The notes: generated by a model not told the origin, from the letters alone. Counted from the first letter of the whole stretch, positions 1-63,874 are shown. The stretch: 63,874 nt of DNA, filler included, from an uncultured Methanoregulaceae archaeon (GCA_964530035.1; 3 parts of 3 records of this genome joined end to end with filler, not necessarily neighbours in it); one strand, 5' to 3'. Numbers and translations: made by a program.

Positions 1-2
1 AA

Positions 3-617
3 TTGATTATTCCGCAGGATCGAAAATTTTTCGACCTTTTTGAGCAAATGGCAGCGCTCCTCCCGAAGGCCTCGGCCGAGCTCGTCGGCCTCTTCGAGGA
101 CTTCACCGATGTGAAAACAAAGGCGTTGCGAATCAAGGATATCGAACATGAGGGCGATACGCTCTCGCACCAGATCTACGAACAGCTCAACCGTACCTTC
201 ATCACACCCCTTGAACCCGAAGAGATATCCCGGCTGGCTTCAAGTCTCGATAATGTCCTCGACTACATCGACGGGACCGCGAGGAAGCTCCGCTATTACG
301 GCATCAGCGAGTCCGATTACCATATGATCGAGCTGTCAAAACTCATCCAGCTTTCCGTCATCGAACTCGAGCAGGGGGTAAAAGGCATCCGGACCCTGAA
401 GAACCCGGACGAGATCGAAAAGCGCTGCATCGAGATCAACCGCCTTGAAAATATCGCAGACGATGTGAAGGCACAGGCAATCCTCGACCTTTTTACACGG
501 AGCGATGCCGTGACCATCATAAAACTCAAGGATATCTACGAATCGCTTGAAAAGGCAACCGACATGTGCGAAGACGCCGCTAACGTGCTCTCGGACATCG
601 CGATCCGGCATTCGTGA
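3..617 (+). CDS. DUF47 / PhoU-like phosphate transport regulator (N-terminus probably cut by window edge)
   Basis: IEHEGD...LNRTFITPLEPEEI and LENIADD...IIKLKDIYESLEKATD motifs; directly upstream of a PiT transporter. Confidence 0.9.
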   Translation: MIIPQDRKFFDLFEQMAALLPKASAELVGLFEDFTDVKTKALRIKDIEHEGDTLSHQIYEQLNRTFITPLEPEEISRLASSLDNVLDYIDGTARKLRYYGISESDYHMIELSKLIQLSVIELEQGVKGIRTLKNPDEIEKRCIEINRLENIADDVKAQAILDLFTRSDAVTIIKLKDIYESLEKATDMCEDAANVLSDIAIRHS

Positions 618-646
618 GGGGACGAAGGGACCAGTGAGGGGCGGTC

Positions 647-1678
647 ATGATCGAGGCAACCTGGATACTCATCGTCTTCATCATCGGCATCGCGCTGGTC
701 TTTGACTTCACGAATGGCTTTCATGACTCTGCCAACTCCATCTCCACGGTCGTATCCACCAAGGTCCTCTCCCCCCGGAAAGCGGTCGTATTTGCCGCAT
801 TCTTCAATTTCGTTGCCGCGTTCGGCTTCGGGGTCGCTGTTGCGAGCACGATAAGCAAGATCATCCAGCTTTCCGTCGTCGAAACCGCGGTCGTCCCCTA
901 TATCATCCTCGCGGCACTGATCGGTGCAATCTCCTGGAACCTGATTACGTGGTTCTTCGGCCTGCCTACTTCATCTTCACATGCCCTTATCGGAGGCCTG
1001 ACGGGAGCGGGTCTTTCAGCGGCCGGCCTTGCGGCGATAAAGTGGTCTACCGTCGGGCAGGTGGCCCTCTTCATGGTCCTGTCTCCTCTTATAGGCCTGA
1101 CCTGCGGGTTCCTTTTTATGGCTGCGATCCTCCACATCACGAAGAGAGCAAACAAGCACTCGGCAGAAGGATACTTCAAGCGCCTGCAGCTCTGCTCCGC
1201 TGCGGCATACAGTTTCAGTCACGGAACGAACGATGCCCAGAAGACCATTGGTATCATCATCCCCCTCCTGTTCTCCATTGGGTACTTCGGTACAGCCATA
1301 GACCCGAACCACCTCCCGGTACCGCTCTGGGTTATCCTGATTTCGTATGGTGCTATCGCCCTCGGTACTCTATCCGGAGGGTGGAGGATTGTCAAGACCA
1401 TGGGGTACAAGATCACGAAACTGCGGCCTGTCCACGGGTTTGCAGCCGAAACCGCCGGGGCATGCACGATCATAGGTGCATCGGTTGCCGGCATACCAGT
1501 CAGCACCACCCATATCATCTGCACCTCTATCATGGGTGTAGGCTCGACGATGGGGGCCAGTACCGTGAAATGGGGTGTCGCGAGGACTATCATGTGGGCC
1601 TGGCTCCTCACCATCCCCCTGAGCGCCTGCATCGGGTTCGCGGCGTTTATCGTGATCCGAGTTCTCATCGGGTATTAA
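647..1678 (+). CDS. pit: Inorganic phosphate transporter, PiT family
   Basis: FDFTNGFHDSANSI, GLPTSSSHAL, HGTNDAQK and GIPVSTTH signature motifs; multiple TM segments. Confidence 0.95.
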   Translation: MIEATWILIVFIIGIALVFDFTNGFHDSANSISTVVSTKVLSPRKAVVFAAFFNFVAAFGFGVAVASTISKIIQLSVVETAVVPYIILAALIGAISWNLITWFFGLPTSSSHALIGGLTGAGLSAAGLAAIKWSTVGQVALFMVLSPLIGLTCGFLFMAAILHITKRANKHSAEGYFKRLQLCSAAAYSFSHGTNDAQKTIGIIIPLLFSIGYFGTAIDPNHLPVPLWVILISYGAIALGTLSGGWRIVKTMGYKITKLRPVHGFAAETAGACTIIGASVAGIPVSTTHIICTSIMGVGSTMGASTVKWGVARTIMWAWLLTIPLSACIGFAAFIVIRVLIGY

Positions 1679-1977
1679 AACACCCTGATGTCAGTACGGG
1701 AGACTCCCCCTGATGGTTCCGGTTACCCCAGATATTCATGAGTGGCTGAATAGGTTCCGCCCCTCATCAATAATAGCTGGAAAATCAGCTCTGTCGTAAC
1801 GCACATGAACGGGATTTCACACCCGGACCATGAACAGCCCCATCCAAAATCTCCTTCTTATGAGGCCATTTTTGCATTTCCAGAGGAAATCCTATGATCG
1901 GAATTACAGCTGATCGAGATCTCTCATGACAGGGTGAATAAAAAGAACATATCGAGGAATTCGACAGAGCCTGAAAA

Positions 1978-2640
1978 TCACTTTTTTTTGAAAAATGCAC
2001 AATAATGTGAGATTGGGCACGTTTCACAACGCGGCCCGCGAGCCATGCAGCACCGGCGGCCATGAGTGATAAGGACATCGGTCAGGTGACCCCAGGAGTC
2101 ACGGGGAAACAGGTCCATCAGGTCGTTCTCGACATGGTCCTGGTCTGGTGACGACGAGAACCCGATACGGTTTGCGAGCCGTCGGACGTGGGTATCAACG
2201 GCAATCCCCTCATTTTTTGAAAAGGCATGATACAGAACAATATTGGCAGTTTTCCGGCCCACTCCGGGCAACGTGAGCAGTGCTGCCATGTCACTGGGGA
2301 CCTGGTCACCGAACGTATCGTGGAGAGTCCGCGATGCACCCATGATGTGGCGTGCCTTTGCGTGAAAGAAACCCGTGCTGTGGATGATGGCTTCCAGTTC
2401 CGGGGCCAGGGCGTTTGAGAGGGCAGCAGGGTCAGGATACCTCGAGAACAGGGGACCGGCTATGGCGTCGACCTGCCGGTCCGTTGTCTGGGCTGACAGG
2501 ATCGTGAGGATCAGAATCTGAAAGGGTGACCGGAAGTGGCGTGGTTTCCACGCCGCGTCAGGGTAGGTGGAACACAGGATGCGGTAGACCGTATCGGCAT
2601 CTTTTCGGGGATACTTCCTGGTACCAGGTCGGGCGGACAT
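1978..2640 (-). CDS. nth: Endonuclease III (HhH-GPD glycosylase with 4Fe-4S cluster)
   Basis: ILSAQTTD, LPGVGRKTAN, VDTHV and C-x6-C-x2-C-x5-C motifs; start placed at ATG 2640 because the longer ORF overlaps the tRNA. Confidence 0.93.
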   Translation of the reverse strand: MSARPGTRKYPRKDADTVYRILCSTYPDAAWKPRHFRSPFQILILTILSAQTTDRQVDAIAGPLFSRYPDPAALSNALAPELEAIIHSTGFFHAKARHIMGASRTLHDTFGDQVPSDMAALLTLPGVGRKTANIVLYHAFSKNEGIAVDTHVRRLANRIGFSSSPDQDHVENDLMDLFPRDSWGHLTDVLITHGRRCCMARGPRCETCPISHYCAFFKKK

Positions 2641-2649
2641 GGAAAAAGA

Positions 2650-2724
2650 TGGGGTAAGGCAGATTCGAACTGCCGTCAAAGCGTCCCAAACGCTCTAGGA
2701 TGGACCAGGCTACCCTATTACCCC
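2650..2724 (-). tRNA. tRNA-Pro (anticodon UGG), no intron, CCA not encoded
   Basis: Reverse complement GGGGTAA-TAGGGTAGCCTGGTCCATCCTA-GAGCG-TTTGGGA-CGCTT-TGAC-GGCAG-TTCGAAT-CTGCC-TTACCCC-A folds into a cloverleaf. Confidence 0.95.
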
Positions 2725-2777
2725 GGATGCAGTAATTACGTGTGTGGTCTTCTCACAAATACGTATGGATATATGGT

Positions 2778-3485
2778 TTACCGGAGGGGAAGCGGTGTCG
2801 TGCCCGAACGGCTCACAAGGGTCACCGGGACGTTATCGCCTGAGAGAAGCCGGGTCAGGGACTCCGGGTCCCTTCCGTCCATGACCACCAGGGGAATACC
2901 GCTGCGCTCCACGATCCGTACCGAAACAAGGTCCATGACCAGGTTCGCCCCGGCCGCCAGCTGGCTCTGGCTGATGAGACGTACCAGTTCTCTAGGTTCG
3001 AGCCGCTCGAACCGCTGTGCACCGGGTGTCGTCCTCGGGTCTGCGCTGTAAATCCCGTCCACGGAAGTGAGGTTGACGAGGAGGTCGGCTCTCACGCGTT
3101 CGGCAAGCACAGCGGCAACGGCATCAGTCGTCTGCCCCGGGGTGACGCCACCCATGACTACGATCCTGCCGGAACAGGCCGCCTCGAGTGCACCCGTCTG
3201 GTCTGCCGGGACCGCTGGCCAGGCTGCTTTTCCGAGGGCGGTGATCAGGAGGGCGGCATTCAGCCTGGTCACACGGATCCCGATCTCATCTGCGGTGGCG
3301 TCGTCGGCTCCACAGTCGCGGGCAACGGTAATGTACTTCCTGGCCTCGCCTCCACCCCCGACCACGACAAAGAGCCGGTGTTTTAGGGCGATCCCCGTGA
3401 GCGCCGGTGCATACCCCTTCAGGTTGGGATTTTCAATGGAAGGAAACAGGACTGAGCCCCCGAGGGACAGGACGATGGTTGCCAT
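2778..3485 (-). CDS. pyrH: UMP kinase (archaeal type)
   Basis: IVLSLGGSV, VVGGGGEARKYI, PGQTTDAVAA and TSVDGIYSADP; start at ATG 3485 (or 3491). Confidence 0.93.
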   Translation of the reverse strand: MATIVLSLGGSVLFPSIENPNLKGYAPALTGIALKHRLFVVVGGGGEARKYITVARDCGADDATADEIGIRVTRLNAALLITALGKAAWPAVPADQTGALEAACSGRIVVMGGVTPGQTTDAVAAVLAERVRADLLVNLTSVDGIYSADPRTTPGAQRFERLEPRELVRLISQSQLAAGANLVMDLVSVRIVERSGIPLVVMDGRDPESLTRLLSGDNVPVTLVSRSGTTPLPLR

Positions 3486-3529
3486 ACGCATCCATAGGTT
3501 TCTTGAATCGGGAGATATAGTTGTTGTAC

Positions 3530-3727
3530 ATGCTCTGCTGCCCTGTTTGTAACGGTACCGCGGTCTACGAGGTGGCCGGCGGTTATCTCGGCCAGGTGTA
3601 CCGGTGCAAGGACTGTGGCTATCGCGGCTCCTTTGTCCTGGAAATTGACAACCCTTCACCAGGTAACCCGCAGGCGGGGGAACACGTCCGCCAGGGGGAT
3701 GAAGATGCCAGGCACGGCACAGCATGA
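3530..3727 (+). CDS. Small zinc-ribbon protein
   Basis: CPVC...GGYLGQVYRCKDCGYRG paired CxxC motifs. Confidence 0.75.
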   Translation: MLCCPVCNGTAVYEVAGGYLGQVYRCKDCGYRGSFVLEIDNPSPGNPQAGEHVRQGDEDARHGTA

Positions 3728-4727
3728 AGCCCGTCTCTATGTGAAAGGAGAGGGCCAGGAGACGACCTGTTCTCTCTGCAGTCACCGGTGCCATATCCGC
3801 GAAGGAAAAACAGGAATATGCGGGGTAAGGAAAAATGTCTGCGGGACACTGTACGCGACTACCTACTCTCTCGTAAGCGCCGAGGCGGTTGACCCGGTCG
3901 AAAAAAAACCACTGTACCATTACCTCCCGGGCACGACAACCTACTCGCTCGGAAGCATCGGATGCAATTTTTCCTGTGCACACTGCCAGAACTGGCATAT
4001 CTCCCGCAACGGCAACAGGGTCAGGCTGCAGGAGATCCCTCCCGTGGAAGGTGTGCGCCGGGCGGTTGCAGCGGGTTGCAGCAGTATCGCATGGACCTAC
4101 AACGAGCCGACCATATGGCATGAATATGCGCTCGAAATGGCTTCAGAGGCACGCAAACAGGGTCTTGGGACAATCTACGTCACGAACGGGTATATCACCG
4201 AAGAGGGGCTCGATGAACTCTCACCGGTGCTGAATGCCTTCAGGGTTGACATCAAGGCTTTCCATGAGGAATTTTACCGCTCGGTCTGCCATGCACACCT
4301 GGAGCCGGTCCTCGCATCAACAACCCGGGCGCATGAGCTCGGGATGCACGTCGAGATTGTGAACCTCGTGATACCCGGCCTGAACGACAGTGAAGAAGAA
4401 GTGACCGGGCTCATCCGGTGGATCATCGACACGCTTGGCCCGGAGGTCCCGGTCCATTTCACCAGGTTCCACCCCGATTACCACATGACCGACCGCATGG
4501 CTACGCCACTCGCCACCCTGGAGAAGATCTATCGTCTTGCACAGGACAACGGGCTTTTTTATCCCTACCTTGGAAATGTCGCGTCTCACCCCTTCGAACA
4601 TACCTATTGCCCCACCTGTCACGCCCCCCTGATCATACGGTCAGGATTTGACAGCCGGATTATCGGCCTGGACGGAACCAGGTGCAGGAGTTGTGGAACG
4701 GAGGCCGGCATTGTCAGGACCCCCTGA
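3699..4727 (+). CDS. amrS: AmmeMemoRadiSam system radical SAM enzyme
   Basis: CSLCSHRC N-terminus, VDPVEKKPLYH, GCNFSCAHCQNW (CxxxCxxC), WTYNEPTIW, FTRFHPDY; start approximate. Confidence 0.9.
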   Translation: MKMPGTAQHEARLYVKGEGQETTCSLCSHRCHIREGKTGICGVRKNVCGTLYATTYSLVSAEAVDPVEKKPLYHYLPGTTTYSLGSIGCNFSCAHCQNWHISRNGNRVRLQEIPPVEGVRRAVAAGCSSIAWTYNEPTIWHEYALEMASEARKQGLGTIYVTNGYITEEGLDELSPVLNAFRVDIKAFHEEFYRSVCHAHLEPVLASTTRAHELGMHVEIVNLVIPGLNDSEEEVTGLIRWIIDTLGPEVPVHFTRFHPDYHMTDRMATPLATLEKIYRLAQDNGLFYPYLGNVASHPFEHTYCPTCHAPLIIRSGFDSRIIGLDGTRCRSCGTEAGIVRTP

Positions 4728-5235
4728 GCCCCCGCCCCGGCCACGGTTCATCACCGACCGGATGCTCGGTCCCCTGTGCCGGTACCTGAGAATGATGGGG
4801 TATGATACCCTTGACACCAACCGCCTCCCCCCCGGGGACCCGGGGGAGGACAGCGAAATAATCAGGATAGCGCAGCAAGATGGCCGTTTTATCCTCACAC
4901 GGGACCGGGACCTTGTACGGAGAGGAGGGGCTAGTGCCGTCCTTGTCAAGGCCCCCGAGGTCATCGATCAGGTGTTGTTCCTGGTCCGGAATGGATTGGT
5001 CCGGCCGCAGCTTGTCCTTGACCGGTGCCCCCTGTGTAACGAAAAGCTAAGGCCCGCCACACCTTCCGAAGTCAGGGCAGCCCCGTATGCACCGGAAACA
5101 GACCCTGAATCGGGTTATACCTGGTGCGATTCCTGCAGCAGGCTGTACTGGACCGGGGGTCATTGTGCACGGATGAAGGAACGGCTCCTTGAAGTGGCCC
5201 GGGAAGATACGACCGGGCGGCCACCCCTGGTGTGA
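4711..5235 (+). CDS. Mut7-C RNase / PIN-like domain protein with zinc ribbon
   Basis: RFITDRMLGPLCRYLRMMGYDT, ILTRDRDL, RCPLCN...CDSCSRLYWTGGH; start approximate. Confidence 0.85.
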   Translation: MSGPPEPPPRPRFITDRMLGPLCRYLRMMGYDTLDTNRLPPGDPGEDSEIIRIAQQDGRFILTRDRDLVRRGGASAVLVKAPEVIDQVLFLVRNGLVRPQLVLDRCPLCNEKLRPATPSEVRAAPYAPETDPESGYTWCDSCSRLYWTGGHCARMKERLLEVAREDTTGRPPLV

Positions 5236-5337
5236 CGTCCCGCCAACAGCGCCGTAGTTTCAGGGCATGTCCGGTACATGCCCTCTCCCGCCATTTCAGG
5301 AAACAATCATACATGATGATGACAAGATTTTTACCAT

Positions 5338-7470
5338 ATGGTCCGTTCCAGGATAGCAAAGCCCCCCAGAAACGCGGAAGACCCTCTCTTTAAAAATCCG
5401 GACCTTTACATCAACCGCGAACTCTCCTGGATCCAGTTCAATGCCCATGTCCTGGAAGAGGCACGGGATACATCCCATCCCCTCCTTGAACGGGTCAAGT
5501 TCCTGGCAATCTTTGCGAACAACCTCGATGAGTTCTTCATGATACGGGTAGCCGGCCTCCAGCGGCAGCGCGAAAAGGGCGTTCTTGAAGCCCCCCCCGA
5601 CGGACTCACTCCCGGGCGGCAGATCGAGGAGATTGACCGTATGCTGCTCCCGTTTCTTGAGGAACAGAGCCGCTGCTGGAGGGAGGACCTCCTGCCCAGG
5701 CTGCATGATGCCGGCATCCATATCCAGGCCTACCATGACCTGCCTGGTGACATGCAGACTGCGATGAGGGAGCTGTTCATCAGGGAAATTTTTCCCATCC
5801 TGACTCCCCTGGCCTTTGACAAGACCCACCCGTTCCCCTTTATTTCCAACCTCTCCCTTAACCTTGCCATTATCCTCAAGGACCCGGAAGGTGGACGTGA
5901 CCTGTTCGCCAGGCTCAAGGTCCCGACCCCCCTCTTTCCCCGTCTCATGCGTGTCCAGGAAAAGGGCAGTAAAGCCGGTTCCCCCCCGCAAGGGACCAGG
6001 TTTGTTTTCATCGAGGACCTGATCGCAGCAAACCTTGACCTCCTCTTTCCCGGCCTCGAGGTTATCGCAGCCTATCCCTTCCGGGTGACAAGGGATGCCG
6101 ACATCGAGATCGAGGAGGACGAAGCATCGGACCTGCTGACGTCCATCGTCGAATCGGTTGAGATGAGGCGTCGTGGATCCCCGGTCCGTGTCGAGATTGA
6201 CCGGAACATTCCGTATCTCACCTGTACCCTTATCAGTAAAACAATGGGACTGACTCCGGGGATGCTTCACCTCGTTGACTCCCCGGTCGGAATGGCTGAC
6301 CTCATGCAGCTGACGGGTCTGGACCGCCCTGATCTGAAGGACGAGTCCTTCGTTCCCTCAATCCCGGATTCCCTCATTCATGAGAACACCATGTTCTCAG
6401 AGATCAGGAAAAGGGACATCCTCATGTTCCACCCCTACGAGAGCTTCCAGCCGGTCATCAATTTTCTCTGGCAGGCAGCTACAGACCCCGATGTCCTCGC
6501 CATCAAGATGACGCTGTACCGTGTCGGGGCGGACTCTCCGGTTGTTGCAGCACTCATGAAGGCACGGGAGAACGGTAAGGCCGTGGCGGCCCTGATCGAG
6601 CTCAAGGCCAGGTTTGATGAGGAAAATAACATCGGGTGGGCCCGTGCCCTTGAACAGGCCGGTGTCCACGTTGTCTACGGGGTCCGCAACCTCAAGGTAC
6701 ACGCAAAACTCTGCATGGTTGTCCGAAGGGAGAAGGACTGTATCTGCCGGTATGTCCATATGTCCTCCGGGAATTACAATGCGACAACAAGCCGTGTTTA
6801 TACTGATATCGGGATTTTCACGGCAAACCAGGAGATCGGGGCGGATGTCGCCGACCTTTTCAATTCTCTGACGGGGTATTCCCGGATCCATGCCTATAGG
6901 AAGCTTCTCGTATCCCCGAAAACGCTCCGTGAAGGGGTGACTGACCGGATTGAACGGGAGATTGTATACCACCGTGACCACGGCAACGGGCATATCATCC
7001 TCAAGCTGAATGCCCTGGTTGACAAAAAAATCATAACCGCGTTGTACAGGGCATCCCAGGCCGGTGTACGGGTTGAACTCCAGGTACGGGGGATCTGTTG
7101 CCTGAGGCCCGGTCTGGACGGCGTCAGCACGGGTATAACAGTAACGTCCATCGTAGGGCGGTTCCTTGAACACGCAAGGATTTACTACTTCAATAACAAC
7201 GGTGAGCCGGAGGTGCTTCTCGGCAGCGCCGATCTCATGCCCCGCAACCTTGACAGGAGGGTAGAGGTACTTTTTCCCGTCCTCGACAGGAATATCCGCG
7301 AGAGCATTATTGAAACAATTCTTCCGGTACACCTGCATGACACCCAGAAAGCCCGGCTGTTGCACGGGGATGGTTCCTATGAACGTTTAAGTCCTGGAGA
7401 AGGCAAAGAACCCCTTTCAGCCCAGGCCTGGTGCATAGAACACCGGGGGGCATGGCAGTATGACTCCTGA
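5338..7470 (+). CDS. ppk1: Polyphosphate kinase 1
   Basis: YINRELSW, NNLDEFFMIRVAGL, FHPYESF, IELKARFDEENNI, KVHAK and GRFLEHAR motifs. Confidence 0.97.
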   Translation: MVRSRIAKPPRNAEDPLFKNPDLYINRELSWIQFNAHVLEEARDTSHPLLERVKFLAIFANNLDEFFMIRVAGLQRQREKGVLEAPPDGLTPGRQIEEIDRMLLPFLEEQSRCWREDLLPRLHDAGIHIQAYHDLPGDMQTAMRELFIREIFPILTPLAFDKTHPFPFISNLSLNLAIILKDPEGGRDLFARLKVPTPLFPRLMRVQEKGSKAGSPPQGTRFVFIEDLIAANLDLLFPGLEVIAAYPFRVTRDADIEIEEDEASDLLTSIVESVEMRRRGSPVRVEIDRNIPYLTCTLISKTMGLTPGMLHLVDSPVGMADLMQLTGLDRPDLKDESFVPSIPDSLIHENTMFSEIRKRDILMFHPYESFQPVINFLWQAATDPDVLAIKMTLYRVGADSPVVAALMKARENGKAVAALIELKARFDEENNIGWARALEQAGVHVVYGVRNLKVHAKLCMVVRREKDCICRYVHMSSGNYNATTSRVYTDIGIFTANQEIGADVADLFNSLTGYSRIHAYRKLLVSPKTLREGVTDRIEREIVYHRDHGNGHIILKLNALVDKKIITALYRASQAGVRVELQVRGICCLRPGLDGVSTGITVTSIVGRFLEHARIYYFNNNGEPEVLLGSADLMPRNLDRRVEVLFPVLDRNIRESIIETILPVHLHDTQKARLLHGDGSYERLSPGEGKEPLSAQAWCIEHRGAWQYDS

Positions 7471-9397
7471 CCTCCTCACCGCTGTTGATGAACCAATCAC
7501 ATTCTGTCGCTACGGCCGCTGGCTGCTCAGAAGGCAGCTCAGGGCTTTTGCACAGGAAATATCAGCAGTGCGGTCTGCAGAGGGTCCTGAAGCGGTCCAC
7601 AGGATGCGGGTCGCGTCAAGAAGGATACGGGCTGCCCTGCCTCTCTTTTCCGGCTGTTTCGGCAGGTCCCGTGTCGATGGCTGGAGACGTTCGTTCCGCG
7701 CCATAACGAGGGCGCTTGGCGAGGCCCGTGACCTGGACGTCCAGATTGAGTTTGTACAGGAGTACCGTGACAGGTATTTTCCGGGAGAAAAAGGACAGGA
7801 GTTCCTGGGAAGGATCAGTTACTGTTATGCTGACTTAAGAGGCAGGTCGAAGACCGGACCTGCCCTGCATGCGGGGAGGCTCTACCCGAGAATAAAAAAC
7901 CTGGTCAGGTATCTTGCAACTCCGGAACGGAAGGATCCTCTCTCCCAGGACCCGGTTCCCGGTAGAGGTCAGCCGGAAAAAAGGGGGCAGGGAATTGCCT
8001 GCCTCCTATTGCGCCTCCACCAGAAAAGGGCGCTTGTACAATGTTCTATTGAGGACGCCGTCATTAAAATCGGTGAGTCGGGAATTATCGAGGAAATCCA
8101 TCAGCACCTGTATGATATTGCAGAGGGAAAACCGGGTGACCGTACTCGGGTTGACAGGACGGTCTATTTAAAGGCACTTTCAGCCATTATCAGTAAAATG
8201 CATGACCTCCTGGTGATGGAACCGTTCCTTGCGGATCCTGCTGATAAAGCCAGGCACCATGAGTTCCGCATTCTCGTCAAGAGGCTGAGATATACCCTCG
8301 AAGCCTTCGGTCAGCTGTATGCAGACCGCCTGAAGGAGTATGTGGCCTGTCTCAAGGAGATCCAGGACATTCTCGGTGAGATCCATGACTGCGATGTCTG
8401 GATAGAGATGCTTCCCCGGTTCCTCGAGGAGGAAAAAGGACGTATCGAGGAATTTTTTGGTGAAAATTCGTTTTTCAATGAGATCGAACCAGACATAACC
8501 GAACTCCTCTCGTTCGTTACGAAAAGAAGAAACGACCTTTTTGAGGCCATGACTGTCCAATGGAACACCCTGGTCAGGGACAGGGTGTTTGAACGACTGG
8601 TTGCGAGTCTTGAGTCGTACGCAGGGATACCTCTCATTGATGCGTCGTTGTGGCACGAGACCCGGGCATCCGGAGAAGCCCCTCCTGAAAAAAACATGTA
8701 TGCGGTTATTGGTACCCTGAAGGCTGATACTGCATATCTTGACAAAATTGAAGCAAGGATTCGTGAACATGGCGCGACCTGTAATCTTCTTTCCGGATGC
8801 CTGACCCTTCCAGGCGGGCCGACGGCGCCGCGGTACGGCCGGGTCCGCGAGGGTCCTTATATCTCTGTCGCGTGCCGGAAGGTGCCGAAAATTGCCGCGG
8901 ATGAGGATATTCCTGACGACCGAAGGGAACGAACGGGGAAATCCAAGGTACGAAGCCCGAAGCGATGGACCAGGCTCCATCTGTCTGACCAGCAGTATCT
9001 CGCCAGCCTCCCCCCCATGCTCCGTATACGGGACGGGTCGAGGGTCATCAGGGTTGTCGGCGACAGGATTCTGAAAAAAAGCCAGGTTGAGTCGCTCTTA
9101 TCCAGCGATACCGGTCTTGGAGTCCTTACCCGTCTGTTTCCTGCAGATGTGCTGATCTTCGGAGACATGGGTACATGGCATACCGGCACTGCCGGGTCAT
9201 CCCTGGTCATCCGTGCTGGTAACTCGGGACCCGGTTCAGGAAAACATCCTTCTGGTTTCTGTATGCTGCGGATCACCCCTCCGTCTGTTGATTTCGTCCC
9301 TGTCGAGACACCTGCCGTCGCAGGTGAGAGAACAGGATCTCCGGTGGAAACGACGGAAACACGCGGGTCATCAGGGGAAACAGCAGACCCGCAATGA
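7460..9397 (+). CDS. CHAD-domain (polyphosphate-binding) protein with C-terminal degenerate metallophosphoesterase-like domain
   Basis: EAVHRMRVASRRIRA, LGEARDLDV, HEFRILVKRLRYTLE and QDILGEIHDCDV; overlaps the ppk1 stop. Confidence 0.88.
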   Translation: MTPDLLTAVDEPITFCRYGRWLLRRQLRAFAQEISAVRSAEGPEAVHRMRVASRRIRAALPLFSGCFGRSRVDGWRRSFRAITRALGEARDLDVQIEFVQEYRDRYFPGEKGQEFLGRISYCYADLRGRSKTGPALHAGRLYPRIKNLVRYLATPERKDPLSQDPVPGRGQPEKRGQGIACLLLRLHQKRALVQCSIEDAVIKIGESGIIEEIHQHLYDIAEGKPGDRTRVDRTVYLKALSAIISKMHDLLVMEPFLADPADKARHHEFRILVKRLRYTLEAFGQLYADRLKEYVACLKEIQDILGEIHDCDVWIEMLPRFLEEEKGRIEEFFGENSFFNEIEPDITELLSFVTKRRNDLFEAMTVQWNTLVRDRVFERLVASLESYAGIPLIDASLWHETRASGEAPPEKNMYAVIGTLKADTAYLDKIEARIREHGATCNLLSGCLTLPGGPTAPRYGRVREGPYISVACRKVPKIAADEDIPDDRRERTGKSKVRSPKRWTRLHLSDQQYLASLPPMLRIRDGSRVIRVVGDRILKKSQVESLLSSDTGLGVLTRLFPADVLIFGDMGTWHTGTAGSSLVIRAGNSGPGSGKHPSGFCMLRITPPSVDFVPVETPAVAGERTGSPVETTETRGSSGETADPQ

Positions 9398-10014
9398 GCC
9401 AGGCGGTTGCAGGTTCCACTTTCACACCACATGCAGAGGGTATTTTATCCGGGACACCCGACAATGTCTTGAATTTGTTCGTGTCTCAATCGAAAGGGAG
9501 TTCAGCCATACCCGCGAAGCCCGGGTCATTCAGGGTACTGGGTATAGACCCGGGCCTGGCTACGACCGGATACGGCGTGATTGAAAAGAAAGGGATGAAT
9601 ATGACTGCACTTACCCATGGGGTCATACGGACCGCCGGTGCGGATGGTCATGACCTTCCGAAGAGACTTGTCGTTATTTACGACGCCATATCCCTGCTCC
9701 TTGATACCTACCGTCCCGACCAGGTAGCGATGGAGCACCTCTTCTTCTCAAAAAACCGTACATCCGGCATTTTTGTAAGCGAGGCCCGGGGTGTCATAGC
9801 TCTTGCCATAGCCCAGGGCGGTATTCCTCTTTCAGAGTATACTCCCAACCAGGTGAAACAGGCGGTGACCGGTTCCGGGAAAGCCGATAAAAAGCAGGTT
9901 CAGACAATGATTCAAAGGATACTCGGACTCCCCGAGCCCCCGAGGCCGGATGATGCTGCAGACGGGCTTTCCCTTGCACTCTGTCACCTGAACACGATGA
10001 GGTGCATGCGTTGA
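9394..10014 (+). CDS. ruvC: Holliday junction resolvase RuvC
   Basis: VLGIDPGLATTGYGV, AMEHLFF, EYTPNQVKQAVTGSGKADKKQV and PDDAADGL; true start may be further downstream. Confidence 0.95.
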   Translation: MSQAVAGSTFTPHAEGILSGTPDNVLNLFVSQSKGSSAIPAKPGSFRVLGIDPGLATTGYGVIEKKGMNMTALTHGVIRTAGADGHDLPKRLVVIYDAISLLLDTYRPDQVAMEHLFFSKNRTSGIFVSEARGVIALAIAQGGIPLSEYTPNQVKQAVTGSGKADKKQVQTMIQRILGLPEPPRPDDAADGLSLALCHLNTMRCMR

Positions 10015-10616
10015 TCGCCATGATATCCGGCCCGGTACTGGGCATACATGACAATACTGCGGTTATCGAGGCGGCAGGAGTCGGGTATGCGGTCGTTATG
10101 CCGGCAACGGACCTCAGGCAGATGCCTGTTGACGGGACACCCGTCCGGGTCCACACTCACCTCCAGGTCAGGGAGGACGGTCTGTTCCTGTACGGTTTCC
10201 TCAGGCAGAGAGACCTCGAGGTATTCCATGCTCTCACGTCGGTCACGCGGATCGGCCCCACACTTGCCGTATCCGTCCTGTCCCAGATCAGCTCGGAAGA
10301 CCTTGTCCGGGCCATCGTAGGGGAGCAGGAACAGGTGCTGGTCTCCCTTTCCGGGATTGGAAAAAGAAATGCACGCCGGCTTATTGTCGAACTCAAGGAT
10401 ACCTTTGAAAAGATGCCTTCAGAGAGTATCCGACCTGTCCCGCTACAGGGTGGAAACGATGATGAACAGGATGCCGTGAGGGCTCTCATAGCACTTGGAT
10501 TTGATGCAAAAGCAGCTTTTGAGTCAGTATCAGCCGTTTCTGCAGATCGGGGACGGGCAACCGCCCCCGAGATCGTACGGGATGCCCTGGCACGCATGAG
10601 GAGGGGGTCTCTGTGA
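10011..10616 (+). CDS. ruvA: Holliday junction branch migration protein RuvA
   Basis: [20 protein letters not shown], two HhH motifs (IGPTLA, GIGKRNA), C-terminal ALIALGF; TTG start overlaps the ruvC TGA with GAGGTG upstream. Confidence 0.93.
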
Positions 10617-11641
10617 ACGGCGAGGATGCAGAGCGGGTCCAGGACGAGAATGCCCTGCCTGAGGAACAGGAAGACCTCTCCGTCCGCCCGTTGACGTTTC
10701 CAGATTTCATCGGGCAGGAGACCGTCAAGGAAACACTCAGGATAGCAATAGCCGCGGCACAAAAAAGGGGTGAGCCCCTTGAGCACATCCTGTTCTCCGG
10801 CCCGCCGGGTCTTGGAAAGACGACGATGGCCCATATCATCGCCCGCGAGATGAATGCCGGTATCCAGACAACGAGCGGCCCCGTGCTTGAACGGCCCGGA
10901 GACCTTGCCGCAATCCTTACCGGGCTCCAGGTAGGTGACATCCTCTTCATCGACGAGATCCACCGGTTATCGACAACGGTAGAAGAGGTGCTGTACCCTG
11001 CGATGGAGGATTTTTCCATCGACGTCATGATCGGTGAAGGGCCGAGTGCCCGGTCCATCCGGCTGAGCCTCGAACATTTCACCCTTATCGGCGCGACGAC
11101 ACGGATCGGCATGCTGGGCTCCCCGTTTCGTGACAGGTTCGGGATGGTCTGCCGGCATTCCCTCTACCAGGTGGAAGACCTGCAGCAGATAGTACTCAGG
11201 AGCGCCTCTATCCTCGGTATTCCCATCACGGATGACGGTGCGCTTGAAATAGGTAAAAGGAGCAGGGGCACTCCAAGAATAGCGAACAGGCTGCTCCGGC
11301 GGGTCAGGGATTACGCTGTTGTCATCACCGGGGGGACCATCACGCGCGAGGTCGCTGACCGTGCCCTGATGCGACTTGGCATTGATTCACTCGGACTTGA
11401 CGAGGTTGACCGGCGGATCCTTTCGATTGTAGCAAAGGACTTTTCAGGCGGACCCGTCGGGCTAAAGACCATCGCAATAGCAGTCGGCGAGGACACCCGG
11501 ACCATCGAAGAGGTCTACGAACCCTACCTCATCCAGATCGGGTTCATCAGGCGGACTCCCCAGGGGAGGATGACGACACCGGCAGTCATTTCACACCTCG
11601 GGTGCGCACCCCGCGAAGGCACGCTCGACCATTATCTCTGA
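10613..11641 (+). CDS. ruvB: Holliday junction branch migration helicase RuvB
   Basis: [47 protein letters not shown] and RTPQGR. Confidence 0.97.
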
Positions 11642-11780
11642 TGAAGCCAGGCGGGTGTGGCATTTGCGGGACGGGACAGACCGCTCTTTCACGCCTCTTC
11701 CCGCTTTCCTGGAGAATGATTATTTGTTCATGATATGACTGCTATGCACGTATTTCCGGCAGGTCCAAGGTTTGTTCTGA

Positions 11781-12437
11781 ATGAAGGTATACGTGATCGG
11801 TGACATCCACGGAAGGTACCAGGCCCTCAAAGAGGTATTCGCGGTATCAGGATTTCGTCCGGGGAGCGACCGGCTTATCACGCTCGGAGATGTTGTTGAT
11901 TACGGGCCCTGTACACGCCAGTGCGTCGACCTGCTGATGTCTGTCCCTGACAGGATCGCGGTCCTGGGAAACCATGACCTCTGGTTCCTCGAGTGGATTT
12001 TCCTTGAACGGGCACGGCCTGAATGGGTCTTCCAGGGGGGCGAGGCGACGATCCGGTCGTATGGCGGGTCTCCCGGAAATGTACCGGAATCACACAGACT
12101 ATTTTTTAAAAAATCTGTTCCTTATTACGTCGATGAACAGAACCGGCTTTTCGTCCACGGGGGTTTCGACCCTCAGCGCCCCCTCTCCGAGCAGGACCAG
12201 TACGATCTCATGTGGGACCGGACACTGATGGATTACAGCAGGCAACGACCGGTGACAGGATACCGTCATGTTTTCATAGGTCACACGAGAACACAGGCTG
12301 CGGCTGGTTCCGACGAGCCGGTTGTCCTTCACAACGTCACCCTCTGTGATACGGGTGCCGGTTACGGGGGATATGTAACCCTGATAGATGTGGAAACCGG
12401 CAGGTTCTGGCAGTCGGGAAAGGCGGATATCCTGTGA
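11781..12437 (+). CDS. Calcineurin-like metallophosphoesterase (PrpA/ApaH-like)
   Basis: GDIHG, LGDVVDYG, GNHD, FVHGG, GHT and DTGAG motifs all intact. Confidence 0.9.
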   Translation: MKVYVIGDIHGRYQALKEVFAVSGFRPGSDRLITLGDVVDYGPCTRQCVDLLMSVPDRIAVLGNHDLWFLEWIFLERARPEWVFQGGEATIRSYGGSPGNVPESHRLFFKKSVPYYVDEQNRLFVHGGFDPQRPLSEQDQYDLMWDRTLMDYSRQRPVTGYRHVFIGHTRTQAAAGSDEPVVLHNVTLCDTGAGYGGYVTLIDVETGRFWQSGKADIL

Positions 12438-12447
12438 ATGGCCATTT

Positions 12448-14088
12448 TCATGGTTTTATTGCTACCCGGAAACGAAGGTCGGCATGAAACACTTTTGAAA
12501 AAGCCTTTTTTTCATTCTCAACGCCCCAGACCTCAAGATGGCAGTCTCCCCGGGCCTCGATATAAAGTAAAACGGATTCATCGTCCCGTTCAACGAAACG
12601 GGCATGCCTGATGAGAGCAGTATGACTGCGGTCCAGGCTCTCTGCAAGACGGAGAAAGGCTGAGAGGGCAAGAGCCCGGTGAACCATGTGGTGCGGCAGG
12701 TCAGGGTCAGCCGGGACTTTTTTCCCGGGACTTTTTTTCCTGTGATACCTGGCTATATGGGCCATGAAAGCCTGCTCTGTCCTGTCAAAACCAAGGAGTT
12801 CCACGTTCTTGATAATGTATGCCGAATGCGCCTGGTGGTTGACATAACTGATCGAAGACCCGATATCATGCAGGAATGCAGCGTATTCAAGCATCTCCCG
12901 CTCCCATGCACCCAGGTCGTGCAGGCCCGCCTCGAAACCTGATTCAAACAGTTCAAGCGCGGTCTCGGCCACGGTCCGTGCATGGTACTCGTTTATACCG
13001 AATGACCTTCCGATCTGGACGATGCTCCGCTCCCGGAGCGAAAGCCCGGAAAGAAGGGGAAAATTTTCAATCCTGGAGAGATAATCCACGAGGAGGCCGT
13101 CCTGCAGTCCCCTGTTCGAAACGGTAAGGGTTTCAACGTGCAAATCCTCCATCAGGGTGGTGATGATCAGCCCTCCCCCGATGATGATGTCAGCCCTGTC
13201 AGGGTTCATCCCTGGTAGGGAACGTCGCTTATTGAGTGACATCTGGCAGAGGGCTGACATTGCCCTGGACAGGTCTTTTTTTGGTATGGTCAGCATCCCG
13301 GAAACGGTTTCAGATCCCGCCATTCGTGCTGCGATTTCCGCAAGGTTTTCTATCGTCCCTGAGCTCCCGAAACAGTGACAGATCTCGTGTTTTTCTGCCT
13401 CCTGGATTACCCGTACGGCGGTGTCCTTTATGTACTCCTTCAGGTGGTGGATGGACTGCTCATCTACCGGTGTCTGAGCCCCGTCAGGGAAAAAATGGTT
13501 CGTAAGCCGGATCGCACCCAGCTTGAGGCTTTCGAGGTACAGGTACTGCGACCGGTTACCGATAACGACCTCGGTGCTTCCGCCGCCGATATCGATGAAA
13601 AGGGCGGTTTCCCCTTCCGGGATCTCGACACCCCCGGTAACTCCAAGGTAGATAAGACGGGCCTCTTCACGGCCTGAAATAACCCGGACATCGATACCGA
13701 CCTCGTGTCTGAGCCGTGTCAGGAGATCGCGGCAGTTCCCGGCCTCCCGGGTGGCCGCGGTCGCGACCGTCACGATCTCCTCCACACGGAAGGACCTGGC
13801 CAGCTCGACAAGATGAAGGCATAACGTTACGCAACGGTCAACAGCGGCTGCGGAGAGCACCCCGCATTCAAAGGCACCATCTCCGAGTCGCACCGTGCCT
13901 TTCTGACGGGTGAGAATCACGTATGAACCGTTTGCATTGATCCTGACAACAAGAAGCCGGACTGAATTCGTCCCGATATCTATAAATCCAACAATCCTTC
14001 CCCCAGCCGGGACGGGGGGTGGAAAATTTCCATGATGAGCCCCGGATAGTATCATATCCTCGTATGGGGGAAGGTCAGGGGTATCCAT
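12448..14088 (-). CDS. ppx: Exopolyphosphatase Ppx/GppA with C-terminal HD domain
   Basis: IDIGTNSVRL, ATAATREA, EEARL, DIGGGSTE, RADII, GLQDG and LHDIG; start approximate. Confidence 0.93.
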   Translation of the reverse strand: MDTPDLPPYEDMILSGAHHGNFPPPVPAGGRIVGFIDIGTNSVRLLVVRINANGSYVILTRQKGTVRLGDGAFECGVLSAAAVDRCVTLCLHLVELARSFRVEEIVTVATAATREAGNCRDLLTRLRHEVGIDVRVISGREEARLIYLGVTGGVEIPEGETALFIDIGGGSTEVVIGNRSQYLYLESLKLGAIRLTNHFFPDGAQTPVDEQSIHHLKEYIKDTAVRVIQEAEKHEICHCFGSSGTIENLAEIAARMAGSETVSGMLTIPKKDLSRAMSALCQMSLNKRRSLPGMNPDRADIIIGGGLIITTLMEDLHVETLTVSNRGLQDGLLVDYLSRIENFPLLSGLSLRERSIVQIGRSFGINEYHARTVAETALELFESGFEAGLHDLGAWEREMLEYAAFLHDIGSSISYVNHQAHSAYIIKNVELLGFDRTEQAFMAHIARYHRKKSPGKKVPADPDLPHHMVHRALALSAFLRLAESLDRSHTALIRHARFVERDDESVLLYIEARGDCHLEVWGVENEKKAFSKVFHADLRFRVAIKP

Positions 14089-14105
14089 GGTATCCCTCGC
14101 AGTCG

Positions 14106-15227
14106 TCAGGTCAACAGACGTCCGGGTTTCTGCACGCGACAGACCGAACACCGGCCGACGATGGCCGCTGCCAGGAGGCAGAGTGCTGCGGTACTGATGA
14201 ATGCCACGGGGAACCCTCCCATTTCAGCAACAAACGCGGCCATCGATGGCAGTATGGACATCCCGCAGTAGCTTGCCGTATTGAACACCCCCATCACGGT
14301 CCCCTGCTGGACCTCGGTTTCGGCAAGGAATGCCATCTGGGAGAGTATTATCACCCCCTGGGTAATCCCGACAAGGATGAATCCCCATGGGGATAGAAGG
14401 CAGATAATCATGGCCGCGGCCAGAAGGAGCGCTGATATGCGTATCGAGGGGACCGGGGGGAGTGCCATCCTCGAGATGGACATGACCGTCACCATGGTCG
14501 CGATATTCATAGCCGCCACCGCCATGGCGAGGCTGGACGGGTTGAGGTCCGAGTAGTCCGGGTATATCGCAGTGACGACTCCTGATGCCCCGATAAGGAT
14601 AATGCCAGATATCCAGAGCCAGTAATACTGGCTCCCGACCCTTACAAGCCGCCTTATGGCGGTTTCCTCAGGAAATGTCCCCCACTCCCTTGGCATCGCC
14701 GTTCCCGGTCTCATGGCCAGTGAGAGGAGGAATGCCCCGAGAGATGCTGCGGTGAATACAGCAAGTCCCGAGTAGGGGTCATGGACCATCTCGACAAGCC
14801 ATCCGGTAGCGAGGAGACCGACGACAAGGCCCGCATTCAGCATCGCCATGAATATTCCGGACAACCGTTCATGGTCGGACTGCTCGTTTACCCAGGCGAG
14901 CGCAGATGACATGAAGAGCCCTCCGGCGACACCTTCGAAAAGCCGTGCCAGCAGGATGGGATAAAATCCCCCGGGTGCCAGTAAAAAACCAATACCGCTG
15001 AGAAGGGTTATCCCGAGCCCGGCCTGGACAAGCCGCACCGGGTCGATCCGATCTGCCAACAACCCGGCGGGAAGCGTCATGAGGAACGCTCCCACGAAAT
15101 AGGCTGAGTAGATCAGCCCCTGAGCCGTTGTCCCGCCCGCAAGGGAAGGGAGCACCGGGACCACGGCATTCGAGAGGGCCATTACGACAAAAACGCCGAA
15201 ACAGGCCGTTATTCGGTTTTGGAGCAT
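14106..15227 (-). CDS. MFS transporter
   Basis: About 11-12 hydrophobic segments; GLLADRID motif A-like loop. Confidence 0.8.
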   Translation of the reverse strand: MLQNRITACFGVFVVMALSNAVVPVLPSLAGGTTAQGLIYSAYFVGAFLMTLPAGLLADRIDPVRLVQAGLGITLLSGIGFLLAPGGFYPILLARLFEGVAGGLFMSSALAWVNEQSDHERLSGIFMAMLNAGLVVGLLATGWLVEMVHDPYSGLAVFTAASLGAFLLSLAMRPGTAMPREWGTFPEETAIRRLVRVGSQYYWLWISGIILIGASGVVTAIYPDYSDLNPSSLAMAVAAMNIATMVTVMSISRMALPPVPSIRISALLLAAAMIICLLSPWGFILVGITQGVIILSQMAFLAETEVQQGTVMGVFNTASYCGMSILPSMAAFVAEMGGFPVAFISTAALCLLAAAIVGRCSVCRVQKPGRLLT

Positions 15228-17117
15228 TCAGACCATGCGGTATGTTTCGAGGTTCATCGGGGAATGGGTCTCAATATGGTTTCGCTTGTAGATTGACGAT
15301 GCAAGGTCGATCGTCTTGTTTTCATCACCATGGATCGTGAAGATCTTTTCCGGCTTGGGCTGGATGTGGTGGATGAAGTTCATCAGCTGGCGCCGGTCAG
15401 AATGGCCTGAGAACCCATCGACGGTAACGATTTCGAGGTTGATGACGATTGATTCCCGGCTCCCGATCGGCACTTCGCGCCATCCCTTCTGGATCCTTCG
15501 CCCGAGGGTTCCGTCTGCCTGGTACCCGACGAATATCAGGGCGTTGCGCTCATCTGCCGCGAGGTTCATGAGGTATTCCATGACCGGGCCTCCGTTCAGC
15601 ATGCCGCTCGTGGTAATAATCACGCAGGGTTCACCCGTGATGACCTTCGTACGCATGTCAGAGGAATCAACGGCGGTAAAAAACTCGGCCAGGAAGGGGT
15701 TCATTCCCTCTTTGAAGATGAGGTTCCGCAGGTCGCTGTTGAGGTATTCGGGGTAGGTCGTGTGAATGGCGGTCGCCTCGCGGATCATCCCGTCGAGGAA
15801 GATCTTGACCTTCGGGATCTGCTCCTTCCGCATGCCTTCTTCCAGGGCGAGCATCACTTCCTGGGACCGTCCTACCGAAAAGGCCGGGATAATGACCTTT
15901 CCACCCCGTGAGATGACCTCCGTCACCGTTTCGTACAGCTTTTCCTCAGCCTCTGCACGCGGTGGCTGGTTGTCCTGCGAACCGCCATAGGTACTCTCGA
16001 TGAACAACGCCTCAAGCCTGGGGAACTGGCTGGTCGCCGGGTTGAACAACCTGCTTCTCCCGTAGTGGAGGTCACCGGTGAAGGCGATGTTGTACAGCCC
16101 GTCGCCGATATGGAAATGGGCAATCGCTGACCCGAGGATATGTCCTGCATTATGGAAGGTCAGCTTGACATCCGGGGCGATATCGGTAACATTTCCGTAA
16201 TTGATGGGGATTGAGTGTTTGATGAATGTCTTTACCTCATTCGAGCTGTAGGGGACTTTCTTGTCCTCCTTGTGGATGACATCGAGATAGTCAAGCTGGA
16301 GCATGGCGGCGAGGTCGCGCGTAGGCGGGGTACAGTAGACGGGCCCCTCGAATCCATACTTGAAGAGGAGGGGGACAAGGGCGCAGTGGTCGAGGTGGGC
16401 ATGGGTGAGGACGACGGCATCAAGCTGGGAGAGGGGGCTTATCTCAGGGACATACAGGTAGGGAATGTTGTTACTGTTGTCAGGTTTTTCTCCACAATCG
16501 ATGAGGATCCGGCTCTCGGGGGTGCTGAGGAGGAAGGCGGCGCGCCCTACCTCCCTGCAGCAGCCGAGGGTGGTAACCCGGACCCACTGGTCCTTGGAGG
16601 TCTGGTCACGGTGGATCCGTCTCCCGATGGTCCTCATCAGTTCCTTTCGTTCCTCCTTGACCGAGCGGAGGTACTGCCTGATCTGTTTTACCGTGTTGGA
16701 CTCGATGGGCGGAGTCCTCACCACTTTCGGAGTCCAGCCTATATGCCGGGTTATCTCCCGCAACGTTGCACCGTTCTTGCCGATGACGACTCCGGGTTTC
16801 TCAGCCTCGATTACAACCTCCCCGGTGTCGATATCAAAAAAAATATCTGTAATGCCGGCGTTTTCCGTCACGACAGACCTGATCTGGTCGGCAGCCCGTT
16901 CAGGCTCCTCGAGCTTTGTCGGTCTTACAACAATTCGCTTGCGCAGGTCGCGGGCCAGGACCCTGATGAGGTCCGCCTCATCGGCGAACTTTTTCGGGTC
17001 ATCGGTATAGATGACCAGCTCAGGCCCTTCAAACTCAACCTGGGTTACGTTGATGCCCCTCGGCACTTTTTCATTAATCTTGTCCTTGAGCTCCTTGAGC
17101 CGCTCTTCGATAAGCAT
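15228..17117 (-). CDS. fttA: Archaeal beta-CASP ribonuclease aCPSF1 / FttA (KH + MBL + beta-CASP)
   Basis: EFEGPELVIY, KH motif PGVVIGKNG, THAHLDH, AGHILGS and FSGHSDR. Confidence 0.95.
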   Translation of the reverse strand: MLIEERLKELKDKINEKVPRGINVTQVEFEGPELVIYTDDPKKFADEADLIRVLARDLRKRIVVRPTKLEEPERAADQIRSVVTENAGITDIFFDIDTGEVVIEAEKPGVVIGKNGATLREITRHIGWTPKVVRTPPIESNTVKQIRQYLRSVKEERKELMRTIGRRIHRDQTSKDQWVRVTTLGCCREVGRAAFLLSTPESRILIDCGEKPDNSNNIPYLYVPEISPLSQLDAVVLTHAHLDHCALVPLLFKYGFEGPVYCTPPTRDLAAMLQLDYLDVIHKEDKKVPYSSNEVKTFIKHSIPINYGNVTDIAPDVKLTFHNAGHILGSAIAHFHIGDGLYNIAFTGDLHYGRSRLFNPATSQFPRLEALFIESTYGGSQDNQPPRAEAEEKLYETVTEVISRGGKVIIPAFSVGRSQEVMLALEEGMRKEQIPKVKIFLDGMIREATAIHTTYPEYLNSDLRNLIFKEGMNPFLAEFFTAVDSSDMRTKVITGEPCVIITTSGMLNGGPVMEYLMNLAADERNALIFVGYQADGTLGRRIQKGWREVPIGSRESIVINLEIVTVDGFSGHSDRRQLMNFIHHIQPKPEKIFTIHGDENKTIDLASSIYKRNHIETHSPMNLETYRMV

Positions 17118-17145
17118 GAGAAAGATCAGTCCTTAAAAAAAGTGA

Positions 17146-17787
17146 TTATGCGGTGATTGCAGTCAGTTTATTCTGCATCTCGTCTTCCGTTACTTCCCTG
17201 TAGTGATCGCGTGTGATGACGACGCAGTGGTATCCCTCACCTGATCCCGCGTCACGTTTCATGGCCGATTTGAGTGCCCTGATGGCAAGTTCGACCGCTT
17301 CGTCCTCTGACATGTCCTTTCGGAAACGGTCTTCGAGAACCCCGTAGGCCATGGGTGAACCGGATCCGGTTGCAACGATATCGTCTTCCTGCCCTGCTCC
17401 ACCAAGCGCGTCAACGGAGTACAGGACTGGCCCTGAATCATCGACTCCCCCGATCAGGAGCTGGACATAGTACGGGTAGTACCGGTTCATGTTCAGGAGG
17501 TTCGAGAGCAGTGTCGAGGCGGCTTTGACCTGGATCGTACGACCTCTCCTGATGGAATACAGGCTGCACTCAACCGTCATGATCCTGGCCAGCTGCTGGG
17601 CATCACCCACCCCGCCGGCTGTCGTCATCCCGATCCGCTCCGAGATCTGGTAGATCTTCTTGGCTTTCTTGGAGGCGATGAAATACCCCATCGTCGCCCT
17701 CCTCTCTGTAGCCAGGACGACGCCGTCTTCAAAAATCAGGCCGACGGTTGTCGTACCGGTCATAGGTTCCTGGTACGGATGATTCAT
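17146..17787 (-). CDS. psmB: Proteasome subunit beta
   Basis: Propeptide followed by TG|TTTVG; ERRATMG, ATGSGS and RDAGSG. Confidence 0.96.
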   Translation of the reverse strand: MNHPYQEPMTGTTTVGLIFEDGVVLATERRATMGYFIASKKAKKIYQISERIGMTTAGGVGDAQQLARIMTVECSLYSIRRGRTIQVKAASTLLSNLLNMNRYYPYYVQLLIGGVDDSGPVLYSVDALGGAGQEDDIVATGSGSPMAYGVLEDRFRKDMSEDEAVELAIRALKSAMKRDAGSGEGYHCVVITRDHYREVTEDEMQNKLTAITA

Positions 17788-17872
17788 TGAAACACCCCAA
17801 AACTGTAAACGCTGTGAAAATGCTTCAAAAGCGCGATATTAATTAAATGGGTTTGGGCGATAAAAAGGTATT

Positions 17873-18697
17873 CTATTGTGCTGTGCACAGGACCCGTATG
17901 AGTTCCCTGTCAAAGAGCATCCCCACGAGCTTTTTCTCACCGTTCACCACGGGGATCTGGTCCACCCTGGCCCTCTTCATTTTCAGGGCACATTCGCTGA
18001 CTTCTGCATTTGGCGGGATTGCGACGACGTTCCTGACCATGGCCGTCTTGACCGGCCGCATGGGAAGCTGGACCTTGGAGATTCCGTAGCTGATGGAATG
18101 CATGTCCCTGATGCTCTCCCATGTCCATTCGTCATCATCCGTCCCGTTTGAAAAGTCACTTACCTCGACCGAGTCCTCGATGCTCGAGTTCCTGATGAGG
18201 TCCCGTTCGGAAATGATGCCCTGGAGGCGGCTTTCGGCATCCAGGATGGGTATGGCCTCAAAGCCTGATATCTCCATGACCCTCCCGACGAGAGGCAGGG
18301 GTGTCTCCTCCCAGAGGGCATACGTCCTGCTCATATACTCGGACTTGATCTCTTCCTTGATGCGGAGCTGGGATATGGCGGTGATAAGGTCTGCAACGCT
18401 GATAAGGCCTGCGAGGTGGTCCCCGTCAAGCACGGGCAGACGACGGATGTGGTTCTCTACGAGGATTTCAGCGGCCTGCTCAATGGGAGCATCAGGACTG
18501 ATAGTCAGGGGGTCGGGTGTCATGAGAAGCCCGAGCTGAGTCTCTTCGGACTTGTGGAGGAGGTCCTTTCTCGTGATGATCCCGATGGGTTTCCCGCTTT
18601 TCAGGACCGGAACCCCGGAGATTCCCGTTCTTTTCAGTATCTTGAGCACATCGTCACGGTTGCCGGGTATCTCGACCGTGACCACGTCCGAGGTCAT
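17873..18697 (-). CDS. Four-CBS-domain protein
   Basis: ISGVPV, IRRLPV, FEAIPI and VDQIPV CBS repeats; start may be slightly upstream. Confidence 0.88.
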   Translation of the reverse strand: MTSDVVTVEIPGNRDDVLKILKRTGISGVPVLKSGKPIGIITRKDLLHKSEETQLGLLMTPDPLTISPDAPIEQAAEILVENHIRRLPVLDGDHLAGLISVADLITAISQLRIKEEIKSEYMSRTYALWEETPLPLVGRVMEISGFEAIPILDAESRLQGIISERDLIRNSSIEDSVEVSDFSNGTDDDEWTWESIRDMHSISYGISKVQLPMRPVKTAMVRNVVAIPPNAEVSECALKMKRARVDQIPVVNGEKKLVGMLFDRELIRVLCTAQ

Positions 18698-18723
18698 GAA
18701 CTCCGAGACAACAAGCCCGGTCG

Positions 18724-19152
18724 TTATGATCTCACCACCATGGTTGTGACAGGGCTGTGTGACACAACAAACGAGCTCACACTACCGAGGAGGAGACGGT
18801 CGACCTCGCTTTTGCCGTGGGATCCCATGATAATAAGGTCAGCCCTCACTTCCTGGGCCAGCTTGAGGATTTCAGAGCCGGCATGTCCCTGACGGGTATA
18901 GACGGCAGCGGTGACGCCCTTTTCGGCAGCCTTTTCCTTTGCCTTCTCAAGTGCACATGCACCCTCCTTTTCCAGCATACTGTACATTACCTCGACCGTG
19001 TTGTCCAGCGGGACAGACGCGAACAATCCCGTTTCAACGATATATGCAATGTGAAGGGATGCTTTCCATGTATGTGCTTCATGCACCGCCATTTCCAAAG
19101 CTCCCTCGCTTGCCCGGGACCCATCGATTGCAACAAGAATTGAGTGAAACAT
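18724..19152 (-). CDS. Universal stress protein
   Basis: ILVAIDGS; DLIIMGSHGKSEVDRLLLGSVS. Confidence 0.92.
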   Translation of the reverse strand: MFHSILVAIDGSRASEGALEMAVHEAHTWKASLHIAYIVETGLFASVPLDNTVEVMYSMLEKEGACALEKAKEKAAEKGVTAAVYTRQGHAGSEILKLAQEVRADLIIMGSHGKSEVDRLLLGSVSSFVVSHSPVTTMVVRS

Positions 19153-19187
19153 GAAACCACTCGTGATAAAACTGCCAATATTATTGT

Positions 19188-20231
19188 TTAATGCAAACTA
19201 AAAACATTACCTGAGATATAAGCCGCCGAGCCGCGTCTCACAAGGGTTGCGACGGGGTCATGAGTGTATCTGAAATTCGTTTTTTCGGTCTCTATCCAGA
19301 AAAATGAAGCTATATTCCCTTCCTCAATCCAATTGGGTTCCCTGAAAACATCAAAACCGCGCACAGCAGACTGCAGGATCTCACGCGGTTCAACGCCATA
19401 GACAAATGAGATAAACTGCATCTCGGAAAAAAGGTCAGGCTGGACAAACATCACGTTATCCGTTCCAATGAGAAGTTTACAGCCCGACCTGATCATCTCC
19501 TCCAGGGGAGGACGACGGGAAGAACCGGCCACCCCGAGTGTCCAGTTCGAACGTGCGCACACGGTGACCGGGACCTGCCGTTCCGCACACCATGTAATGT
19601 CTTCCCTGGATGCATGGGTAAAATGGACGATAAGGTCAGGGGAGAGTGAAAGCGCTTCAGGGATATCACCCCGGTCCCTCTCACCTGCATGGACCGCGAC
19701 CAGTTTTCCCATCCTTCGTGCATCTTCCGCGAGCAGGGCCGCCTCAGGGACGTCACGGGTGCTGCTGATGCCCAGCCCGTCCGCTATCGATTCTCCCCCA
19801 TCCCTGCCGAAAACAACCGTCTTCAGAGGGAGGTCCTGCGAGGCATCACGGAATGCCTGTACTCCCATGACCCCTCCCTCGCGAAAATCGGCACATCCGG
19901 CAGTTCCCGACCCTGTCATGGAGACAAGGCTTGATCGTATGGCACCTTTCAACCGTTCATCCGGTGTTGCTTTGAGGATGCGGTGCTTCAGGCCATCAGG
20001 TGGGGTGACAAGAGTCGTGAGGTCACCACCATGCATGGTGTCCATGGCAACCGTGTCGCCCGTATGGGTATGGGAATTCCAGAAATGCGGACATATCCAG
20101 CGACCGCATGCCACCTTCAGGTCCTCGATACGGTGAATCCTTCCGTCCTCTACACAGATCCTCACCGCCCTTGGTTCAAGGTCGCTCCCTGTCAGGGCAA
20201 GTCCTTCGATGAGCTGCTCATGTTGCCCCAT
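19188..20231 (-). CDS. Amidohydrolase family protein
   Basis: NSHTHTGD, VHAGE, VHFTH and GTDN metal-binding motifs. Confidence 0.85.
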   Translation of the reverse strand: MGQHEQLIEGLALTGSDLEPRAVRICVEDGRIHRIEDLKVACGRWICPHFWNSHTHTGDTVAMDTMHGGDLTTLVTPPDGLKHRILKATPDERLKGAIRSSLVSMTGSGTAGCADFREGGVMGVQAFRDASQDLPLKTVVFGRDGGESIADGLGISSTRDVPEAALLAEDARRMGKLVAVHAGERDRGDIPEALSLSPDLIVHFTHASREDITWCAERQVPVTVCARSNWTLGVAGSSRRPPLEEMIRSGCKLLIGTDNVMFVQPDLFSEMQFISFVYGVEPREILQSAVRGFDVFREPNWIEEGNIASFFWIETEKTNFRYTHDPVATLVRRGSAAYISGNVFSLH

Positions 20232-20276
20232 GCCACACCACCCATTTTAAGAGGCTTGAGAACGAAATAGTATCGC

Positions 20277-20435
20277 ATGGCGAAGAAGAGCGGTGGCCGT
20301 CTCATCTCCTCGGCGGGACTTGTCAACTATTATGACAGTGAGGACAAGCGCGCCGTCCATATCAGCCCGTACAGCGTTATCGCTCTTGCGGTTGGCGTTG
20401 CGGTAGTGGTCGGCGTATTGAATGTCATTCTGTAA
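20277..20435 (+). CDS. secG: Preprotein translocase subunit Sec61beta (52 aa, absent from the supplied ORF track)
   Basis: Translated by hand: MAKKSGGRLISSAGLVNYYDSEDKRAVHISPYSVIALAVGVAVVVGVLNVIL*. Confidence 0.92.
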   Translation: MAKKSGGRLISSAGLVNYYDSEDKRAVHISPYSVIALAVGVAVVVGVLNVIL

Positions 20436-20722
20436 CCAGGGATTGTGCCGGAAGGCATCTCAAGGCCCTTTTTCTTACATCCCGATGTATTTTTGACGGG
20501 GAGTCCATCTTCTCCAGGTACTGCCTGTTTTGGGATTACCCTGGCCTGGAATGGATCTTTTCCTGTGGATGGCGGGGATGAAAGAAAAAATACTACTCAC
20601 TGCCCCTCGTATTCCCTGTTCTGGCATGTCTGGGTTTTTTAAACATCCTTCCCGGGAACTCCGGGAAATCGGATATAAACCCATCGGAATCTATTTGAGC
20701 GTAAAGACCTATCACCCATGCG

Positions 20723-21019
20723 ATGTACCTGGTGATCCGCTGCCCTGGGTGCCGGTCCTTTACCTACGTTGATCATTTCCAGAGGTTCAAGCTCTGCCCC
20801 CTCTGCAGCGAGGCAATAAATGTCCAGAACGCAGAGGCATTCCTGGAAGTTGAGGACTTCAACACAGCGGACAGCATCATCAGGCAGTTGGAGGCGTTCC
20901 TCCACCATTCCAAGCGAAAAGATCTTACAAACGAGGAGATTATCCTCCTCAGGAAAAGGTATGCGGAATGGGTACGCGAGCATGAAAGGACTGCGGTCAA
21001 GGAGCCCGGCCACGGCTGA
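20723..21019 (+). CDS. DUF1922-like zinc-ribbon protein
   Basis: MYLVIRCPGC...KLCPLC. Confidence 0.7.
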   Translation: MYLVIRCPGCRSFTYVDHFQRFKLCPLCSEAINVQNAEAFLEVEDFNTADSIIRQLEAFLHHSKRKDLTNEEIILLRKRYAEWVREHERTAVKEPGHG

Positions 21020-21302
21020 GCTGATGTAACGATCACCCTTTTTCATCATGCCGGGCAGGACGAAGAGGGTAACATGTACATCTGAGTTTGGCCCTTTTTT
21101 TTGCAGGCCCCCTCATGAGAGCCTCTCCATGACATTGTATCATGGGTTGGAGGCTCTGTCTCCGCATATTGGCATGAACCGGGGCCCGGGCAGACCCTCT
21201 CGCATGTGCCGACAGGTCGATGGAAGACGGGGATCCCGGGTACCCTGAAACCTGGCCTGATGGTTTCATGTCACCCCTGTCCGGGATGATCTGCACCGCC
21301 AT

Positions 21303-22328
21303 TCAGGTTATCGGATACCGGAGGAGCGCCGCGATCCCACTCAGGGCAATCAGCCGTTTTCCCGGTTCGAACCTTGAAGAGAGAACCGTAACTTCGCCTC
21401 GTTGGCGGAAGACCTCATCCGACAGTGCAGATATGCCGGGTTCGCGAAGGAGCGTGTCCTCTATGAGGAGGTGAGAGACTGCACCAAAATGTACTGCCTT
21501 TGTTACCTCCTCCCTGCCATATGCCACGGGTTCATCGCGTGCAATACGGGCCATGAGGTCCTCGATGAGCCGCACCTCGCGTTTCAGCTGCAGGTCCCCG
21601 TTCAGTGCCTCCAGGAGCCCGTTGCCGATGACCTCCTGGACAGCACCGTATCCTGAACGCCTGGTCTCCGAAACGACAAGCTCCTTTGCACAGATACACC
21701 CTGCTGACTTTGCGAACTTCACGAAGTCGTCCTTGACAAACCCCGGGCCGGCGACGATGAGCGGCCCGGTGACATCCTTCAGGTCTTTACAGATATCCTC
21801 GAAAAATGCCGTCGAGTGGTCGGACCCAAATCCCTTCCCGCTTCCTGCGGTATAGGAGCGGACCTGTTCAGGGCCAAACTGGCGTATCCGGTACAACTCG
21901 GCTTCGCCATGTTCGACCGCCAGGACATGCACAACATCGTACAGGGAGCCTTTCACCGCCCGTTCGATGCGTTCGAGGTCGACCGGGAGCCACGTCCTGA
22001 TGACCGAGATCTCGTAACCGGGCTCGATATTGAGGGTATGGTGGGACCCGATGTCCACTCCCTGCTCAATTACCCCGCTCACCCGCAACCTCAGGGCGAA
22101 GTCGTGAAACTCGACCTTCGTGACCCGGATGCCAAGCCTTACAGGCCGTTTTTCCGCCTTTTCAGGTCGTATCTTGTCAGCCTGGGTCTCTGTTGTCCTG
22201 AGAGTCGTTGCAAAGACAAGGTCATCCGGTGATATGAGGAGGCTCAAGTGCCAGAGGTCGTCGATACTTTCCGGGAACAGCCTGACCTCTCCAAAGGACC
22301 TGATGAGGTCGCCGAATTCAGCCTTCAT
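21303..22328 (-). CDS. pelA: Pelota / Dom34 ribosome rescue factor
   Basis: PESIDDLWHL, LRVSGVI, GSHHTLNI, IVAGPGFVK, VAYG and GIAALLRYPI. Confidence 0.95.
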   Translation of the reverse strand: MKAEFGDLIRSFGEVRLFPESIDDLWHLSLLISPDDLVFATTLRTTETQADKIRPEKAEKRPVRLGIRVTKVEFHDFALRLRVSGVIEQGVDIGSHHTLNIEPGYEISVIRTWLPVDLERIERAVKGSLYDVVHVLAVEHGEAELYRIRQFGPEQVRSYTAGSGKGFGSDHSTAFFEDICKDLKDVTGPLIVAGPGFVKDDFVKFAKSAGCICAKELVVSETRRSGYGAVQEVIGNGLLEALNGDLQLKREVRLIEDLMARIARDEPVAYGREEVTKAVHFGAVSHLLIEDTLLREPGISALSDEVFRQRGEVTVLSSRFEPGKRLIALSGIAALLRYPIT

Positions 22329-22662
22329 CGACGATGTCGGAACCTCCCGGAGGGATGAATGCTGCGACCGCCTCGGTGTTCAGCACGGCTTTCCAGCCCG
22401 GACGCTCGTTCTCCGGGATCCGTTCCCTCAGGGTCCTGGTAATTTTCCGTGCGATGTCATTCGGTTCAAAAGTCCCTGGCTGGATCTCGAGAGAGACTGC
22501 CGACCGTGCCCTGACGACCTCTGGAGGACCACCTATCACGGCCATTTCCGGTTCCCTCGTGAGACCGACCGAGGTCCGGAGCGGGAGGTCCCTGAAGTAC
22601 TCCCGCTCGCCGCGGACGATGAACGACCCCCTGCTCACGAACTCCCCTGACTCAGGTGTCTT
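22318..22662 (-). CDS. rqcH: RqcH / NEMF (NFACT) ribosome quality control protein, C-terminal fragment (5' part lost in gap)
   Basis: KTPESGEFVSRGSFIVRGEREYF ... AFIPPGGSDI, typical of the archaeal NFACT C-terminus. Confidence 0.82.
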   Translation of the reverse strand, partial: KTPESGEFVSRGSFIVRGEREYFRDLPLRTSVGLTREPEMAVIGGPPEVVRARSAVSLEIQPGTFEPNDIARKITRTLRERIPENERPGWKAVLNTEAVAAFIPPGGSDIVDEG

Positions 22663-22762
22663 NNNNNNNNNNNNNNNNNNNNNNNNNNNNNNNNNNNNNN
22701 NNNNNNTTAATTAATTAANNNNNNNNNNNNNNNNNNNNNNNNNNNNNNNNNNNNNNNNNNNN
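22663..22762. other. Artificial contig linker (N44-TTAATTAATTAA-N44)
   Basis: Six-frame stop spacer at 22707-22718 flanked by N runs. Confidence 0.97.
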
Positions 22763-22812
22763 CACCTGCAAGGAAGTTACCGGGGACAAGTGAGGGATGA
22801 AAGGGGCACGGG

Positions 22813-23172
22813 ATGAAAAAGCTGACCAAGGACGATATTCTCAAGGGAAAGGAACGGTCTGAAACCCTTGTTGTGCCAGGGTATGACGCTGAGGTCATCA
22901 TAAGGCCTCTCACCGACGGTGAACTCGGTGACGTGTTTGCCATCATCGGCCAGATACCCCTGAACGGGGACGGTGAGCCTGACGTGGGGAAGATCGACCC
23001 GGTCAGGCATTTCAAGGCATTGCGGCTTGCCGTGTCCCTTGGTATGAAGGACCCTTCGCTCAGCCCTGAAGAAGTCGCCGAGATGAAATTCGGCGTCCCG
23101 GAGTTCATCGGGATGAAGGTACTCGAACTTTCCGGGATGAGCGCCGGACAGGTTGCGCAACAAAAAAGGTAG
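22813..23172 (+). CDS. Putative tail assembly chaperone (lambda gpG-like position)
   Basis: 119 aa acidic protein with VIIRPLTDGEL; ends in CAA AAA AGG TAG; lies upstream of the tape-measure-position gene. Confidence 0.65.
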   Translation: MKKLTKDDILKGKERSETLVVPGYDAEVIIRPLTDGELGDVFAIIGQIPLNGDGEPDVGKIDPVRHFKALRLAVSLGMKDPSLSPEEVAEMKFGVPEFIGMKVLELSGMSAGQVAQQKR

Positions 23173-23396
23173 AGATCGAACAACTGGTGGAGTCTCCGGA
23201 CGGGAGGGAACTAGCGGCGCTCTGCCTTGATTTCGGGTATAAACTTGCACCAAGCCCGAAAGACCTGACCCGGGACCAGGTCCACTTCCTCTTTACCGCA
23301 TACAACCACCGCATGGAGCACGTAACCGCTTCGGCTCAGGGAGAGCCCGGCGTAACGAGGTTCCTCTTCCTTGATGACGAGGAAGACGAGTCCTGA
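23160..23396 (+). CDS. Putative gpT-like extension in the -1 frame of the chaperone
   Basis: The -1 frame is open across the A6 run (KKVEIEQLVESPDGRELAALC...PKDLTRDQVHFLF); it has only a GTG start at 23187 with no clear RBS. Confidence 0.55.
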   Translation, partial: TKKVEIEQLVESPDGRELAALCLDFGYKLAPSPKDLTRDQVHFLFTAYNHRMEHVTASAQGEPGVTRFLFLDDEEDES

Positions 23397-23477
23397 CCTG
23401 CCCGATGAACTGCCGTTTCAAACCAATAGACATACGATGGTACGAAAACACGGGAGGCATTCCTGAAGGGGGGTGTC

Positions 23478-25490
23478 ATGAGTAGAAGGAAGGTGGAAAA
23501 TCAGAACCAGGACCCGGTTGAGGTCCTTGTGCGGAGTGTCTACCGGTGTCACAAGGCAGGGATACGACAGTCAGGTCACCTGTTCTGCCAGTCATCAGGG
23601 GCAGGAACAGGTTTTTTTTCCGTGCTTGGCCTTCTCCTCTCGTGGTGGAGGAACCTGTCGGAGCTTTCAACATCTCCGTTCCACCTGCAAACCGCACCGG
23701 GAAAACCGAAACTGCACGAAGACAGGCCGGTGCCGGAACACCGCCCCTCAATTCCTGCCTATTCTGACATTCACGTCTGGTCTTCCCTTTCTGTTCTTTC
23801 GAGGGCCGATACCACCGCCATCTGGAATACATACTATCACTCCTCAGGACCGGCATCCATTCCCGGAATTCTGAACCTGAAAGAACCCGGACACCCTGGT
23901 GCCTCAAAAGAACCGCGAGGGGCAGGGGTTTTCATTCAGGAAAAGCCGCTTCACGACCGCCCGCAGGTCCCTTCCTTCATGAGCAGAATTGCATCCTACA
24001 CAAAACTGGCAATCATGTCCAGGGAGGTCATTTCCCACACCCTTCAGAGTCCTCTTGGTGATAGTGACCGGTATTTGGGACCACGTCCCGGGAGAACGGC
24101 CTCTCTCGCGGCATTCCACCTGCCGGCAGCCGGTACGGAGAGAAAACAGGAAACAGGATACGTGGGGGGAGATGGAGCCGGAACCCCCATTTCCGTTCCA
24201 CGGCCTACATCAGACGATGAACCAGGAGATCGAGGCGTTCATGAATCCGTTACGCCGGCATCCACTAAGGAGCCGGCAAGGGATCCTGTGGCGGTCAGGG
24301 ATATTCTCGCACGATCATCCCGCCTCTTTTCCTGGTATGACCATACCGGGGCGGTGATCCTTCATAGTATCTTTCAAGGGCTCGTCTCGCGGGATACTCA
24401 GATCGCCCGGGCAGCCCGGGATGACAAGGCCTATCCGGAGGTGGACGGAGAAAGAACGGATCGTTCAGAAAAAAGTCCGGAAGTGCGCCCCGGGGGGATA
24501 TTCAGGTTCCTGTTCAGCCAGGCAGGAGGTAGTGTTACTCACCTGTGGCCACCCGTGATGGAACGTCGCACTCCCCTGGGTGACGTTCCGACCCGGAGAC
24601 AGCATGCACTGGCACCTGCCACCTCCCCTTCATCAACCCATGGTGAAACCCGGTCCTTCATGCACAAGGTCCCTTCCTATCGTGTTGGAGTTCCGACCTT
24701 TGCTCCCCGGAAGGAATCTTTTGAGGGGCAGAAGGAAACTCCAAAGGAGTCAATATCCGGATTGGACAGTGCCATCGAGGTGTTATCTCCGCTCCTTCCT
24801 CCGGTACCCGCAGGGCTTTCGCCTGTCAGGGAGCCACCAGAAGGTCGCCTGTCCGTCCAGGACACCGCACACCCGCTTTCCCTCCTCATTTCCTACCATT
24901 CCGCACCCGGGTCGCCCCTTGCCACGGGTTTAGGGGTATTGTCCCGGTACCATTCGGCATTCCAGGAGCTCCTGGAACGGGTCAGGACAATAGAAACCCC
25001 GGTACGCCAGGTTACGGCCTCCGCCCGGTCCTTCAGGGAACGCCAGGAAAGCGTGTTGCGGGAGATCGTGACCTGCATGACAGATCAGGTTCAGGATATC
25101 GGGGGAGCAGGACCCGGTATGACCACCCGGGCTTACCAGGGCCCTTCTATGGTCCCTGACCTGAGGTTCCTGGAGAGTGGTTCCAGGACGGCGTTTCTGC
25201 AGGCACCCGGAATGTCAATCCTTGCTGTACCGCGGCCCTCCCTGTCACCACCTCCACCTGCGTCTATAGTACCTGTACCTCCCCCGGTGGCAACACCTTC
25301 ACTCATCATGAACAGGGATTCTCACCAGTATACACCGGCACCGGCAGGAACAACCAACCACTTCCATAATGATTTCCACATCACCGTCCAGGTCAGGGAC
25401 ACCAGTGATGAACGGGAACTCCGGGACCTCGGACGAAAAATCGGGAGAGTCCTTTCTGATGAACTCGCACGGTACGGGGGGGTCCTGTGA
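23478..25490 (+). CDS. Tape-measure-position protein, Pro/Ser-rich low complexity with TMP-like C-terminus
   Basis: Located between the chaperone and the DNA-circulation gene; C-terminal NHFHNDFHITVQV...RDLGRKIGRVLSDELARYG resembles tape-measure tails. Confidence 0.5.
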   Translation: MSRRKVENQNQDPVEVLVRSVYRCHKAGIRQSGHLFCQSSGAGTGFFSVLGLLLSWWRNLSELSTSPFHLQTAPGKPKLHEDRPVPEHRPSIPAYSDIHVWSSLSVLSRADTTAIWNTYYHSSGPASIPGILNLKEPGHPGASKEPRGAGVFIQEKPLHDRPQVPSFMSRIASYTKLAIMSREVISHTLQSPLGDSDRYLGPRPGRTASLAAFHLPAAGTERKQETGYVGGDGAGTPISVPRPTSDDEPGDRGVHESVTPASTKEPARDPVAVRDILARSSRLFSWYDHTGAVILHSIFQGLVSRDTQIARAARDDKAYPEVDGERTDRSEKSPEVRPGGIFRFLFSQAGGSVTHLWPPVMERRTPLGDVPTRRQHALAPATSPSSTHGETRSFMHKVPSYRVGVPTFAPRKESFEGQKETPKESISGLDSAIEVLSPLLPPVPAGLSPVREPPEGRLSVQDTAHPLSLLISYHSAPGSPLATGLGVLSRYHSAFQELLERVRTIETPVRQVTASARSFRERQESVLREIVTCMTDQVQDIGGAGPGMTTRAYQGPSMVPDLRFLESGSRTAFLQAPGMSILAVPRPSLSPPPPASIVPVPPPVATPSLIMNRDSHQYTPAPAGTTNHFHNDFHITVQVRDTSDERELRDLGRKIGRVLSDELARYGGVL

Positions 25491-26641
25491 ACATCGAGCT
25501 CGACGGCATACGGCTTATCTGGAGGAACCAGCCCGGGTCGCCGATCGATGTCAGGACAGTGACAAAGATCAACACGGCTGACCGGCGGGCCATCGTTGAA
25601 CATGAAATCCCCGGGATGCAGGGAAATGTCTTCCAGGACCTCGGGCGGGAACCGGTCAGGATATCCTTCGACGGCTCGTTTCATGGGGAGACAGCGAAAA
25701 ACACCCTGGAAATGGTCCGTTCCAAGTACAAGCAGGGTGTTCAGCTCCCGTTCAACTCGGATATCTCGGGTGCGAGCGATGTTACCAAGGTCGTCATCGA
25801 GGAATTTGTCGTGAAGGAAACCGCCGGCGTTCCCGAGATGTTCGAGTACACGCTTGTTTTGAGAGAGTACAAGGAACCTCCCCCAGAGCCGACGACACCT
25901 CCGACCAGGAAGGAGGAGGCGAAGGAATGGCTTGACAAGGAGGCCGAAAAGACCCGGGATTCGATCAATGTCGTTACCGGGAAGGTACTTGACGGGAATG
26001 GCAAGGCGAAACCAGGCGTCAGCGTGCTGCTGAAAAGCGCATCGGCGGAGTACAAGCTGACGACGAACGGGGAAGGTGTCTACCGGAAGGAGGACGTCCC
26101 GGCAGGTACGTACCGGGTAACCGTCGAAGACAAGGAGTACGAAGGCATCGAAGAGACCGTTGCCGTAGGCTCGGGAGGTGGTGAGGGCGAAAGCAGCGGA
26201 ACGGGCCCTGAAGAAGAGGGAGGTGGATCCGACGAGGGCGGCGAACCAGGAGAGGAACCCGGGAATGAGGACGAGAGCCGGGAACAAGGGACCGGTGAGG
26301 GATCAGAGGATGAATCTGGCGGGGTCCCGGAGAAGACAACCGGCCTGGAGAAACCCGGTGAGGAGCCGGTGTCTGGTGAATCGGGCAGGGGCGAAGAGGA
26401 TAATTCTGATGAAAGCAGTGGTCCGGACTCATCAGCGGAAAAGGGAGATGAAGGGGAGACTCCTGGTGGGGATGCACCCGGTGACAGTCTGACGGGGGAC
26501 GAGGCAGAACCAGATTATAGTTCTGGAACCCGGGATGAATCGGAAGATCCCGGTAGGGGTTCAGGAAAGGCACCGTCAGGTGACCAGCCTGATGAAGAGC
26601 AGCCAGAACCCAAAAAAGGTAAAAAAGGCAGCAAAAAGTGA
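25487..26641 (+). CDS. Mu-like DNA-circulation N-terminal (tube initiator-type) domain + prealbumin/carboxypeptidase-regulatory-like domain + acidic disordered tail
   Basis: RRAIVEHEIPGMQGNVFQDLGREPVRISFDGSF...FEYTLVLREY; VTGKVLDGNGKAKPGVSV...TTNGEGVY...VPAGTYRVTV; Glu/Gly-rich C-terminus. Confidence 0.75.
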   Translation: MNIELDGIRLIWRNQPGSPIDVRTVTKINTADRRAIVEHEIPGMQGNVFQDLGREPVRISFDGSFHGETAKNTLEMVRSKYKQGVQLPFNSDISGASDVTKVVIEEFVVKETAGVPEMFEYTLVLREYKEPPPEPTTPPTRKEEAKEWLDKEAEKTRDSINVVTGKVLDGNGKAKPGVSVLLKSASAEYKLTTNGEGVYRKEDVPAGTYRVTVEDKEYEGIEETVAVGSGGGEGESSGTGPEEEGGGSDEGGEPGEEPGNEDESREQGTGEGSEDESGGVPEKTTGLEKPGEEPVSGESGRGEEDNSDESSGPDSSAEKGDEGETPGGDAPGDSLTGDEAEPDYSSGTRDESEDPGRGSGKAPSGDQPDEEQPEPKKGKKGSKK

Positions 26642-26728
26642 CCCCTTGATAAAAAGAATATCGCACAGGGAAAGACCGATAGCAGGAACAGATCATCAGG
26701 AACCACAGGGCACGAAAACGAGTCCAGC

Positions 26729-28699
26729 ATGCAGAAACCGGCATATGAAATCAAGGTAGGATCCGTTACCTTTGACTCCCGCAACACCCAGGAGGTCGTA
26801 CGGGCTGCTGTCGAGCTGGACCTCAGTATTCCCCTTGATACCTTTGACCTCGTAATAAAGACCGGTGAGAAGACGAAGGACATCAAGAAGGGGGACCCGG
26901 TTACCATCAGCCTCGGTTACGAGGGCAGTCTCTCCAAGGTGTTCACGGGGACCGTTGACAGGATAACTCCGTCCATCAAGGCCATCCACCTGGCCGGTTA
27001 CTCGATGATGAACCTTCTGACGAGGAGAAACCAGAACAAGGTATACGAAAAACAGACCGCCGGGGACATCGTCAGCGACATCGCCAAGTCATTCGGGATC
27101 CGGGAGGAGAAGGTTGAGGACGGGATCTCCTTTCCCATGTATATCGTGGACGATACCAGGAGTGCCTACATGCACATCCGTGACATCGCCAGGAAATGCG
27201 GTTTCGATTTTTACATGACCTTCGAGGGAAAACTCGTTTTTCGCCAGTACCGTCGCACAACACCGAAACCATTCAAGTATGGACGGGACATCCTGTCGTA
27301 CGAGGTACAGCACCCGACGCCGGTCACCGCTTCGGTCAAGGTCCTTGGCGAGAGCCCGGCGAGTTTCAAGGGCGCCGACACGTCGCACTGGAGGACGAAG
27401 AAGGCGGTCGAGGGCTCGGCCGGTTCAGGCGATGTAACCTTCGTCATCGAGGACCCGGTCGTACGGGACAAGGAGTCGGCAGAAAAGGTCGCCCGTGCGT
27501 ACCTTGAGACCATCTTAACCCCGCTTTCCGGGACCATAACCACCCTCGGGAGCGCCCATGTCAGGGTGGGGGACACCATCTCTATCAAGGAAATGCCCGA
27601 CGGGGAGATGAACGGGGAGTTTGAAGTCACGGGGATAACCCATCATTTCAACAAGAAGGAAGGCTTCCTGTCCAGGGTCAACTGGGTCAGGAAGGCGGTC
27701 ATCGAGGAGGCCGAATCACCCCTGCCGGCGATGCCTGAGAGTCCGTCACTCCCGGGCTTCACGAACCCGCTCGGGGAACAGCTTGCTTCCCTCGAAAACG
27801 CCCTCGAAGAAATCAAACTCCGCCTGCTCGACGCCATCGAGACCGGGGAGATGGAACTCGAGAAGATGCTGGTGGAGATCAATTCGCTCCTTGCCGAACT
27901 GGACAGGGCCGCCCGGGAGATGATTGCTGCGGCAGAGGAATTGAAAAAGGAGGCAGAAAAAGCAGCCCGGGAGGTGCTTGGGGAGGTAGCAAAGCTCGAA
28001 AAGGAAGTCATGGAGAAGAAAAAGGAATTTGAAAAGTCTGTTTCAGAAATAAAATCAAAATACGAGGAATACAAGAAGAAGGCCGGCGAGGAGCTGGGAA
28101 AAGTCGAGGGGGAGCTCGACGGTCTGAAGGACAAGGTTACGGGACTGAAGGACAAGGCACTTGAGGAGGTCGCCGGGATCAGGGAAAAGGCGGAAGAAGA
28201 GGTCAGGAAACTTCAGGAATCGGTAGAGGATACAGCCGGGGCAGTCGGTGACACGATGGGTGATGCGGTTTCAGACACCCGTGAGAAGGTGTCAGGGAAG
28301 GTTGCAGAAATCCAAAAGAAATGCGAGGAAGAGGTGGCATCGGCACAGAAGACGGCAGAAGACGGGATAAAGGAAATCGCTGGCAGGGAGAAGGAGGTGA
28401 AAGACAGGATCGCAGATGCAAAGAAGGACCTCGCGGATGCCGGGAAGAAGGTAACCGGAGAGCTGGAAAAAGGGAAGAAAAAGTTTGATGATACGGTCGG
28501 GCAGGCACAGGACCAGATAGAGTCCTCAAAGAAAAAAGCAGAAACACTCGTAAAGGATGCGGACCGGAAGATCGAGGAAGTGCGGAAGAAGGCTGATGAG
28601 GCACGGGCAACGGCCGCAGCTAAAATCGAGGGGATGAAAAAGACCTACAACCAGGCCAAGGATAAAGTCCTGCAGGCCAAGGAACAGATCGGGATGTAA
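26729..28699 (+). CDS. Baseplate hub (phage late control D / gp27-like) with ~300 aa coiled-coil C-terminal extension
   Basis: GDPVTISLGYEGSLSKVFTGTVD, YEKQTAGDIVSDIA, DIARKCGFDFYM and GEFEVTGITHHFNKKEGFLS; then an E/K/A-rich helical region. Confidence 0.8.
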   Translation: MQKPAYEIKVGSVTFDSRNTQEVVRAAVELDLSIPLDTFDLVIKTGEKTKDIKKGDPVTISLGYEGSLSKVFTGTVDRITPSIKAIHLAGYSMMNLLTRRNQNKVYEKQTAGDIVSDIAKSFGIREEKVEDGISFPMYIVDDTRSAYMHIRDIARKCGFDFYMTFEGKLVFRQYRRTTPKPFKYGRDILSYEVQHPTPVTASVKVLGESPASFKGADTSHWRTKKAVEGSAGSGDVTFVIEDPVVRDKESAEKVARAYLETILTPLSGTITTLGSAHVRVGDTISIKEMPDGEMNGEFEVTGITHHFNKKEGFLSRVNWVRKAVIEEAESPLPAMPESPSLPGFTNPLGEQLASLENALEEIKLRLLDAIETGEMELEKMLVEINSLLAELDRAAREMIAAAEELKKEAEKAAREVLGEVAKLEKEVMEKKKEFEKSVSEIKSKYEEYKKKAGEELGKVEGELDGLKDKVTGLKDKALEEVAGIREKAEEEVRKLQESVEDTAGAVGDTMGDAVSDTREKVSGKVAEIQKKCEEEVASAQKTAEDGIKEIAGREKEVKDRIADAKKDLADAGKKVTGELEKGKKKFDDTVGQAQDQIESSKKKAETLVKDADRKIEEVRKKADEARATAAAKIEGMKKTYNQAKDKVLQAKEQIGM

Positions 28700-28946
28700 G
28701 GACGGGAAAGATAATGGATGCAGGGCACCTGGATCGCCTGAAAAGACATATCTGCTGCAATTTCCGGCTATTTTATAATGATTCCTCCTACCCTTATTTC
28801 GCCCTTCAGGTAGCAGGCATCAGTTTCCAGGACGGAACCAGGGGTATTCCCGGCAACGGACCAGAAGGAGGTACCTCAGATTCCTTCCCGGCTGGCATGG
28901 TCATCCGGAAATTAAAAGGATTCGTGATATCCTGGAGACAGGTACA

Positions 28947-31007
28947 ATGGGTGAACCGATCGAAGTAACGGTCCCCGATATCTCCCCCTCATCGCCGCGG
29001 AAGGAGAGGTGGGATAAGCAAAAGGGCGAGGAGTCCGTTTTCCCGGGATATGAGCTCCTGAAAGCTCCCGGAGGAAGTGCGGCCAAGGATAAAACCAGCA
29101 AAGATGAACAAAAAAAGGGGAAAGGTTCTCAAAATGGGGCTGAAACTGAACCAGGCGGCGAATCATCGACGAGTGGTTTTGAAGAAACCCCGGGTGAGAA
29201 TGAACCTTCGGCAGAAGATATGGCTGCCGGTACAGACTCCACGTCTACCGGAAGTGAAACCGGCGACCTGGATTCAGCATCCGATACTGTTGCTGGAGGG
29301 GCTGCTGCGCCAGGAGTGAAAGAAGAGAAAAAAGAAGCAGCGAATGAAGAGGAAAAACCTTCAGAAGTAGAGATAAGCACCGTACAGTTCGTCGACGAGG
29401 AGTGGGAGCCATATGCTTCGATGAACTATACCCTGGGGGAAAAATCCAATTATACTGATAATGACGGGTTTGTCAGGGACAACCCCACCGGTGTTTCCGA
29501 CCCTGTCATCAGGCTTGTAACTGTCAGGACCGACGACAAGGCAGGGAGCGGGTCTGGAAAGGGCCAGGCAAGGGACGAAACCCTCTCGAAGAAGTACGAG
29601 GAGTTCACCTGGACCGTATGTGACAAGGCTTTCGGGGGAAAGGGGCCGATACGCCTTGGAGACCAGAGGGCTGACGAGATCACCCTTGCCGGCAGGATGT
29701 TCGATATTATCGGGATAACCCTTCCCTCCGGCAAGGGTTCATCAGGAGAACCAAAGCAGGGAGTGTTCGATAAAAGGATGGATGAACGTCTTACCCTGTT
29801 CCAGGATATCTGGCCGGTCGATTATGCCGGTATAAGGAAAAAGCGGGAATCCCTGAAAATGGACCGTCTCCTTGGGCCGAGGACCGTCCTCTCCCTCGGC
29901 TGCGAAATGGTACGGTGGGGAGTCATTCCTTTTTACTGGTACTTTCTTTCAGAAGGGGAAGGAGAAAACGAAGAGAGAACGATGGTCTATGTCACCCTTC
30001 TCCAGACCGTTGTTCATGACGGAGCAGATGTCGCGAAAATCCTTGCAACAGGTCAGAAGAGCCCGAGACTTCTCGTCCCGAAGACCGGTGAGAACGCATT
30101 CGACACTCCCCGGATGGATAAGAAAGATGCAAAACCGAAGCACCTCATCATCAGGATGCTTGGGATGCTGCAGAAGGAGTGCTGGGAAGTGACCATCCGG
30201 CAAAAAAATATGATCGGTATCGGTTCCTGGCCAGGAACGGAAAGCAAAGAAGAATTCAGGGACGGAAAATGGTTGAACATGCGTGCAGGCCTCACGGTTA
30301 CCTGGCAGCTTCATTTGTCTATCACGATTCTGGACAAGGTGAAAATCTTCTCAACGGGCAAGGTTTCATTCATATCTATCGTACCCTATTCTTTTCCATT
30401 CTCAGATCCTCCCGTTTATCATTCATCGGTCGTGATTGGCATGGAAGTGACTGGGACAGGATCTGATCACGAAGGAGAACGATACGACCAGGTACCTCAC
30501 GCAGTCCGGTTCAACCCTTCAACGATCAGGGATGAAGACATTGAACTCAAAAAAAGATGGTCTGAGATTAAGAAAACACAGCTCCCGCTCTTATGGCTTG
30601 ATTCCTTTGTTGCCGAAGGCCGTATCGTCAATGAGAAGACGATCAGGATACCATTTCCGAATCCACCTTCTGAAACGGGGATCAGCCCTGACCAGGGTAT
30701 CGGCTGGACTGTGGGGTATTATTGTGAACTCGATGATACAGTCGCCAGGGAACGCATTGGCTACTGGAAAACAAAGAAAAAAGACAAGGACAGCGATACG
30801 TATTCAATCATGGATTATGATCGCTTTTTTTATGGCATATCGGTTGAGATCCCCCTTGTTGAAAATGAAACCCGGGACGTCAGGTTCAGGACCACCTGGA
30901 GTTCAGGTTCCGGCTCCATAGATAAGGTGGGCCAGGCATGGCGTCGTTCACCGGATGGACTGAATTATGAAAATCTGGAAACAACCATCATTAAACGGAC
31001 GACCTGA
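28947..31007 (+). CDS. Hypothetical protein, candidate cargo/effector of the tail-like system
   Basis: 686 aa; acidic disordered N-terminus, TTR-like segment, degenerate PG-binding-like segment, unrecognised C-terminal domain; same strand, inside the tail locus. Confidence 0.55.
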   Translation: MGEPIEVTVPDISPSSPRKERWDKQKGEESVFPGYELLKAPGGSAAKDKTSKDEQKKGKGSQNGAETEPGGESSTSGFEETPGENEPSAEDMAAGTDSTSTGSETGDLDSASDTVAGGAAAPGVKEEKKEAANEEEKPSEVEISTVQFVDEEWEPYASMNYTLGEKSNYTDNDGFVRDNPTGVSDPVIRLVTVRTDDKAGSGSGKGQARDETLSKKYEEFTWTVCDKAFGGKGPIRLGDQRADEITLAGRMFDIIGITLPSGKGSSGEPKQGVFDKRMDERLTLFQDIWPVDYAGIRKKRESLKMDRLLGPRTVLSLGCEMVRWGVIPFYWYFLSEGEGENEERTMVYVTLLQTVVHDGADVAKILATGQKSPRLLVPKTGENAFDTPRMDKKDAKPKHLIIRMLGMLQKECWEVTIRQKNMIGIGSWPGTESKEEFRDGKWLNMRAGLTVTWQLHLSITILDKVKIFSTGKVSFISIVPYSFPFSDPPVYHSSVVIGMEVTGTGSDHEGERYDQVPHAVRFNPSTIRDEDIELKKRWSEIKKTQLPLLWLDSFVAEGRIVNEKTIRIPFPNPPSETGISPDQGIGWTVGYYCELDDTVARERIGYWKTKKKDKDSDTYSIMDYDRFFYGISVEIPLVENETRDVRFRTTWSSGSGSIDKVGQAWRRSPDGLNYENLETTIIKRTT

Positions 31008-31135
31008 TGAGAAATCAGATAACAGACCCGGCTCCGTTACAGAGAAGGATGGCGAATCCTTCAACTGACGTCTCCAAATCACTATTGTCTTGTCCCTTTG
31101 AAAAAAGATTGAGAGGGAGGCTTTGTTTCGCCTTC

Positions 31136-33169
31136 TCACGGACCCGGCTTGATAAGCGGCAGGTCGTCACGGTTCAGGGTCGTCAGCTCATAGGGGGTAT
31201 CCGCAAACCCGTCATGGTCCTTGTCAGTAGCAGTCTCCGAAAAGCCGGTCCCGTTCGGAAACGCCCAGTAGTTGCCGCCAGTCTTCGACCCGCCGACAAT
31301 ATTTTTCCCTGACTTTTTCGCAATGTTCCAGGCATTTTTCGCTGGCCCGGGACTGTATTTCCCGGTACCTGGCTGGAAGTAGAAGTTCAAGTCGTTGCTC
31401 AGGAGGTTGTTGTAGATAGTGTTCTGTGTCGCCGCCCCGATGATCCTGATCCCGATGTCATTCGACCGGACGGTATTGTCAAAAATGGTATTTTTCTTCC
31501 CTGCCAGGGTTATGGCATCGGCAGACCCGTCGTTCTTGTTTTCTTCGATGGTGTTACCCCTGACCGTGGCATCCTGTCCCTCGATCCTGACCGCCGAAAG
31601 GCGGTTTTCTCTCATGACATTCGAACCTATCCACACTTTTTGAGAGTTGTCCTGGGCTGTAATAATCCCTATGTCGTTGTTTGTAAACGTATTTTTTGAA
31701 ACGGACAGGTCCCGGACGCTGGCGGTGTACATCCCGAACCCGGAATTTCCCGAAAAGGTGTTGGAGAGGAACTTGAGGTTCGTATTGGTGAGGGTTGCCG
31801 CTGATTTGTTCAGGTATACCCCGCCTTTTGCATTTTCCTCGAACGCCGTTCCTGAACACTGGACATTTCCGACCCCGAGGAGTAACAATCCTGTGCCGGT
31901 GTTTCCTGATATCGTGGACTTGTCAATGATAATCCCGTTCACGTCTTCTAAGCGGATACCATTGCATACCTTGGTGCCATCACCGGGATTGTCTGATATG
32001 ACCGAAGAACGCAGGGTAAACCCTGAAACACCGTTCATGTTTAAAGCATTGCCTTTCCTGACATTCCGAACCGAAACCTTCTCCAGGGTTATCTTTTTTG
32101 CATGGTCTCCGGTGATGCTTATACCATCACTGTTGAGGTCCTTGATCGTGACATCCGTCACGGTGGCATACTTGCCTGTCTTTTCATCATAGGCATTCCC
32201 GAGGGTAATAGCCGACAACGGGTCAGACGAGGAGATGGTATGTCCGTACCCGTTGATGGTCACATACGAGGCAGATACCCTGATGTATCCAGCAAAATCA
32301 CGGTCTATACAATATTTGCCGGATTTCTGAATAACGGTGGATGAGGAGATGAGAGTGCATTCCTTTGAATCCGGGGGACGCGTAGGAGTCTTTGTCGGTG
32401 TTGTGGTCCTGGTCGGGGTTACCGTTGGTGTGGCTGCCGTCGGGGTTGCTGTTGCCCCTGTCCCGGTGGGTGTCACCGAAGGAGTCCCGCCAGGCGTAAC
32501 CGTCACCGTAGGAGTGACGGGGGGAAAAGGTGTTGGTGTCGGACTCATGGTCCTCGTGGGGGTCGGCGTTACTGACGAGGCCTGTATTGCAATGGTGACC
32601 GGCATCGAGGAGTCGATATTATTGTCCGGGTTCTGGTCAGGGATTTTCCCGAGAGGGTCGGCCTGCACCGCGATATAATAATTACCCGGCGGGATGTCGG
32701 AAGGGATTTTCAAGGTCGTTGAAAAGGTCATCACCATGCCTGTCGACAGCCCGGAAAGGGTTTTCGTCGACCCGAGCAGGTACATCCTGTTCAGGTCGCT
32801 GCTGTCGAGCAGGTCAAAGGAGAGATCGACCGCGGGGGTGTCAACGCTTCCCGTATTCTGGAGCATCGTTGATACCAGTATGGATGACCCGGCCGTCCCT
32901 GAAGAAGGGCCGGAAACCGAAGTGATTGAGATATCAGCCGCTGATGATGAAGAGATTACCCCGGGAAGTGTCAATTGTCCCGGGGAAGGATAACTCCCGT
33001 ACGTCTGTCCGTCGTTACTCCAGAAAAATGATGATGAAACGTACAGCGTGGGATTGGCTTCAGGGTTTTTAACGGAGGTGTCGGATGTCAGAGAACCAGG
33101 GGATGCCTGGGCAGCACCCAGTACCAGGCATCCCAGGACCAGGAGAAGAAGGACGGACACATGGTTCAT
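31136..33169 (-). CDS. Secreted cell-surface protein: signal peptide, CARDB, Thr/Pro linker, NosD/pectin-lyase-like parallel beta-helix
   Basis: Hydrophobic N-terminus; IPPGNYYIAVQADP...PDNN; TPTPT repeats; N/G-rich beta-helix repeats; C-terminal GGNYW...DGFADTPY. Confidence 0.85.
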   Translation of the reverse strand: MNHVSVLLLLVLGCLVLGAAQASPGSLTSDTSVKNPEANPTLYVSSSFFWSNDGQTYGSYPSPGQLTLPGVISSSSAADISITSVSGPSSGTAGSSILVSTMLQNTGSVDTPAVDLSFDLLDSSDLNRMYLLGSTKTLSGLSTGMVMTFSTTLKIPSDIPPGNYYIAVQADPLGKIPDQNPDNNIDSSMPVTIAIQASSVTPTPTRTMSPTPTPFPPVTPTVTVTPGGTPSVTPTGTGATATPTAATPTVTPTRTTTPTKTPTRPPDSKECTLISSSTVIQKSGKYCIDRDFAGYIRVSASYVTINGYGHTISSSDPLSAITLGNAYDEKTGKYATVTDVTIKDLNSDGISITGDHAKKITLEKVSVRNVRKGNALNMNGVSGFTLRSSVISDNPGDGTKVCNGIRLEDVNGIIIDKSTISGNTGTGLLLLGVGNVQCSGTAFEENAKGGVYLNKSAATLTNTNLKFLSNTFSGNSGFGMYTASVRDLSVSKNTFTNNDIGIITAQDNSQKVWIGSNVMRENRLSAVRIEGQDATVRGNTIEENKNDGSADAITLAGKKNTIFDNTVRSNDIGIRIIGAATQNTIYNNLLSNDLNFYFQPGTGKYSPGPAKNAWNIAKKSGKNIVGGSKTGGNYWAFPNGTGFSETATDKDHDGFADTPYELTTLNRDDLPLIKPGP

Positions 33170-33417
33170 ACAGGTACACCATCAGAGAACGAGCTGATAA
33201 ATCATTCGGAGAGTGCGAAAAACCTTTCACCAGGGAGTTTAAAAGGGCCTATTCAGGGATCCAATCATAAAAAGGAATGATTATCATGTTTTTATTTGGT
33301 AAAAGAACCCCTATTCTCCAACAGGTCCTGCAAAGGGCACGGTTTTCGGGCAGGTACCATGCCGGCATAACTATAAATAACGACTCTAGTGTATAATTCA
33401 TAAAGTTCTTATATGGG

Positions 33418-33966
33418 ATGAGCATGGCCCGGGGAAGTGAAGAAAAAACCAAGGAAAAAGCAGAAAATCCTGCCGATTCAGTTAAAAAAACCTTTGATAA
33501 TACCGGGACAAAGGTTACCGGCGGTATCGACAGGGTGAAGGATGCCTATGCCTCGAAAAGACAGGCCGGCGATGACCTTCTCGCCAGGGCCCAGGGGCCG
33601 GCGACCGACCTGGCTGCAAAGACAGACCAGGCACGTTCTTCGTTCGACTCTGCGTTTGCAAGGCTGAACGGCCCGGCTGATGCCCTGTCGATGAGACAAC
33701 AGCAGGCACAGGCAGCCATCGATTCAGCCACCATGAAAGCCGAAAGTGCAGGACAACTCCTCTCAATACGGGAAAAGGCTCACAGCCTGTCACTGACGCA
33801 GCTTGACCAGGGTGTCGGCAATGCGAAAGGTATGGCAGACCAGGTTACCCAGGGCATCGAACAGCGCCAGGCCGAATTCAATACCACTTCAGGGATGATC
33901 ACAAGCCTGAAGGAGAAGATAGCAGCCCTGGCACAGGGTGCCGGGCAGCTCAACAGGCAGGGATAA
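33418..33966 (+). CDS. Hypothetical alpha-helical Ala/Gln/Lys-rich protein, first gene of the spike/baseplate operon
   Basis: 182 aa amphipathic helical composition; AT-rich promoter-like region upstream; 4 nt gap to the spike gene. Confidence 0.6.
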   Translation: MSMARGSEEKTKEKAENPADSVKKTFDNTGTKVTGGIDRVKDAYASKRQAGDDLLARAQGPATDLAAKTDQARSSFDSAFARLNGPADALSMRQQQAQAAIDSATMKAESAGQLLSIREKAHSLSLTQLDQGVGNAKGMADQVTQGIEQRQAEFNTTSGMITSLKEKIAALAQGAGQLNRQG

Positions 33967-33970
33967 TGCC

Positions 33971-34618
33971 ATGAACGCCGTCGAGGTCATCAGGAAAATC
34001 GTTGAGGAGGAGTCAAAGAAGATCCATATCCTGGAGATCGGGGTCATCACGTCCCTCTTCTCCCATGCCAGTTCCGGTGACCGGGACAATTACGAAGTCA
34101 ACGTGAAGCTCAAGAACCGGGACCTCGAGCTCCGGAAGGTCCCGGTGGCCACCCAGCATATCGGGCTGACGTACATCCCGAACATCGGGGACCTCGTCCT
34201 CGTTTCGTTTGTAAACGGCAACATCAACTCCCCCGTGGTCCTCGCCAGGCTTTTTTCAGATGAACAGCGACCACCTGAAAACCAGGCCGGAGAGATAATC
34301 TACGAGTCCCCGGACCCGAAGAAATCCGGCCTGAAACGGTTACAGCTCACGTTTAAAAGTGGAGTGTCCCTTTGCATTACCGATGATGATATTGTCATAA
34401 AGGCTGGAAAGACCACGGTTTCCATAACGAATGACGGTGACATCAGTATCGGTTCGAATGCGTCGATGGACCTGAAGGCAAAAGGAGACCTCACGCTCTC
34501 GGGCCGGAACGTCACGATTAAAAGTGACCAGGCTCTTGACCTCTCTGCAGGGACGACGGGAAAACTGGAGGCCACGGCAACCCTTGACCTCAAGGGAGCC
34601 ATGGTGAATATCAACTAG
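33971..34618 (+). CDS. Baseplate spike protein (P2 gpV / VgrG-like OB fold + beta-helix)
   Basis: YIPNIGDLVLVSFVNGNINSPVVLARLFSDEQRPP; C-terminal repeats ending LDLKGAMVNIN. Confidence 0.9.
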   Translation: MNAVEVIRKIVEEESKKIHILEIGVITSLFSHASSGDRDNYEVNVKLKNRDLELRKVPVATQHIGLTYIPNIGDLVLVSFVNGNINSPVVLARLFSDEQRPPENQAGEIIYESPDPKKSGLKRLQLTFKSGVSLCITDDDIVIKAGKTTVSITNDGDISIGSNASMDLKAKGDLTLSGRNVTIKSDQALDLSAGTTGKLEATATLDLKGAMVNIN

Positions 34619-34636
34619 GATGGAGCGGAGCAGATA

Positions 34637-35029
34637 ATGGGGATGCCGGCAGCGAAACAGGGAGACAAGATCCTTGCAATGGATATCCACATCATTTTGG
34701 TCCCGTCACCGGGAGGCCCGGTACCCACTCCATTGCCTCACCCGTTCAGCGGGATGATTGACTCCGGAACCAGTTCCAATGTCATGATCATGGGACTGCC
34801 CGCGGCCACCGTCGGTACGACCGCCACGAACATGCCCCCCCATATCCCCATGGGAGGCCCGTTCCAGGTCCCGCCGCGAAACCGTGGTACCATTATAACA
34901 GGGAGTCCCACCGTGCATATCAACGGAAAAATGGCGGCCAGGAACGGGGATACGGCGATGACCTGCAACGACCCGGCAGACCTGCCTTCAGGATCGGTTG
35001 TGGCGGCCGGGACGGTCATGATCGGATAG
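34637..35029 (+). CDS. PAAR-domain spike tip protein
   Basis: MPAAKQGD, IMGLPAATVG, GSPTVHINGKMAARNGD and VMIG. Confidence 0.92.
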   Translation: MGMPAAKQGDKILAMDIHIILVPSPGGPVPTPLPHPFSGMIDSGTSSNVMIMGLPAATVGTTATNMPPHIPMGGPFQVPPRNRGTIITGSPTVHINGKMAARNGDTAMTCNDPADLPSGSVVAAGTVMIG

Positions 35030-35040
35030 GAGGAAGGAGC

Positions 35041-35478
35041 ATGGACGAAGATCTTCTTGGAAAGGATTTGAGCATCCTCCTGGAACGCTACCCTGATGCC
35101 GGGGGACTTGGTGCCGACCTCGCCGTCACCCGGGACGGGGACGTCGACATCGTCGACGGGCGGCATAACCTTGGCCAGGCGGTCTTCCACCGGCTGCTCA
35201 CCAGACGGGGGGAACTGGCAGATATCGGGCATCCCGATTACGGTTCCCGGCTCCACGAACTCATCGGTGAGCCCAACAACCAGGCGACCCGGGAACTGGT
35301 CAGGCTCTATGTGAAAGAATGCCTCTCGCAGGAATCGCGGATCCAGGATATTCAGAGCATCAGGGTGACCGTCCCGGAGGACAACCGCCATGCGGTCATC
35401 ATCGATCTCTCGGTCGTACCCATCAGGTCTCTGGTCCCCATGAACCTGGTCTTTCCCTATTACCTCGAGGTGGGCTGA
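35041..35478 (+). CDS. gp25 / GPW baseplate wedge (sheath initiator)
   Basis: NLGQAVFHRLLTRRGEL...HPDYGSRLHELIGEP...ESRI; NLVFPYYL. Confidence 0.9.
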   Translation: MDEDLLGKDLSILLERYPDAGGLGADLAVTRDGDVDIVDGRHNLGQAVFHRLLTRRGELADIGHPDYGSRLHELIGEPNNQATRELVRLYVKECLSQESRIQDIQSIRVTVPEDNRHAVIIDLSVVPIRSLVPMNLVFPYYLEVG

Positions 35479-35480
35479 CA

Positions 35481-37022
35481 ATGACATTTAGCATGAAGAC
35501 CTTTTCCGAAATCACCGAGGAGATCCTGCAGCAGGTCACCCGCGGCATCGTACGGGAACGGCATGAATACGAGAGTGAAAGAACGAAATACAAACTGAAC
35601 GGTGACACCGTTCATGATATCATCAGGGTGGAGGGGGTCGTCGGGCAGAGCAGCCATGTCTTCAGATCAGGGACCGATTACCGTCGTTCCGGGACAATGC
35701 TCGAATGGGTTGACGGTGGCCAGAAACCAGACCCTGATTCATCTTTTTTTGTCAGCTATACCCTTGGGTCCGTATCGGCTATCACCGACGTCAACCCCGG
35801 CAGTGTGGTCAGGACATTCGTGGAAGCCATCGGACTCGAGGTGGACTTCCTGTATGCACAGATGAACGAGGTGTACCGTGCCGGTTTCATTGATACCGCA
35901 TCCGGAGAGTCACTTGACCTGGTGGTCTCGCTCCTTGGTATCGGAAGGAAACCCGCCGGCATGGCGCAGGGGGAGGTCACGTTCGGACGGCATTCGGAAC
36001 CGGGGACCATGGAGGTCACCCGCGAGACCCATATGTACGATGGTTCAGGCCAGGTTATCCTGAACAAGAAAGAGATCAGCCATATCGATACAGTTGAAGG
36101 AACCTCGGGGGGAAAGGAGGTGGCCCTTGAGGTGGGTAAGGATTATACCATCGACCGGAACTCACTCATCTTCTTGAAGGACGGCAGGAACCCGGACATC
36201 CAGACTCCTGTGTATGTCGACTATACCGCCTTCGAGTCCTACGTCATCCCGAGGGACACCCGGATTTCGACATACTCCCGGAAGGCATCCCAGGTGAAGG
36301 TATTCAGGACGCTCCGTGACACCGAGCTTGTCCGTTCCCCTGCCGGCAGGTGGGAAGTAACGGTGCCGGTTATCGCTGCCGAGGCAGGAAAGGCGGGAAA
36401 CGTATATGCCGGCACGTTAACGGTGATGCCGTCCCCTCCGATAGGCATTGAGTTCGTCATCAACCGGAGTGATATCCTGAACGGGACCGATGCTGAGGAA
36501 GACGCCGACCTCAGGGAACGGGCAAAACATGCCCTTGAAACTGCGGGAAAGGCCACCCTGTCATCAATTCGGTCAGCGGTCGAGGGGATCGAGGGGGTGA
36601 TCGGGGACGTGAAGGTCGTGGACCAGCCCGACGGAGTGCCAGGTCTTGTCCAGGTTATTGCAAGCGGGGGAAACGAGGCACGGATACGAGAGGTGATCGA
36701 TGATACCCGGTCGGCAGGTGTGCTGGTCGAGTTCAAGAGACCGAGGATGGTACCGGTCCATGTGGCCCTGACAATCACGGTCACCCAGGGTATCAGCCCG
36801 GACGAAGTCAGGCTCTCGGTTGACAAGGCCATCAGGGGGTACATGGGGTCGCTTGAAATCGACGAGGACATCATTGTCAGCCGTATCATCAGCCTTGTCC
36901 TCCAGGTTAAAGGGGTCAGGGATGTATTCAACGTGACCTTGAATGACCGGAACGAAAATATCGAGGTCAGGTTCGATGAAAAGGGAGAGCTCCGTCTCCT
37001 GGACATATTCATGGAGGACTAG
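35481..37022 (+). CDS. Baseplate J / gp47 family protein
   Basis: DVNPGSVVRTFVEA, FIDTASGESLD, AGKAGNV, GTDAEEDADLRERA, VKGVRDV. Confidence 0.9.
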   Translation: MTFSMKTFSEITEEILQQVTRGIVRERHEYESERTKYKLNGDTVHDIIRVEGVVGQSSHVFRSGTDYRRSGTMLEWVDGGQKPDPDSSFFVSYTLGSVSAITDVNPGSVVRTFVEAIGLEVDFLYAQMNEVYRAGFIDTASGESLDLVVSLLGIGRKPAGMAQGEVTFGRHSEPGTMEVTRETHMYDGSGQVILNKKEISHIDTVEGTSGGKEVALEVGKDYTIDRNSLIFLKDGRNPDIQTPVYVDYTAFESYVIPRDTRISTYSRKASQVKVFRTLRDTELVRSPAGRWEVTVPVIAAEAGKAGNVYAGTLTVMPSPPIGIEFVINRSDILNGTDAEEDADLRERAKHALETAGKATLSSIRSAVEGIEGVIGDVKVVDQPDGVPGLVQVIASGGNEARIREVIDDTRSAGVLVEFKRPRMVPVHVALTITVTQGISPDEVRLSVDKAIRGYMGSLEIDEDIIVSRIISLVLQVKGVRDVFNVTLNDRNENIEVRFDEKGELRLLDIFMED

Positions 37023-37025
37023 GTG

Positions 37026-37943
37026 ATGGCGAGGAAGAAAGAGATCTCACAGCACCTTCCCCATTTTTACCGCTCCTGGGACCGGGAATCAGCCCTGTCC
37101 ATGATCATCGCCGGAGTCGGCTCCGCCCTTGACGAGACCGAAAAGGACCTCGTGTCGATCATGAGGAGCCACTGGGTCGACACTGCCCATGCACACGACC
37201 TCGATCATATCGGGAGCCTGTACGGTCTTTCGAGAAGACCCGGTGAGACGGACCCTGAGTTACGGAACCGCCTGAAAAGGGCTATACTGAGCTACAAGGG
37301 AGGAGGCACCCCTGGAGCGGTCCGGATGGTGGTGCGGATGCTCCTCCGGCTGCCTCCCGACCACCCGGTAACCATCATAGAAAATCCTAAACGGACAGTT
37401 AAGAAAACCCTGCAGGTAAGGGCGAACCAGGAATTTCTCTTGAACCCTCGTTCCATTGAGGATACCGTACCCCGGATAACCTTTGAAATCGAGACACCGG
37501 ATACCCTTGCCACGGACCCGAGCTTCACGAACCTCACCACGGGACGGACGGTGACCTATAAGGGACGGGTGTCGAGCGGGGACGTCCTCGTCATGTCCGC
37601 TGATGGATCGACCCTGAACGGCACGGATGTATCAGGGTCCACCGTGTATGAGGGTTTTCCCGACCTCCCGAGAAGACGGTCCACCTGGAAGTACTCGGAG
37701 CAGACCGGGGGGAATATAGGCGTTTTTGACCGGACAGCCTTCGATGAATCGGTTTTTGCCATCGATATCATCGCCAGGGTGACCGTCGAGTGGCAGGCCC
37801 GGGAACCAGCAGCGTTCGAAGTCCGCATAGAAAAAGAACTGCTCGATACTGCGGGGCTATCCAAATTTGACCTCCTTGAAGGGCTCAATGCCATCAAGGC
37901 ATGCGGAGTGAAGGCCTATGTACAGGTCGTTGAACAGACATGA
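37026..37943 (+). CDS. Baseplate wedge protein (P2 gpI / Mu gp48-like) with inserted Dit-like beta domain
   Basis: HLPHFY, WVDTAHAHDLDHIG...RRPGETDPELRNRL...GGGT, C-terminal IKACGVKA; directly after baseplate J. Confidence 0.75.
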   Translation: MARKKEISQHLPHFYRSWDRESALSMIIAGVGSALDETEKDLVSIMRSHWVDTAHAHDLDHIGSLYGLSRRPGETDPELRNRLKRAILSYKGGGTPGAVRMVVRMLLRLPPDHPVTIIENPKRTVKKTLQVRANQEFLLNPRSIEDTVPRITFEIETPDTLATDPSFTNLTTGRTVTYKGRVSSGDVLVMSADGSTLNGTDVSGSTVYEGFPDLPRRRSTWKYSEQTGGNIGVFDRTAFDESVFAIDIIARVTVEWQAREPAAFEVRIEKELLDTAGLSKFDLLEGLNAIKACGVKAYVQVVEQT

Positions 37944-37985
37944 CGGAGACAGGGCATCAGCCTCGTCCTGCGACAGGGAGTGACC

Positions 37986-38603
37986 ATGGCAAAAAAGTAT
38001 AAACCGGAACGAAAGAAACCAGGAGACCTCATCAGGTCCGAGGACTGGAACGCACTCGTTGATGAAGTTATCTTCCTTCGGAAGTATATCGGGAACATGA
38101 CCCGGAGCGTTACCCTGACCAACCTCGAGAGCCCGTCAGGAAAATCCCAGCTACTCAGCTCCGGTGTCCAGGAGGAGTTCAATTACGGGACCGACGTGCT
38201 CGGCCTCATCACCAGGCAGTTCTATACCACGGGAGAGGAGATTGGAGACGTATGCAAATACGGCCTGATCGATTATGCGGATATCATCTATTACTGGGCA
38301 GGGGCGATGAACGGTGACAGGAAAGCCCTCGAGATCACGCTTGAATATTTCGACGGCACGAATTATGCCTCGGATAGTCTCCTTATCCACGAATGGTCGA
38401 AACTTCGTCCGAAGGGGAAGGAAAATCCCTGGGTGGAGTATCTTTATTCGCCGAACCAGCGCCTGTGGTATAAATATGCGCTTAAAAATCCTTCACCTGA
38501 CAAAGGGATACGGTTTATTACCTTCAGGGACACGAGTTCCGAGACAGGCATCAGGATAGCCAACGTCCTCCAGTACGTGACACGGATATGGCCTCTCGAG
38601 TAG
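37986..38603 (+). CDS. Hypothetical protein, possible short fibre / receptor-binding component
   Basis: N-terminal PGDLIRSEDWNAL motif and short coiled coil, then a beta-rich aromatic domain. Confidence 0.5.
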   Translation: MAKKYKPERKKPGDLIRSEDWNALVDEVIFLRKYIGNMTRSVTLTNLESPSGKSQLLSSGVQEEFNYGTDVLGLITRQFYTTGEEIGDVCKYGLIDYADIIYYWAGAMNGDRKALEITLEYFDGTNYASDSLLIHEWSKLRPKGKENPWVEYLYSPNQRLWYKYALKNPSPDKGIRFITFRDTSSETGIRIANVLQYVTRIWPLE

Positions 38604-38610
38604 GTGGCTG

Positions 38611-39309
38611 ATGCACCCGGTGGAACAGGTCCTGCTTGAAGTCCTTCAAGCGGGACTATCCGGTCTTGTGGACCCTGGTTGCATCTGCATCGGCGGGACA
38701 GGACCGGTGGGCAGTAAATCGGTCACCATTTCCGAGCAGTGTTTTCATGTCAGGAACGAGTCGATCGGTGACTTCGGCGGTGCCCGGCAAACGGAGTGCG
38801 AGGACATCTTCAGTGGTGATGGCCGGACGGCCGTGTTCACTCTTACCCATCATCCGCAGAACCCACTCCTTGCCGTCGAACACCCCCAGGGGAACCGCCT
38901 TGGTGACCCTGATGGTTACACGGCGGATTACCGGAGCGGTACAGTTACCTTCAGGGTGCCGCCGGGAAAAGGCAAGGACAACATCCGTGTCAGATATACC
39001 CTGGCGTCCTCGGTTGCCGAAATCCTTCATGTTGCGATGACATACGACTATATCGTTACCGTTTCGGCGGATACACGTGAAATCCGTGACGCTATCGCAA
39101 TCGAGGTCATCAGGACCCTCTACCGGGACAGAAATATCCTTGCCGCGAATGGTATCCTGGAGGTCCGCATCAATGAAGGGTACCCCGTGCAGATCTCTGA
39201 CGAAGACGCATCTGAAGCGCTGAACATCGAGTGCAGCCTCGATACGATCATTCCGGTCGAGATACCGGTACCCCCGATTGAGAAGGTGGAGATCGGGAAA
39301 AAAAAGTGA
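38611..39309 (+). CDS. Hypothetical tail protein, possible cap/terminator (Pvc16/DUF4255-like position) with inserted beta domain
   Basis: Last gene of the locus; N-terminal helix VEQVLLEVLQAGL, YDYIVTVSA strand, C-terminal PVEIPVPPIEKVEI. Confidence 0.45.
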   Translation: MHPVEQVLLEVLQAGLSGLVDPGCICIGGTGPVGSKSVTISEQCFHVRNESIGDFGGARQTECEDIFSGDGRTAVFTLTHHPQNPLLAVEHPQGNRLGDPDGYTADYRSGTVTFRVPPGKGKDNIRVRYTLASSVAEILHVAMTYDYIVTVSADTREIRDAIAIEVIRTLYRDRNILAANGILEVRINEGYPVQISDEDASEALNIECSLDTIIPVEIPVPPIEKVEIGKKK

Positions 39310-39552
39310 TGGCCTGGTCACCATAATCGCATGTGGTTTTTGCCTTCTGCTTGGCAAGGGTAGCTGCCTGACCTGCCCTTTCAGGAGGCACCCTGTATTT
39401 TCTGGAAATCCCCTCCATTGCAATAATAACTACACCATCCTTTCCGTCCGGGCCTGACTGCGAGGAGATTATCAGTTATCCTGAAGTATTTAACCAAGCG
39501 GGAACCACCATTTCCAGCACCGCCCGACCCTCGGGGATCCGGGGAACCTGCA

Positions 39553-41295
39553 ATGACGATACCCGCCCTCATACTTCAGGATACATGCCTTGCCTCGGCC
39601 TTCATCACCTTCGGCCTGGGTATCCTGATCCTCTCACGGAACCGTGAGACAACGGCAAACCGGATATTCATCGCGGTCATGTTTTTTGCGACATACTGGG
39701 CCCTTGGAGAGTTCTTTTTCTGGAATGCCGCATCCTTTGAATCGGCAGTGTTCTGGTTGAAGGCCAGTGCCTTCTGGCCGCTCACCGTTGCCTGCACCAT
39801 CCATTTTGTCCTGGTCTTTGCCCATCCATCCGCTCAAAAAACAAAAGAATACCTGGCATTTCTCACCTGCACCTATCTTCCCGCCGTTGTGCTCTCCCTC
39901 ACCGGGTTATGCACCGACTCGATATACCTCGTGGAACCTCTTGAGGGGGGCGGATTTGCGTATATCCCGGTCCTTGAAAGCCCTGCATACCTGTTCCAGG
40001 TCCTGTTCATCATCGGCGTCATGCTGATCGGGATGTATATCAGCCTGGCATGCTGGAGGCGGTCGGGCCAGGGAACAAAACGCCGTCAGAACCTGATACT
40101 TGCCGCCGGAATAGCGACCGTGATCCTGTCGGGCCTGCCGTCCGGCATTATCCTCCCGGCACTCGGAATTTTCGTCCCTAACACCGTTTTCATCGGGATA
40201 GCGCTTTTTTCACTCATTATCTCGTAGGCCATCCTGAACTACGACCTCTTTACCCTAAGCCCCCAGACTGCCGTTACCGAGATCATCAGGACGATGCCTG
40301 ACGGACTCCTGATTGTAGATATGAATGGTAAGATAACGTCCACGAACTCCTCTGCACGGAGGTTGTTCGGCATGTCCGGGACCGGACAGGTATCTCCCGA
40401 TGCCAGGAGCGTGCTGGGAGGTGAGGTCTTTTCACAGGTCCATGACCGTATTGCCAGGGAAGGGAGCATATCAGACTACGAGGTGGACCTGAGCAGGGAC
40501 GAATACCGTGTGTTCAGCATTGCAGGAACGGGTGTCCCGGGACCTTATGGGAAGACCGCCGGGATGGTCCTTGTCGTCCGGGATATCACCGGAAGAAAGC
40601 TTTCGCAACGGGCCCTGCTCCAGGCAAACGAAAGGATCTCCCTCCTGACCCGGTTGACCCGCCACGATATTGCCAACATGGTCCATGCTCTCCATGGTTA
40701 CCTGACACTCATGAAAGAGCAGAAAGGATGTGCCGTCGACGAGTCATCACTTGACTCAAGCATGGTCCTCGTTGAAAGGATCATCAAGACCCTGGACCTT
40801 TCACGTGAATACCAGGAAATGGGTCCCGGAAAACCCTGCTGGCAGGTACTTGAGGATGTTGTCCGGACAACTGCGCAGGACATCCTCCCCGACGAGATCA
40901 ACCTGGAAACCGACCTCGCCGGGGTAGGTATTTTTGCCGACCAGCTCTTTTCAAAGGTCATATACAACCTGTTTGACAACGCAGTCCGTCATGGAGGAAC
41001 TATTACGAGGATCAGGGTCACGAAACAGGCAGTCCCCGGCAGTACCATGGTAATCCTTTTTGAAGATGACGGGGAAGGGATCGCCGACGAGGAGAAGGAA
41101 CTTATATTCAGGTATGGATTTGGCAGGAATACCGGGCTTGGACTCGCATTGTCGAGGGATATCCTGTCGGTAACCGGTATGACGATCAGGGAGACCGGGA
41201 AGAAAGGCATTGGAGCCAGCTTCGAGATCCATGTGCCCGCCGGGTCTTGGATGTCATATTCACCAGGAGACCCTGAAAAAAGAAATCAGCAATAA
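39553..41295 (+). pseudogene. HisKA_7TM-PAS-histidine kinase interrupted by an in-frame TAG at 40225-40227
   Basis: ORFs 39553-40227 and 40294-41295 share one frame with only the TAG between them; RHDIAN H-box, NLFDNA, DDGEG and GLGL motifs. Confidence 0.8.
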
Positions 41296-41338
41296 ACGCG
41301 GATATCTGGAAAGATGTGGGAATGCCCGATATGTGTCA

Positions 41339-44300
41339 TTACCCGAATACCAGTACTTTGGATCCCAGTTTCGAGTAAGCAGCAGCGTTTCCTCCGAGTT
41401 TCTCCGTGGCAAAGGTATATGTCCGGTAGGGGAGCCCAATCCCCTGCCCGGGAACCGATAACACGGTTCGTCCGGAGCCATCACCGGGTCCCGGGTAACC
41501 AGGCCGGGCAACCACGGATGATGATGGAGGAGTGGGTGTATCCTGACCGGGTTGTAGAGGGGGGGTGGTTCCCGGTGCTGATGTCCCTGTCGCGGAAGGA
41601 ACCGGCCCTCTCCCCGGTGTCACCCGCGTCGTGGGTGTCACCGTGACCTGCGTGCTGACCAGCGGACGAAGGAATCCTCCGTTCTTGAGTGAATAGGTTT
41701 TTCCTGCGAGGACCTTGTTGGCCGCGAGGCTCTGGTCATAGGAGACCGTGTAGCCGTTTCCGATAATGTTGGTGATCGAAGTTCCGGTAATACCCCCGGT
41801 ATCCTCCAGGCTGGTAAGGACCGAGTTGCCGGTCACGGTCCACTGGCTTGAAGCATCAAGGGTCAGGGCGGCCTTGTTAATGGTTCCTGAATATCTGGTG
41901 CCGTTTTTAAGTGATGCGGTTATTGAACTGATGGTATCAGAAACGATTGAACCTGAAAGGGCGACGTTGTCCGAGGTAAAAGTAACCATTCCGCCGTTCG
42001 ATCCACTGGTGCCCCAGCTGCCTGCACCGGCTTTCAGGAGTGTCCCGGAACTGCTTGCAACCTCTGTCCCTTTCAGGGTTATTACTGCCTTCGTATTTGT
42101 CACATAAAATGCAGGGCCGGTTGTCGATGGCCAGGTATACTTTCCGCCTGTCATAACGAGGGAACTGGTGCCCGTTTCAGCATCTCCTGACATGCTCTGG
42201 TACATCATGATCCCGTTGTCCTTGGAACCTTTGGCTCCCGAAATGATGGTGTCCTTGAGGGTTACGGAATTGGCTCCCTCAACAACGACAGCCTCGGCGT
42301 TCGTTGCCCGTATTGTCGCCCCGCTCACCGACATATCACCCGTGGAATAGATACCCGGGGAATCGGTCCCTGAAGAGGTGACGGTTCCTCCCTTGACCAC
42401 CACGGTCCCTCCTCCCCGGTCAGTGGCCAGTGGTGCCCCGTTAGCTCCCGTCGTCTTGATATCGACATTTGTCAGGTATAAGGAACCGCCGTTGCTGGTC
42501 ATTACTCCATGGCCTCCCTTGCCTGTCGCGGAGATGGTTGCGTCAGACAGGGTGATTGAAGACCCCGTTCCTGAAGGAAATGCTCCATTCGCTCCGCTCC
42601 CGCTTGTAGTGATGCTGCCACCCGATATCGTTACCTTTCCTCCGTTATTCGCGAGAACTGCGGCATTCAGGCCGTAAAAGCTGCTGGCATCGTTCGAAGA
42701 GGTGTCACCGGTGGTCACTACGGCAGGATTGATCAGGTTCAGGCTTCCTCCGTTGGTCACGTACACCGCGGAAACATCATCCGTATCGGAGCGGTAATTT
42801 GCATCCCGGATGGTCGCCGAACCGCCATTCAGGGTATAGATCCCGGAAAAGGTTGCAGTGCTGGTTCCTGTCGAACCTCCCGGCACCGTCCCGGTGGCAG
42901 GGTCGGCCGGGATTGTACCGTCCGGAGGAGTTCCGCCCCCCTGCATGCCTCCCGGAATGTTCATAGGAGTGGTCCCATTCCTGTTATCAGGCCGGTTCCC
43001 CGGGGGGGTCACGTTCATGGTTCCAGGCATGGAACCCGGTCTGAAACCGGTCATGTTACCTGCCATTCCTCCCGGGGTGCCTCCGGGTCCACCATTCATG
43101 CCCCCCTGCATGCCGCCCGATGAGCCGTATGTCGTTACCACACCGGACAGGGTCAGGCCGGTTACCTGTGTACCGGGAGTGTACTTTCCACCAGAATACA
43201 GGCCGTCGGTTAGCGTTCCGGTTGAACTTCCTCCGGAATAAACCGTATAGGTGGCACCCTTCACCAGTCCGGGTGAGCTGAACAACGCAGACTCGTACAT
43301 TTTCGATGGCGAAAATGTGACCACATCTTCCCCTCCTGCTGATTCAATATGGGCCAGGGTGCCGGCGGGCTGTGTTGCAGAGTAGACCAGCATCATGGAA
43401 GGCTGGGTCGAGGAACTGCTTGCAGCCATGGCCATTCCCGAGCTCCCTGTAGCAAGGACGAGTCCTCCTGATATTGAAAAATCCCCGAGGTAGTCTATCG
43501 GACTGTCGCCATCGGACGTTGGCCCGTTGACGATGACCGTGCCGCCCGACATGGAGATTGGTCCGGTGATGTCAAGACCATCGCCGCCGGAATCAACGAA
43601 GAGGTATCCTCCTTTGATGAACAGGGGATTGTCACCCGATGTCGCGGAGACATCCCGACCGGAACTGCCATCAGCGGGGACCGTGTTCACCCCGTCATCT
43701 CTCGCAACAAGGTGGGTCGTGCCACCGTTCAGGGTTATCTCCGCGGCTTCAAGGCCCTCGTAACATTTTGTGATCCTGATGTCGCCGCCATCGATAGAGA
43801 GCGTACCTTCGGCATGGACCGCGTCGTCCCCGGAAGCAAGGGTGAGGGACCCACCATCAAGCGTGATGTCACCATCAGAATGAAGGGCGTCATCCGCGGT
43901 ATCAATCACGAGGCTGCCACCAGTGACGACCAGTGACGTGTTCGCCTTCAGCCCCTTGGTACTGACCAAGCTCGTGCTGTCAGTATCAGGGGCAGATGAC
44001 CCTTGCATGGGCCCCATGCCCCGGGGATCGGAGGAGCCTGTTGAAGTCACATTACTGCTCCCACCCCCTGCGGTGATGGATATTTCTCCGCCATTAACGG
44101 TCAGGGCGCTCTCCGCCTGGATTCCGTCCGCCCCGGAAACAATCCTGATGGTGCCGTCCTCAATCGTTACAAATCCCTTCTCCTTGTCTTCATCGTTATT
44201 GGACTGGATCCCGTCCCCGGCGGCATGTATGGTGAGGGCTCCTCCTTTCATGACAACGGAGTCCCTGCCTCTGATCCCGTCATTGACGGCATTGACGGTG

Positions 44301-44836
44301 ATACTGCCCGCCGTGATCTTCAGGTCGTCCTTCGAGGTAATCCCGTCGTTAAACCTGCCTGTGACCGTAAGGGAGCCCCCGCCGTTGAGGGTAAGGTCAT
44401 CTTTACTGAAAATGGCGGCATTTGGTTCGTCAGAGTCCGCATCTTCCTGCAGGTAGCTGCTTCCGTCTGTCACGGAGTTTTGTGAATTATCCGCAAGAGA
44501 GATAACCGTTTTATCAGAGTTCAGGACGTAAATGGGTGCCGTCGTGGAACTGGACAGGTCCGCCCCGTCGAGGATGATCCGTACGGTATCCTTGTCACCG
44601 GCATCCACCCGTACCTGGCCGTCTTCAAGAGTCCCGCTTACCGTGAAAGTTCCTGCCGCGGTAATGGTCACTATGCTTCCATCTACGGTTGCATTTGTCC
44701 CATCCAGGGTTATCGTGTCACCCTGCAGAAGGATCCTGTTCCCCTGTCCGCTGTCACCCGATGAATCTCCCCATGCCCCGCTTGTTGCAGCAAGGGAAAG
44801 GACAAGTGCCAGCAGCACTGCGCTTGTTGTTTTCAT
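41339..44836 (-). CDS. Large secreted protein: Cthe_2159/DUF4353-like carbohydrate-binding beta-helix plus a second beta-helix domain
   Basis: Signal peptide; ITAAGTFTVSGTLEDGQV, AAIFSKDDL, DGIRGRD and DDALHSDG repeats; Gly/Met/Pro linkers. Confidence 0.85.
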   Translation of the reverse strand: MKTTSAVLLALVLSLAATSGAWGDSSGDSGQGNRILLQGDTITLDGTNATVDGSIVTITAAGTFTVSGTLEDGQVRVDAGDKDTVRIILDGADLSSSTTAPIYVLNSDKTVISLADNSQNSVTDGSSYLQEDADSDEPNAAIFSKDDLTLNGGGSLTVTGRFNDGITSKDDLKITAGSITVNAVNDGIRGRDSVVMKGGALTIHAAGDGIQSNNDEDKEKGFVTIEDGTIRIVSGADGIQAESALTVNGGEISITAGGGSSNVTSTGSSDPRGMGPMQGSSAPDTDSTSLVSTKGLKANTSLVVTGGSLVIDTADDALHSDGDITLDGGSLTLASGDDAVHAEGTLSIDGGDIRITKCYEGLEAAEITLNGGTTHLVARDDGVNTVPADGSSGRDVSATSGDNPLFIKGGYLFVDSGGDGLDITGPISMSGGTVIVNGPTSDGDSPIDYLGDFSISGGLVLATGSSGMAMAASSSSTQPSMMLVYSATQPAGTLAHIESAGGEDVVTFSPSKMYESALFSSPGLVKGATYTVYSGGSSTGTLTDGLYSGGKYTPGTQVTGLTLSGVVTTYGSSGGMQGGMNGGPGGTPGGMAGNMTGFRPGSMPGTMNVTPPGNRPDNRNGTTPMNIPGGMQGGGTPPDGTIPADPATGTVPGGSTGTSTATFSGIYTLNGGSATIRDANYRSDTDDVSAVYVTNGGSLNLINPAVVTTGDTSSNDASSFYGLNAAVLANNGGKVTISGGSITTSGSGANGAFPSGTGSSITLSDATISATGKGGHGVMTSNGGSLYLTNVDIKTTGANGAPLATDRGGGTVVVKGGTVTSSGTDSPGIYSTGDMSVSGATIRATNAEAVVVEGANSVTLKDTIISGAKGSKDNGIMMYQSMSGDAETGTSSLVMTGGKYTWPSTTGPAFYVTNTKAVITLKGTEVASSSGTLLKAGAGSWGTSGSNGGMVTFTSDNVALSGSIVSDTISSITASLKNGTRYSGTINKAALTLDASSQWTVTGNSVLTSLEDTGGITGTSITNIIGNGYTVSYDQSLAANKVLAGKTYSLKNGGFLRPLVSTQVTVTPTTRVTPGRGPVPSATGTSAPGTTPPLQPGQDTPTPPSSSVVARPGYPGPGDGSGRTVLSVPGQGIGLPYRTYTFATEKLGGNAAAYSKLGSKVLVFG

Positions 44837-44978
44837 ATCACGTTTTCCTCCTTGTCTGCTCTGAGTTCAGCAAAGGCAGGATGTGCCCTGGGGGTCAGCC
44901 CGGGTCAGAGGTTCTCTATTGGTTATTTATCCTGCCGGTGATTGCATCTCAAACCAGTGAGTGTCATCTTAATTTGAT

Positions 44979-45010
44979 ATAATGTAAAGTTTGCATTACA
45001 TTATTTAAAA
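44979..45010 (-). promoter_or_regulatory. Palindromic operator ATAATGTAA-N8-TTACATTAT abutting a TATA-like element
   Basis: Perfect 9-bp inverted repeat at 44979-44987 / 44996-45004; minus-strand AAAAAGA-TTTTAAATA BRE/TATA-like sequence overlaps it. Confidence 0.6.
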
Positions 45011-45292
45011 TCTTTTTACCCCCCGGGATATCACCCTTGCAGGAAGCATCTCATACGGGCCGACGTGCAGGGATGAAAAACGGAGGAGCCGTTCATATGG
45101 CTTTTGAGAGGTACGCAGAGAAGGGAAGCCCGGTTTGTCCACCATCAGGCACGACCGTGAAGGAACCGTCGAACTCATGCGGCAGTCTGGGAAAACCGAT
45201 TCCTGAAAAGGAGCAGATTTAGCGGAACTAAAAATCTATTTTTTACGAATAATTCTTCCTTGCCTGACATAATGAGCAGGTAATCTGCATGA

Positions 45293-45392
45293 NNNNNNNN
45301 NNNNNNNNNNNNNNNNNNNNNNNNNNNNNNNNNNNNTTAATTAATTAANNNNNNNNNNNNNNNNNNNNNNNNNNNNNNNNNNNNNNNNNNNN
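45293..45392. other. Artificial contig linker (N44-TTAATTAATTAA-N44)
   Basis: Same spacer as at 22663-22762. Confidence 0.97.
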
Positions 45393-46495
45393 AGGGCGTG
45401 AATAAAACCCTCGACGCGGTCATGGAGCCGGTCAACGAGGCGCTCAGGGTCTCGAAGGAGTTTGCAGCCACGAACTTCGCCGCCCGGGTCGACCCGTCCC
45501 TCAAGGTCGCCGGTGACTGGGTCACCCTGAGGGACGCCCTGAACAATATCGGCTCTGAGGTCTCAAAGGCGATCAGCCTGATCACCTCCCGGGTGACCGA
45601 CCTCGCCTCGTCCGCCGAGGAAGCGAATGCGTCGGTCGAGGAGGTCGCGTCCGGCTCGTCCCAGGTCTCGAAAAATGTCACGAAAGTCAGCAGCAACATG
45701 GAGCATGTCAGGGGGAGCGCCGGCCAGGTCATGCGGGCCATGGAGGACCTCTCGGTGACAGTCCAGTCGGTCGCCACCAAGAGCGAGTCGGTCTCGCGGC
45801 TCGCGATGGATGCAAACGACCTCTCGAAGAAGGGTGCAGGCCTCGCGAAGAACGCCGACAACGGAATGGCCGCGATCACGAAGAACACCGCCCAGGTCGC
45901 GGAGATCGTCGACCAGATCAAGGGCCAGATGACCCAGATCGGCAAGATCGTCGGGCTCATCAGCGACCTTGCCAGCCAGACGAACCTGCTCGCCATGAAC
46001 GCGGCGATAGAAGCCGCCCGTGCCGGCGATGCAGGGAGGGGGTTCGCCGTTGTCGCCACCGAGGTGAAATCCCTCGCCCAGGAGTCACGGGCATCGGCCG
46101 AGAACATCGCCTCGATGATCGGCTCCCTCGAGAAGATGACCCTCGAGGCATCGGATGCAATGCACGAGTCAGGGAAGACCGTCGAAGAAGGGAGCCGGGC
46201 ACTCTCCGAGACGCTCGAGGTCTTCAACCGGATCGTCGGGTCCATCAGTCAGATCACCACCAACGTCGAGGAGGTCGCAAGTGCGTCCCAGGAACAGGCG
46301 GCCTCGGTCGAGGAGATCACGGCCAGCGTGAACGAGGTGAACGACCTCGTGGAACAGACCGGCAGGGAGTCGATGGACGCTGCCGCGGCAAGCGAGGAGG
46401 CGACCGCCTCCCTTGACCAGATCGCGAAGATCGTCGGAAACCTCAACGTCATCGTCGAGGACGTATCAAAGGAGATGCGCCGGTTCAGGGTCTGA
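45393..46495 (+). CDS. Methyl-accepting chemotaxis protein, C-terminal part
   Basis: [37 protein letters not shown] signalling hairpin; 5' end lost in gap. Confidence 0.95.
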
Positions 46496-46739
46496 ACCGG
46501 TCCCTGCCCGGAGTGTCAGCGGCAGGTCCCCGACCGCACGGGGGTGCCGGGTCCATACTCTTTTTCCCGGTCCTCCGCACTCCGTGACGTTTTTTCACTG
46601 GCAACCGGGAGACGGGTCGCGAGCCCGTTCCTGGTTCCGGGCCTGCGCCAGGGCCCTGAAATGGCGATGCCAACCGTCTTTTCCCGCTTCCTCGCACGCA
46701 AGACCTAATGCCGGTCAAGGGGAACATTTTAGGTCAGGA

Positions 46740-47960
46740 ATGGCCATGCCAGGAGATGTTCAGGTCGGAGAAGGAAGCGGGGCCAGGTCTCCCCCTTCCC
46801 GCGTTTTCTCGACCCTGTTCATCTCGGTCTTCGTGACCATGCTCGGCCTCGGGATCGTGATCCCCCTCCTGCCGTACTACGCCGAGAGCCTCGGGGCCTC
46901 GGGGTTGTGGATAGGGGCCATATTTTCAGGCTTCTCGCTCTCGCGGGCGCTCATCATGCCGTTCATCGGCCGGATGTCCGACGTCCACGGCCGGAGGAGG
47001 TTCATTCTTTCCGGCCTCCTCCTCTTCACCGTCCTCTCGTTCGTGTATGTCATCGCCGACACCGTCTTCGCGCTCGTTGCCGTCAGGATATTCCACGGCA
47101 TCGCCTCGGCCATGGTCCTCCCGCTCGCGATGGCGTACATCGCCGACCTCGCACCGCCCGGGGAGGAGGGGATCAGGATCGGGACCTTCACCGTCTCGAT
47201 GTACATCGGGATGGGGCTCGGGCCGCTCATCGGCGGGGTCCTCATGCAGGTATCGGGGATAGACGCGGTCTTCATCGTGATGGGCGTCCTCTCGGCAGCG
47301 GCCCTCGTGGTCTGCGCCGCAAGCCTCCCCGAGTCGGGCCACAGGGAGACCGTGGTCCATAAAAAGGCACGCTTCTTCAGTCACCCCGTGCTGAACGTCG
47401 CCCTTTTCTTCCAGTTCATGAACGCGTTCGCGAGCGGGACGATCTTCGTCTTCCTGCCGGTGATCGCCGCCGACCAGCAGCACCTGTCCACAGGGGCGAT
47501 CGGGCTTGTCGTCTCCGTGAACATCCTCTCGACGGCACTCCTCCAGCGCCCCTTCGGCCGGCTTGCCGACCGGTACTCCCGGTCGCACCTGGTCGTCCTC
47601 GGCACGGTCATCGTTGCGGCCGGGATGCTCCTGATACCGTTTGCACCGGGGGTCGGCGGTTTTCTCGCCCTCTCCCTCCTGGTGGGTGCCGGGAGCGGGC
47701 TCTCGATGCCGGCTGCACTCGCCATCGTCACGGTCGCCGGCAGGGATATCGGACAGGGGGCCGCGATGGGTGCATTCAACATGGCCATGGGTGCCGGGAT
47801 GGTCATCGCCCCCCTGCTCATGGGCATGGTCATGGACCGGTCCGGAGTCATGTCCGTCTTCTTCATCGGGGGCATGATAACGGTCGTTTCAGCCGCCATC
47901 CTCCATCTCCTCTTCAGGAGGCAGGGGTCCCGGGCCGCCCTTGCGGGCAGGGGTCCCTGA
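46740..47960 (+). CDS. MFS transporter (DHA1/TetA-like)
   Basis: GRMSDVHGRR and GRLADRYSR motif A repeats; about 12 TM segments. Confidence 0.9.
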   Translation: MAMPGDVQVGEGSGARSPPSRVFSTLFISVFVTMLGLGIVIPLLPYYAESLGASGLWIGAIFSGFSLSRALIMPFIGRMSDVHGRRRFILSGLLLFTVLSFVYVIADTVFALVAVRIFHGIASAMVLPLAMAYIADLAPPGEEGIRIGTFTVSMYIGMGLGPLIGGVLMQVSGIDAVFIVMGVLSAAALVVCAASLPESGHRETVVHKKARFFSHPVLNVALFFQFMNAFASGTIFVFLPVIAADQQHLSTGAIGLVVSVNILSTALLQRPFGRLADRYSRSHLVVLGTVIVAAGMLLIPFAPGVGGFLALSLLVGAGSGLSMPAALAIVTVAGRDIGQGAAMGAFNMAMGAGMVIAPLLMGMVMDRSGVMSVFFIGGMITVVSAAILHLLFRRQGSRAALAGRGP

Positions 47961-48133
47961 AGACCCCGCCGGTGACCGGTCCGACACACATAATCGGACT
48001 GACCGGGGCCCCGGGGGGATGTCGGGGCGTACTGGCGGCGAGGCCGCTATCCAGCACTGTCCACCCAGGAACAGCCAGGTAACCTGTCCGCGGCTGATCT
48101 GGCAAGAAAAGGTATGAACCAGGAATGAAAGGG

Positions 48134-49081
48134 TTATTTCAACCCGAATGACTGGAGGGTCACCGCCGGGTTGACGGCGCCGACATGGTACACCACGCCC
48201 TCGGTGAGTTCGTTGATGACGACCTCGGCGGGTGAGAAGAGCGAGGTGTCGATCTTGTAGAAGTCGAACTCCGCTTCCTTGAAGATGTCGTAGAACGGCT
48301 TTCCATAGCCCTTTGACTTGTTGGAGGGGATCCTTTCAAGGTAGTCCTTGATCTCCGGGGCCTTCATGGTGAGCATGATCCTGCCGTGGTAGATGGTCGC
48401 GTCGTTGGTCGTCCCCATCGCCTTCGTCGCGTCCTTCTTGACCGGCGGGATGGGAGCGGTCCCTATTGCGGAAACGATCTTTTTCGTGTCAAAGCCGAGC
48501 TCGTTCAGCTTGTAGATAGCGGTCTCGACGCACCGGCCCGATACCTGGACGGAGCCGACGACGGACGCGGTCGGGGCGACCACGGCACACACGTTCGAGG
48601 GCTCGACATGGCACTCGGAGGCGATCTTCTCCATCACGTCACCGTTCGGGAGGTGGTCCGACTCGAGCGCGATGACCGCGAACTCGAAGTCGTCCTCGTA
48701 GTCGATGACCTCGTAGGTGTGCTTCGGCTTGAGGGCGAGGGCCCGTGCCGGCCCGCTGCCCATCGCGAAGTAGTTGCCGACCTTCACGGTCCATCCGGCC
48801 TTCTGGGAACCAAGACAGGAAACGGCGGGAAAATCGGTCATGATGTCGATGAACGGCATCGGTATGCCCGAGATGTCCCCCATCCGGAACGTGATCTCCC
48901 CGAGACCGCCCATGCAGATATCGGTAAACATCCTGCCCGCGGCATATCCGCCCCGCACCGAGACCCCGCAGTCTACGATCCGTGCGCCGTTGTCCAGTTC
49001 ATGGTATGCGGTATTGAACTCTTCAGAATATTCAACGAGGCTGTCAAAAGTCTCTAATGCAAGTTCGTTCACGCTCAGCAT
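48134..49081 (-). CDS. mch: Methenyltetrahydromethanopterin cyclohydrolase
   Basis: MLSVNE, CLGSQKAGW, MGSGPARAL, TNDATIYHG, YGKPF and FYKIDTSLFSPA. Confidence 0.96.
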   Translation of the reverse strand: MLSVNELALETFDSLVEYSEEFNTAYHELDNGARIVDCGVSVRGGYAAGRMFTDICMGGLGEITFRMGDISGIPMPFIDIMTDFPAVSCLGSQKAGWTVKVGNYFAMGSGPARALALKPKHTYEVIDYEDDFEFAVIALESDHLPNGDVMEKIASECHVEPSNVCAVVAPTASVVGSVQVSGRCVETAIYKLNELGFDTKKIVSAIGTAPIPPVKKDATKAMGTTNDATIYHGRIMLTMKAPEIKDYLERIPSNKSKGYGKPFYDIFKEAEFDFYKIDTSLFSPAEVVINELTEGVVYHVGAVNPAVTLQSFGLK

Positions 49082-49140
49082 GGGAGTGCCCCCTTCACTA
49101 AAAGAAGGGCTCCTGAATAGATAAGACTGTTGAGCTTCAT

Positions 49141-50265
49141 TCAGCCGAGGTGCTGCAGCACCCGGTCGGGGTCGTACCTGAGACGGATCAGGCGGGTCCT
49201 GCCCTTTGCCTCGCGGTACTCAAGGTTCACAAGCCGCATCGCGTCGAGTTTCTTCACGATCTCGTAGAACCGGGTGTACCCGAGCGTCACCTTCTCTTTG
49301 ACCTCCTTGTACACCTCGCCGGCGTTCATCTCCTTCCCGGTCTTGGAACGTTCGGCAATCGTCCTGAACACGGTCTTCTCCTCTCCCGAGAGGGTCCGTG
49401 CCGTGAGGCTCAGGTGGAGGAGCTTCGATATCTCGTAGGCACGGCAGATGTCCTCCCGTTCGATGATACGGCGGGCCTTGCGCTCGGCGTTGTACGCCGC
49501 ACGCTTCAGGAGGTCGATGCCGACCCTGAGGTCGCCGCTCTTCCCGGTCTGGGCGACGACCAGGTCGAAGAGGTCATCAGGGAGACACCCCGGGTACAGC
49601 CCCTGGAGCACCCGTTCATGGAGGATGTTCCTGATCTCGTCGTCGTTGTACGGCGGGAAGTAGATCTCGGCCGGGACGAAGACCGAGGCGACGCGGGCGT
49701 CGATCTCCCTGGAAATGTCGATGTCGAGGTCCGAGAGGATGAGGATGACGCTGATCCTCGTGCCAGGGTAGGACTCGTGGGACCGGAGCAGGGTGTAGAG
49801 GACGGAGTTGAGCTGGTTTTCGTACAGGAGGTAGTTGGCGTCGTCAAGGGCGACGACGAGGACCTGCTCGTTGTCGACGAGGAGCCGGGCCACCGCCTCG
49901 TAGACCTGCTTGAAGGAGGTGCCCGAGGCGGGGGGGAGGTGCCCGGACATCTTCCGGTAGATCTGGGAGAATATCGCGAACTTCGTGTTGTCGATCTGGC
50001 AGTTGATGTACACCGGGACGATCTTCTTCGTGGCTTCCTCGACGTCGGTGAATATCTTGCGGACGCTGGTCGTCTTGCCGGTCCCGGGAAGGCCCTTGCA
50101 GAGGGTGTTCATCGGCCGTGCGCCCTTGATCCCGGGCCTGAGCTGGAAGGCAAGCTCCCTCATCTGGTCTTCGCGGTAGTTGAACTGCTCAGGGACATGG
50201 TCTATCTCGAAGACGTCCGGGTCCCGGAACAGGGTCTCGTCCCACATCAGCATATCCTTCGACAT
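49141..50265 (-). CDS. cdc6: ORC1/Cdc6 family AAA+ replication initiator
   Basis: GLPGTGKTT, YINCQ, VALDDANYL, FPPY, GDLRVGIDLL; C-terminal winged helix with GRTR. Confidence 0.92.
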   Translation of the reverse strand: MSKDMLMWDETLFRDPDVFEIDHVPEQFNYREDQMRELAFQLRPGIKGARPMNTLCKGLPGTGKTTSVRKIFTDVEEATKKIVPVYINCQIDNTKFAIFSQIYRKMSGHLPPASGTSFKQVYEAVARLLVDNEQVLVVALDDANYLLYENQLNSVLYTLLRSHESYPGTRISVILILSDLDIDISREIDARVASVFVPAEIYFPPYNDDEIRNILHERVLQGLYPGCLPDDLFDLVVAQTGKSGDLRVGIDLLKRAAYNAERKARRIIEREDICRAYEISKLLHLSLTARTLSGEEKTVFRTIAERSKTGKEMNAGEVYKEVKEKVTLGYTRFYEIVKKLDAMRLVNLEYREAKGRTRLIRLRYDPDRVLQHLG

Positions 50266-50278
50266 CGTCCAGCACTCC

Positions 50279-50914
50279 TTACTGCATCTTTTTCAGGCAC
50301 GAACGGCACAGCACGCGGCTCGCAAAGAGCCGCGACAGCTTTTCCTCGGCAGGTGACACCGGCACGTTGCAGCCCTGGCACACCGGCGAGCCGGTGAGCA
50401 GGGGGGAGGTACCAGGTCCGGAGAGATCCTCCGGGGCCGGGGGCACCGGGGCCTCCTCCTGTCCTCCGCCAGGGTGCCACGGTCCCTCCCCGGTCTCATG
50501 TCCGAATACCTCGGGAACGCCCGTTTCCTCCCCGTGTTCCATCTCACCAGGAGACCCGGTGTCCGGAGGGAGGCCGTACATGAGGGCATCCCCGCCGAAT
50601 CCCTCGTCCACGGGCCAGTCCTGGCCGTGCTCACCCGGGAGAGGGGGAAGCGGGACGAAGGGGGGTGGGGCGTCCCCGCTTTCCACTCCCGGGGTTTCCA
50701 GGGCCCCCGTCCCGCGGGCAAGCACCCGTTCCCGGTAGCGGTCGACCAGTTCCGCAGTAGGCGGGTCCGCCCTGCCAAACGTGGCGAGGACTCCGTCAAG
50801 GACCCGGGCAAGGTCCGTGGCACTCTCCCCGGGCTCCCCCTCGACCTCGACCCTGAGGTTTTCGTAATGCCCGAGGTTCACCGTCACCCCGATGGTCAGA
50901 CGCCGGTCTCCCAT
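50279..50914 (-). CDS. Hypothetical protein with C-terminal CxxC-x18-CxxC zinc finger
   Basis: TIGVTVNLGHYENLRVEV N-terminal domain, Pro/Glu linker, CQGC...CRSC. Confidence 0.7.
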   Translation of the reverse strand: MGDRRLTIGVTVNLGHYENLRVEVEGEPGESATDLARVLDGVLATFGRADPPTAELVDRYRERVLARGTGALETPGVESGDAPPPFVPLPPLPGEHGQDWPVDEGFGGDALMYGLPPDTGSPGEMEHGEETGVPEVFGHETGEGPWHPGGGQEEAPVPPAPEDLSGPGTSPLLTGSPVCQGCNVPVSPAEEKLSRLFASRVLCRSCLKKMQ

Positions 50915-51049
50915 GTGGTCTCTCCTTCCCCGTGCAGCCGGGGCGGCGGGCATGAAACCGTTTTCATGCCGTTTCACCGAAACGCCCCTGCCCGTGAGCT
51001 GTACATGCACCCCGGCCCACTTCAAGGATTCCCTCCGGCGGCCGGACCG

Positions 51050-52201
51050 TCAGCCGAACAGGAAGGGCAGGAGGGATGTCGCCTGCATCAGGCCGAGCGA
51101 ACCCCTTTCCGCCTCCTTCTCTGAGAAGCAGCGGGTCGCGTCCCTCCCCTTCCCGTACACGAGGAACGGGACCGGTGTTGCCGTATGGGTCCTAACTCGC
51201 ACCGGGGTCGGGTGGTCGGGGAGGACCGCGATGATTCCATCAAACGACTCCATGATCCCGCCGATCATCGTGTCAAGCCGTTCTATGGCCAGGATTTTTT
51301 CGTCAAGGTCGCCCATGTGCCCGGCCTCGTCAGGGGCCTCGACATGGAGGTACATGAAGTCCAGCCGTTTCAGCGCCTCGGTGCAGTATCGGCCCTTCGC
51401 CCCGTAGTCGGTGTCGAGGAACCCGGTCGCACCCGGTACCCGGACCGTTTCCATGCCGGCGACCCGGGCTATCCCGTTGACCAGGTCCACGGCCGAGATC
51501 ACTCCCCCGGTCTTTCCCCAGCGTTCAGAAAACGCCTGGAGCCTCGGCTTTTTCCCGCCGCTCCACGGCCAGACCTGGGTGACGGGGGCCTTCCCCGCTG
51601 CAACCCGGGCCTGGTTGACGCGGTGGCCTGAAAAGACGCGCCTGCTCGTCTCCATGCACCCGAGGAGGAGGTCTGCGTCAGGCCCCGAGGGCAGGTGCTG
51701 ACCAATTTCCTGCCCGGCGATGTCATGGGGAGGGACGGACCGGCACCCCCCGCCGTCCCTGACGACGAGGAGGTTGCGGTAACTGACGCCCGACTGGAAG
51801 AGGACGCCGGGGACCGCCTGCTGGAGGTCGGCAAGGAGCTCCCCGCCCTCGGCCGAGCTGACATGGCCGGCCGTGAAATCAGTCATCCTCCCATCGATGA
51901 CCGTCACGAGGTTGCACCGGTACGCCACGTCCGAAGGCCCGAGCTCAACGCCCATGTTCGCGGCCTCGAGCGGGCCCCGGCCGGTATAACAGGCCGCCGG
52001 GTCGTACCCGAGCACCCCGAGGTTCGCAATGTCGCTTCCCGGCTCGAAGCCCGGGGGGACGGTGGCGAGGAGCCCGCAGGAGCCCTCCGAGGCGAGCCGG
52101 TCCATGACAGGCGTTCGTGCGTGCTCGAGCGGGGTCTTTCCGCCGAGCTCCGGGAGCGGTTCGTCGGCCATGCCGTCGCCGATGACCACGAGGTACTTCA
52201 T
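51050..52201 (-). CDS. apgM: Cofactor-independent phosphoglycerate mutase (archaeal ApgM type)
   Basis: IGDGMAD, PGSDIAN, YTGRGPLEA, HVEAPDEAGH and PDHPTP. Confidence 0.93.
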   Translation of the reverse strand: MKYLVVIGDGMADEPLPELGGKTPLEHARTPVMDRLASEGSCGLLATVPPGFEPGSDIANLGVLGYDPAACYTGRGPLEAANMGVELGPSDVAYRCNLVTVIDGRMTDFTAGHVSSAEGGELLADLQQAVPGVLFQSGVSYRNLLVVRDGGGCRSVPPHDIAGQEIGQHLPSGPDADLLLGCMETSRRVFSGHRVNQARVAAGKAPVTQVWPWSGGKKPRLQAFSERWGKTGGVISAVDLVNGIARVAGMETVRVPGATGFLDTDYGAKGRYCTEALKRLDFMYLHVEAPDEAGHMGDLDEKILAIERLDTMIGGIMESFDGIIAVLPDHPTPVRVRTHTATPVPFLVYGKGRDATRCFSEKEAERGSLGLMQATSLLPFLFG

Positions 52202-53148
52202 GGGGCACCCGGTGATACCATCGCCCGGGCCGCCATGACCATACATTCCCGGGACCCTGACTCAGGTCTCCAGCCGAGTGCCTTTAAGCGCTCCACCGAG
52301 AGGAGCATCCGCGGGACGTCGCCGACCCAGCCCCGGTCACCGCCGGTGAAGCGGTACTTCACGCTGGAAAGCCCCATCTCGCTGCAGACGATGTCGGCTA
52401 TCGTGACAACGTCTATCCAGTCCTCGGAGCCGATGTTAAAGACATTGAAGGTGTCACGGGAGTGTTCCGGGGCATAGAGCATCGCGTCCACGCACTCCCC
52501 GACCCCGAGGTAGGACTTGGTCTGCTTCCCGTCCCCGAGGATCTCGAGTGAGGACGGGTCGGCCCGGAGCTTGTGGACGAAGTCCCAGATGACACCGTGG
52601 TTCGACCGCGGTCCCACGATGTTCGCGAACCGGTAGACCCAGCCCTTCATCCCGAAGGAATGGCAGTACGACGATATCAGGGCCTCGCAGGCCAGCTTGC
52701 TCGCCCCGTACACCGAGACCGGTTCCATCGGGGTGTAGGACTCGGGAGTCGGGATGACCGACGCCTCTCCATAGACCGTCGAGGTCGAGGTGAACACGAT
52801 CTCAGGTACCTGGAACTCACGCATCGCCTCGAGGACGCTCGCGGTCGTGAGGACCGTGCTCCTGACCTGTGCGGCCGGCGAGACGGCGCTCGCCCTGACA
52901 TCGGGGTCGGCGGCGATGTGGTAGATGCGGTCGACGCCCCTGCACGACGGTTTCCACCCGTCCTCCAGCAGGTCGGCGTGCACGAAGGTGATGGCCCCGC
53001 CGGAAAGGTGGCGGGAGAGGTTCGCCCTGTCACCGGTGGAGAGGTTGTCGACGACCACGACCCTGTCCCCGCGTGCCACGAGCCTGTCAACAAGGTGGGA
53101 GCCGATAAAACCCGCTCCTCCCGTTACCAGAGAGATCATCTTATCCAT
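52198..53148 (-). CDS. NAD-dependent epimerase/dehydratase (UDP-glucose 4-epimerase-like)
   Basis: VTGGAGFIGSH, STSTVYG, YGASK and GWVGDV. Confidence 0.92.
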   Translation of the reverse strand: MDKMISLVTGGAGFIGSHLVDRLVARGDRVVVVDNLSTGDRANLSRHLSGGAITFVHADLLEDGWKPSCRGVDRIYHIAADPDVRASAVSPAAQVRSTVLTTASVLEAMREFQVPEIVFTSTSTVYGEASVIPTPESYTPMEPVSVYGASKLACEALISSYCHSFGMKGWVYRFANIVGPRSNHGVIWDFVHKLRADPSSLEILGDGKQTKSYLGVGECVDAMLYAPEHSRDTFNVFNIGSEDWIDVVTIADIVCSEMGLSSVKYRFTGGDRGWVGDVPRMLLSVERLKALGWRPESGSRECMVMAARAMVSPGAP

Positions 53149-53178
53149 GGTTGTCCTCCAAGGTATAGGTAGACTCCG

Positions 53179-54051
53179 ATGTTCCTCGGAATTGACCACG
53201 GAACGAGCGCAATCAGGTTCTCATGCGGCGGGAGCGAGTGGAAGCTCCCGCGGGAGGCAGCGCGCGACTTCACCTACACGGACATCGACCACTTCTGCCC
53301 CCTGACCAGGATAGAGGGCATAGCCCTCACGTACTCGATGGGCGACAACTTCTCGCAGATCATGCCCGTATCCTCCCTGAAGAACCGGGGCGTCATCAGC
53401 CAGAAGGGCGCCGGGGAGCACATCGGCGGGGGAACGAAGGTCTTTGACGAGATCGCAAGGAGCGGACTGCCGGCCGTCGCCATCCCCGGGATACACCGGG
53501 GGACCCCGACGGACATCCGCTTCAAGGCGTATTCCCACCAGGCCAGCCCGGAAAAGGTCGGGATTGCCTGGCACGTCTCCCAGGACCTCGGGGACGACGT
53601 GGTCGTCGCCGACTGCTCCTCGAACACGGTCACCCTGCTCGTCAGGGACGGGCGCATCTTCGGGGCGTTCGATGCCTGCATCTTTGCCCCGGGGACCCGG
53701 CACGGCCCGATCGACCTCGACGGGATCAGGAGGATCGATTCCGGCCTTTCGTCCGCGAACGACGCTTTTCTCCACGCCGGCGTCCACTGCACGATGCCGC
53801 CCGCCGAGCACGAACGGACCGTCGCGATGTTCGCCGCGATGGAGTGCGCATCGATGCTCCTCCTTGCCCCGGACGCAGCAGTGGCCGTCGCCGGCTCCCT
53901 CGGACCGGTCATCGCCCCGGAAATGGAGGGCCTCCTCGGGCGGGAGGTCCATGTCTACGATGAGTGGTGTGCGGCCCGGGGACTTGCCGGAATCGCCAAA
54001 GCAGTCTTTTCAGGTGCCCGATCCATCCTCGGGATCGGTGTCCAGCTCTAA
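53179..54051 (+). CDS. Methanogenesis marker protein 12 (UPF0285)
   Basis: MFLGIDHGTSAIRF, YSMGD, GAGEHIGGGT, YSHQASPEK and DCSSNTV. Confidence 0.85.
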   Translation: MFLGIDHGTSAIRFSCGGSEWKLPREAARDFTYTDIDHFCPLTRIEGIALTYSMGDNFSQIMPVSSLKNRGVISQKGAGEHIGGGTKVFDEIARSGLPAVAIPGIHRGTPTDIRFKAYSHQASPEKVGIAWHVSQDLGDDVVVADCSSNTVTLLVRDGRIFGAFDACIFAPGTRHGPIDLDGIRRIDSGLSSANDAFLHAGVHCTMPPAEHERTVAMFAAMECASMLLLAPDAAVAVAGSLGPVIAPEMEGLLGREVHVYDEWCAARGLAGIAKAVFSGARSILGIGVQL

Positions 54052-54062
54052 ATTTATATGAT
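54050..54062 (+). promoter_or_regulatory. TATA-box-like element upstream of the por operon
   Basis: AATTTATATGA about 30-40 nt before the TTG start, within GC-rich DNA. Confidence 0.5.
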
Positions 54063-54091
54063 TAATCGTGTAAGATTACAGGGGAGTTATT

Positions 54092-54634
54092 TTGAAAGAG
54101 CTACGCATCCATGGCAGGGGTGGCCAGGGATCGGTCACCGCCGCCGAACTTATCGCGGTTGCGGCCTTCGAAGGCGGGCGGCAGGCACAGGCCTTCCCGG
54201 CGTTCGGGGTCGAGCGACGCGGTGCCCCGGTCCAGGCCTTCGTCAGGTTTGACGACAGGAAGATACGCCTCCGTTCGCAGGTCTATGAGCCCGATTACAT
54301 CATCGTACAGGACCCGACCCTGATCAGGGACGTCAACGTCTTCGCAGGGGTGAAGCCCGGAGGGATCGTCATCGTCAACACCGAGAAAAAACCGGAATAC
54401 GCCATTCCCGAAGGGGTGAAGCTCATCACCATCGATGCGACCAGCATAGCCCTCGAGACGATCGGCCTTCCTATCACGAACACGGCGCTCATGGGTGCGT
54501 TTGCGGCGGCTTCCGGGGAGATCGCGTTTAAGGCCCTCGAAAACGCCTTAAAACACCGGTTCTCCGGCGAGCTCGCAACGAAGAACATCGAGTCGGCCCG
54601 GCGTGCCTTCGACCAGGTGAAGGGGGCGGCCTGA
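54092..54634 (+). CDS. porC: Pyruvate:ferredoxin oxidoreductase gamma subunit
   Basis: ELRIHGRGGQGSVT and FGVERRGAPV. Confidence 0.93.
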   Translation: MKELRIHGRGGQGSVTAAELIAVAAFEGGRQAQAFPAFGVERRGAPVQAFVRFDDRKIRLRSQVYEPDYIIVQDPTLIRDVNVFAGVKPGGIVIVNTEKKPEYAIPEGVKLITIDATSIALETIGLPITNTALMGAFAAASGEIAFKALENALKHRFSGELATKNIESARRAFDQVKGAA

Positions 54635-54636
54635 CC

Positions 54637-54897
54637 ATGGCGCTCACTGTCGGGACGACGGCACGGCCGGGACGGGCGAAGGACAATAAAACCGGCTCCT
54701 GGCGGGTCTTCATGCCGGTCTTCGACCACGAGGAGTGTGTCCAGTGCGGCCTCTGCCAGAAGATCTGTCCTGAGGGCTGCGTCCACGAGTCAGAGGACGG
54801 GAAGTTCCTGCCCGACTACACGTACTGCAAGGGCTGCGGCCTGTGTGCCGAGGAGTGCCCGAAGAAGGCCATCACGATGAAACAGGAGGAGAAATAA
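54637..54897 (+). CDS. porD: Pyruvate:ferredoxin oxidoreductase delta subunit (2x 4Fe-4S)
   Basis: KTGSWR, CVQCGLC...CP and YCKGCGLCAEECP. Confidence 0.93.
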   Translation: MALTVGTTARPGRAKDNKTGSWRVFMPVFDHEECVQCGLCQKICPEGCVHESEDGKFLPDYTYCKGCGLCAEECPKKAITMKQEEK

Positions 54898-56051
54898 TGC
54901 TCGGGATCATGGAAGGGTCGCATGCCGTGGCCGAAGCGGTGAAACGGTGCCGCCCGCAGGTCATCGCCGCGTACCCCATCACCCCCCAGACCCATATCGT
55001 CGAGGCGCTGGCCGACATGACCGCGAACGGGACGATAGACTGCGATTATATTACCGTCGAATCCGAATTTACCGCCCTTTCGGCATGCCTCGGCGCATCC
55101 GCAACCGGCTCACGGACATACTCGGCGACGACCTCCCAGGGCCTCGCCCTCATGTACGAGGTCTGCTTCAATGTCGCCGGGATGCGGCTGCCGGTCGTGA
55201 TGACCATCGCGAACCGTGCCATGTCGGCCCCGCTCTCGATATGGAACGACCAGCAGGACTCGATCTCGCTCCGTGACGCAGGCTGGCTCCAGCTGTACGC
55301 CGAGGACAACCAGGAGGCCTCGGACCTCCACTACCTCGCCTACCGGGTCGCCGAGGACTCATCCGTGTGCCTCCCGGTCATGGTCTGCTTCGACGGCTTC
55401 ATCCTGTCGCATACGTACGAGCCGGTGGACATCCCCACCCAGGAGGAGGTCGACCGGTACCTCCCGGCGTTTGCTCCCCGGGAGCGGCTCGATGCAAAGG
55501 ACCCGGTCTCCTTCGGGATGTACGCGACCCCGGAGTACTACCTCGAGTTCCGGTATGCGATCGACAAGGCGCTCAAGGACTCCCTCGCGGTCTATGAGAA
55601 GGCAGGAAAGGAGTTCGCCACGATCTTCGGGCGCGACTACAGCTCCCCGGTCGAGGGGTATTGCCTCGAGGACGCCGAGACGGTGCTCGTGGCCATGGGC
55701 TCGATCTGCGGGACCGTCAAGGACAGCATCGACGAGATGCGGGCCAGCGGCAAAAAGGTCGGCCTTCTCAGGATACGGTGCTTCAGGCCGTTCCCGACCG
55801 CTGCCGTCATATCGGCCCTTTCCGGTGCGAAGCGGGTCGCGGTGCTCGACAAGAACATCTCGCTCGGTTCGAAGGGTGCGGTCGCCACCGAAATCAGGGA
55901 CGCCCTCTACGGGTCGAGCGTGCCGGTCCTTGACTACGTGATCGGCCTCGGCGGCCGTGACGTCAGGAAGAAGGACATACGGAAGGTTGTCGAGATGGCG
56001 GAGAAGGGTGAAGGGGACTGCTTCTATGGTCTCCGGACGGAGGTGCTCTGA
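54897..56051 (+). CDS. porA: Pyruvate:ferredoxin oxidoreductase alpha subunit
   Basis: [19 protein letters not shown] and GLGGRD; TAATG overlap with porD. Confidence 0.94.
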
Positions 56052-56950
56052 TGGCCGGCGAGGTATGCGACCTCTTCTCCTGCGGACACCGGGCCTGCGG
56101 GGGCTGCGGGGCGGCGCTGGCATCGCGGCTCATCCTCCAGGCCACCGGCGAGAACGTGATCATCAGCTCGGCAACAGGCTGTCTCGAGGTGTTTTCAACG
56201 CCGTACCCTGAGACGTCCTGGAATGTGCCGTGGATCCACTCGCTCTTCGAGAACAACTCGGCAGTGGCATCCGGGATTGTCGCATCTCTCAAAAAACAGG
56301 GCAGGACCGAGAAGGTCGTCGCCATCGGCGGTGACGGGGCGACCCTCGACATCGGGATGGGCTGCATCAGCGGGGCGTTCGAACGCGGGACCGACTTCAC
56401 ATACATCTGCTACGACAACGAGGCCTACATGAACACGGGGATCCAGCGTTCCGGTTCGACCCCATACGACGCCTCCACGACGACGAGCCCGGCAGGAAAG
56501 TGCAGCTTCGGCAACCCAAGACCGAAGAAGGACATGCCCCGGATCCTCGCGGCCCACGGGGCCCCGTACGTCGCCACCACCTCGATCGCCTATCCCGCCG
56601 ACCTCGTCGAAAAGGTGAAGCGTGCCGTGGAGACTGAAGGCCCGAGCTATATCCAGGTCCATGCTCCCTGCTGCACCGGGTGGGGCTTCGAAGGTGCCCA
56701 GACGATGGCCGTCGGCAAGATGGCGATCGAGACCGGTCTGTGGGTCAACTACGAGATGGTCGACGGCGAGCTGAAAAAGGTCAAGAAAGTCGTGAGAAAG
56801 CCGGTCGACGAGTACCTTAAGATGCAGAAGCGGTTTCGGCACCTCTTCAAGCCGAAACGTGCCGATGAGGAGATCGCCAAGATCCAGGCTATGGCCGATA
56901 AAAACGCCGCGGTGTACGGCATCGACATCCAGCTGAAGAAAAAAGAGTAA
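56051..56950 (+). CDS. porB: Pyruvate:ferredoxin oxidoreductase beta subunit
   Basis: [13 protein letters not shown]...[17 protein letters not shown]-binding motif. Confidence 0.94.
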
Positions 56951-57315
56951 ATCCTATTTTTCCCTGTATCCATGGTGATCGCTGTCAGGACATGGGACTC
57001 TTCCTCCAAGCGGTTGCCTCGTTTTCACCGGGTGTGTCTGCCGGAAACCATTCGCACTTCATGGGGTTTGTCCGGTATTGGGCACGATGAGCGCTTTTCG
57101 CCAGGTCTCAGAACCACCAGTACGGTATCCCCGGACGGAACAGGGATCTTTTCCCTTGTGGAGACCGTGACGGGTACTCTCCTTCGCCATCGGAAGAGGG
57201 AGGGCCTGCAGGACAGGGGACTCCCCCAATACTGCATCCCCCGTGCACTGTCGGTTACCTCTTTCTCCCAGGGGCGTGAGGACGGGTACCGGGAGCCCGC
57301 AGGGACGTACGCACG

Positions 57316-58545
57316 ATGAAAACTCTCATTGAACAGGCACAACAGGGGACGATATCCTGGCAGGTACAGGCAGTCGCACACGGGGAGGGGATCGACGAGA
57401 CCGTTCTGTCCCGGAGGGTGGCCGAAGGAAGCGTGGTTATCATGCAGCGTGGCAGCCGCGTTGTCGGTATCGGAAAAGGGCTGCATACCAAGGTCAATGT
57501 GAACCTCGGGACATCGACGGGCAGTGCCAATGTCGAGGATGAGGTTGCCAAGGCCCGCATAGCAGAGGCATTTGGAGCGGATACCATCAGCGATCTCTCA
57601 ATGGGCGGGGATATCAACGCAATCAGGGCAGCGGTACTGGCCGCCACCTCGCTGCCGGTGACCACCGTGCCGGTCTATCAGGCTGTCGTGGAAAACGGGT
57701 TCAGGGAAATGAGTGCAGGGAGCATCATGGCGACGATGCGTATGCAGGCGGAGCAGGGTGTCGGCTCGTTCGTGGTCCATGGTGTAAACCACGAAATCCT
57801 GCGCGAATTCGGAAGGAAAAAACGGATTCTCGGGATTGTTTCAAAGGGTGGATCCATAACGGGCGCGTTCATGCTGGTTAACCAGTGTGAAAACCCATTT
57901 ATAGACCATTTCGATGAAGTCCTTACCCTCTGCAGGAAGCATGACATCGTGCTGTCACTCGGAAATACCGCCCGGAGCGGGTGCATCTGTGATCGCCGGG
58001 ACAAGGCGCAGCATGAGGAACTCCGGCAGAACGTGGAGCTTGCACAGCGTGCCCATGAAAAAGGAGTCCAGGTTATCATCGAGGGTGTCGGAGGTCATGT
58101 CAGGCAGGACCGGATAGCTCCGTACATCCGGCATTACAAGCGGAAGTCACCGTTTCCTCTCTTCGTTGCCGGTCCGCTGCCGGTCGACACTGCGATTGGG
58201 TACGACCACATCGCCGGTTGCGCAGGCGCCAGTATTGCAAGTGCGGCGGGAGCTGACTATCTCTGTTACCTCACCCCTGCAGAACACCTGGGACTCCCTG
58301 ACCGGCAGGCCGTCAAGGAAGGCCTCATAGCATTCCGGATAGCGGCTCACATCGGTGACACGGTCAAGTTGAAAAACCTGGACGACGACAGGAAGGTCGC
58401 CCTGATGCGGGCGGCCCTTGACCGCGAGGGCCAGTTCCAGTGCGCCCCGGACCCCCCGCGTGCCCGGAAGCTTGCCGGCCCGGCCGGGGAATGCTCAATG
58501 TGCGGGGATTTCTGTGCAATAAAACTGCTCCGGACCTTTTTCTGA
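57316..58545 (+). CDS. ThiC/BzaA-B-F family radical SAM enzyme (divergent)
   Basis: TKVNVNLGTS, DLSMGGD, GYDHI, YLTPAEHLGLP, AAHIGD and C-terminal CSMCGDFCA (Cx2Cx3C). Confidence 0.85.
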   Translation: MKTLIEQAQQGTISWQVQAVAHGEGIDETVLSRRVAEGSVVIMQRGSRVVGIGKGLHTKVNVNLGTSTGSANVEDEVAKARIAEAFGADTISDLSMGGDINAIRAAVLAATSLPVTTVPVYQAVVENGFREMSAGSIMATMRMQAEQGVGSFVVHGVNHEILREFGRKKRILGIVSKGGSITGAFMLVNQCENPFIDHFDEVLTLCRKHDIVLSLGNTARSGCICDRRDKAQHEELRQNVELAQRAHEKGVQVIIEGVGGHVRQDRIAPYIRHYKRKSPFPLFVAGPLPVDTAIGYDHIAGCAGASIASAAGADYLCYLTPAEHLGLPDRQAVKEGLIAFRIAAHIGDTVKLKNLDDDRKVALMRAALDREGQFQCAPDPPRARKLAGPAGECSMCGDFCAIKLLRTFF

Positions 58546-58570
58546 CCGGGTTTCAAGTGCAACGGCGTCG

Positions 58571-58603
58571 GGAGGGGCGGACACCTGCTGTATCCGCCCC
58601 TCC
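58571..58603. terminator. GC-rich hairpin between convergent genes
   Basis: GGAGGGGCGGA-N11-TCCGCCCCTCC, a perfect 11-bp stem. Confidence 0.5.
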
Positions 58604-58620
58604 TACTAAAACAGGCTACC

Positions 58621-60408
58621 TCAGTGCACCGTACCTGTCACCCGGTACTTCCCTTCCGGGACGCTCATCTCGAACCGGGCCCCCTTGCCGGGCTCCCCGG
58701 TCTCACGTATGGTTATCCCGGTGATCCCAAGGATCTCCCGGGCAAGGAAGAGGCCGAAACCGGTGTGTTCCCCTACACCCTGCTCGAAGATCCGTTCCTT
58801 CCCGGAAGCAGGGATCCCGCAGCCGTCGTCCTCGTAGATGATGACAGCCCCCCCAGGGCCTGTCTCCGTGAGAAACCGCCCCCGGGTGGCACCCCGGCCG
58901 TGCATCCGCGTGTTCTCGACCAGGTTTGAAAAGACCCTGCCCAGCATGGGGTCGGCAAGGACCTCGAGAGGGGCAAGGTCCAGTTCAACTGGTATCTCAT
59001 GGCTCCCGCTGGCGACAGCCGCGATTACGGTCCCGAGGTCCTGCCATGACGGCTCCTTCTCCCCGAGGTACTGGTAGATCGCGGTAAAGGCGAGGTGGCG
59101 GGAAATCTGCCGGATAATCCCGTCAGCTTCGTCAAGGAATGTTTCGCGACGGCCCGGGTCGGCCTCGGTCCTGGTGAGGTCGAGCGAGCCCTGGAGCGCC
59201 GTCACGAGGTTCGACAGGTCGTGGCGGGTGAGCGATGACATGAGATGCATCTTCCGGTTCGTCCTGGAAAGGGCCTCTTCCACTGCTTTCCGCCCGGTGA
59301 TGTCACGGACGGTCCCCATGCTCGCAACCCTCCCCCTGTGGGTGATTATCCCGACGTCCATCGAGACAAGGACCCTTTTTTCACCGTCCTTATGGAGCAC
59401 GAGGAACTCGTAATGGTCCTCGACCGCCTCACCGGCCTGTCTCCGGCGGTACCTGTCCATGACCATTTCGCGGTGTTCCGGGGCGATGAGCCTGGCTATC
59501 TCCATCCCGATCACCTCCTCCCTCTCATAGCCGGCAATCGCGGCAAAGGCCGCGTTGGAGAAGGCAATCCTGCCGTCCTGGATGATGAAGACGCCGTCCT
59601 GGCTGTGCTCTACGAGTGTCCGGTAGAGCTCCCCCGACTCCCTGAGCCGTGCCTCGGCCTCCCTGGTGTGGGTTATATCCCGTACAAGGCCGATGGCAAC
59701 GGTCCTGGCTCCCATGGATATCGTGGTCGCGTTGACCTCGACCGGGAGTACCGTGCCGTCCGGCCAGAGGTAGTCCACCTCGTAATGACGGAGTCTTCCG
59801 GTCCGCATCAGGTCCTGGAAGGCCTGCAGGGTCGGTTCCCGGTGGTGCGGGACGGTCCATTCCAGGACATGCTGCCCCAGGACCTCGTCCTTCGAGGGTC
59901 GGCCGGTCATCCGGACAAACTCGCTGTTTGCCTCGCATACGGCTCCTTCCCCGTCAAGGACAGCGAAACCCGTCCCGGTCGTCTCGATGAGTGCCCGGTA
60001 CCGTTCCTCGCTTGCTGCGAGGGCTTCCCGGGCCTGCCGGCGCTCCACCGCCGCAAGGACCTTGTGTTCGAGCTCGGCGTACATGACGTCGGAATCGTCC
60101 CCCTTCTGGAGGTAGAAGTCCGCCCCGTTGTCCATGGCCTGGATGGCGACCTCCTCGCGGCCCCTGCCCGTGAACAGGATGAACGGGACGGAGGAACTCT
60201 TCCTGACCTCCTTCAGGAGCTCGATCCCGGACATCCCGACCATCCTGTAGTCAGAGATGATGGCGTCAAAATGGCCCTTCTTAAATTTTTCAAGGGCTGT
60301 CTCGCCTGATAGGGCAGTCTCCACCTCGAACTTCCCTGAACGCCGGAGGTATGCCTGACCGAGCACCAGCATGCTTTCCTCGTCGTCGATATACAGGAGC
60401 CGGATCAA
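58621..60408 (-). CDS. Hybrid REC-PAS-PAS histidine kinase
   Basis: LLYIDDE, ISDYRM, PFILFTGRGREE; two PAS domains; RHDLSN, DDGCG and GFGL. Confidence 0.92.
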   Translation of the reverse strand: MIRLLYIDDEESMLVLGQAYLRRSGKFEVETALSGETALEKFKKGHFDAIISDYRMVGMSGIELLKEVRKSSSVPFILFTGRGREEVAIQAMDNGADFYLQKGDDSDVMYAELEHKVLAAVERRQAREALAASEERYRALIETTGTGFAVLDGEGAVCEANSEFVRMTGRPSKDEVLGQHVLEWTVPHHREPTLQAFQDLMRTGRLRHYEVDYLWPDGTVLPVEVNATTISMGARTVAIGLVRDITHTREAEARLRESGELYRTLVEHSQDGVFIIQDGRIAFSNAAFAAIAGYEREEVIGMEIARLIAPEHREMVMDRYRRRQAGEAVEDHYEFLVLHKDGEKRVLVSMDVGIITHRGRVASMGTVRDITGRKAVEEALSRTNRKMHLMSSLTRHDLSNLVTALQGSLDLTRTEADPGRRETFLDEADGIIRQISRHLAFTAIYQYLGEKEPSWQDLGTVIAAVASGSHEIPVELDLAPLEVLADPMLGRVFSNLVENTRMHGRGATRGRFLTETGPGGAVIIYEDDGCGIPASGKERIFEQGVGEHTGFGLFLAREILGITGITIRETGEPGKGARFEMSVPEGKYRVTGTVH

Positions 60409-60552
60409 GGTCAGCGTGTCTCCGTACTGTCGCCTGCGGGCGTTTCACCCGGGGTTATCCATGGTACATCATTCCCACGAACGGGTATGCCGGCGTGCCG
60501 CCGGAAAAAAAGAGGGGGCCGGGACCCCGTGCCGGAGTTCAGGGGTGTCCTT

Positions 60553-61395
60553 TTAACGCCCCTTCCACTTCACGAAGGTGTACCGCGACTCTTCATAGGA
60601 GCCCGCGGACATGCGCTTGTACGTTTCACCATTCTGCAGGACTTTCATCGTCGGGACGGGCGGGGTCGGGACGGGCTGCGGCGGGATGGCAGGGACGGCC
60701 CAGATGAGGAAGTAGGGCTGCGCCTGGATGCCGGTCATGACCGGGATGCCGCCTGCACTTTCATAGACCGGGCAGTCTGCCCTCGACGAGGTGCCCCCGT
60801 CGAACATGACAGTCACGGACGAGCCGTCGGTCCTCATGTTATATACGACGGGTTCGCCCTTTCCGACCGTCTGCTGGACGAGCGTCCCGGTCTGGTCGCT
60901 GATGTTCACCCCTCCGTATGCCGCATCGCAGACCGTCCCCGAGCAGGTCGAGCAGTCCGGGATGGTCGTCGTCTCTACCTTGTAACCGGCGGCAAGGGGA
61001 GTCTGTATGCCGGACGGGTCGCCGTAGACCCTGGTCGCGACCTCTTTTCCTTTATGGTCGGTGATGATCCTGGCGAGCGATTTCCATTTTCCACCGTCAC
61101 CGCCGAGGATCCTCCCCTCGACCCGGTCCCCAACGGCAATACCTGTGAAAACAATGGTTTTCGCCGAACCGTTTATGTCCTGGGACGATATGGGGTTCCA
61201 CTGGCAATGGGCGCCACTTTCATCATACGAGCATCCGTACCGTGACTCGACGGCAAGCACGAGTGCCCCCGCGGTCTCGTTCGCCGATACCACGGTCCCC
61301 TTGTAGGAGACCTCGAGGACGATTGCCGAGGCCGGAAGGGCTACACATGCCGCTACCAGAGCACATGCTAGAATAAGACCCTTGATGATGTGCAT
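60553..61395 (-). CDS. Hypothetical secreted Cys-containing protein
   Basis: N-terminal signal peptide (LILACALVAACVALPASA); no recognised domain. Confidence 0.65.
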   Translation of the reverse strand: MHIIKGLILACALVAACVALPASAIVLEVSYKGTVVSANETAGALVLAVESRYGCSYDESGAHCQWNPISSQDINGSAKTIVFTGIAVGDRVEGRILGGDGGKWKSLARIITDHKGKEVATRVYGDPSGIQTPLAAGYKVETTTIPDCSTCSGTVCDAAYGGVNISDQTGTLVQQTVGKGEPVVYNMRTDGSSVTVMFDGGTSSRADCPVYESAGGIPVMTGIQAQPYFLIWAVPAIPPQPVPTPPVPTMKVLQNGETYKRMSAGSYEESRYTFVKWKGR

Positions 61396-61580
61396 TGTGT
61401 TCTCTCTCCGATACACCAATCTGCTGGTTGGTGAGGGATAGACCTCTTGTGTTAAAAAGCTATTCCTTTCCTCCCGGACCTGCAGGACCGTATGAAATGC
61501 CCGTCAACACCTTCGGGGAGGGATGGAAGCGGAAAGGAAGAATCAGAACCTTTATTGGCGTTCGGGCACACCTCGTGGTA

Positions 61581-63212
61581 GTGGACCCGGCTACACGTTC
61601 CCTGAGCATCCTCTATGTCGATGACGACCCCCTCATCCTGGACGTCGTACGCCAGATGCTCGGCCACAGCCACGGCATCATCGTCGAGACCGCCCTGTCG
61701 GCACAGGAGGCGCTCGAGAAGTCCGAGCTGGTCAGCTACGACGCCATTGTCTCCGACTACCAGATGCCCGGGATGAACGGACTCGACTTTTTAAAAGAGG
61801 TACGGTCTCGTTCCGGGGCCGTGCCCTTCATCCTGTTCACCGGCCGCGGGAGGGAAGAGGTCGCCATCGAGGCGATCAACCTCGGGGTAGACTTCTACAT
61901 CCAGAAGGGTGCACAGCCGGACTCCCGTTTCAGCGAGCTTGCCGACCGGGTCAGGCAGGCCATCCACCGGAGACGTACCGAGGAGGCGCTCCAGGAGAGC
62001 GAGGAACGGTTCAGGGAGCTTGCCGACAACTCCTCTGACCTCATCATGTTCGTCAACGCCGACCTGAGGTTCACCTACATCTCGCCGTCGTTTGCCACGC
62101 TCACGGGGTACCAACCCGAAGAGGCCCTGGGAGAGCGGCTCGACGGGGACAGCCCGCGGTTCGAGGGAGTCGGGGCGATGATACCGGTCGCCCTGAAGCT
62201 GCCGCGTGGCGGGTCAACCGGGTTTTTTCCTGTCACCATAACGGCACATGACGGAAAAACCGTTGTCTTCGAGATGCAGGGGTCGCCGGTCTTCTCAAAC
62301 GGCGCCTTCCGTGGCATCCAGGTCGTCGGGAGGGACATTACCGAACGGAAACGCACCGAGGTCCAGATCAACGAGACCCCGGAGCGGCTTTCATGCCAGG
62401 AGGAGCTCCTCCGCGCCTGGCAAAGGGACCTGGAACAAAGGGAAGCCCGGGCGGTCCGGGCCGGGATCTCCACCGGATTTGCCGGTGGTGCGGATGCTCC
62501 CGGGCCCTGCCAGGGGGATGAAGGGGACCTCGCAGCGGCAAGGCGGGCCGAAGCCGCGGCCAGGGCCGCAAACAGGAGCCTCAACTCGCTTTCCACGGTC
62601 TTCAGGCACGACGTCCTGAACAGCTACGGCCTTGTCGCCGGCTGGCTGGCGCTCCTCAAGGAGGTCTGCACGACCGATACCCAGAAGGAGTACATCGAAA
62701 AAATCGAGGTTGCGGGCTCCCTCTGCAGGAACCATGCCGAGGCTACGAGGGAGTACCAGGGCCTCGGCAGCCAGGGACCGTTTTGGTTCCGGATTTCGTC
62801 CGTTGCCGAAGGAAACCATGGGATCGCCGTCAGGCTGTCCGAGAGGTGTGAGGGCCTCGAACTCTATGCCGACCCTCTTGTCGGGCGGGTATTTGGCGCC
62901 CTGTTCCGGAACGCCAGGGAGCACGGGGTGAAGGCGACCATGGTAACCATCACCGCAAGGCCATCAGGAGACGGCCTCGTACTGGCGGTCTCGGACGACG
63001 GCGTCGGCATCGCGTCAGAACGGAAGGAGCGTATCTTCAGCCACGAGTACGGAAAGGACACCGGTTTCGGGCTGTTCCTGGCCCGCGAGGTGCTCTCGGT
63101 CACGGGGATATCGGTCCGTGAGTGCGGGACGCCGGGGAGCGGGGCCAGGTTCGAGCTGTCAGTGCCTGCCGGTGCGTTCCGGTACCGGGACGGGCAGGAA
63201 CGTTCACCCTAG
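61581..63212 (+). CDS. Hybrid REC-PAS histidine kinase
   Basis: ILYVDDD, VSDYQMP, PAS domain, RHDVLN, DDGVG and GFGL; start approximate. Confidence 0.88.
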   Translation: MDPATRSLSILYVDDDPLILDVVRQMLGHSHGIIVETALSAQEALEKSELVSYDAIVSDYQMPGMNGLDFLKEVRSRSGAVPFILFTGRGREEVAIEAINLGVDFYIQKGAQPDSRFSELADRVRQAIHRRRTEEALQESEERFRELADNSSDLIMFVNADLRFTYISPSFATLTGYQPEEALGERLDGDSPRFEGVGAMIPVALKLPRGGSTGFFPVTITAHDGKTVVFEMQGSPVFSNGAFRGIQVVGRDITERKRTEVQINETPERLSCQEELLRAWQRDLEQREARAVRAGISTGFAGGADAPGPCQGDEGDLAAARRAEAAARAANRSLNSLSTVFRHDVLNSYGLVAGWLALLKEVCTTDTQKEYIEKIEVAGSLCRNHAEATREYQGLGSQGPFWFRISSVAEGNHGIAVRLSERCEGLELYADPLVGRVFGALFRNAREHGVKATMVTITARPSGDGLVLAVSDDGVGIASERKERIFSHEYGKDTGFGLFLAREVLSVTGISVRECGTPGSGARFELSVPAGAFRYRDGQERSP

Positions 63213-63395
63213 GCCGCCACGGGGGCGGACACTGGTGGCCGCCATGCCATAAGGCGACCAGTCCCTTTTGTCCCTATACAAACCATTATTCTCCATGGAT
63301 CAGGAATCTGTCGCCTCAGGAGGGTTCTTATTGCCCCGGCGGCAATATAACCGGTGCGCTACGGGACCGGCGGCACCCGGTCCCCTTCCTTTCCC

Positions 63396-63874
63396 ATGAC
63401 CGCCATTGAGACCCGGGACCTGACGAAGCACTACGGCAGCCTGTGTGCCGTGGACAACCTCACCCTTGACATATCCAACGAGGTCTTCGGCCTCCTCGGC
63501 CCGAACGGCTCCGGAAAGACGACGACCGTGCTCATGCTGACAACGCTCCTCTCCCCGACGGGGGGGTCTGCACGGGTCTGCGGGTACGATGTGCGGAAGG
63601 AGTCGGCCGAGGTCAGGAGGCGGATCAGCTACGTCCCCCAGGACATGGCGGTCGACATCAAGCTGACCGGCAGGGAGAACGTCCTGTTCTTCGCCAAGCT
63701 GTACAACGTCCCGCACCGCGAGGAGAAGGCCGCCGAGGTACTCAGGGTCATGGACCTTTCCGACCGTGCCGATGACCTGACCGGGACGTACTCGGGCGGC
63801 ATGAGGCGGCGGCTCGAGCTCGCCCAGGCGCTCGTCCACGAACCCGAGGTCCTGTTCCTCGACGAACCGACGAT
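63396..63874 (+). CDS. ABC transporter ATP-binding protein (DrrA-like), truncated by window end; absent from the ORF track
   Basis: MTAIETRDLTKHYG...GLLGPNGSGKTT...YSGGMRRRLELA...LFLDEPT. Confidence 0.92.
   Translation, partial: MTAIETRDLTKHYGSLCAVDNLTLDISNEVFGLLGPNGSGKTTTVLMLTTLLSPTGGSARVCGYDVRKESAEVRRRISYVPQDMAVDIKLTGRENVLFFAKLYNVPHREEKAAEVLRVMDLSDRADDLTGTYSGGMRRRLELAQALVHEPEVLFLDEPT

What the first reader, a model, noticed from the sequence alone, without database searches (positions are those of the whole stretch)
22813..39309. Headless contractile phage-tail-like locus in a methanogen: candidate archaeal tailocin / contractile injection system
Seen: co-oriented genes for a chaperone pair, a tape-measure-position protein, a DNA-circulation-type tube initiator, a late-control-D hub, gpV spike, PAAR, gp25, baseplate J, a gpI-like wedge, and fibre-like and cap-like proteins. 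Ordinary host genes follow (7TM kinase, surface protein). No capsid, portal, terminase, integrase or lysis gene is present in this contig, and a host-type surface-protein gene splits the locus. Established: gp25 + J + gpV + PAAR define contractile baseplates. Canonical Afp/PVC-type eCIS use a fused VgrG-like Afp8, a LysM-type Afp7 and an AAA+ ATPase. Here hub and spike are separate and the initiator is Mu-like, which is closer to R-type tailocins or P2/Mu tails, yet a PAAR tip and a possible cargo are present. Inference: a domesticated injection machine of an unusual subtype. Caveat: sheath, tube and any head genes could lie beyond the contig break at 22762.
Basis: partly seen in the sequence, partly recalled or inferred. 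Interest (0 to 1): 0.92.

Follow-up and report, generated by a model that had tools for sequence, protein, structure and literature searches.

The report
Headless contractile tail machine in methanogen
This methane-making archaeon keeps a complete, well-preserved virus-tail "syringe" with no virus head. It belongs to an apparently undescribed archaeal lineage that travels with its own membrane partner protein and probably punctures or injects neighbouring cells.

Summary
The window is three contigs joined by N spacers, and the locus lies on contig C19. The 3' end of another contig of the same genome, C76, overlaps the 5' end of C19 by an exact, unique 52 bases. C76 carries the missing sheath and tube genes, preceded by 9.2 kb of ordinary host genes.

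The full set runs: sheath, tube, two chaperone-position ORFs, tape measure, Mu-N-like initiator, gpD hub, gpV spike, PAAR, gp25, J, gpI, a CBM-like protein, and a tail terminator/cap. No terminase, portal or HK97 capsid was found in the genome, which is 86% complete.

The same gene order, with host genes on both sides, occurs in seven genomes of another archaeal family. Sheath proteins of that kind are named Methanocella by their sources. dN/dS against a congener is 0.03–0.21.

The locus fails the defining tests of Afp/PVC-type eCIS: no gp19-type tube, no AAA+ ATPase, and a split spike. One published eCIS survey scored Methanocella genomes negative.

A bitopic Ig plus double-zinc-ribbon membrane protein accompanies the locus almost exclusively.

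A variable slot after the hub holds candidate effectors: a peptidoglycan-binding-like protein here and a phospholipase C in a relative.

Function and mode of action remain inferred.

The parts
22763..22793 (+). Last nine codons and stop of the tail tube gene. The rest of the tube gene (G000:C76:10608-11036) and the sheath gene (C76:9231-10586) lie on contig C76, outside the window.
   Evidence: Exact, unique 52-base overlap between the 3' end of C76 and the 5' end of C19. Sheath: PF04984 E 7e-23 and PHROG tail sheath E 9e-46. Tube: PF18906 E 3e-4, weak. Tube is followed by the chaperone gene in all related loci.
22813..23172 (+). Tail assembly chaperone-like protein (119 aa)
   Evidence: PHROG 344 tail assembly chaperone E 4e-4, weak. 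It sits between tube and tape measure. 55-64% identical in relatives.
23187..23396 (+). Second small chaperone-position ORF (69 aa), in the -1 frame relative to the first. The first ORF ends in a run of six A.
   Evidence: Read from the sequence. Conserved at 48-55% in relatives. No family hit.
23478..25490 (+). Tape-measure-position protein (670 aa), rich in P/S/R. Only the last ~50 residues are conserved.
   Evidence: No family hit. The C-terminal 43-59 residues are 51-56% identical to ORFs at the same position in 4 of the 5 Methanocella-type loci compared, and no other frame matches them; the fifth (G130) shares no conserved C-terminus.
25487..26641 (+). Mu gpN-like / DUF6046 tube-initiator-position protein, with a CarboxypepD_reg Ig-like domain and an acidic low-complexity tail (384 aa)
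   Evidence: DNA_circ_N E 8e-4 and DUF6046 E 6e-3 (both below cut-off); CarboxypepD_reg E 9e-11. Orthologues hit DUF6046/DNA_circ_N at E 1e-5 to 3e-9.
26729..28699 (+). Baseplate hub (gpD/YqbQ-like, residues 1-~320) fused to a ~330-residue apolipoprotein-like coiled-coil extension
   Evidence: Phage_GPD E 5e-8; PHROG baseplate hub E 2e-16; Apolipoprotein-type helices at residues 384-550. Extension length varies among relatives, 322-872 aa in total.
28947..31007 (+). Lineage-specific 686-aa protein in the variable slot; candidate cargo. Layout: acidic N-terminus, a module related to PG_binding_1 proteins (about residues 144-365), and a C-terminal domain of unknown family (about 440-685).
   Evidence: Only two close relatives among 5.8 billion proteins. 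A profile search found 19 hits; four of the five that match the N-module (P0124 has none) carry PG_binding_1. Residues 143-322 align with the PG_binding_1 protein in the same slot of G151 (E 1e-7).
31136..33169 (-). Inserted host-type secreted surface protein (signal peptide, CARDB, PT-rich linker, NosD/beta-helix). Probably not part of the machine.
   Evidence: NosD E 1e-29, Beta_helix, CARDB. Paralogues on six other contigs of the genome and none in related loci.
33418..33966 (+). Small coiled-coil protein (182 aa) just before the spike gene
   Evidence: No family hit. A 105-183-aa coiled-coil ORF sits at the same place in G019, G119, G141, G151, G166 and G174. All six loci with a long-extension hub have it, and none of the five with a short hub do.
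33971..34618 (+). Spike (gpV / Mu gp45-like OB-fold plus beta-helix), 215 aa from the ATG
   Evidence: Phage_base_V E 3e-6 (28.1 bits, cut-off 23.8); PHROG baseplate assembly E 4e-8. The start is set by the G019 orthologue.
34637..35029 (+). PAAR spike tip (130 aa, no extension domain)
   Evidence: PAAR_motif E 6e-16. 65-73% identical in relatives.
35041..35478 (+). Sheath initiator (gp25 / gpW-like)
   Evidence: Sheath_initiator E 3e-10, GPW_gp25 E 1e-6, PHROG 975 E 8e-23.
35481..37022 (+). Baseplate wedge J (gp6-like), 513 aa
   Evidence: Baseplate_J E 2e-29; PHROG 6 E 2e-51. Best known viruses are haloarchaeal myoviruses at about 30% identity.
37023..37943 (+). Baseplate wedge gpI-like protein (306 aa)
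   Evidence: Tail_P2_I E 0.002 (below cut-off); PHROG baseplate protein E 3e-10.
37980..38603 (+). Fibre-position protein (207 aa): N-terminal helix plus jelly-roll/CBM-like beta-sandwich. It is the most constrained of the seven genes compared.
   Evidence: AF2 model pLDDT 80. Weak Foldseek hits (E about 1e-3) to sugar-binding and CBM modules. 60-63% identical across orders. dN/dS 0.026.
38611..39309 (+). Tail terminator / cap (232 aa)
   Evidence: AF2 model pLDDT 82. Top Foldseek PDB hits are chains of myovirus neck / tail-terminator entries (8qkh_G E 4e-10, 8q01_M, 8jan_A, 9b42_G, 8kef_a). Also matched: the PVC cap (9qgn_A), the pyocin R2 collar (6u5f_A) and the Streptomyces CIS cap (9gts).

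Best explanation
The locus is a complete, head-less, phage-tail-derived contractile injection apparatus. It belongs to a lineage kept by methanogenic archaea and built on the Mu/PBSX/P2 tail plan, not the Afp/PVC plan.

Shown:
- All parts of a contractile tail are encoded in one direction: sheath, tube, chaperones, tape measure, initiator, gpD hub, gpV spike, PAAR tip, gp25, J, gpI and terminator.
- Host genes lie on both sides.
- No head or packaging genes were found.
- The genes are under purifying selection.

Inferred mechanism: the baseplate (gp25-J-I around the gpD/gpV/PAAR hub) nucleates the tube and sheath. The tape measure sets their length and the terminator caps them. A trigger at the baseplate makes the sheath contract and drive the PAAR-tipped spike, with associated cargo, through a membrane.

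More speculative mode of action: the machine is docked or triggered at the producer's own membrane by the co-inherited bitopic protein. That protein has extracellular Ig/PKD domains, one transmembrane helix, two cytoplasmic Ig-like domains and a C-terminal double zinc ribbon. This would resemble CisA in Streptomyces or the anchor of the haloarchaeal T6SS. The cargo would come from the variable slot after the hub. Here that slot holds a 686-aa protein with a peptidoglycan-binding-like module. In a relative it holds a PG_binding_1 protein and a Zn-dependent phospholipase C. Since, from general knowledge, these archaea have no peptidoglycan, bacteria are the likely targets.

The confidence given (0.68) is for the headless, functional contractile machine of a separate lineage. 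The docked, anti-bacterial mode of action is rated apart, under the novel case.
For: Contig join: the C76 3' end equals the C19 5' end over an exact, unique 52 bases. C76 carries the sheath (PF04984 E 7e-23; PHROG E 9e-46) and tube genes, then 9.2 kb of host genes: VTC, DUF4956, wHTH, Hjc-like nuclease, Cache sensor and others.

Head genes: 0 matches in the genome (86% complete) to Terminase_6N, TerL_ATPase, Phage_capsid or Phage_portal. No tRNA genes on either contig, no flanking direct repeats of 14 bases or more, and locus GC 0.55 against 0.56 for the genome.

Terminator fold for the last gene.

Synteny: the full gene order is conserved in 7 genomes of family f14. Parts of the order are on short contigs of G349 and G019. 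In three single-contig genomes the flanks are host genes. 0 of 5 of these genomes have Terminase_6N or HK97 capsid matches.

Selection: dN/dS is 0.026-0.21 for 7 genes against same-genus genome G019.

Distribution: the sheath is 59-78% identical to proteins from genomes named Methanocella, Methanoperedens, Methanothrix, Methanomicrobiaceae and Methanomethylicia. It was found in 9 of 401 genomes sampled from the phylum, 7 of 15 in f14.

Membrane partner: it is single-copy in this genome. It is adjacent in 6 of 6 loci whose flanks are on the same contig. All 8 matches in 5 genomes lie within about 5 kb of the locus. It is present in 8 of 9 sheath-positive genomes and 2 of 392 sheath-negative genomes of the same sample.

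Effector slot.
Against: - There is no evidence of expression or of particles. The only candidate RNA runs are probably DNA.
- No classical tail fibre, no lysis genes and no recycling ATPase were found, so neither the tailocin route nor the T6SS-like route is complete on paper.
- A minus-strand host gene interrupts the locus and may disturb co-transcription.
- The locus is sporadic in the organism's own family: 2 of 101 genomes, including this one. This fits horizontal spread as well as it fits domestication.
- Two genomes have the membrane-partner homologue but no detectable sheath. Four of the 14 partner matches (G141, G166, G349, G265) contain in-frame stops.
- The peptidoglycan-binding module here is degenerate and has no Pfam hit of its own. 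It could be a relic of a bacterial-phage ancestor rather than a sign of bacterial targets.
- The tape-measure-position protein has an atypical, probably disordered composition.
Confidence: 0.68

Rival explanations
1. It is a classical extracellular R-type tailocin. Particles would be released by producer lysis and kill related archaea by membrane depolarisation, with the 207-aa CBM-like protein acting as receptor binder.
For: The gene plan is that of phage-derived tailocins: sheath, tube, G/GT-position chaperones, tape measure, D, V, W, J, I and terminator, with no heads. The fibre-position protein has a carbohydrate-binding-like fold.
Against: No holin, endolysin or other lysis cassette was found in the locus or its flanks. 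One weak PHROG 'endolysin' hit (E 5e-4) falls inside the initiator-like protein. The presumed receptor binder is the most conserved of the seven genes compared with G019 (dN/dS 0.026; about 60% identity across orders), which is unlike specificity determinants in an arms race. A dedicated membrane protein with a conserved cytoplasmic module co-occurs with the locus. Candidate effectors and a PAAR tip suggest delivery rather than simple puncture.
Confidence: 0.2
2. It is a decaying remnant of a myovirus provirus with no present function.
For: The locus is sporadic within the organism's family (2 of 101). A host gene has been inserted into it. No head genes were found.
Against: All core ORFs are intact. 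dN/dS is 0.03-0.21. The same complete gene set is kept in 7 genomes of another family between different host genes. There are no integrase, att-like repeats or tRNA genes, and GC matches the genome.
Confidence: 0.05
3. It is the tail module of a functional virus whose head and replication genes lie elsewhere, either on unassembled DNA or in a helper virus.
For: The genome is only 86% complete and is in 229 contigs. IMG/VR lists three related contigs as viral.
Against: Host genes directly flank the sheath gene here and flank both ends in three single-contig genomes. 0 of 5 related genomes have Terminase_6N or HK97 capsid matches. The IMG/VR contigs show only tail genes and the zinc-ribbon protein in the parts read.
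Confidence: 0.03
4. It is a divergent member of the Afp/PVC-type eCIS (PLTS) superfamily already described in archaea.
For: It shares the generic core of sheath, gp25, J, gpI-like, PAAR and cap fold. TIGR02243 and TIGR02242 give weak hits below cut-off. The PVC and Streptomyces CIS caps are among the fold hits.
Against: No gp19-type tube in the genome. No AAA+ ATPase or LysM protein in the locus. The hub and spike are split. Phage-type chaperone ORFs are present. The sheath is only remotely similar to Afp3 (E 4e-4) and to PVC or Streptomyces sheaths. Geller et al. 2021 Supplementary Data 1 scores M. arvoryzae MRE50, M. paludicola SANAE and M. conradii as eCIS-negative.
Confidence: 0.04

Closest known systems
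Tail modules of Mu-like / PBSX (xkdK-xkdV) / P2-like myoviruses, and the R-type tailocins derived from them
   Same: The gene order is the same: sheath, tube, two chaperone-position ORFs, tape measure, Mu-gpN-like protein, gpD/YqbQ-like hub, gpV spike, gp25/W, J, I. A terminator of the phage-neck / pyocin-collar fold is present. Like tailocins, it has no head. The gene names of Mu, PBSX and P2 are recalled, not fetched.
   Different: The host is archaeal. No lysis cassette and no long fibre with its chaperone were found. A PAAR tip is present. The hub carries a long coiled-coil extension paired with a small coiled-coil protein. There is a variable effector-like slot and a dedicated zinc-ribbon membrane partner. 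Sequence similarity to any phage in the collection searched is low: sheath 28% or less.
Haloarchaeal myoviruses such as HSTV-2 (Hafunaviridae)
   Same: These give the best viral match for the J protein, at about 28-33% identity. The annotated order of tube, sheath, tube, chaperones (joined by frameshift), tape measure and baseplate is the same.
   Different: HSTV-2 is a complete virus of 68.5 kb (104 annotated features; a DNA polymerase and a thymidylate synthetase lie in the stretch read). Only J, out of 21 query proteins, gives a BLAST match to its tail region.
Afp/PVC-type eCIS (PLTS) of archaea, including the haloarchaeal T6SS of Halogeometricum borinquense (Zachs et al. 2024, PMC11566945; Sarris et al. 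2014, PMC4122934; Chadwick et al. 2022, PMC9012536; passages read)
   Same: Both are headless contractile machines in archaea with a PAAR spike and a gp25/J baseplate. In the haloarchaeal system a conserved neighbouring membrane protein correlates with a cell-anchored mode of action.
   Different: Those systems have the cis1-16 gene set with an AAA+ ATPase, and lack the tape measure in H. borinquense. Here the tube, hub and spike are of phage type and no ATPase is present.
Streptomyces coelicolor cytoplasmic CIS with its membrane adaptor CisA (PMC12237407; abstract and passages read)
   Same: A bitopic membrane protein is encoded next to the baseplate genes, at the place where tail fibres usually sit. 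It has a cytoplasmic part proposed to recruit the CIS to the membrane, and it is needed for firing. The zinc-ribbon protein here has the same kind of genomic link and a conserved cytoplasmic module.
   Different: No sequence or domain relationship is apparent. CisA has a disordered cytoplasmic N-terminus and an extracytoplasmic solute-binding-like domain. The protein here has extracellular Ig/PKD domains and a cytoplasmic Ig plus double-zinc-ribbon C-terminus. The Streptomyces CIS is Afp-type (subtype IId).

Membership tests
Afp/PVC-type eCIS (PLTS, cis1-16) | Tube proteins of the T4 gp19 family (Afp1/Afp5, PF06841) | tested here: not met
   0 matches to PF06841 in the whole genome. The tube-position protein hits only PF18906 Phage_tube_2, weakly (E 3e-4).
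Afp/PVC-type eCIS (PLTS, cis1-16) | AAA+ ATPase (Afp15/Cis15) in the cluster | tested here: not met
   No AAA-type domain in any of the 18 + 13 ORFs of the locus and its flanks.
Afp/PVC-type eCIS (PLTS, cis1-16) | Fused VgrG-like spike (Afp8) and LysM protein (Afp7) | tested here: not met
   The hub (Phage_GPD) and spike (Phage_base_V) are separate genes, 5 kb apart here. No LysM hit.
Afp/PVC-type eCIS (PLTS, cis1-16) | Cap protein Afp16/Cis16 (DUF4255) | tested here: inconclusive
   The last gene has the terminator/cap fold, and the PVC and Streptomyces CIS caps are among its matches. Myovirus terminators score better, and no Pfam family matches even at E up to 1.
Afp/PVC-type eCIS (PLTS, cis1-16) | Recognised by published eCIS surveys | tested here: not met
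   Geller et al. 2021 Supplementary Data 1 gives ecis = 0 for M. arvoryzae MRE50, M. paludicola SANAE and M. conradii HZ254. The first two carry sheath homologues of this lineage. In Chen et al. 2019 the Methanocella genomes are in the screened set, but the name does not occur in the held files that list loci; those files may be incomplete.
R-type tailocin | Contractile tail gene set without head, packaging or replication genes | tested here: met
R-type tailocin | Lysis cassette for release | tested here: not met
   No holin or endolysin family in the locus or flanks. One weak PHROG endolysin hit (E 5e-4) lies inside the initiator-like protein. Archaeal lysis genes are poorly known, so absence is not proven.
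R-type tailocin | Tail fibre and chaperone that set target specificity | tested here: inconclusive
   Only a 207-aa helix plus CBM-like protein sits at the fibre position, and it is highly conserved.
R-type tailocin | Killing of related strains by released particles | not testable with these tools
   This needs cultures and purified particles.
Integrated myovirus (provirus) | Terminase, portal and major capsid genes; integrase and att sites | tested here: not met
   0 matches genome-wide for four head/packaging families, in an 86% complete genome. No integrase domain in locus ORFs. No tRNA genes and no flanking repeats.
Type VI secretion system | TssB/TssC sheath, ClpV, TssJLM/TssK membrane complex | not tested
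   Only in-locus domains were examined. The sheath is of the phage type (PF04984), and a tape measure and a terminator are present. No genome-wide Tss search was run.
Mu/PBSX-type tail module (architecture, not a protein family) | Order sheath-tube-chaperones-tape measure-N-D-V-W-J-I with separate hub and spike | tested here: met
   YQBQ-like and DNA_circ_N/DUF6046 hits occur in orthologues.

The most novel reading that the evidence does not exclude
Methanogenic archaea carry a contractile weapon domesticated independently of the Afp/eCIS superfamily from a myovirus tail. A dedicated bitopic double-zinc-ribbon protein docks or triggers it at the producer's membrane. It delivers exchangeable anti-bacterial effectors (peptidoglycan-binding proteins, phospholipase C) into bacterial neighbours. 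This would be a cross-domain injection system acting in methanogenic consortia.
Probability: 0.27. Interest if true: 0.9.

Novelty: new variant of a known kind. Interest (0 to 1): 0.75.

Why it matters
In the passages I read, the archaeal contractile injection systems described are all of the Afp/PVC type and are thought to have been acquired from bacteria. My six literature searches found no archaeal tailocin-like machine built on a phage Mu/P2 plan.

This lineage would be a second, independent route from virus tail to cellular tool in Archaea. It occurs in cultured strains: source names include Methanocella paludicola SANAE and M. arvoryzae. The question is therefore directly testable by microscopy and proteomics.

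Near-identical copies of this locus stretch occur in DNA runs of six studies, labelled bioreactor sludge, biogas fermenter, anaerobic digester and wastewater metagenomes. Any of these runs may be the source of this genome.

If the machine targets bacteria, it would bear on how methanogens hold their place in syntrophic consortia. The co-inherited zinc-ribbon membrane protein also offers a new case for the open question of how cytoplasmic contractile machines are coupled to membranes.

Tried and rejected
- Complex prediction of the cytoplasmic part of the zinc-ribbon protein with the 207-aa fibre-position protein: no answer (score 0.00). This is no evidence either way.
- Expression: no listed holder is on record as RNA. 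Three runs labelled RNA-Seq were laid, and the tool rates them 'probably DNA'. They gave short contigs over about half of the stretch. No conclusion on expression.
- Two metagenome scans for the 686-aa protein's neighbourhood, meant to verify the contig join and the insertion independently, found nothing.
- ESM Atlas look-ups of the 686-aa protein, whole and C-terminal part: no usable hit.
- Sequence-profile searches of the 207-aa and 232-aa proteins against PDB sequences: nothing meaningful.
- NCBIfam: no locus protein reaches a curated cut-off.
- Genome-contig scan with the J protein: one close relative only, a 5.5-kb MAG contig.
- Makarova et al. 2019 (PMC6509191) is not held and could not be read.
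- I considered a canonical -1 slippery heptamer at the end of the first chaperone ORF. The run of six A is not in the canonical register, and relatives have overlapping start/stop codons instead. The frameshift is left open.

Full report
**What the window is.** N runs at 22663-22762 and 45293-45392, each around a TTAATTAATTAA linker, show that the window is three contigs laid end to end. They are C18, C19 (22,530 bases, window 22763-45292) and C31 of a 2.36-Mb, 229-contig genome rated 86% complete. The finding lies wholly on C19, and the 'contig break at 22762' is real.

**Observation.**
- a chaperone-like ORF (PHROG E 4e-4);
- a second small ORF in the -1 frame;
- a 670-aa ORF at the tape-measure position;
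- a protein with weak DNA_circ_N/DUF6046 signals plus a CarboxypepD_reg domain;
- a Phage_GPD hub with a long coiled-coil tail;
- Phage_base_V;
- PAAR (E 6e-16);
- sheath initiator/gp25;
- Baseplate_J (E 2e-29);
- a gpI-like protein.

The tape-measure-position ORF looks odd: it is rich in P, S and R and has no family hit. It is nevertheless the only long frame there. Its last 43-59 residues are 51-56% identical to the ORFs at the same position in 4 of the 5 relatives compared; the fifth, G130, ends differently.

The two unnamed last genes were folded:
- The 232-aa protein (pLDDT 82) matches chains of myovirus neck and tail-terminator entries (best E 4e-10). It also matches the PVC cap, the pyocin R2 collar and the Streptomyces CIS cap.
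- The 207-aa protein (pLDDT 80) is an N-terminal helix plus a jelly-roll sandwich. It has weak likeness (E about 1e-3) to sugar-binding modules.

The minus-strand gene 31136-33169 is a secreted CARDB/NosD beta-helix protein. It has paralogues on six other contigs of the genome and none in related loci. Downstream lie a 7TM histidine kinase and a Cthe_2159 surface protein.

**The missing upstream part.**
- A genome-wide search for the phage sheath family found one gene, near the 3' end of contig C76.
- The last 52 bases of C76 are identical to the first 52 of C19. No other contig end overlaps either contig.
- C76 encodes the sheath (451 aa; PF04984 E 7e-23; PHROG E 9e-46) and a 142-aa tube-position protein. 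The stop codon of the tube gene lies at window 22791-22793.
- The 9.2 kb upstream encode host-type proteins: VTC, DUF4956, a winged-helix regulator, an Hjc-like nuclease, a Cache sensor, DUF498, a PKD/Ig membrane protein and a lipoprotein-like ORF.
- The tube-to-chaperone order across the join is the order seen on single contigs in all relatives.
- The genome has no match to Terminase_6N, TerL_ATPase, HK97 Phage_capsid or Phage_portal.
- There are no tRNA genes on either contig and no direct repeats of 14 bases or more flanking the locus. Locus GC (0.55) equals the genome's (0.56).

The locus is therefore headless on present evidence. It runs for about 18.4 kb, from the sheath gene to 39309.

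**Relatives.**
- The J protein was found in only 2 of 101 genomes sampled from the organism's own family. These are this genome and a same-genus genome (G019, 90% identity). A named scan returned a matching contig titled as an uncultured Methanospirillaceae MAG.
- The sheath has 913 database relatives at E 1e-5 or better. The best 120 are 59-96% identical.
- Where sources name them, they come from Methanocella paludicola SANAE, M. arvoryzae, other Methanocella, Methanoperedens, Methanothrix, a Methanomicrobiaceae MAG and Methanomethylicia.
- In a 401-genome sample of the phylum, 9 genomes have the sheath: this genome, 7 of 15 in family f14 and 1 of 7 in f6.
- I fetched these loci. Seven f14 genomes show the full order sheath, tube, chaperone, small ORF, tape measure, initiator-like, hub, spike, gp25, J, I, 207-aa homologue, terminator. 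The PAAR gene lies between spike and gp25 in all but G159, where BLAST found none. In G174 the contig starts at the 207-aa homologue, so its terminator gene is not held.
- G349 and G019 hold parts of this order on short contigs.
- In three single-contig genomes the flanks are host genes: chemoreceptors, an RNase P subunit, rubrerythrin, permeases and others.
- 0 of 5 f14 genomes match Terminase_6N or HK97 capsid.
- Three IMG/VR contigs with 48-59% identical sheaths contain only tail genes in the parts read.
- Against G019, seven genes give dN/dS of 0.026-0.21 by a Nei-Gojobori count in my own script.

This is a maintained gene set, not debris.

**A dedicated membrane partner.**
- Next to the locus here (C76:5792-7843, minus strand) lies a 683-aa protein. 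It has a signal/anchor sequence, Big_1/PKD/Invasin-type Ig domains, a mid-protein transmembrane helix, about 220 further residues, and a C-terminal double zinc ribbon.
- Homologues of the part from the helix onward are 37-48% identical, with eight invariant cysteines and basic residues just after the helix. This fits a cytoplasmic location for that part.
- They lie beside the locus in all 6 loci whose flanks are on the same contig.
- The gene is single-copy in this genome.
- All 8 matches in five f14 genomes lie within about 5 kb of the locus.
- Across the same 401 genomes, 10 have the protein. Eight of these are among the 9 sheath-positive genomes.
- The ninth, G174, has its locus at a contig end.
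- Two genomes (G265, G136) have the protein but no detectable sheath, and four of the 14 matches (G141, G166, G349, G265) carry in-frame stops.
- The two more distant IMG/VR loci have a 200-aa soluble zinc-ribbon protein upstream of the sheath gene.

I read this protein as a component of the system. By analogy with CisA of Streptomyces and the anchor of the haloarchaeal T6SS, it may dock or trigger the machine at the membrane. That step is inference.

**Variable parts.**
- The hub carries a 270-550-residue apolipoprotein-like coiled-coil extension in six loci. Each of those also has a small coiled-coil protein just before the spike gene.
- The five loci with a short hub have no such protein.
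- Between hub and coiled-coil gene this genome has the 686-aa protein and the inserted host gene.
- In G151 the same slot holds a PG_binding_1 protein (E 1e-11), a 206-aa unknown and a Zn-dependent phospholipase C (E 6e-13).
- Residues 143-322 of the 686-aa protein align with that PG_binding_1 protein (E 1e-7).
- An exhaustive profile search found 19 relatives. Four of the five that match the N-module (P0124 has none) carry PG_binding_1. Those matching the C-terminal domain have no known family.

From general knowledge, these archaea lack peptidoglycan. Such modules therefore suggest bacterial targets, though a relic of a bacterial-phage ancestor cannot be excluded.

**Comparison with what is known.**
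- The plan is that of Mu/PBSX/P2-type tails and the tailocins derived from them. The gene names are recalled; the order was tested here.
- Among viruses in the collection searched, J is closest to haloarchaeal myoviruses (about 30% identity). Their annotated tail module has the same order, but only J gives a BLAST match.
- The sheath is at most 28% identical to any phage sheath found. It is only remotely related to solved sheaths, with a best E of 6e-15.
- The locus fails the defining features of Afp/PVC-type eCIS: no gp19-type tube, and no AAA+ ATPase, LysM protein or fused VgrG.
- Geller et al. 2021 scored the three Methanocella genomes eCIS-negative (supplement read).
- Sarris 2014, Chadwick 2022, the 2025 ANME-3 paper and Zachs 2024 (passages read) describe archaeal systems of the Afp type only.
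- Six full-text searches found no description of this lineage. Makarova et al. 2019 could not be read, and the supplements of Chen et al. 2019 may be incomplete.
I reached the same reading before seeing it.

**Verdict.** This is a real, complete and conserved headless contractile machine of phage Mu/P2 architecture in a methanogen. It is a new variant of a known kind. What it hits, and whether it fires from the cell or as a free particle, remains open.

Noticed in passing
window 45393-63874 (contig C31): This contig has 60-66% G+C, against about 55% for the other two contigs and 56% for the genome. It may be an island or a binning error.
   Followed up: no
window 25000-30000: There is a strong purine skew on the + strand (AT skew 0.23-0.29, GC skew 0.11-0.21). 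It coincides with the acidic and lysine-rich low-complexity and coiled-coil stretches of the initiator-like, hub and 686-aa proteins.
   Followed up: partly
window 23160-23190: The first chaperone ORF ends in CAA AAA AGG TAG, a run of six A. The next ORF is open in the -1 frame across it. A G/GT-type frameshift or transcriptional slippage is possible, but the heptamer is not in the canonical register.
   Followed up: partly
window 39553-41295: The 7TM sensor region (HisKA_7TM, 224 aa) and the PAS/HATPase part (333 aa) are separate ORFs 66 bases apart. This may be a split or broken histidine kinase.
   Followed up: no
L021:16726-19120 (G151): The hub-to-spike slot of a related locus encodes a PG_binding_1 protein, a 206-aa unknown and a Zn-dependent phospholipase C. 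These are candidate exchangeable effectors.
   Followed up: partly
L026:8321-9739 (G174), L020 and L028: Some related loci carry two copies of the initiator-like gene. In G174 a 472-aa ORF without any Pfam family lies between them.
   Followed up: partly
L031-L033 (IMG/VR contigs): Contigs filed as viral contain only tail genes and the zinc-ribbon protein in the parts read. In L032 the baseplate block precedes the sheath block. They may be cellular injection-system loci rather than viruses.
   Followed up: partly
G265:C46:236-1039 and G136:C48:2107-2739: Homologues of the zinc-ribbon partner occur in two genomes where no sheath was found. The one in G265 has an in-frame TAG and lies at a contig edge.
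   Followed up: partly
G000:C76:8062-9042: A 326-aa lipoprotein-like ORF (weak DUF2927, E 7e-4) sits between the zinc-ribbon protein gene and the sheath gene, co-oriented with the locus. It has one paralogue on C8 and no counterpart in related loci.
   Followed up: partly
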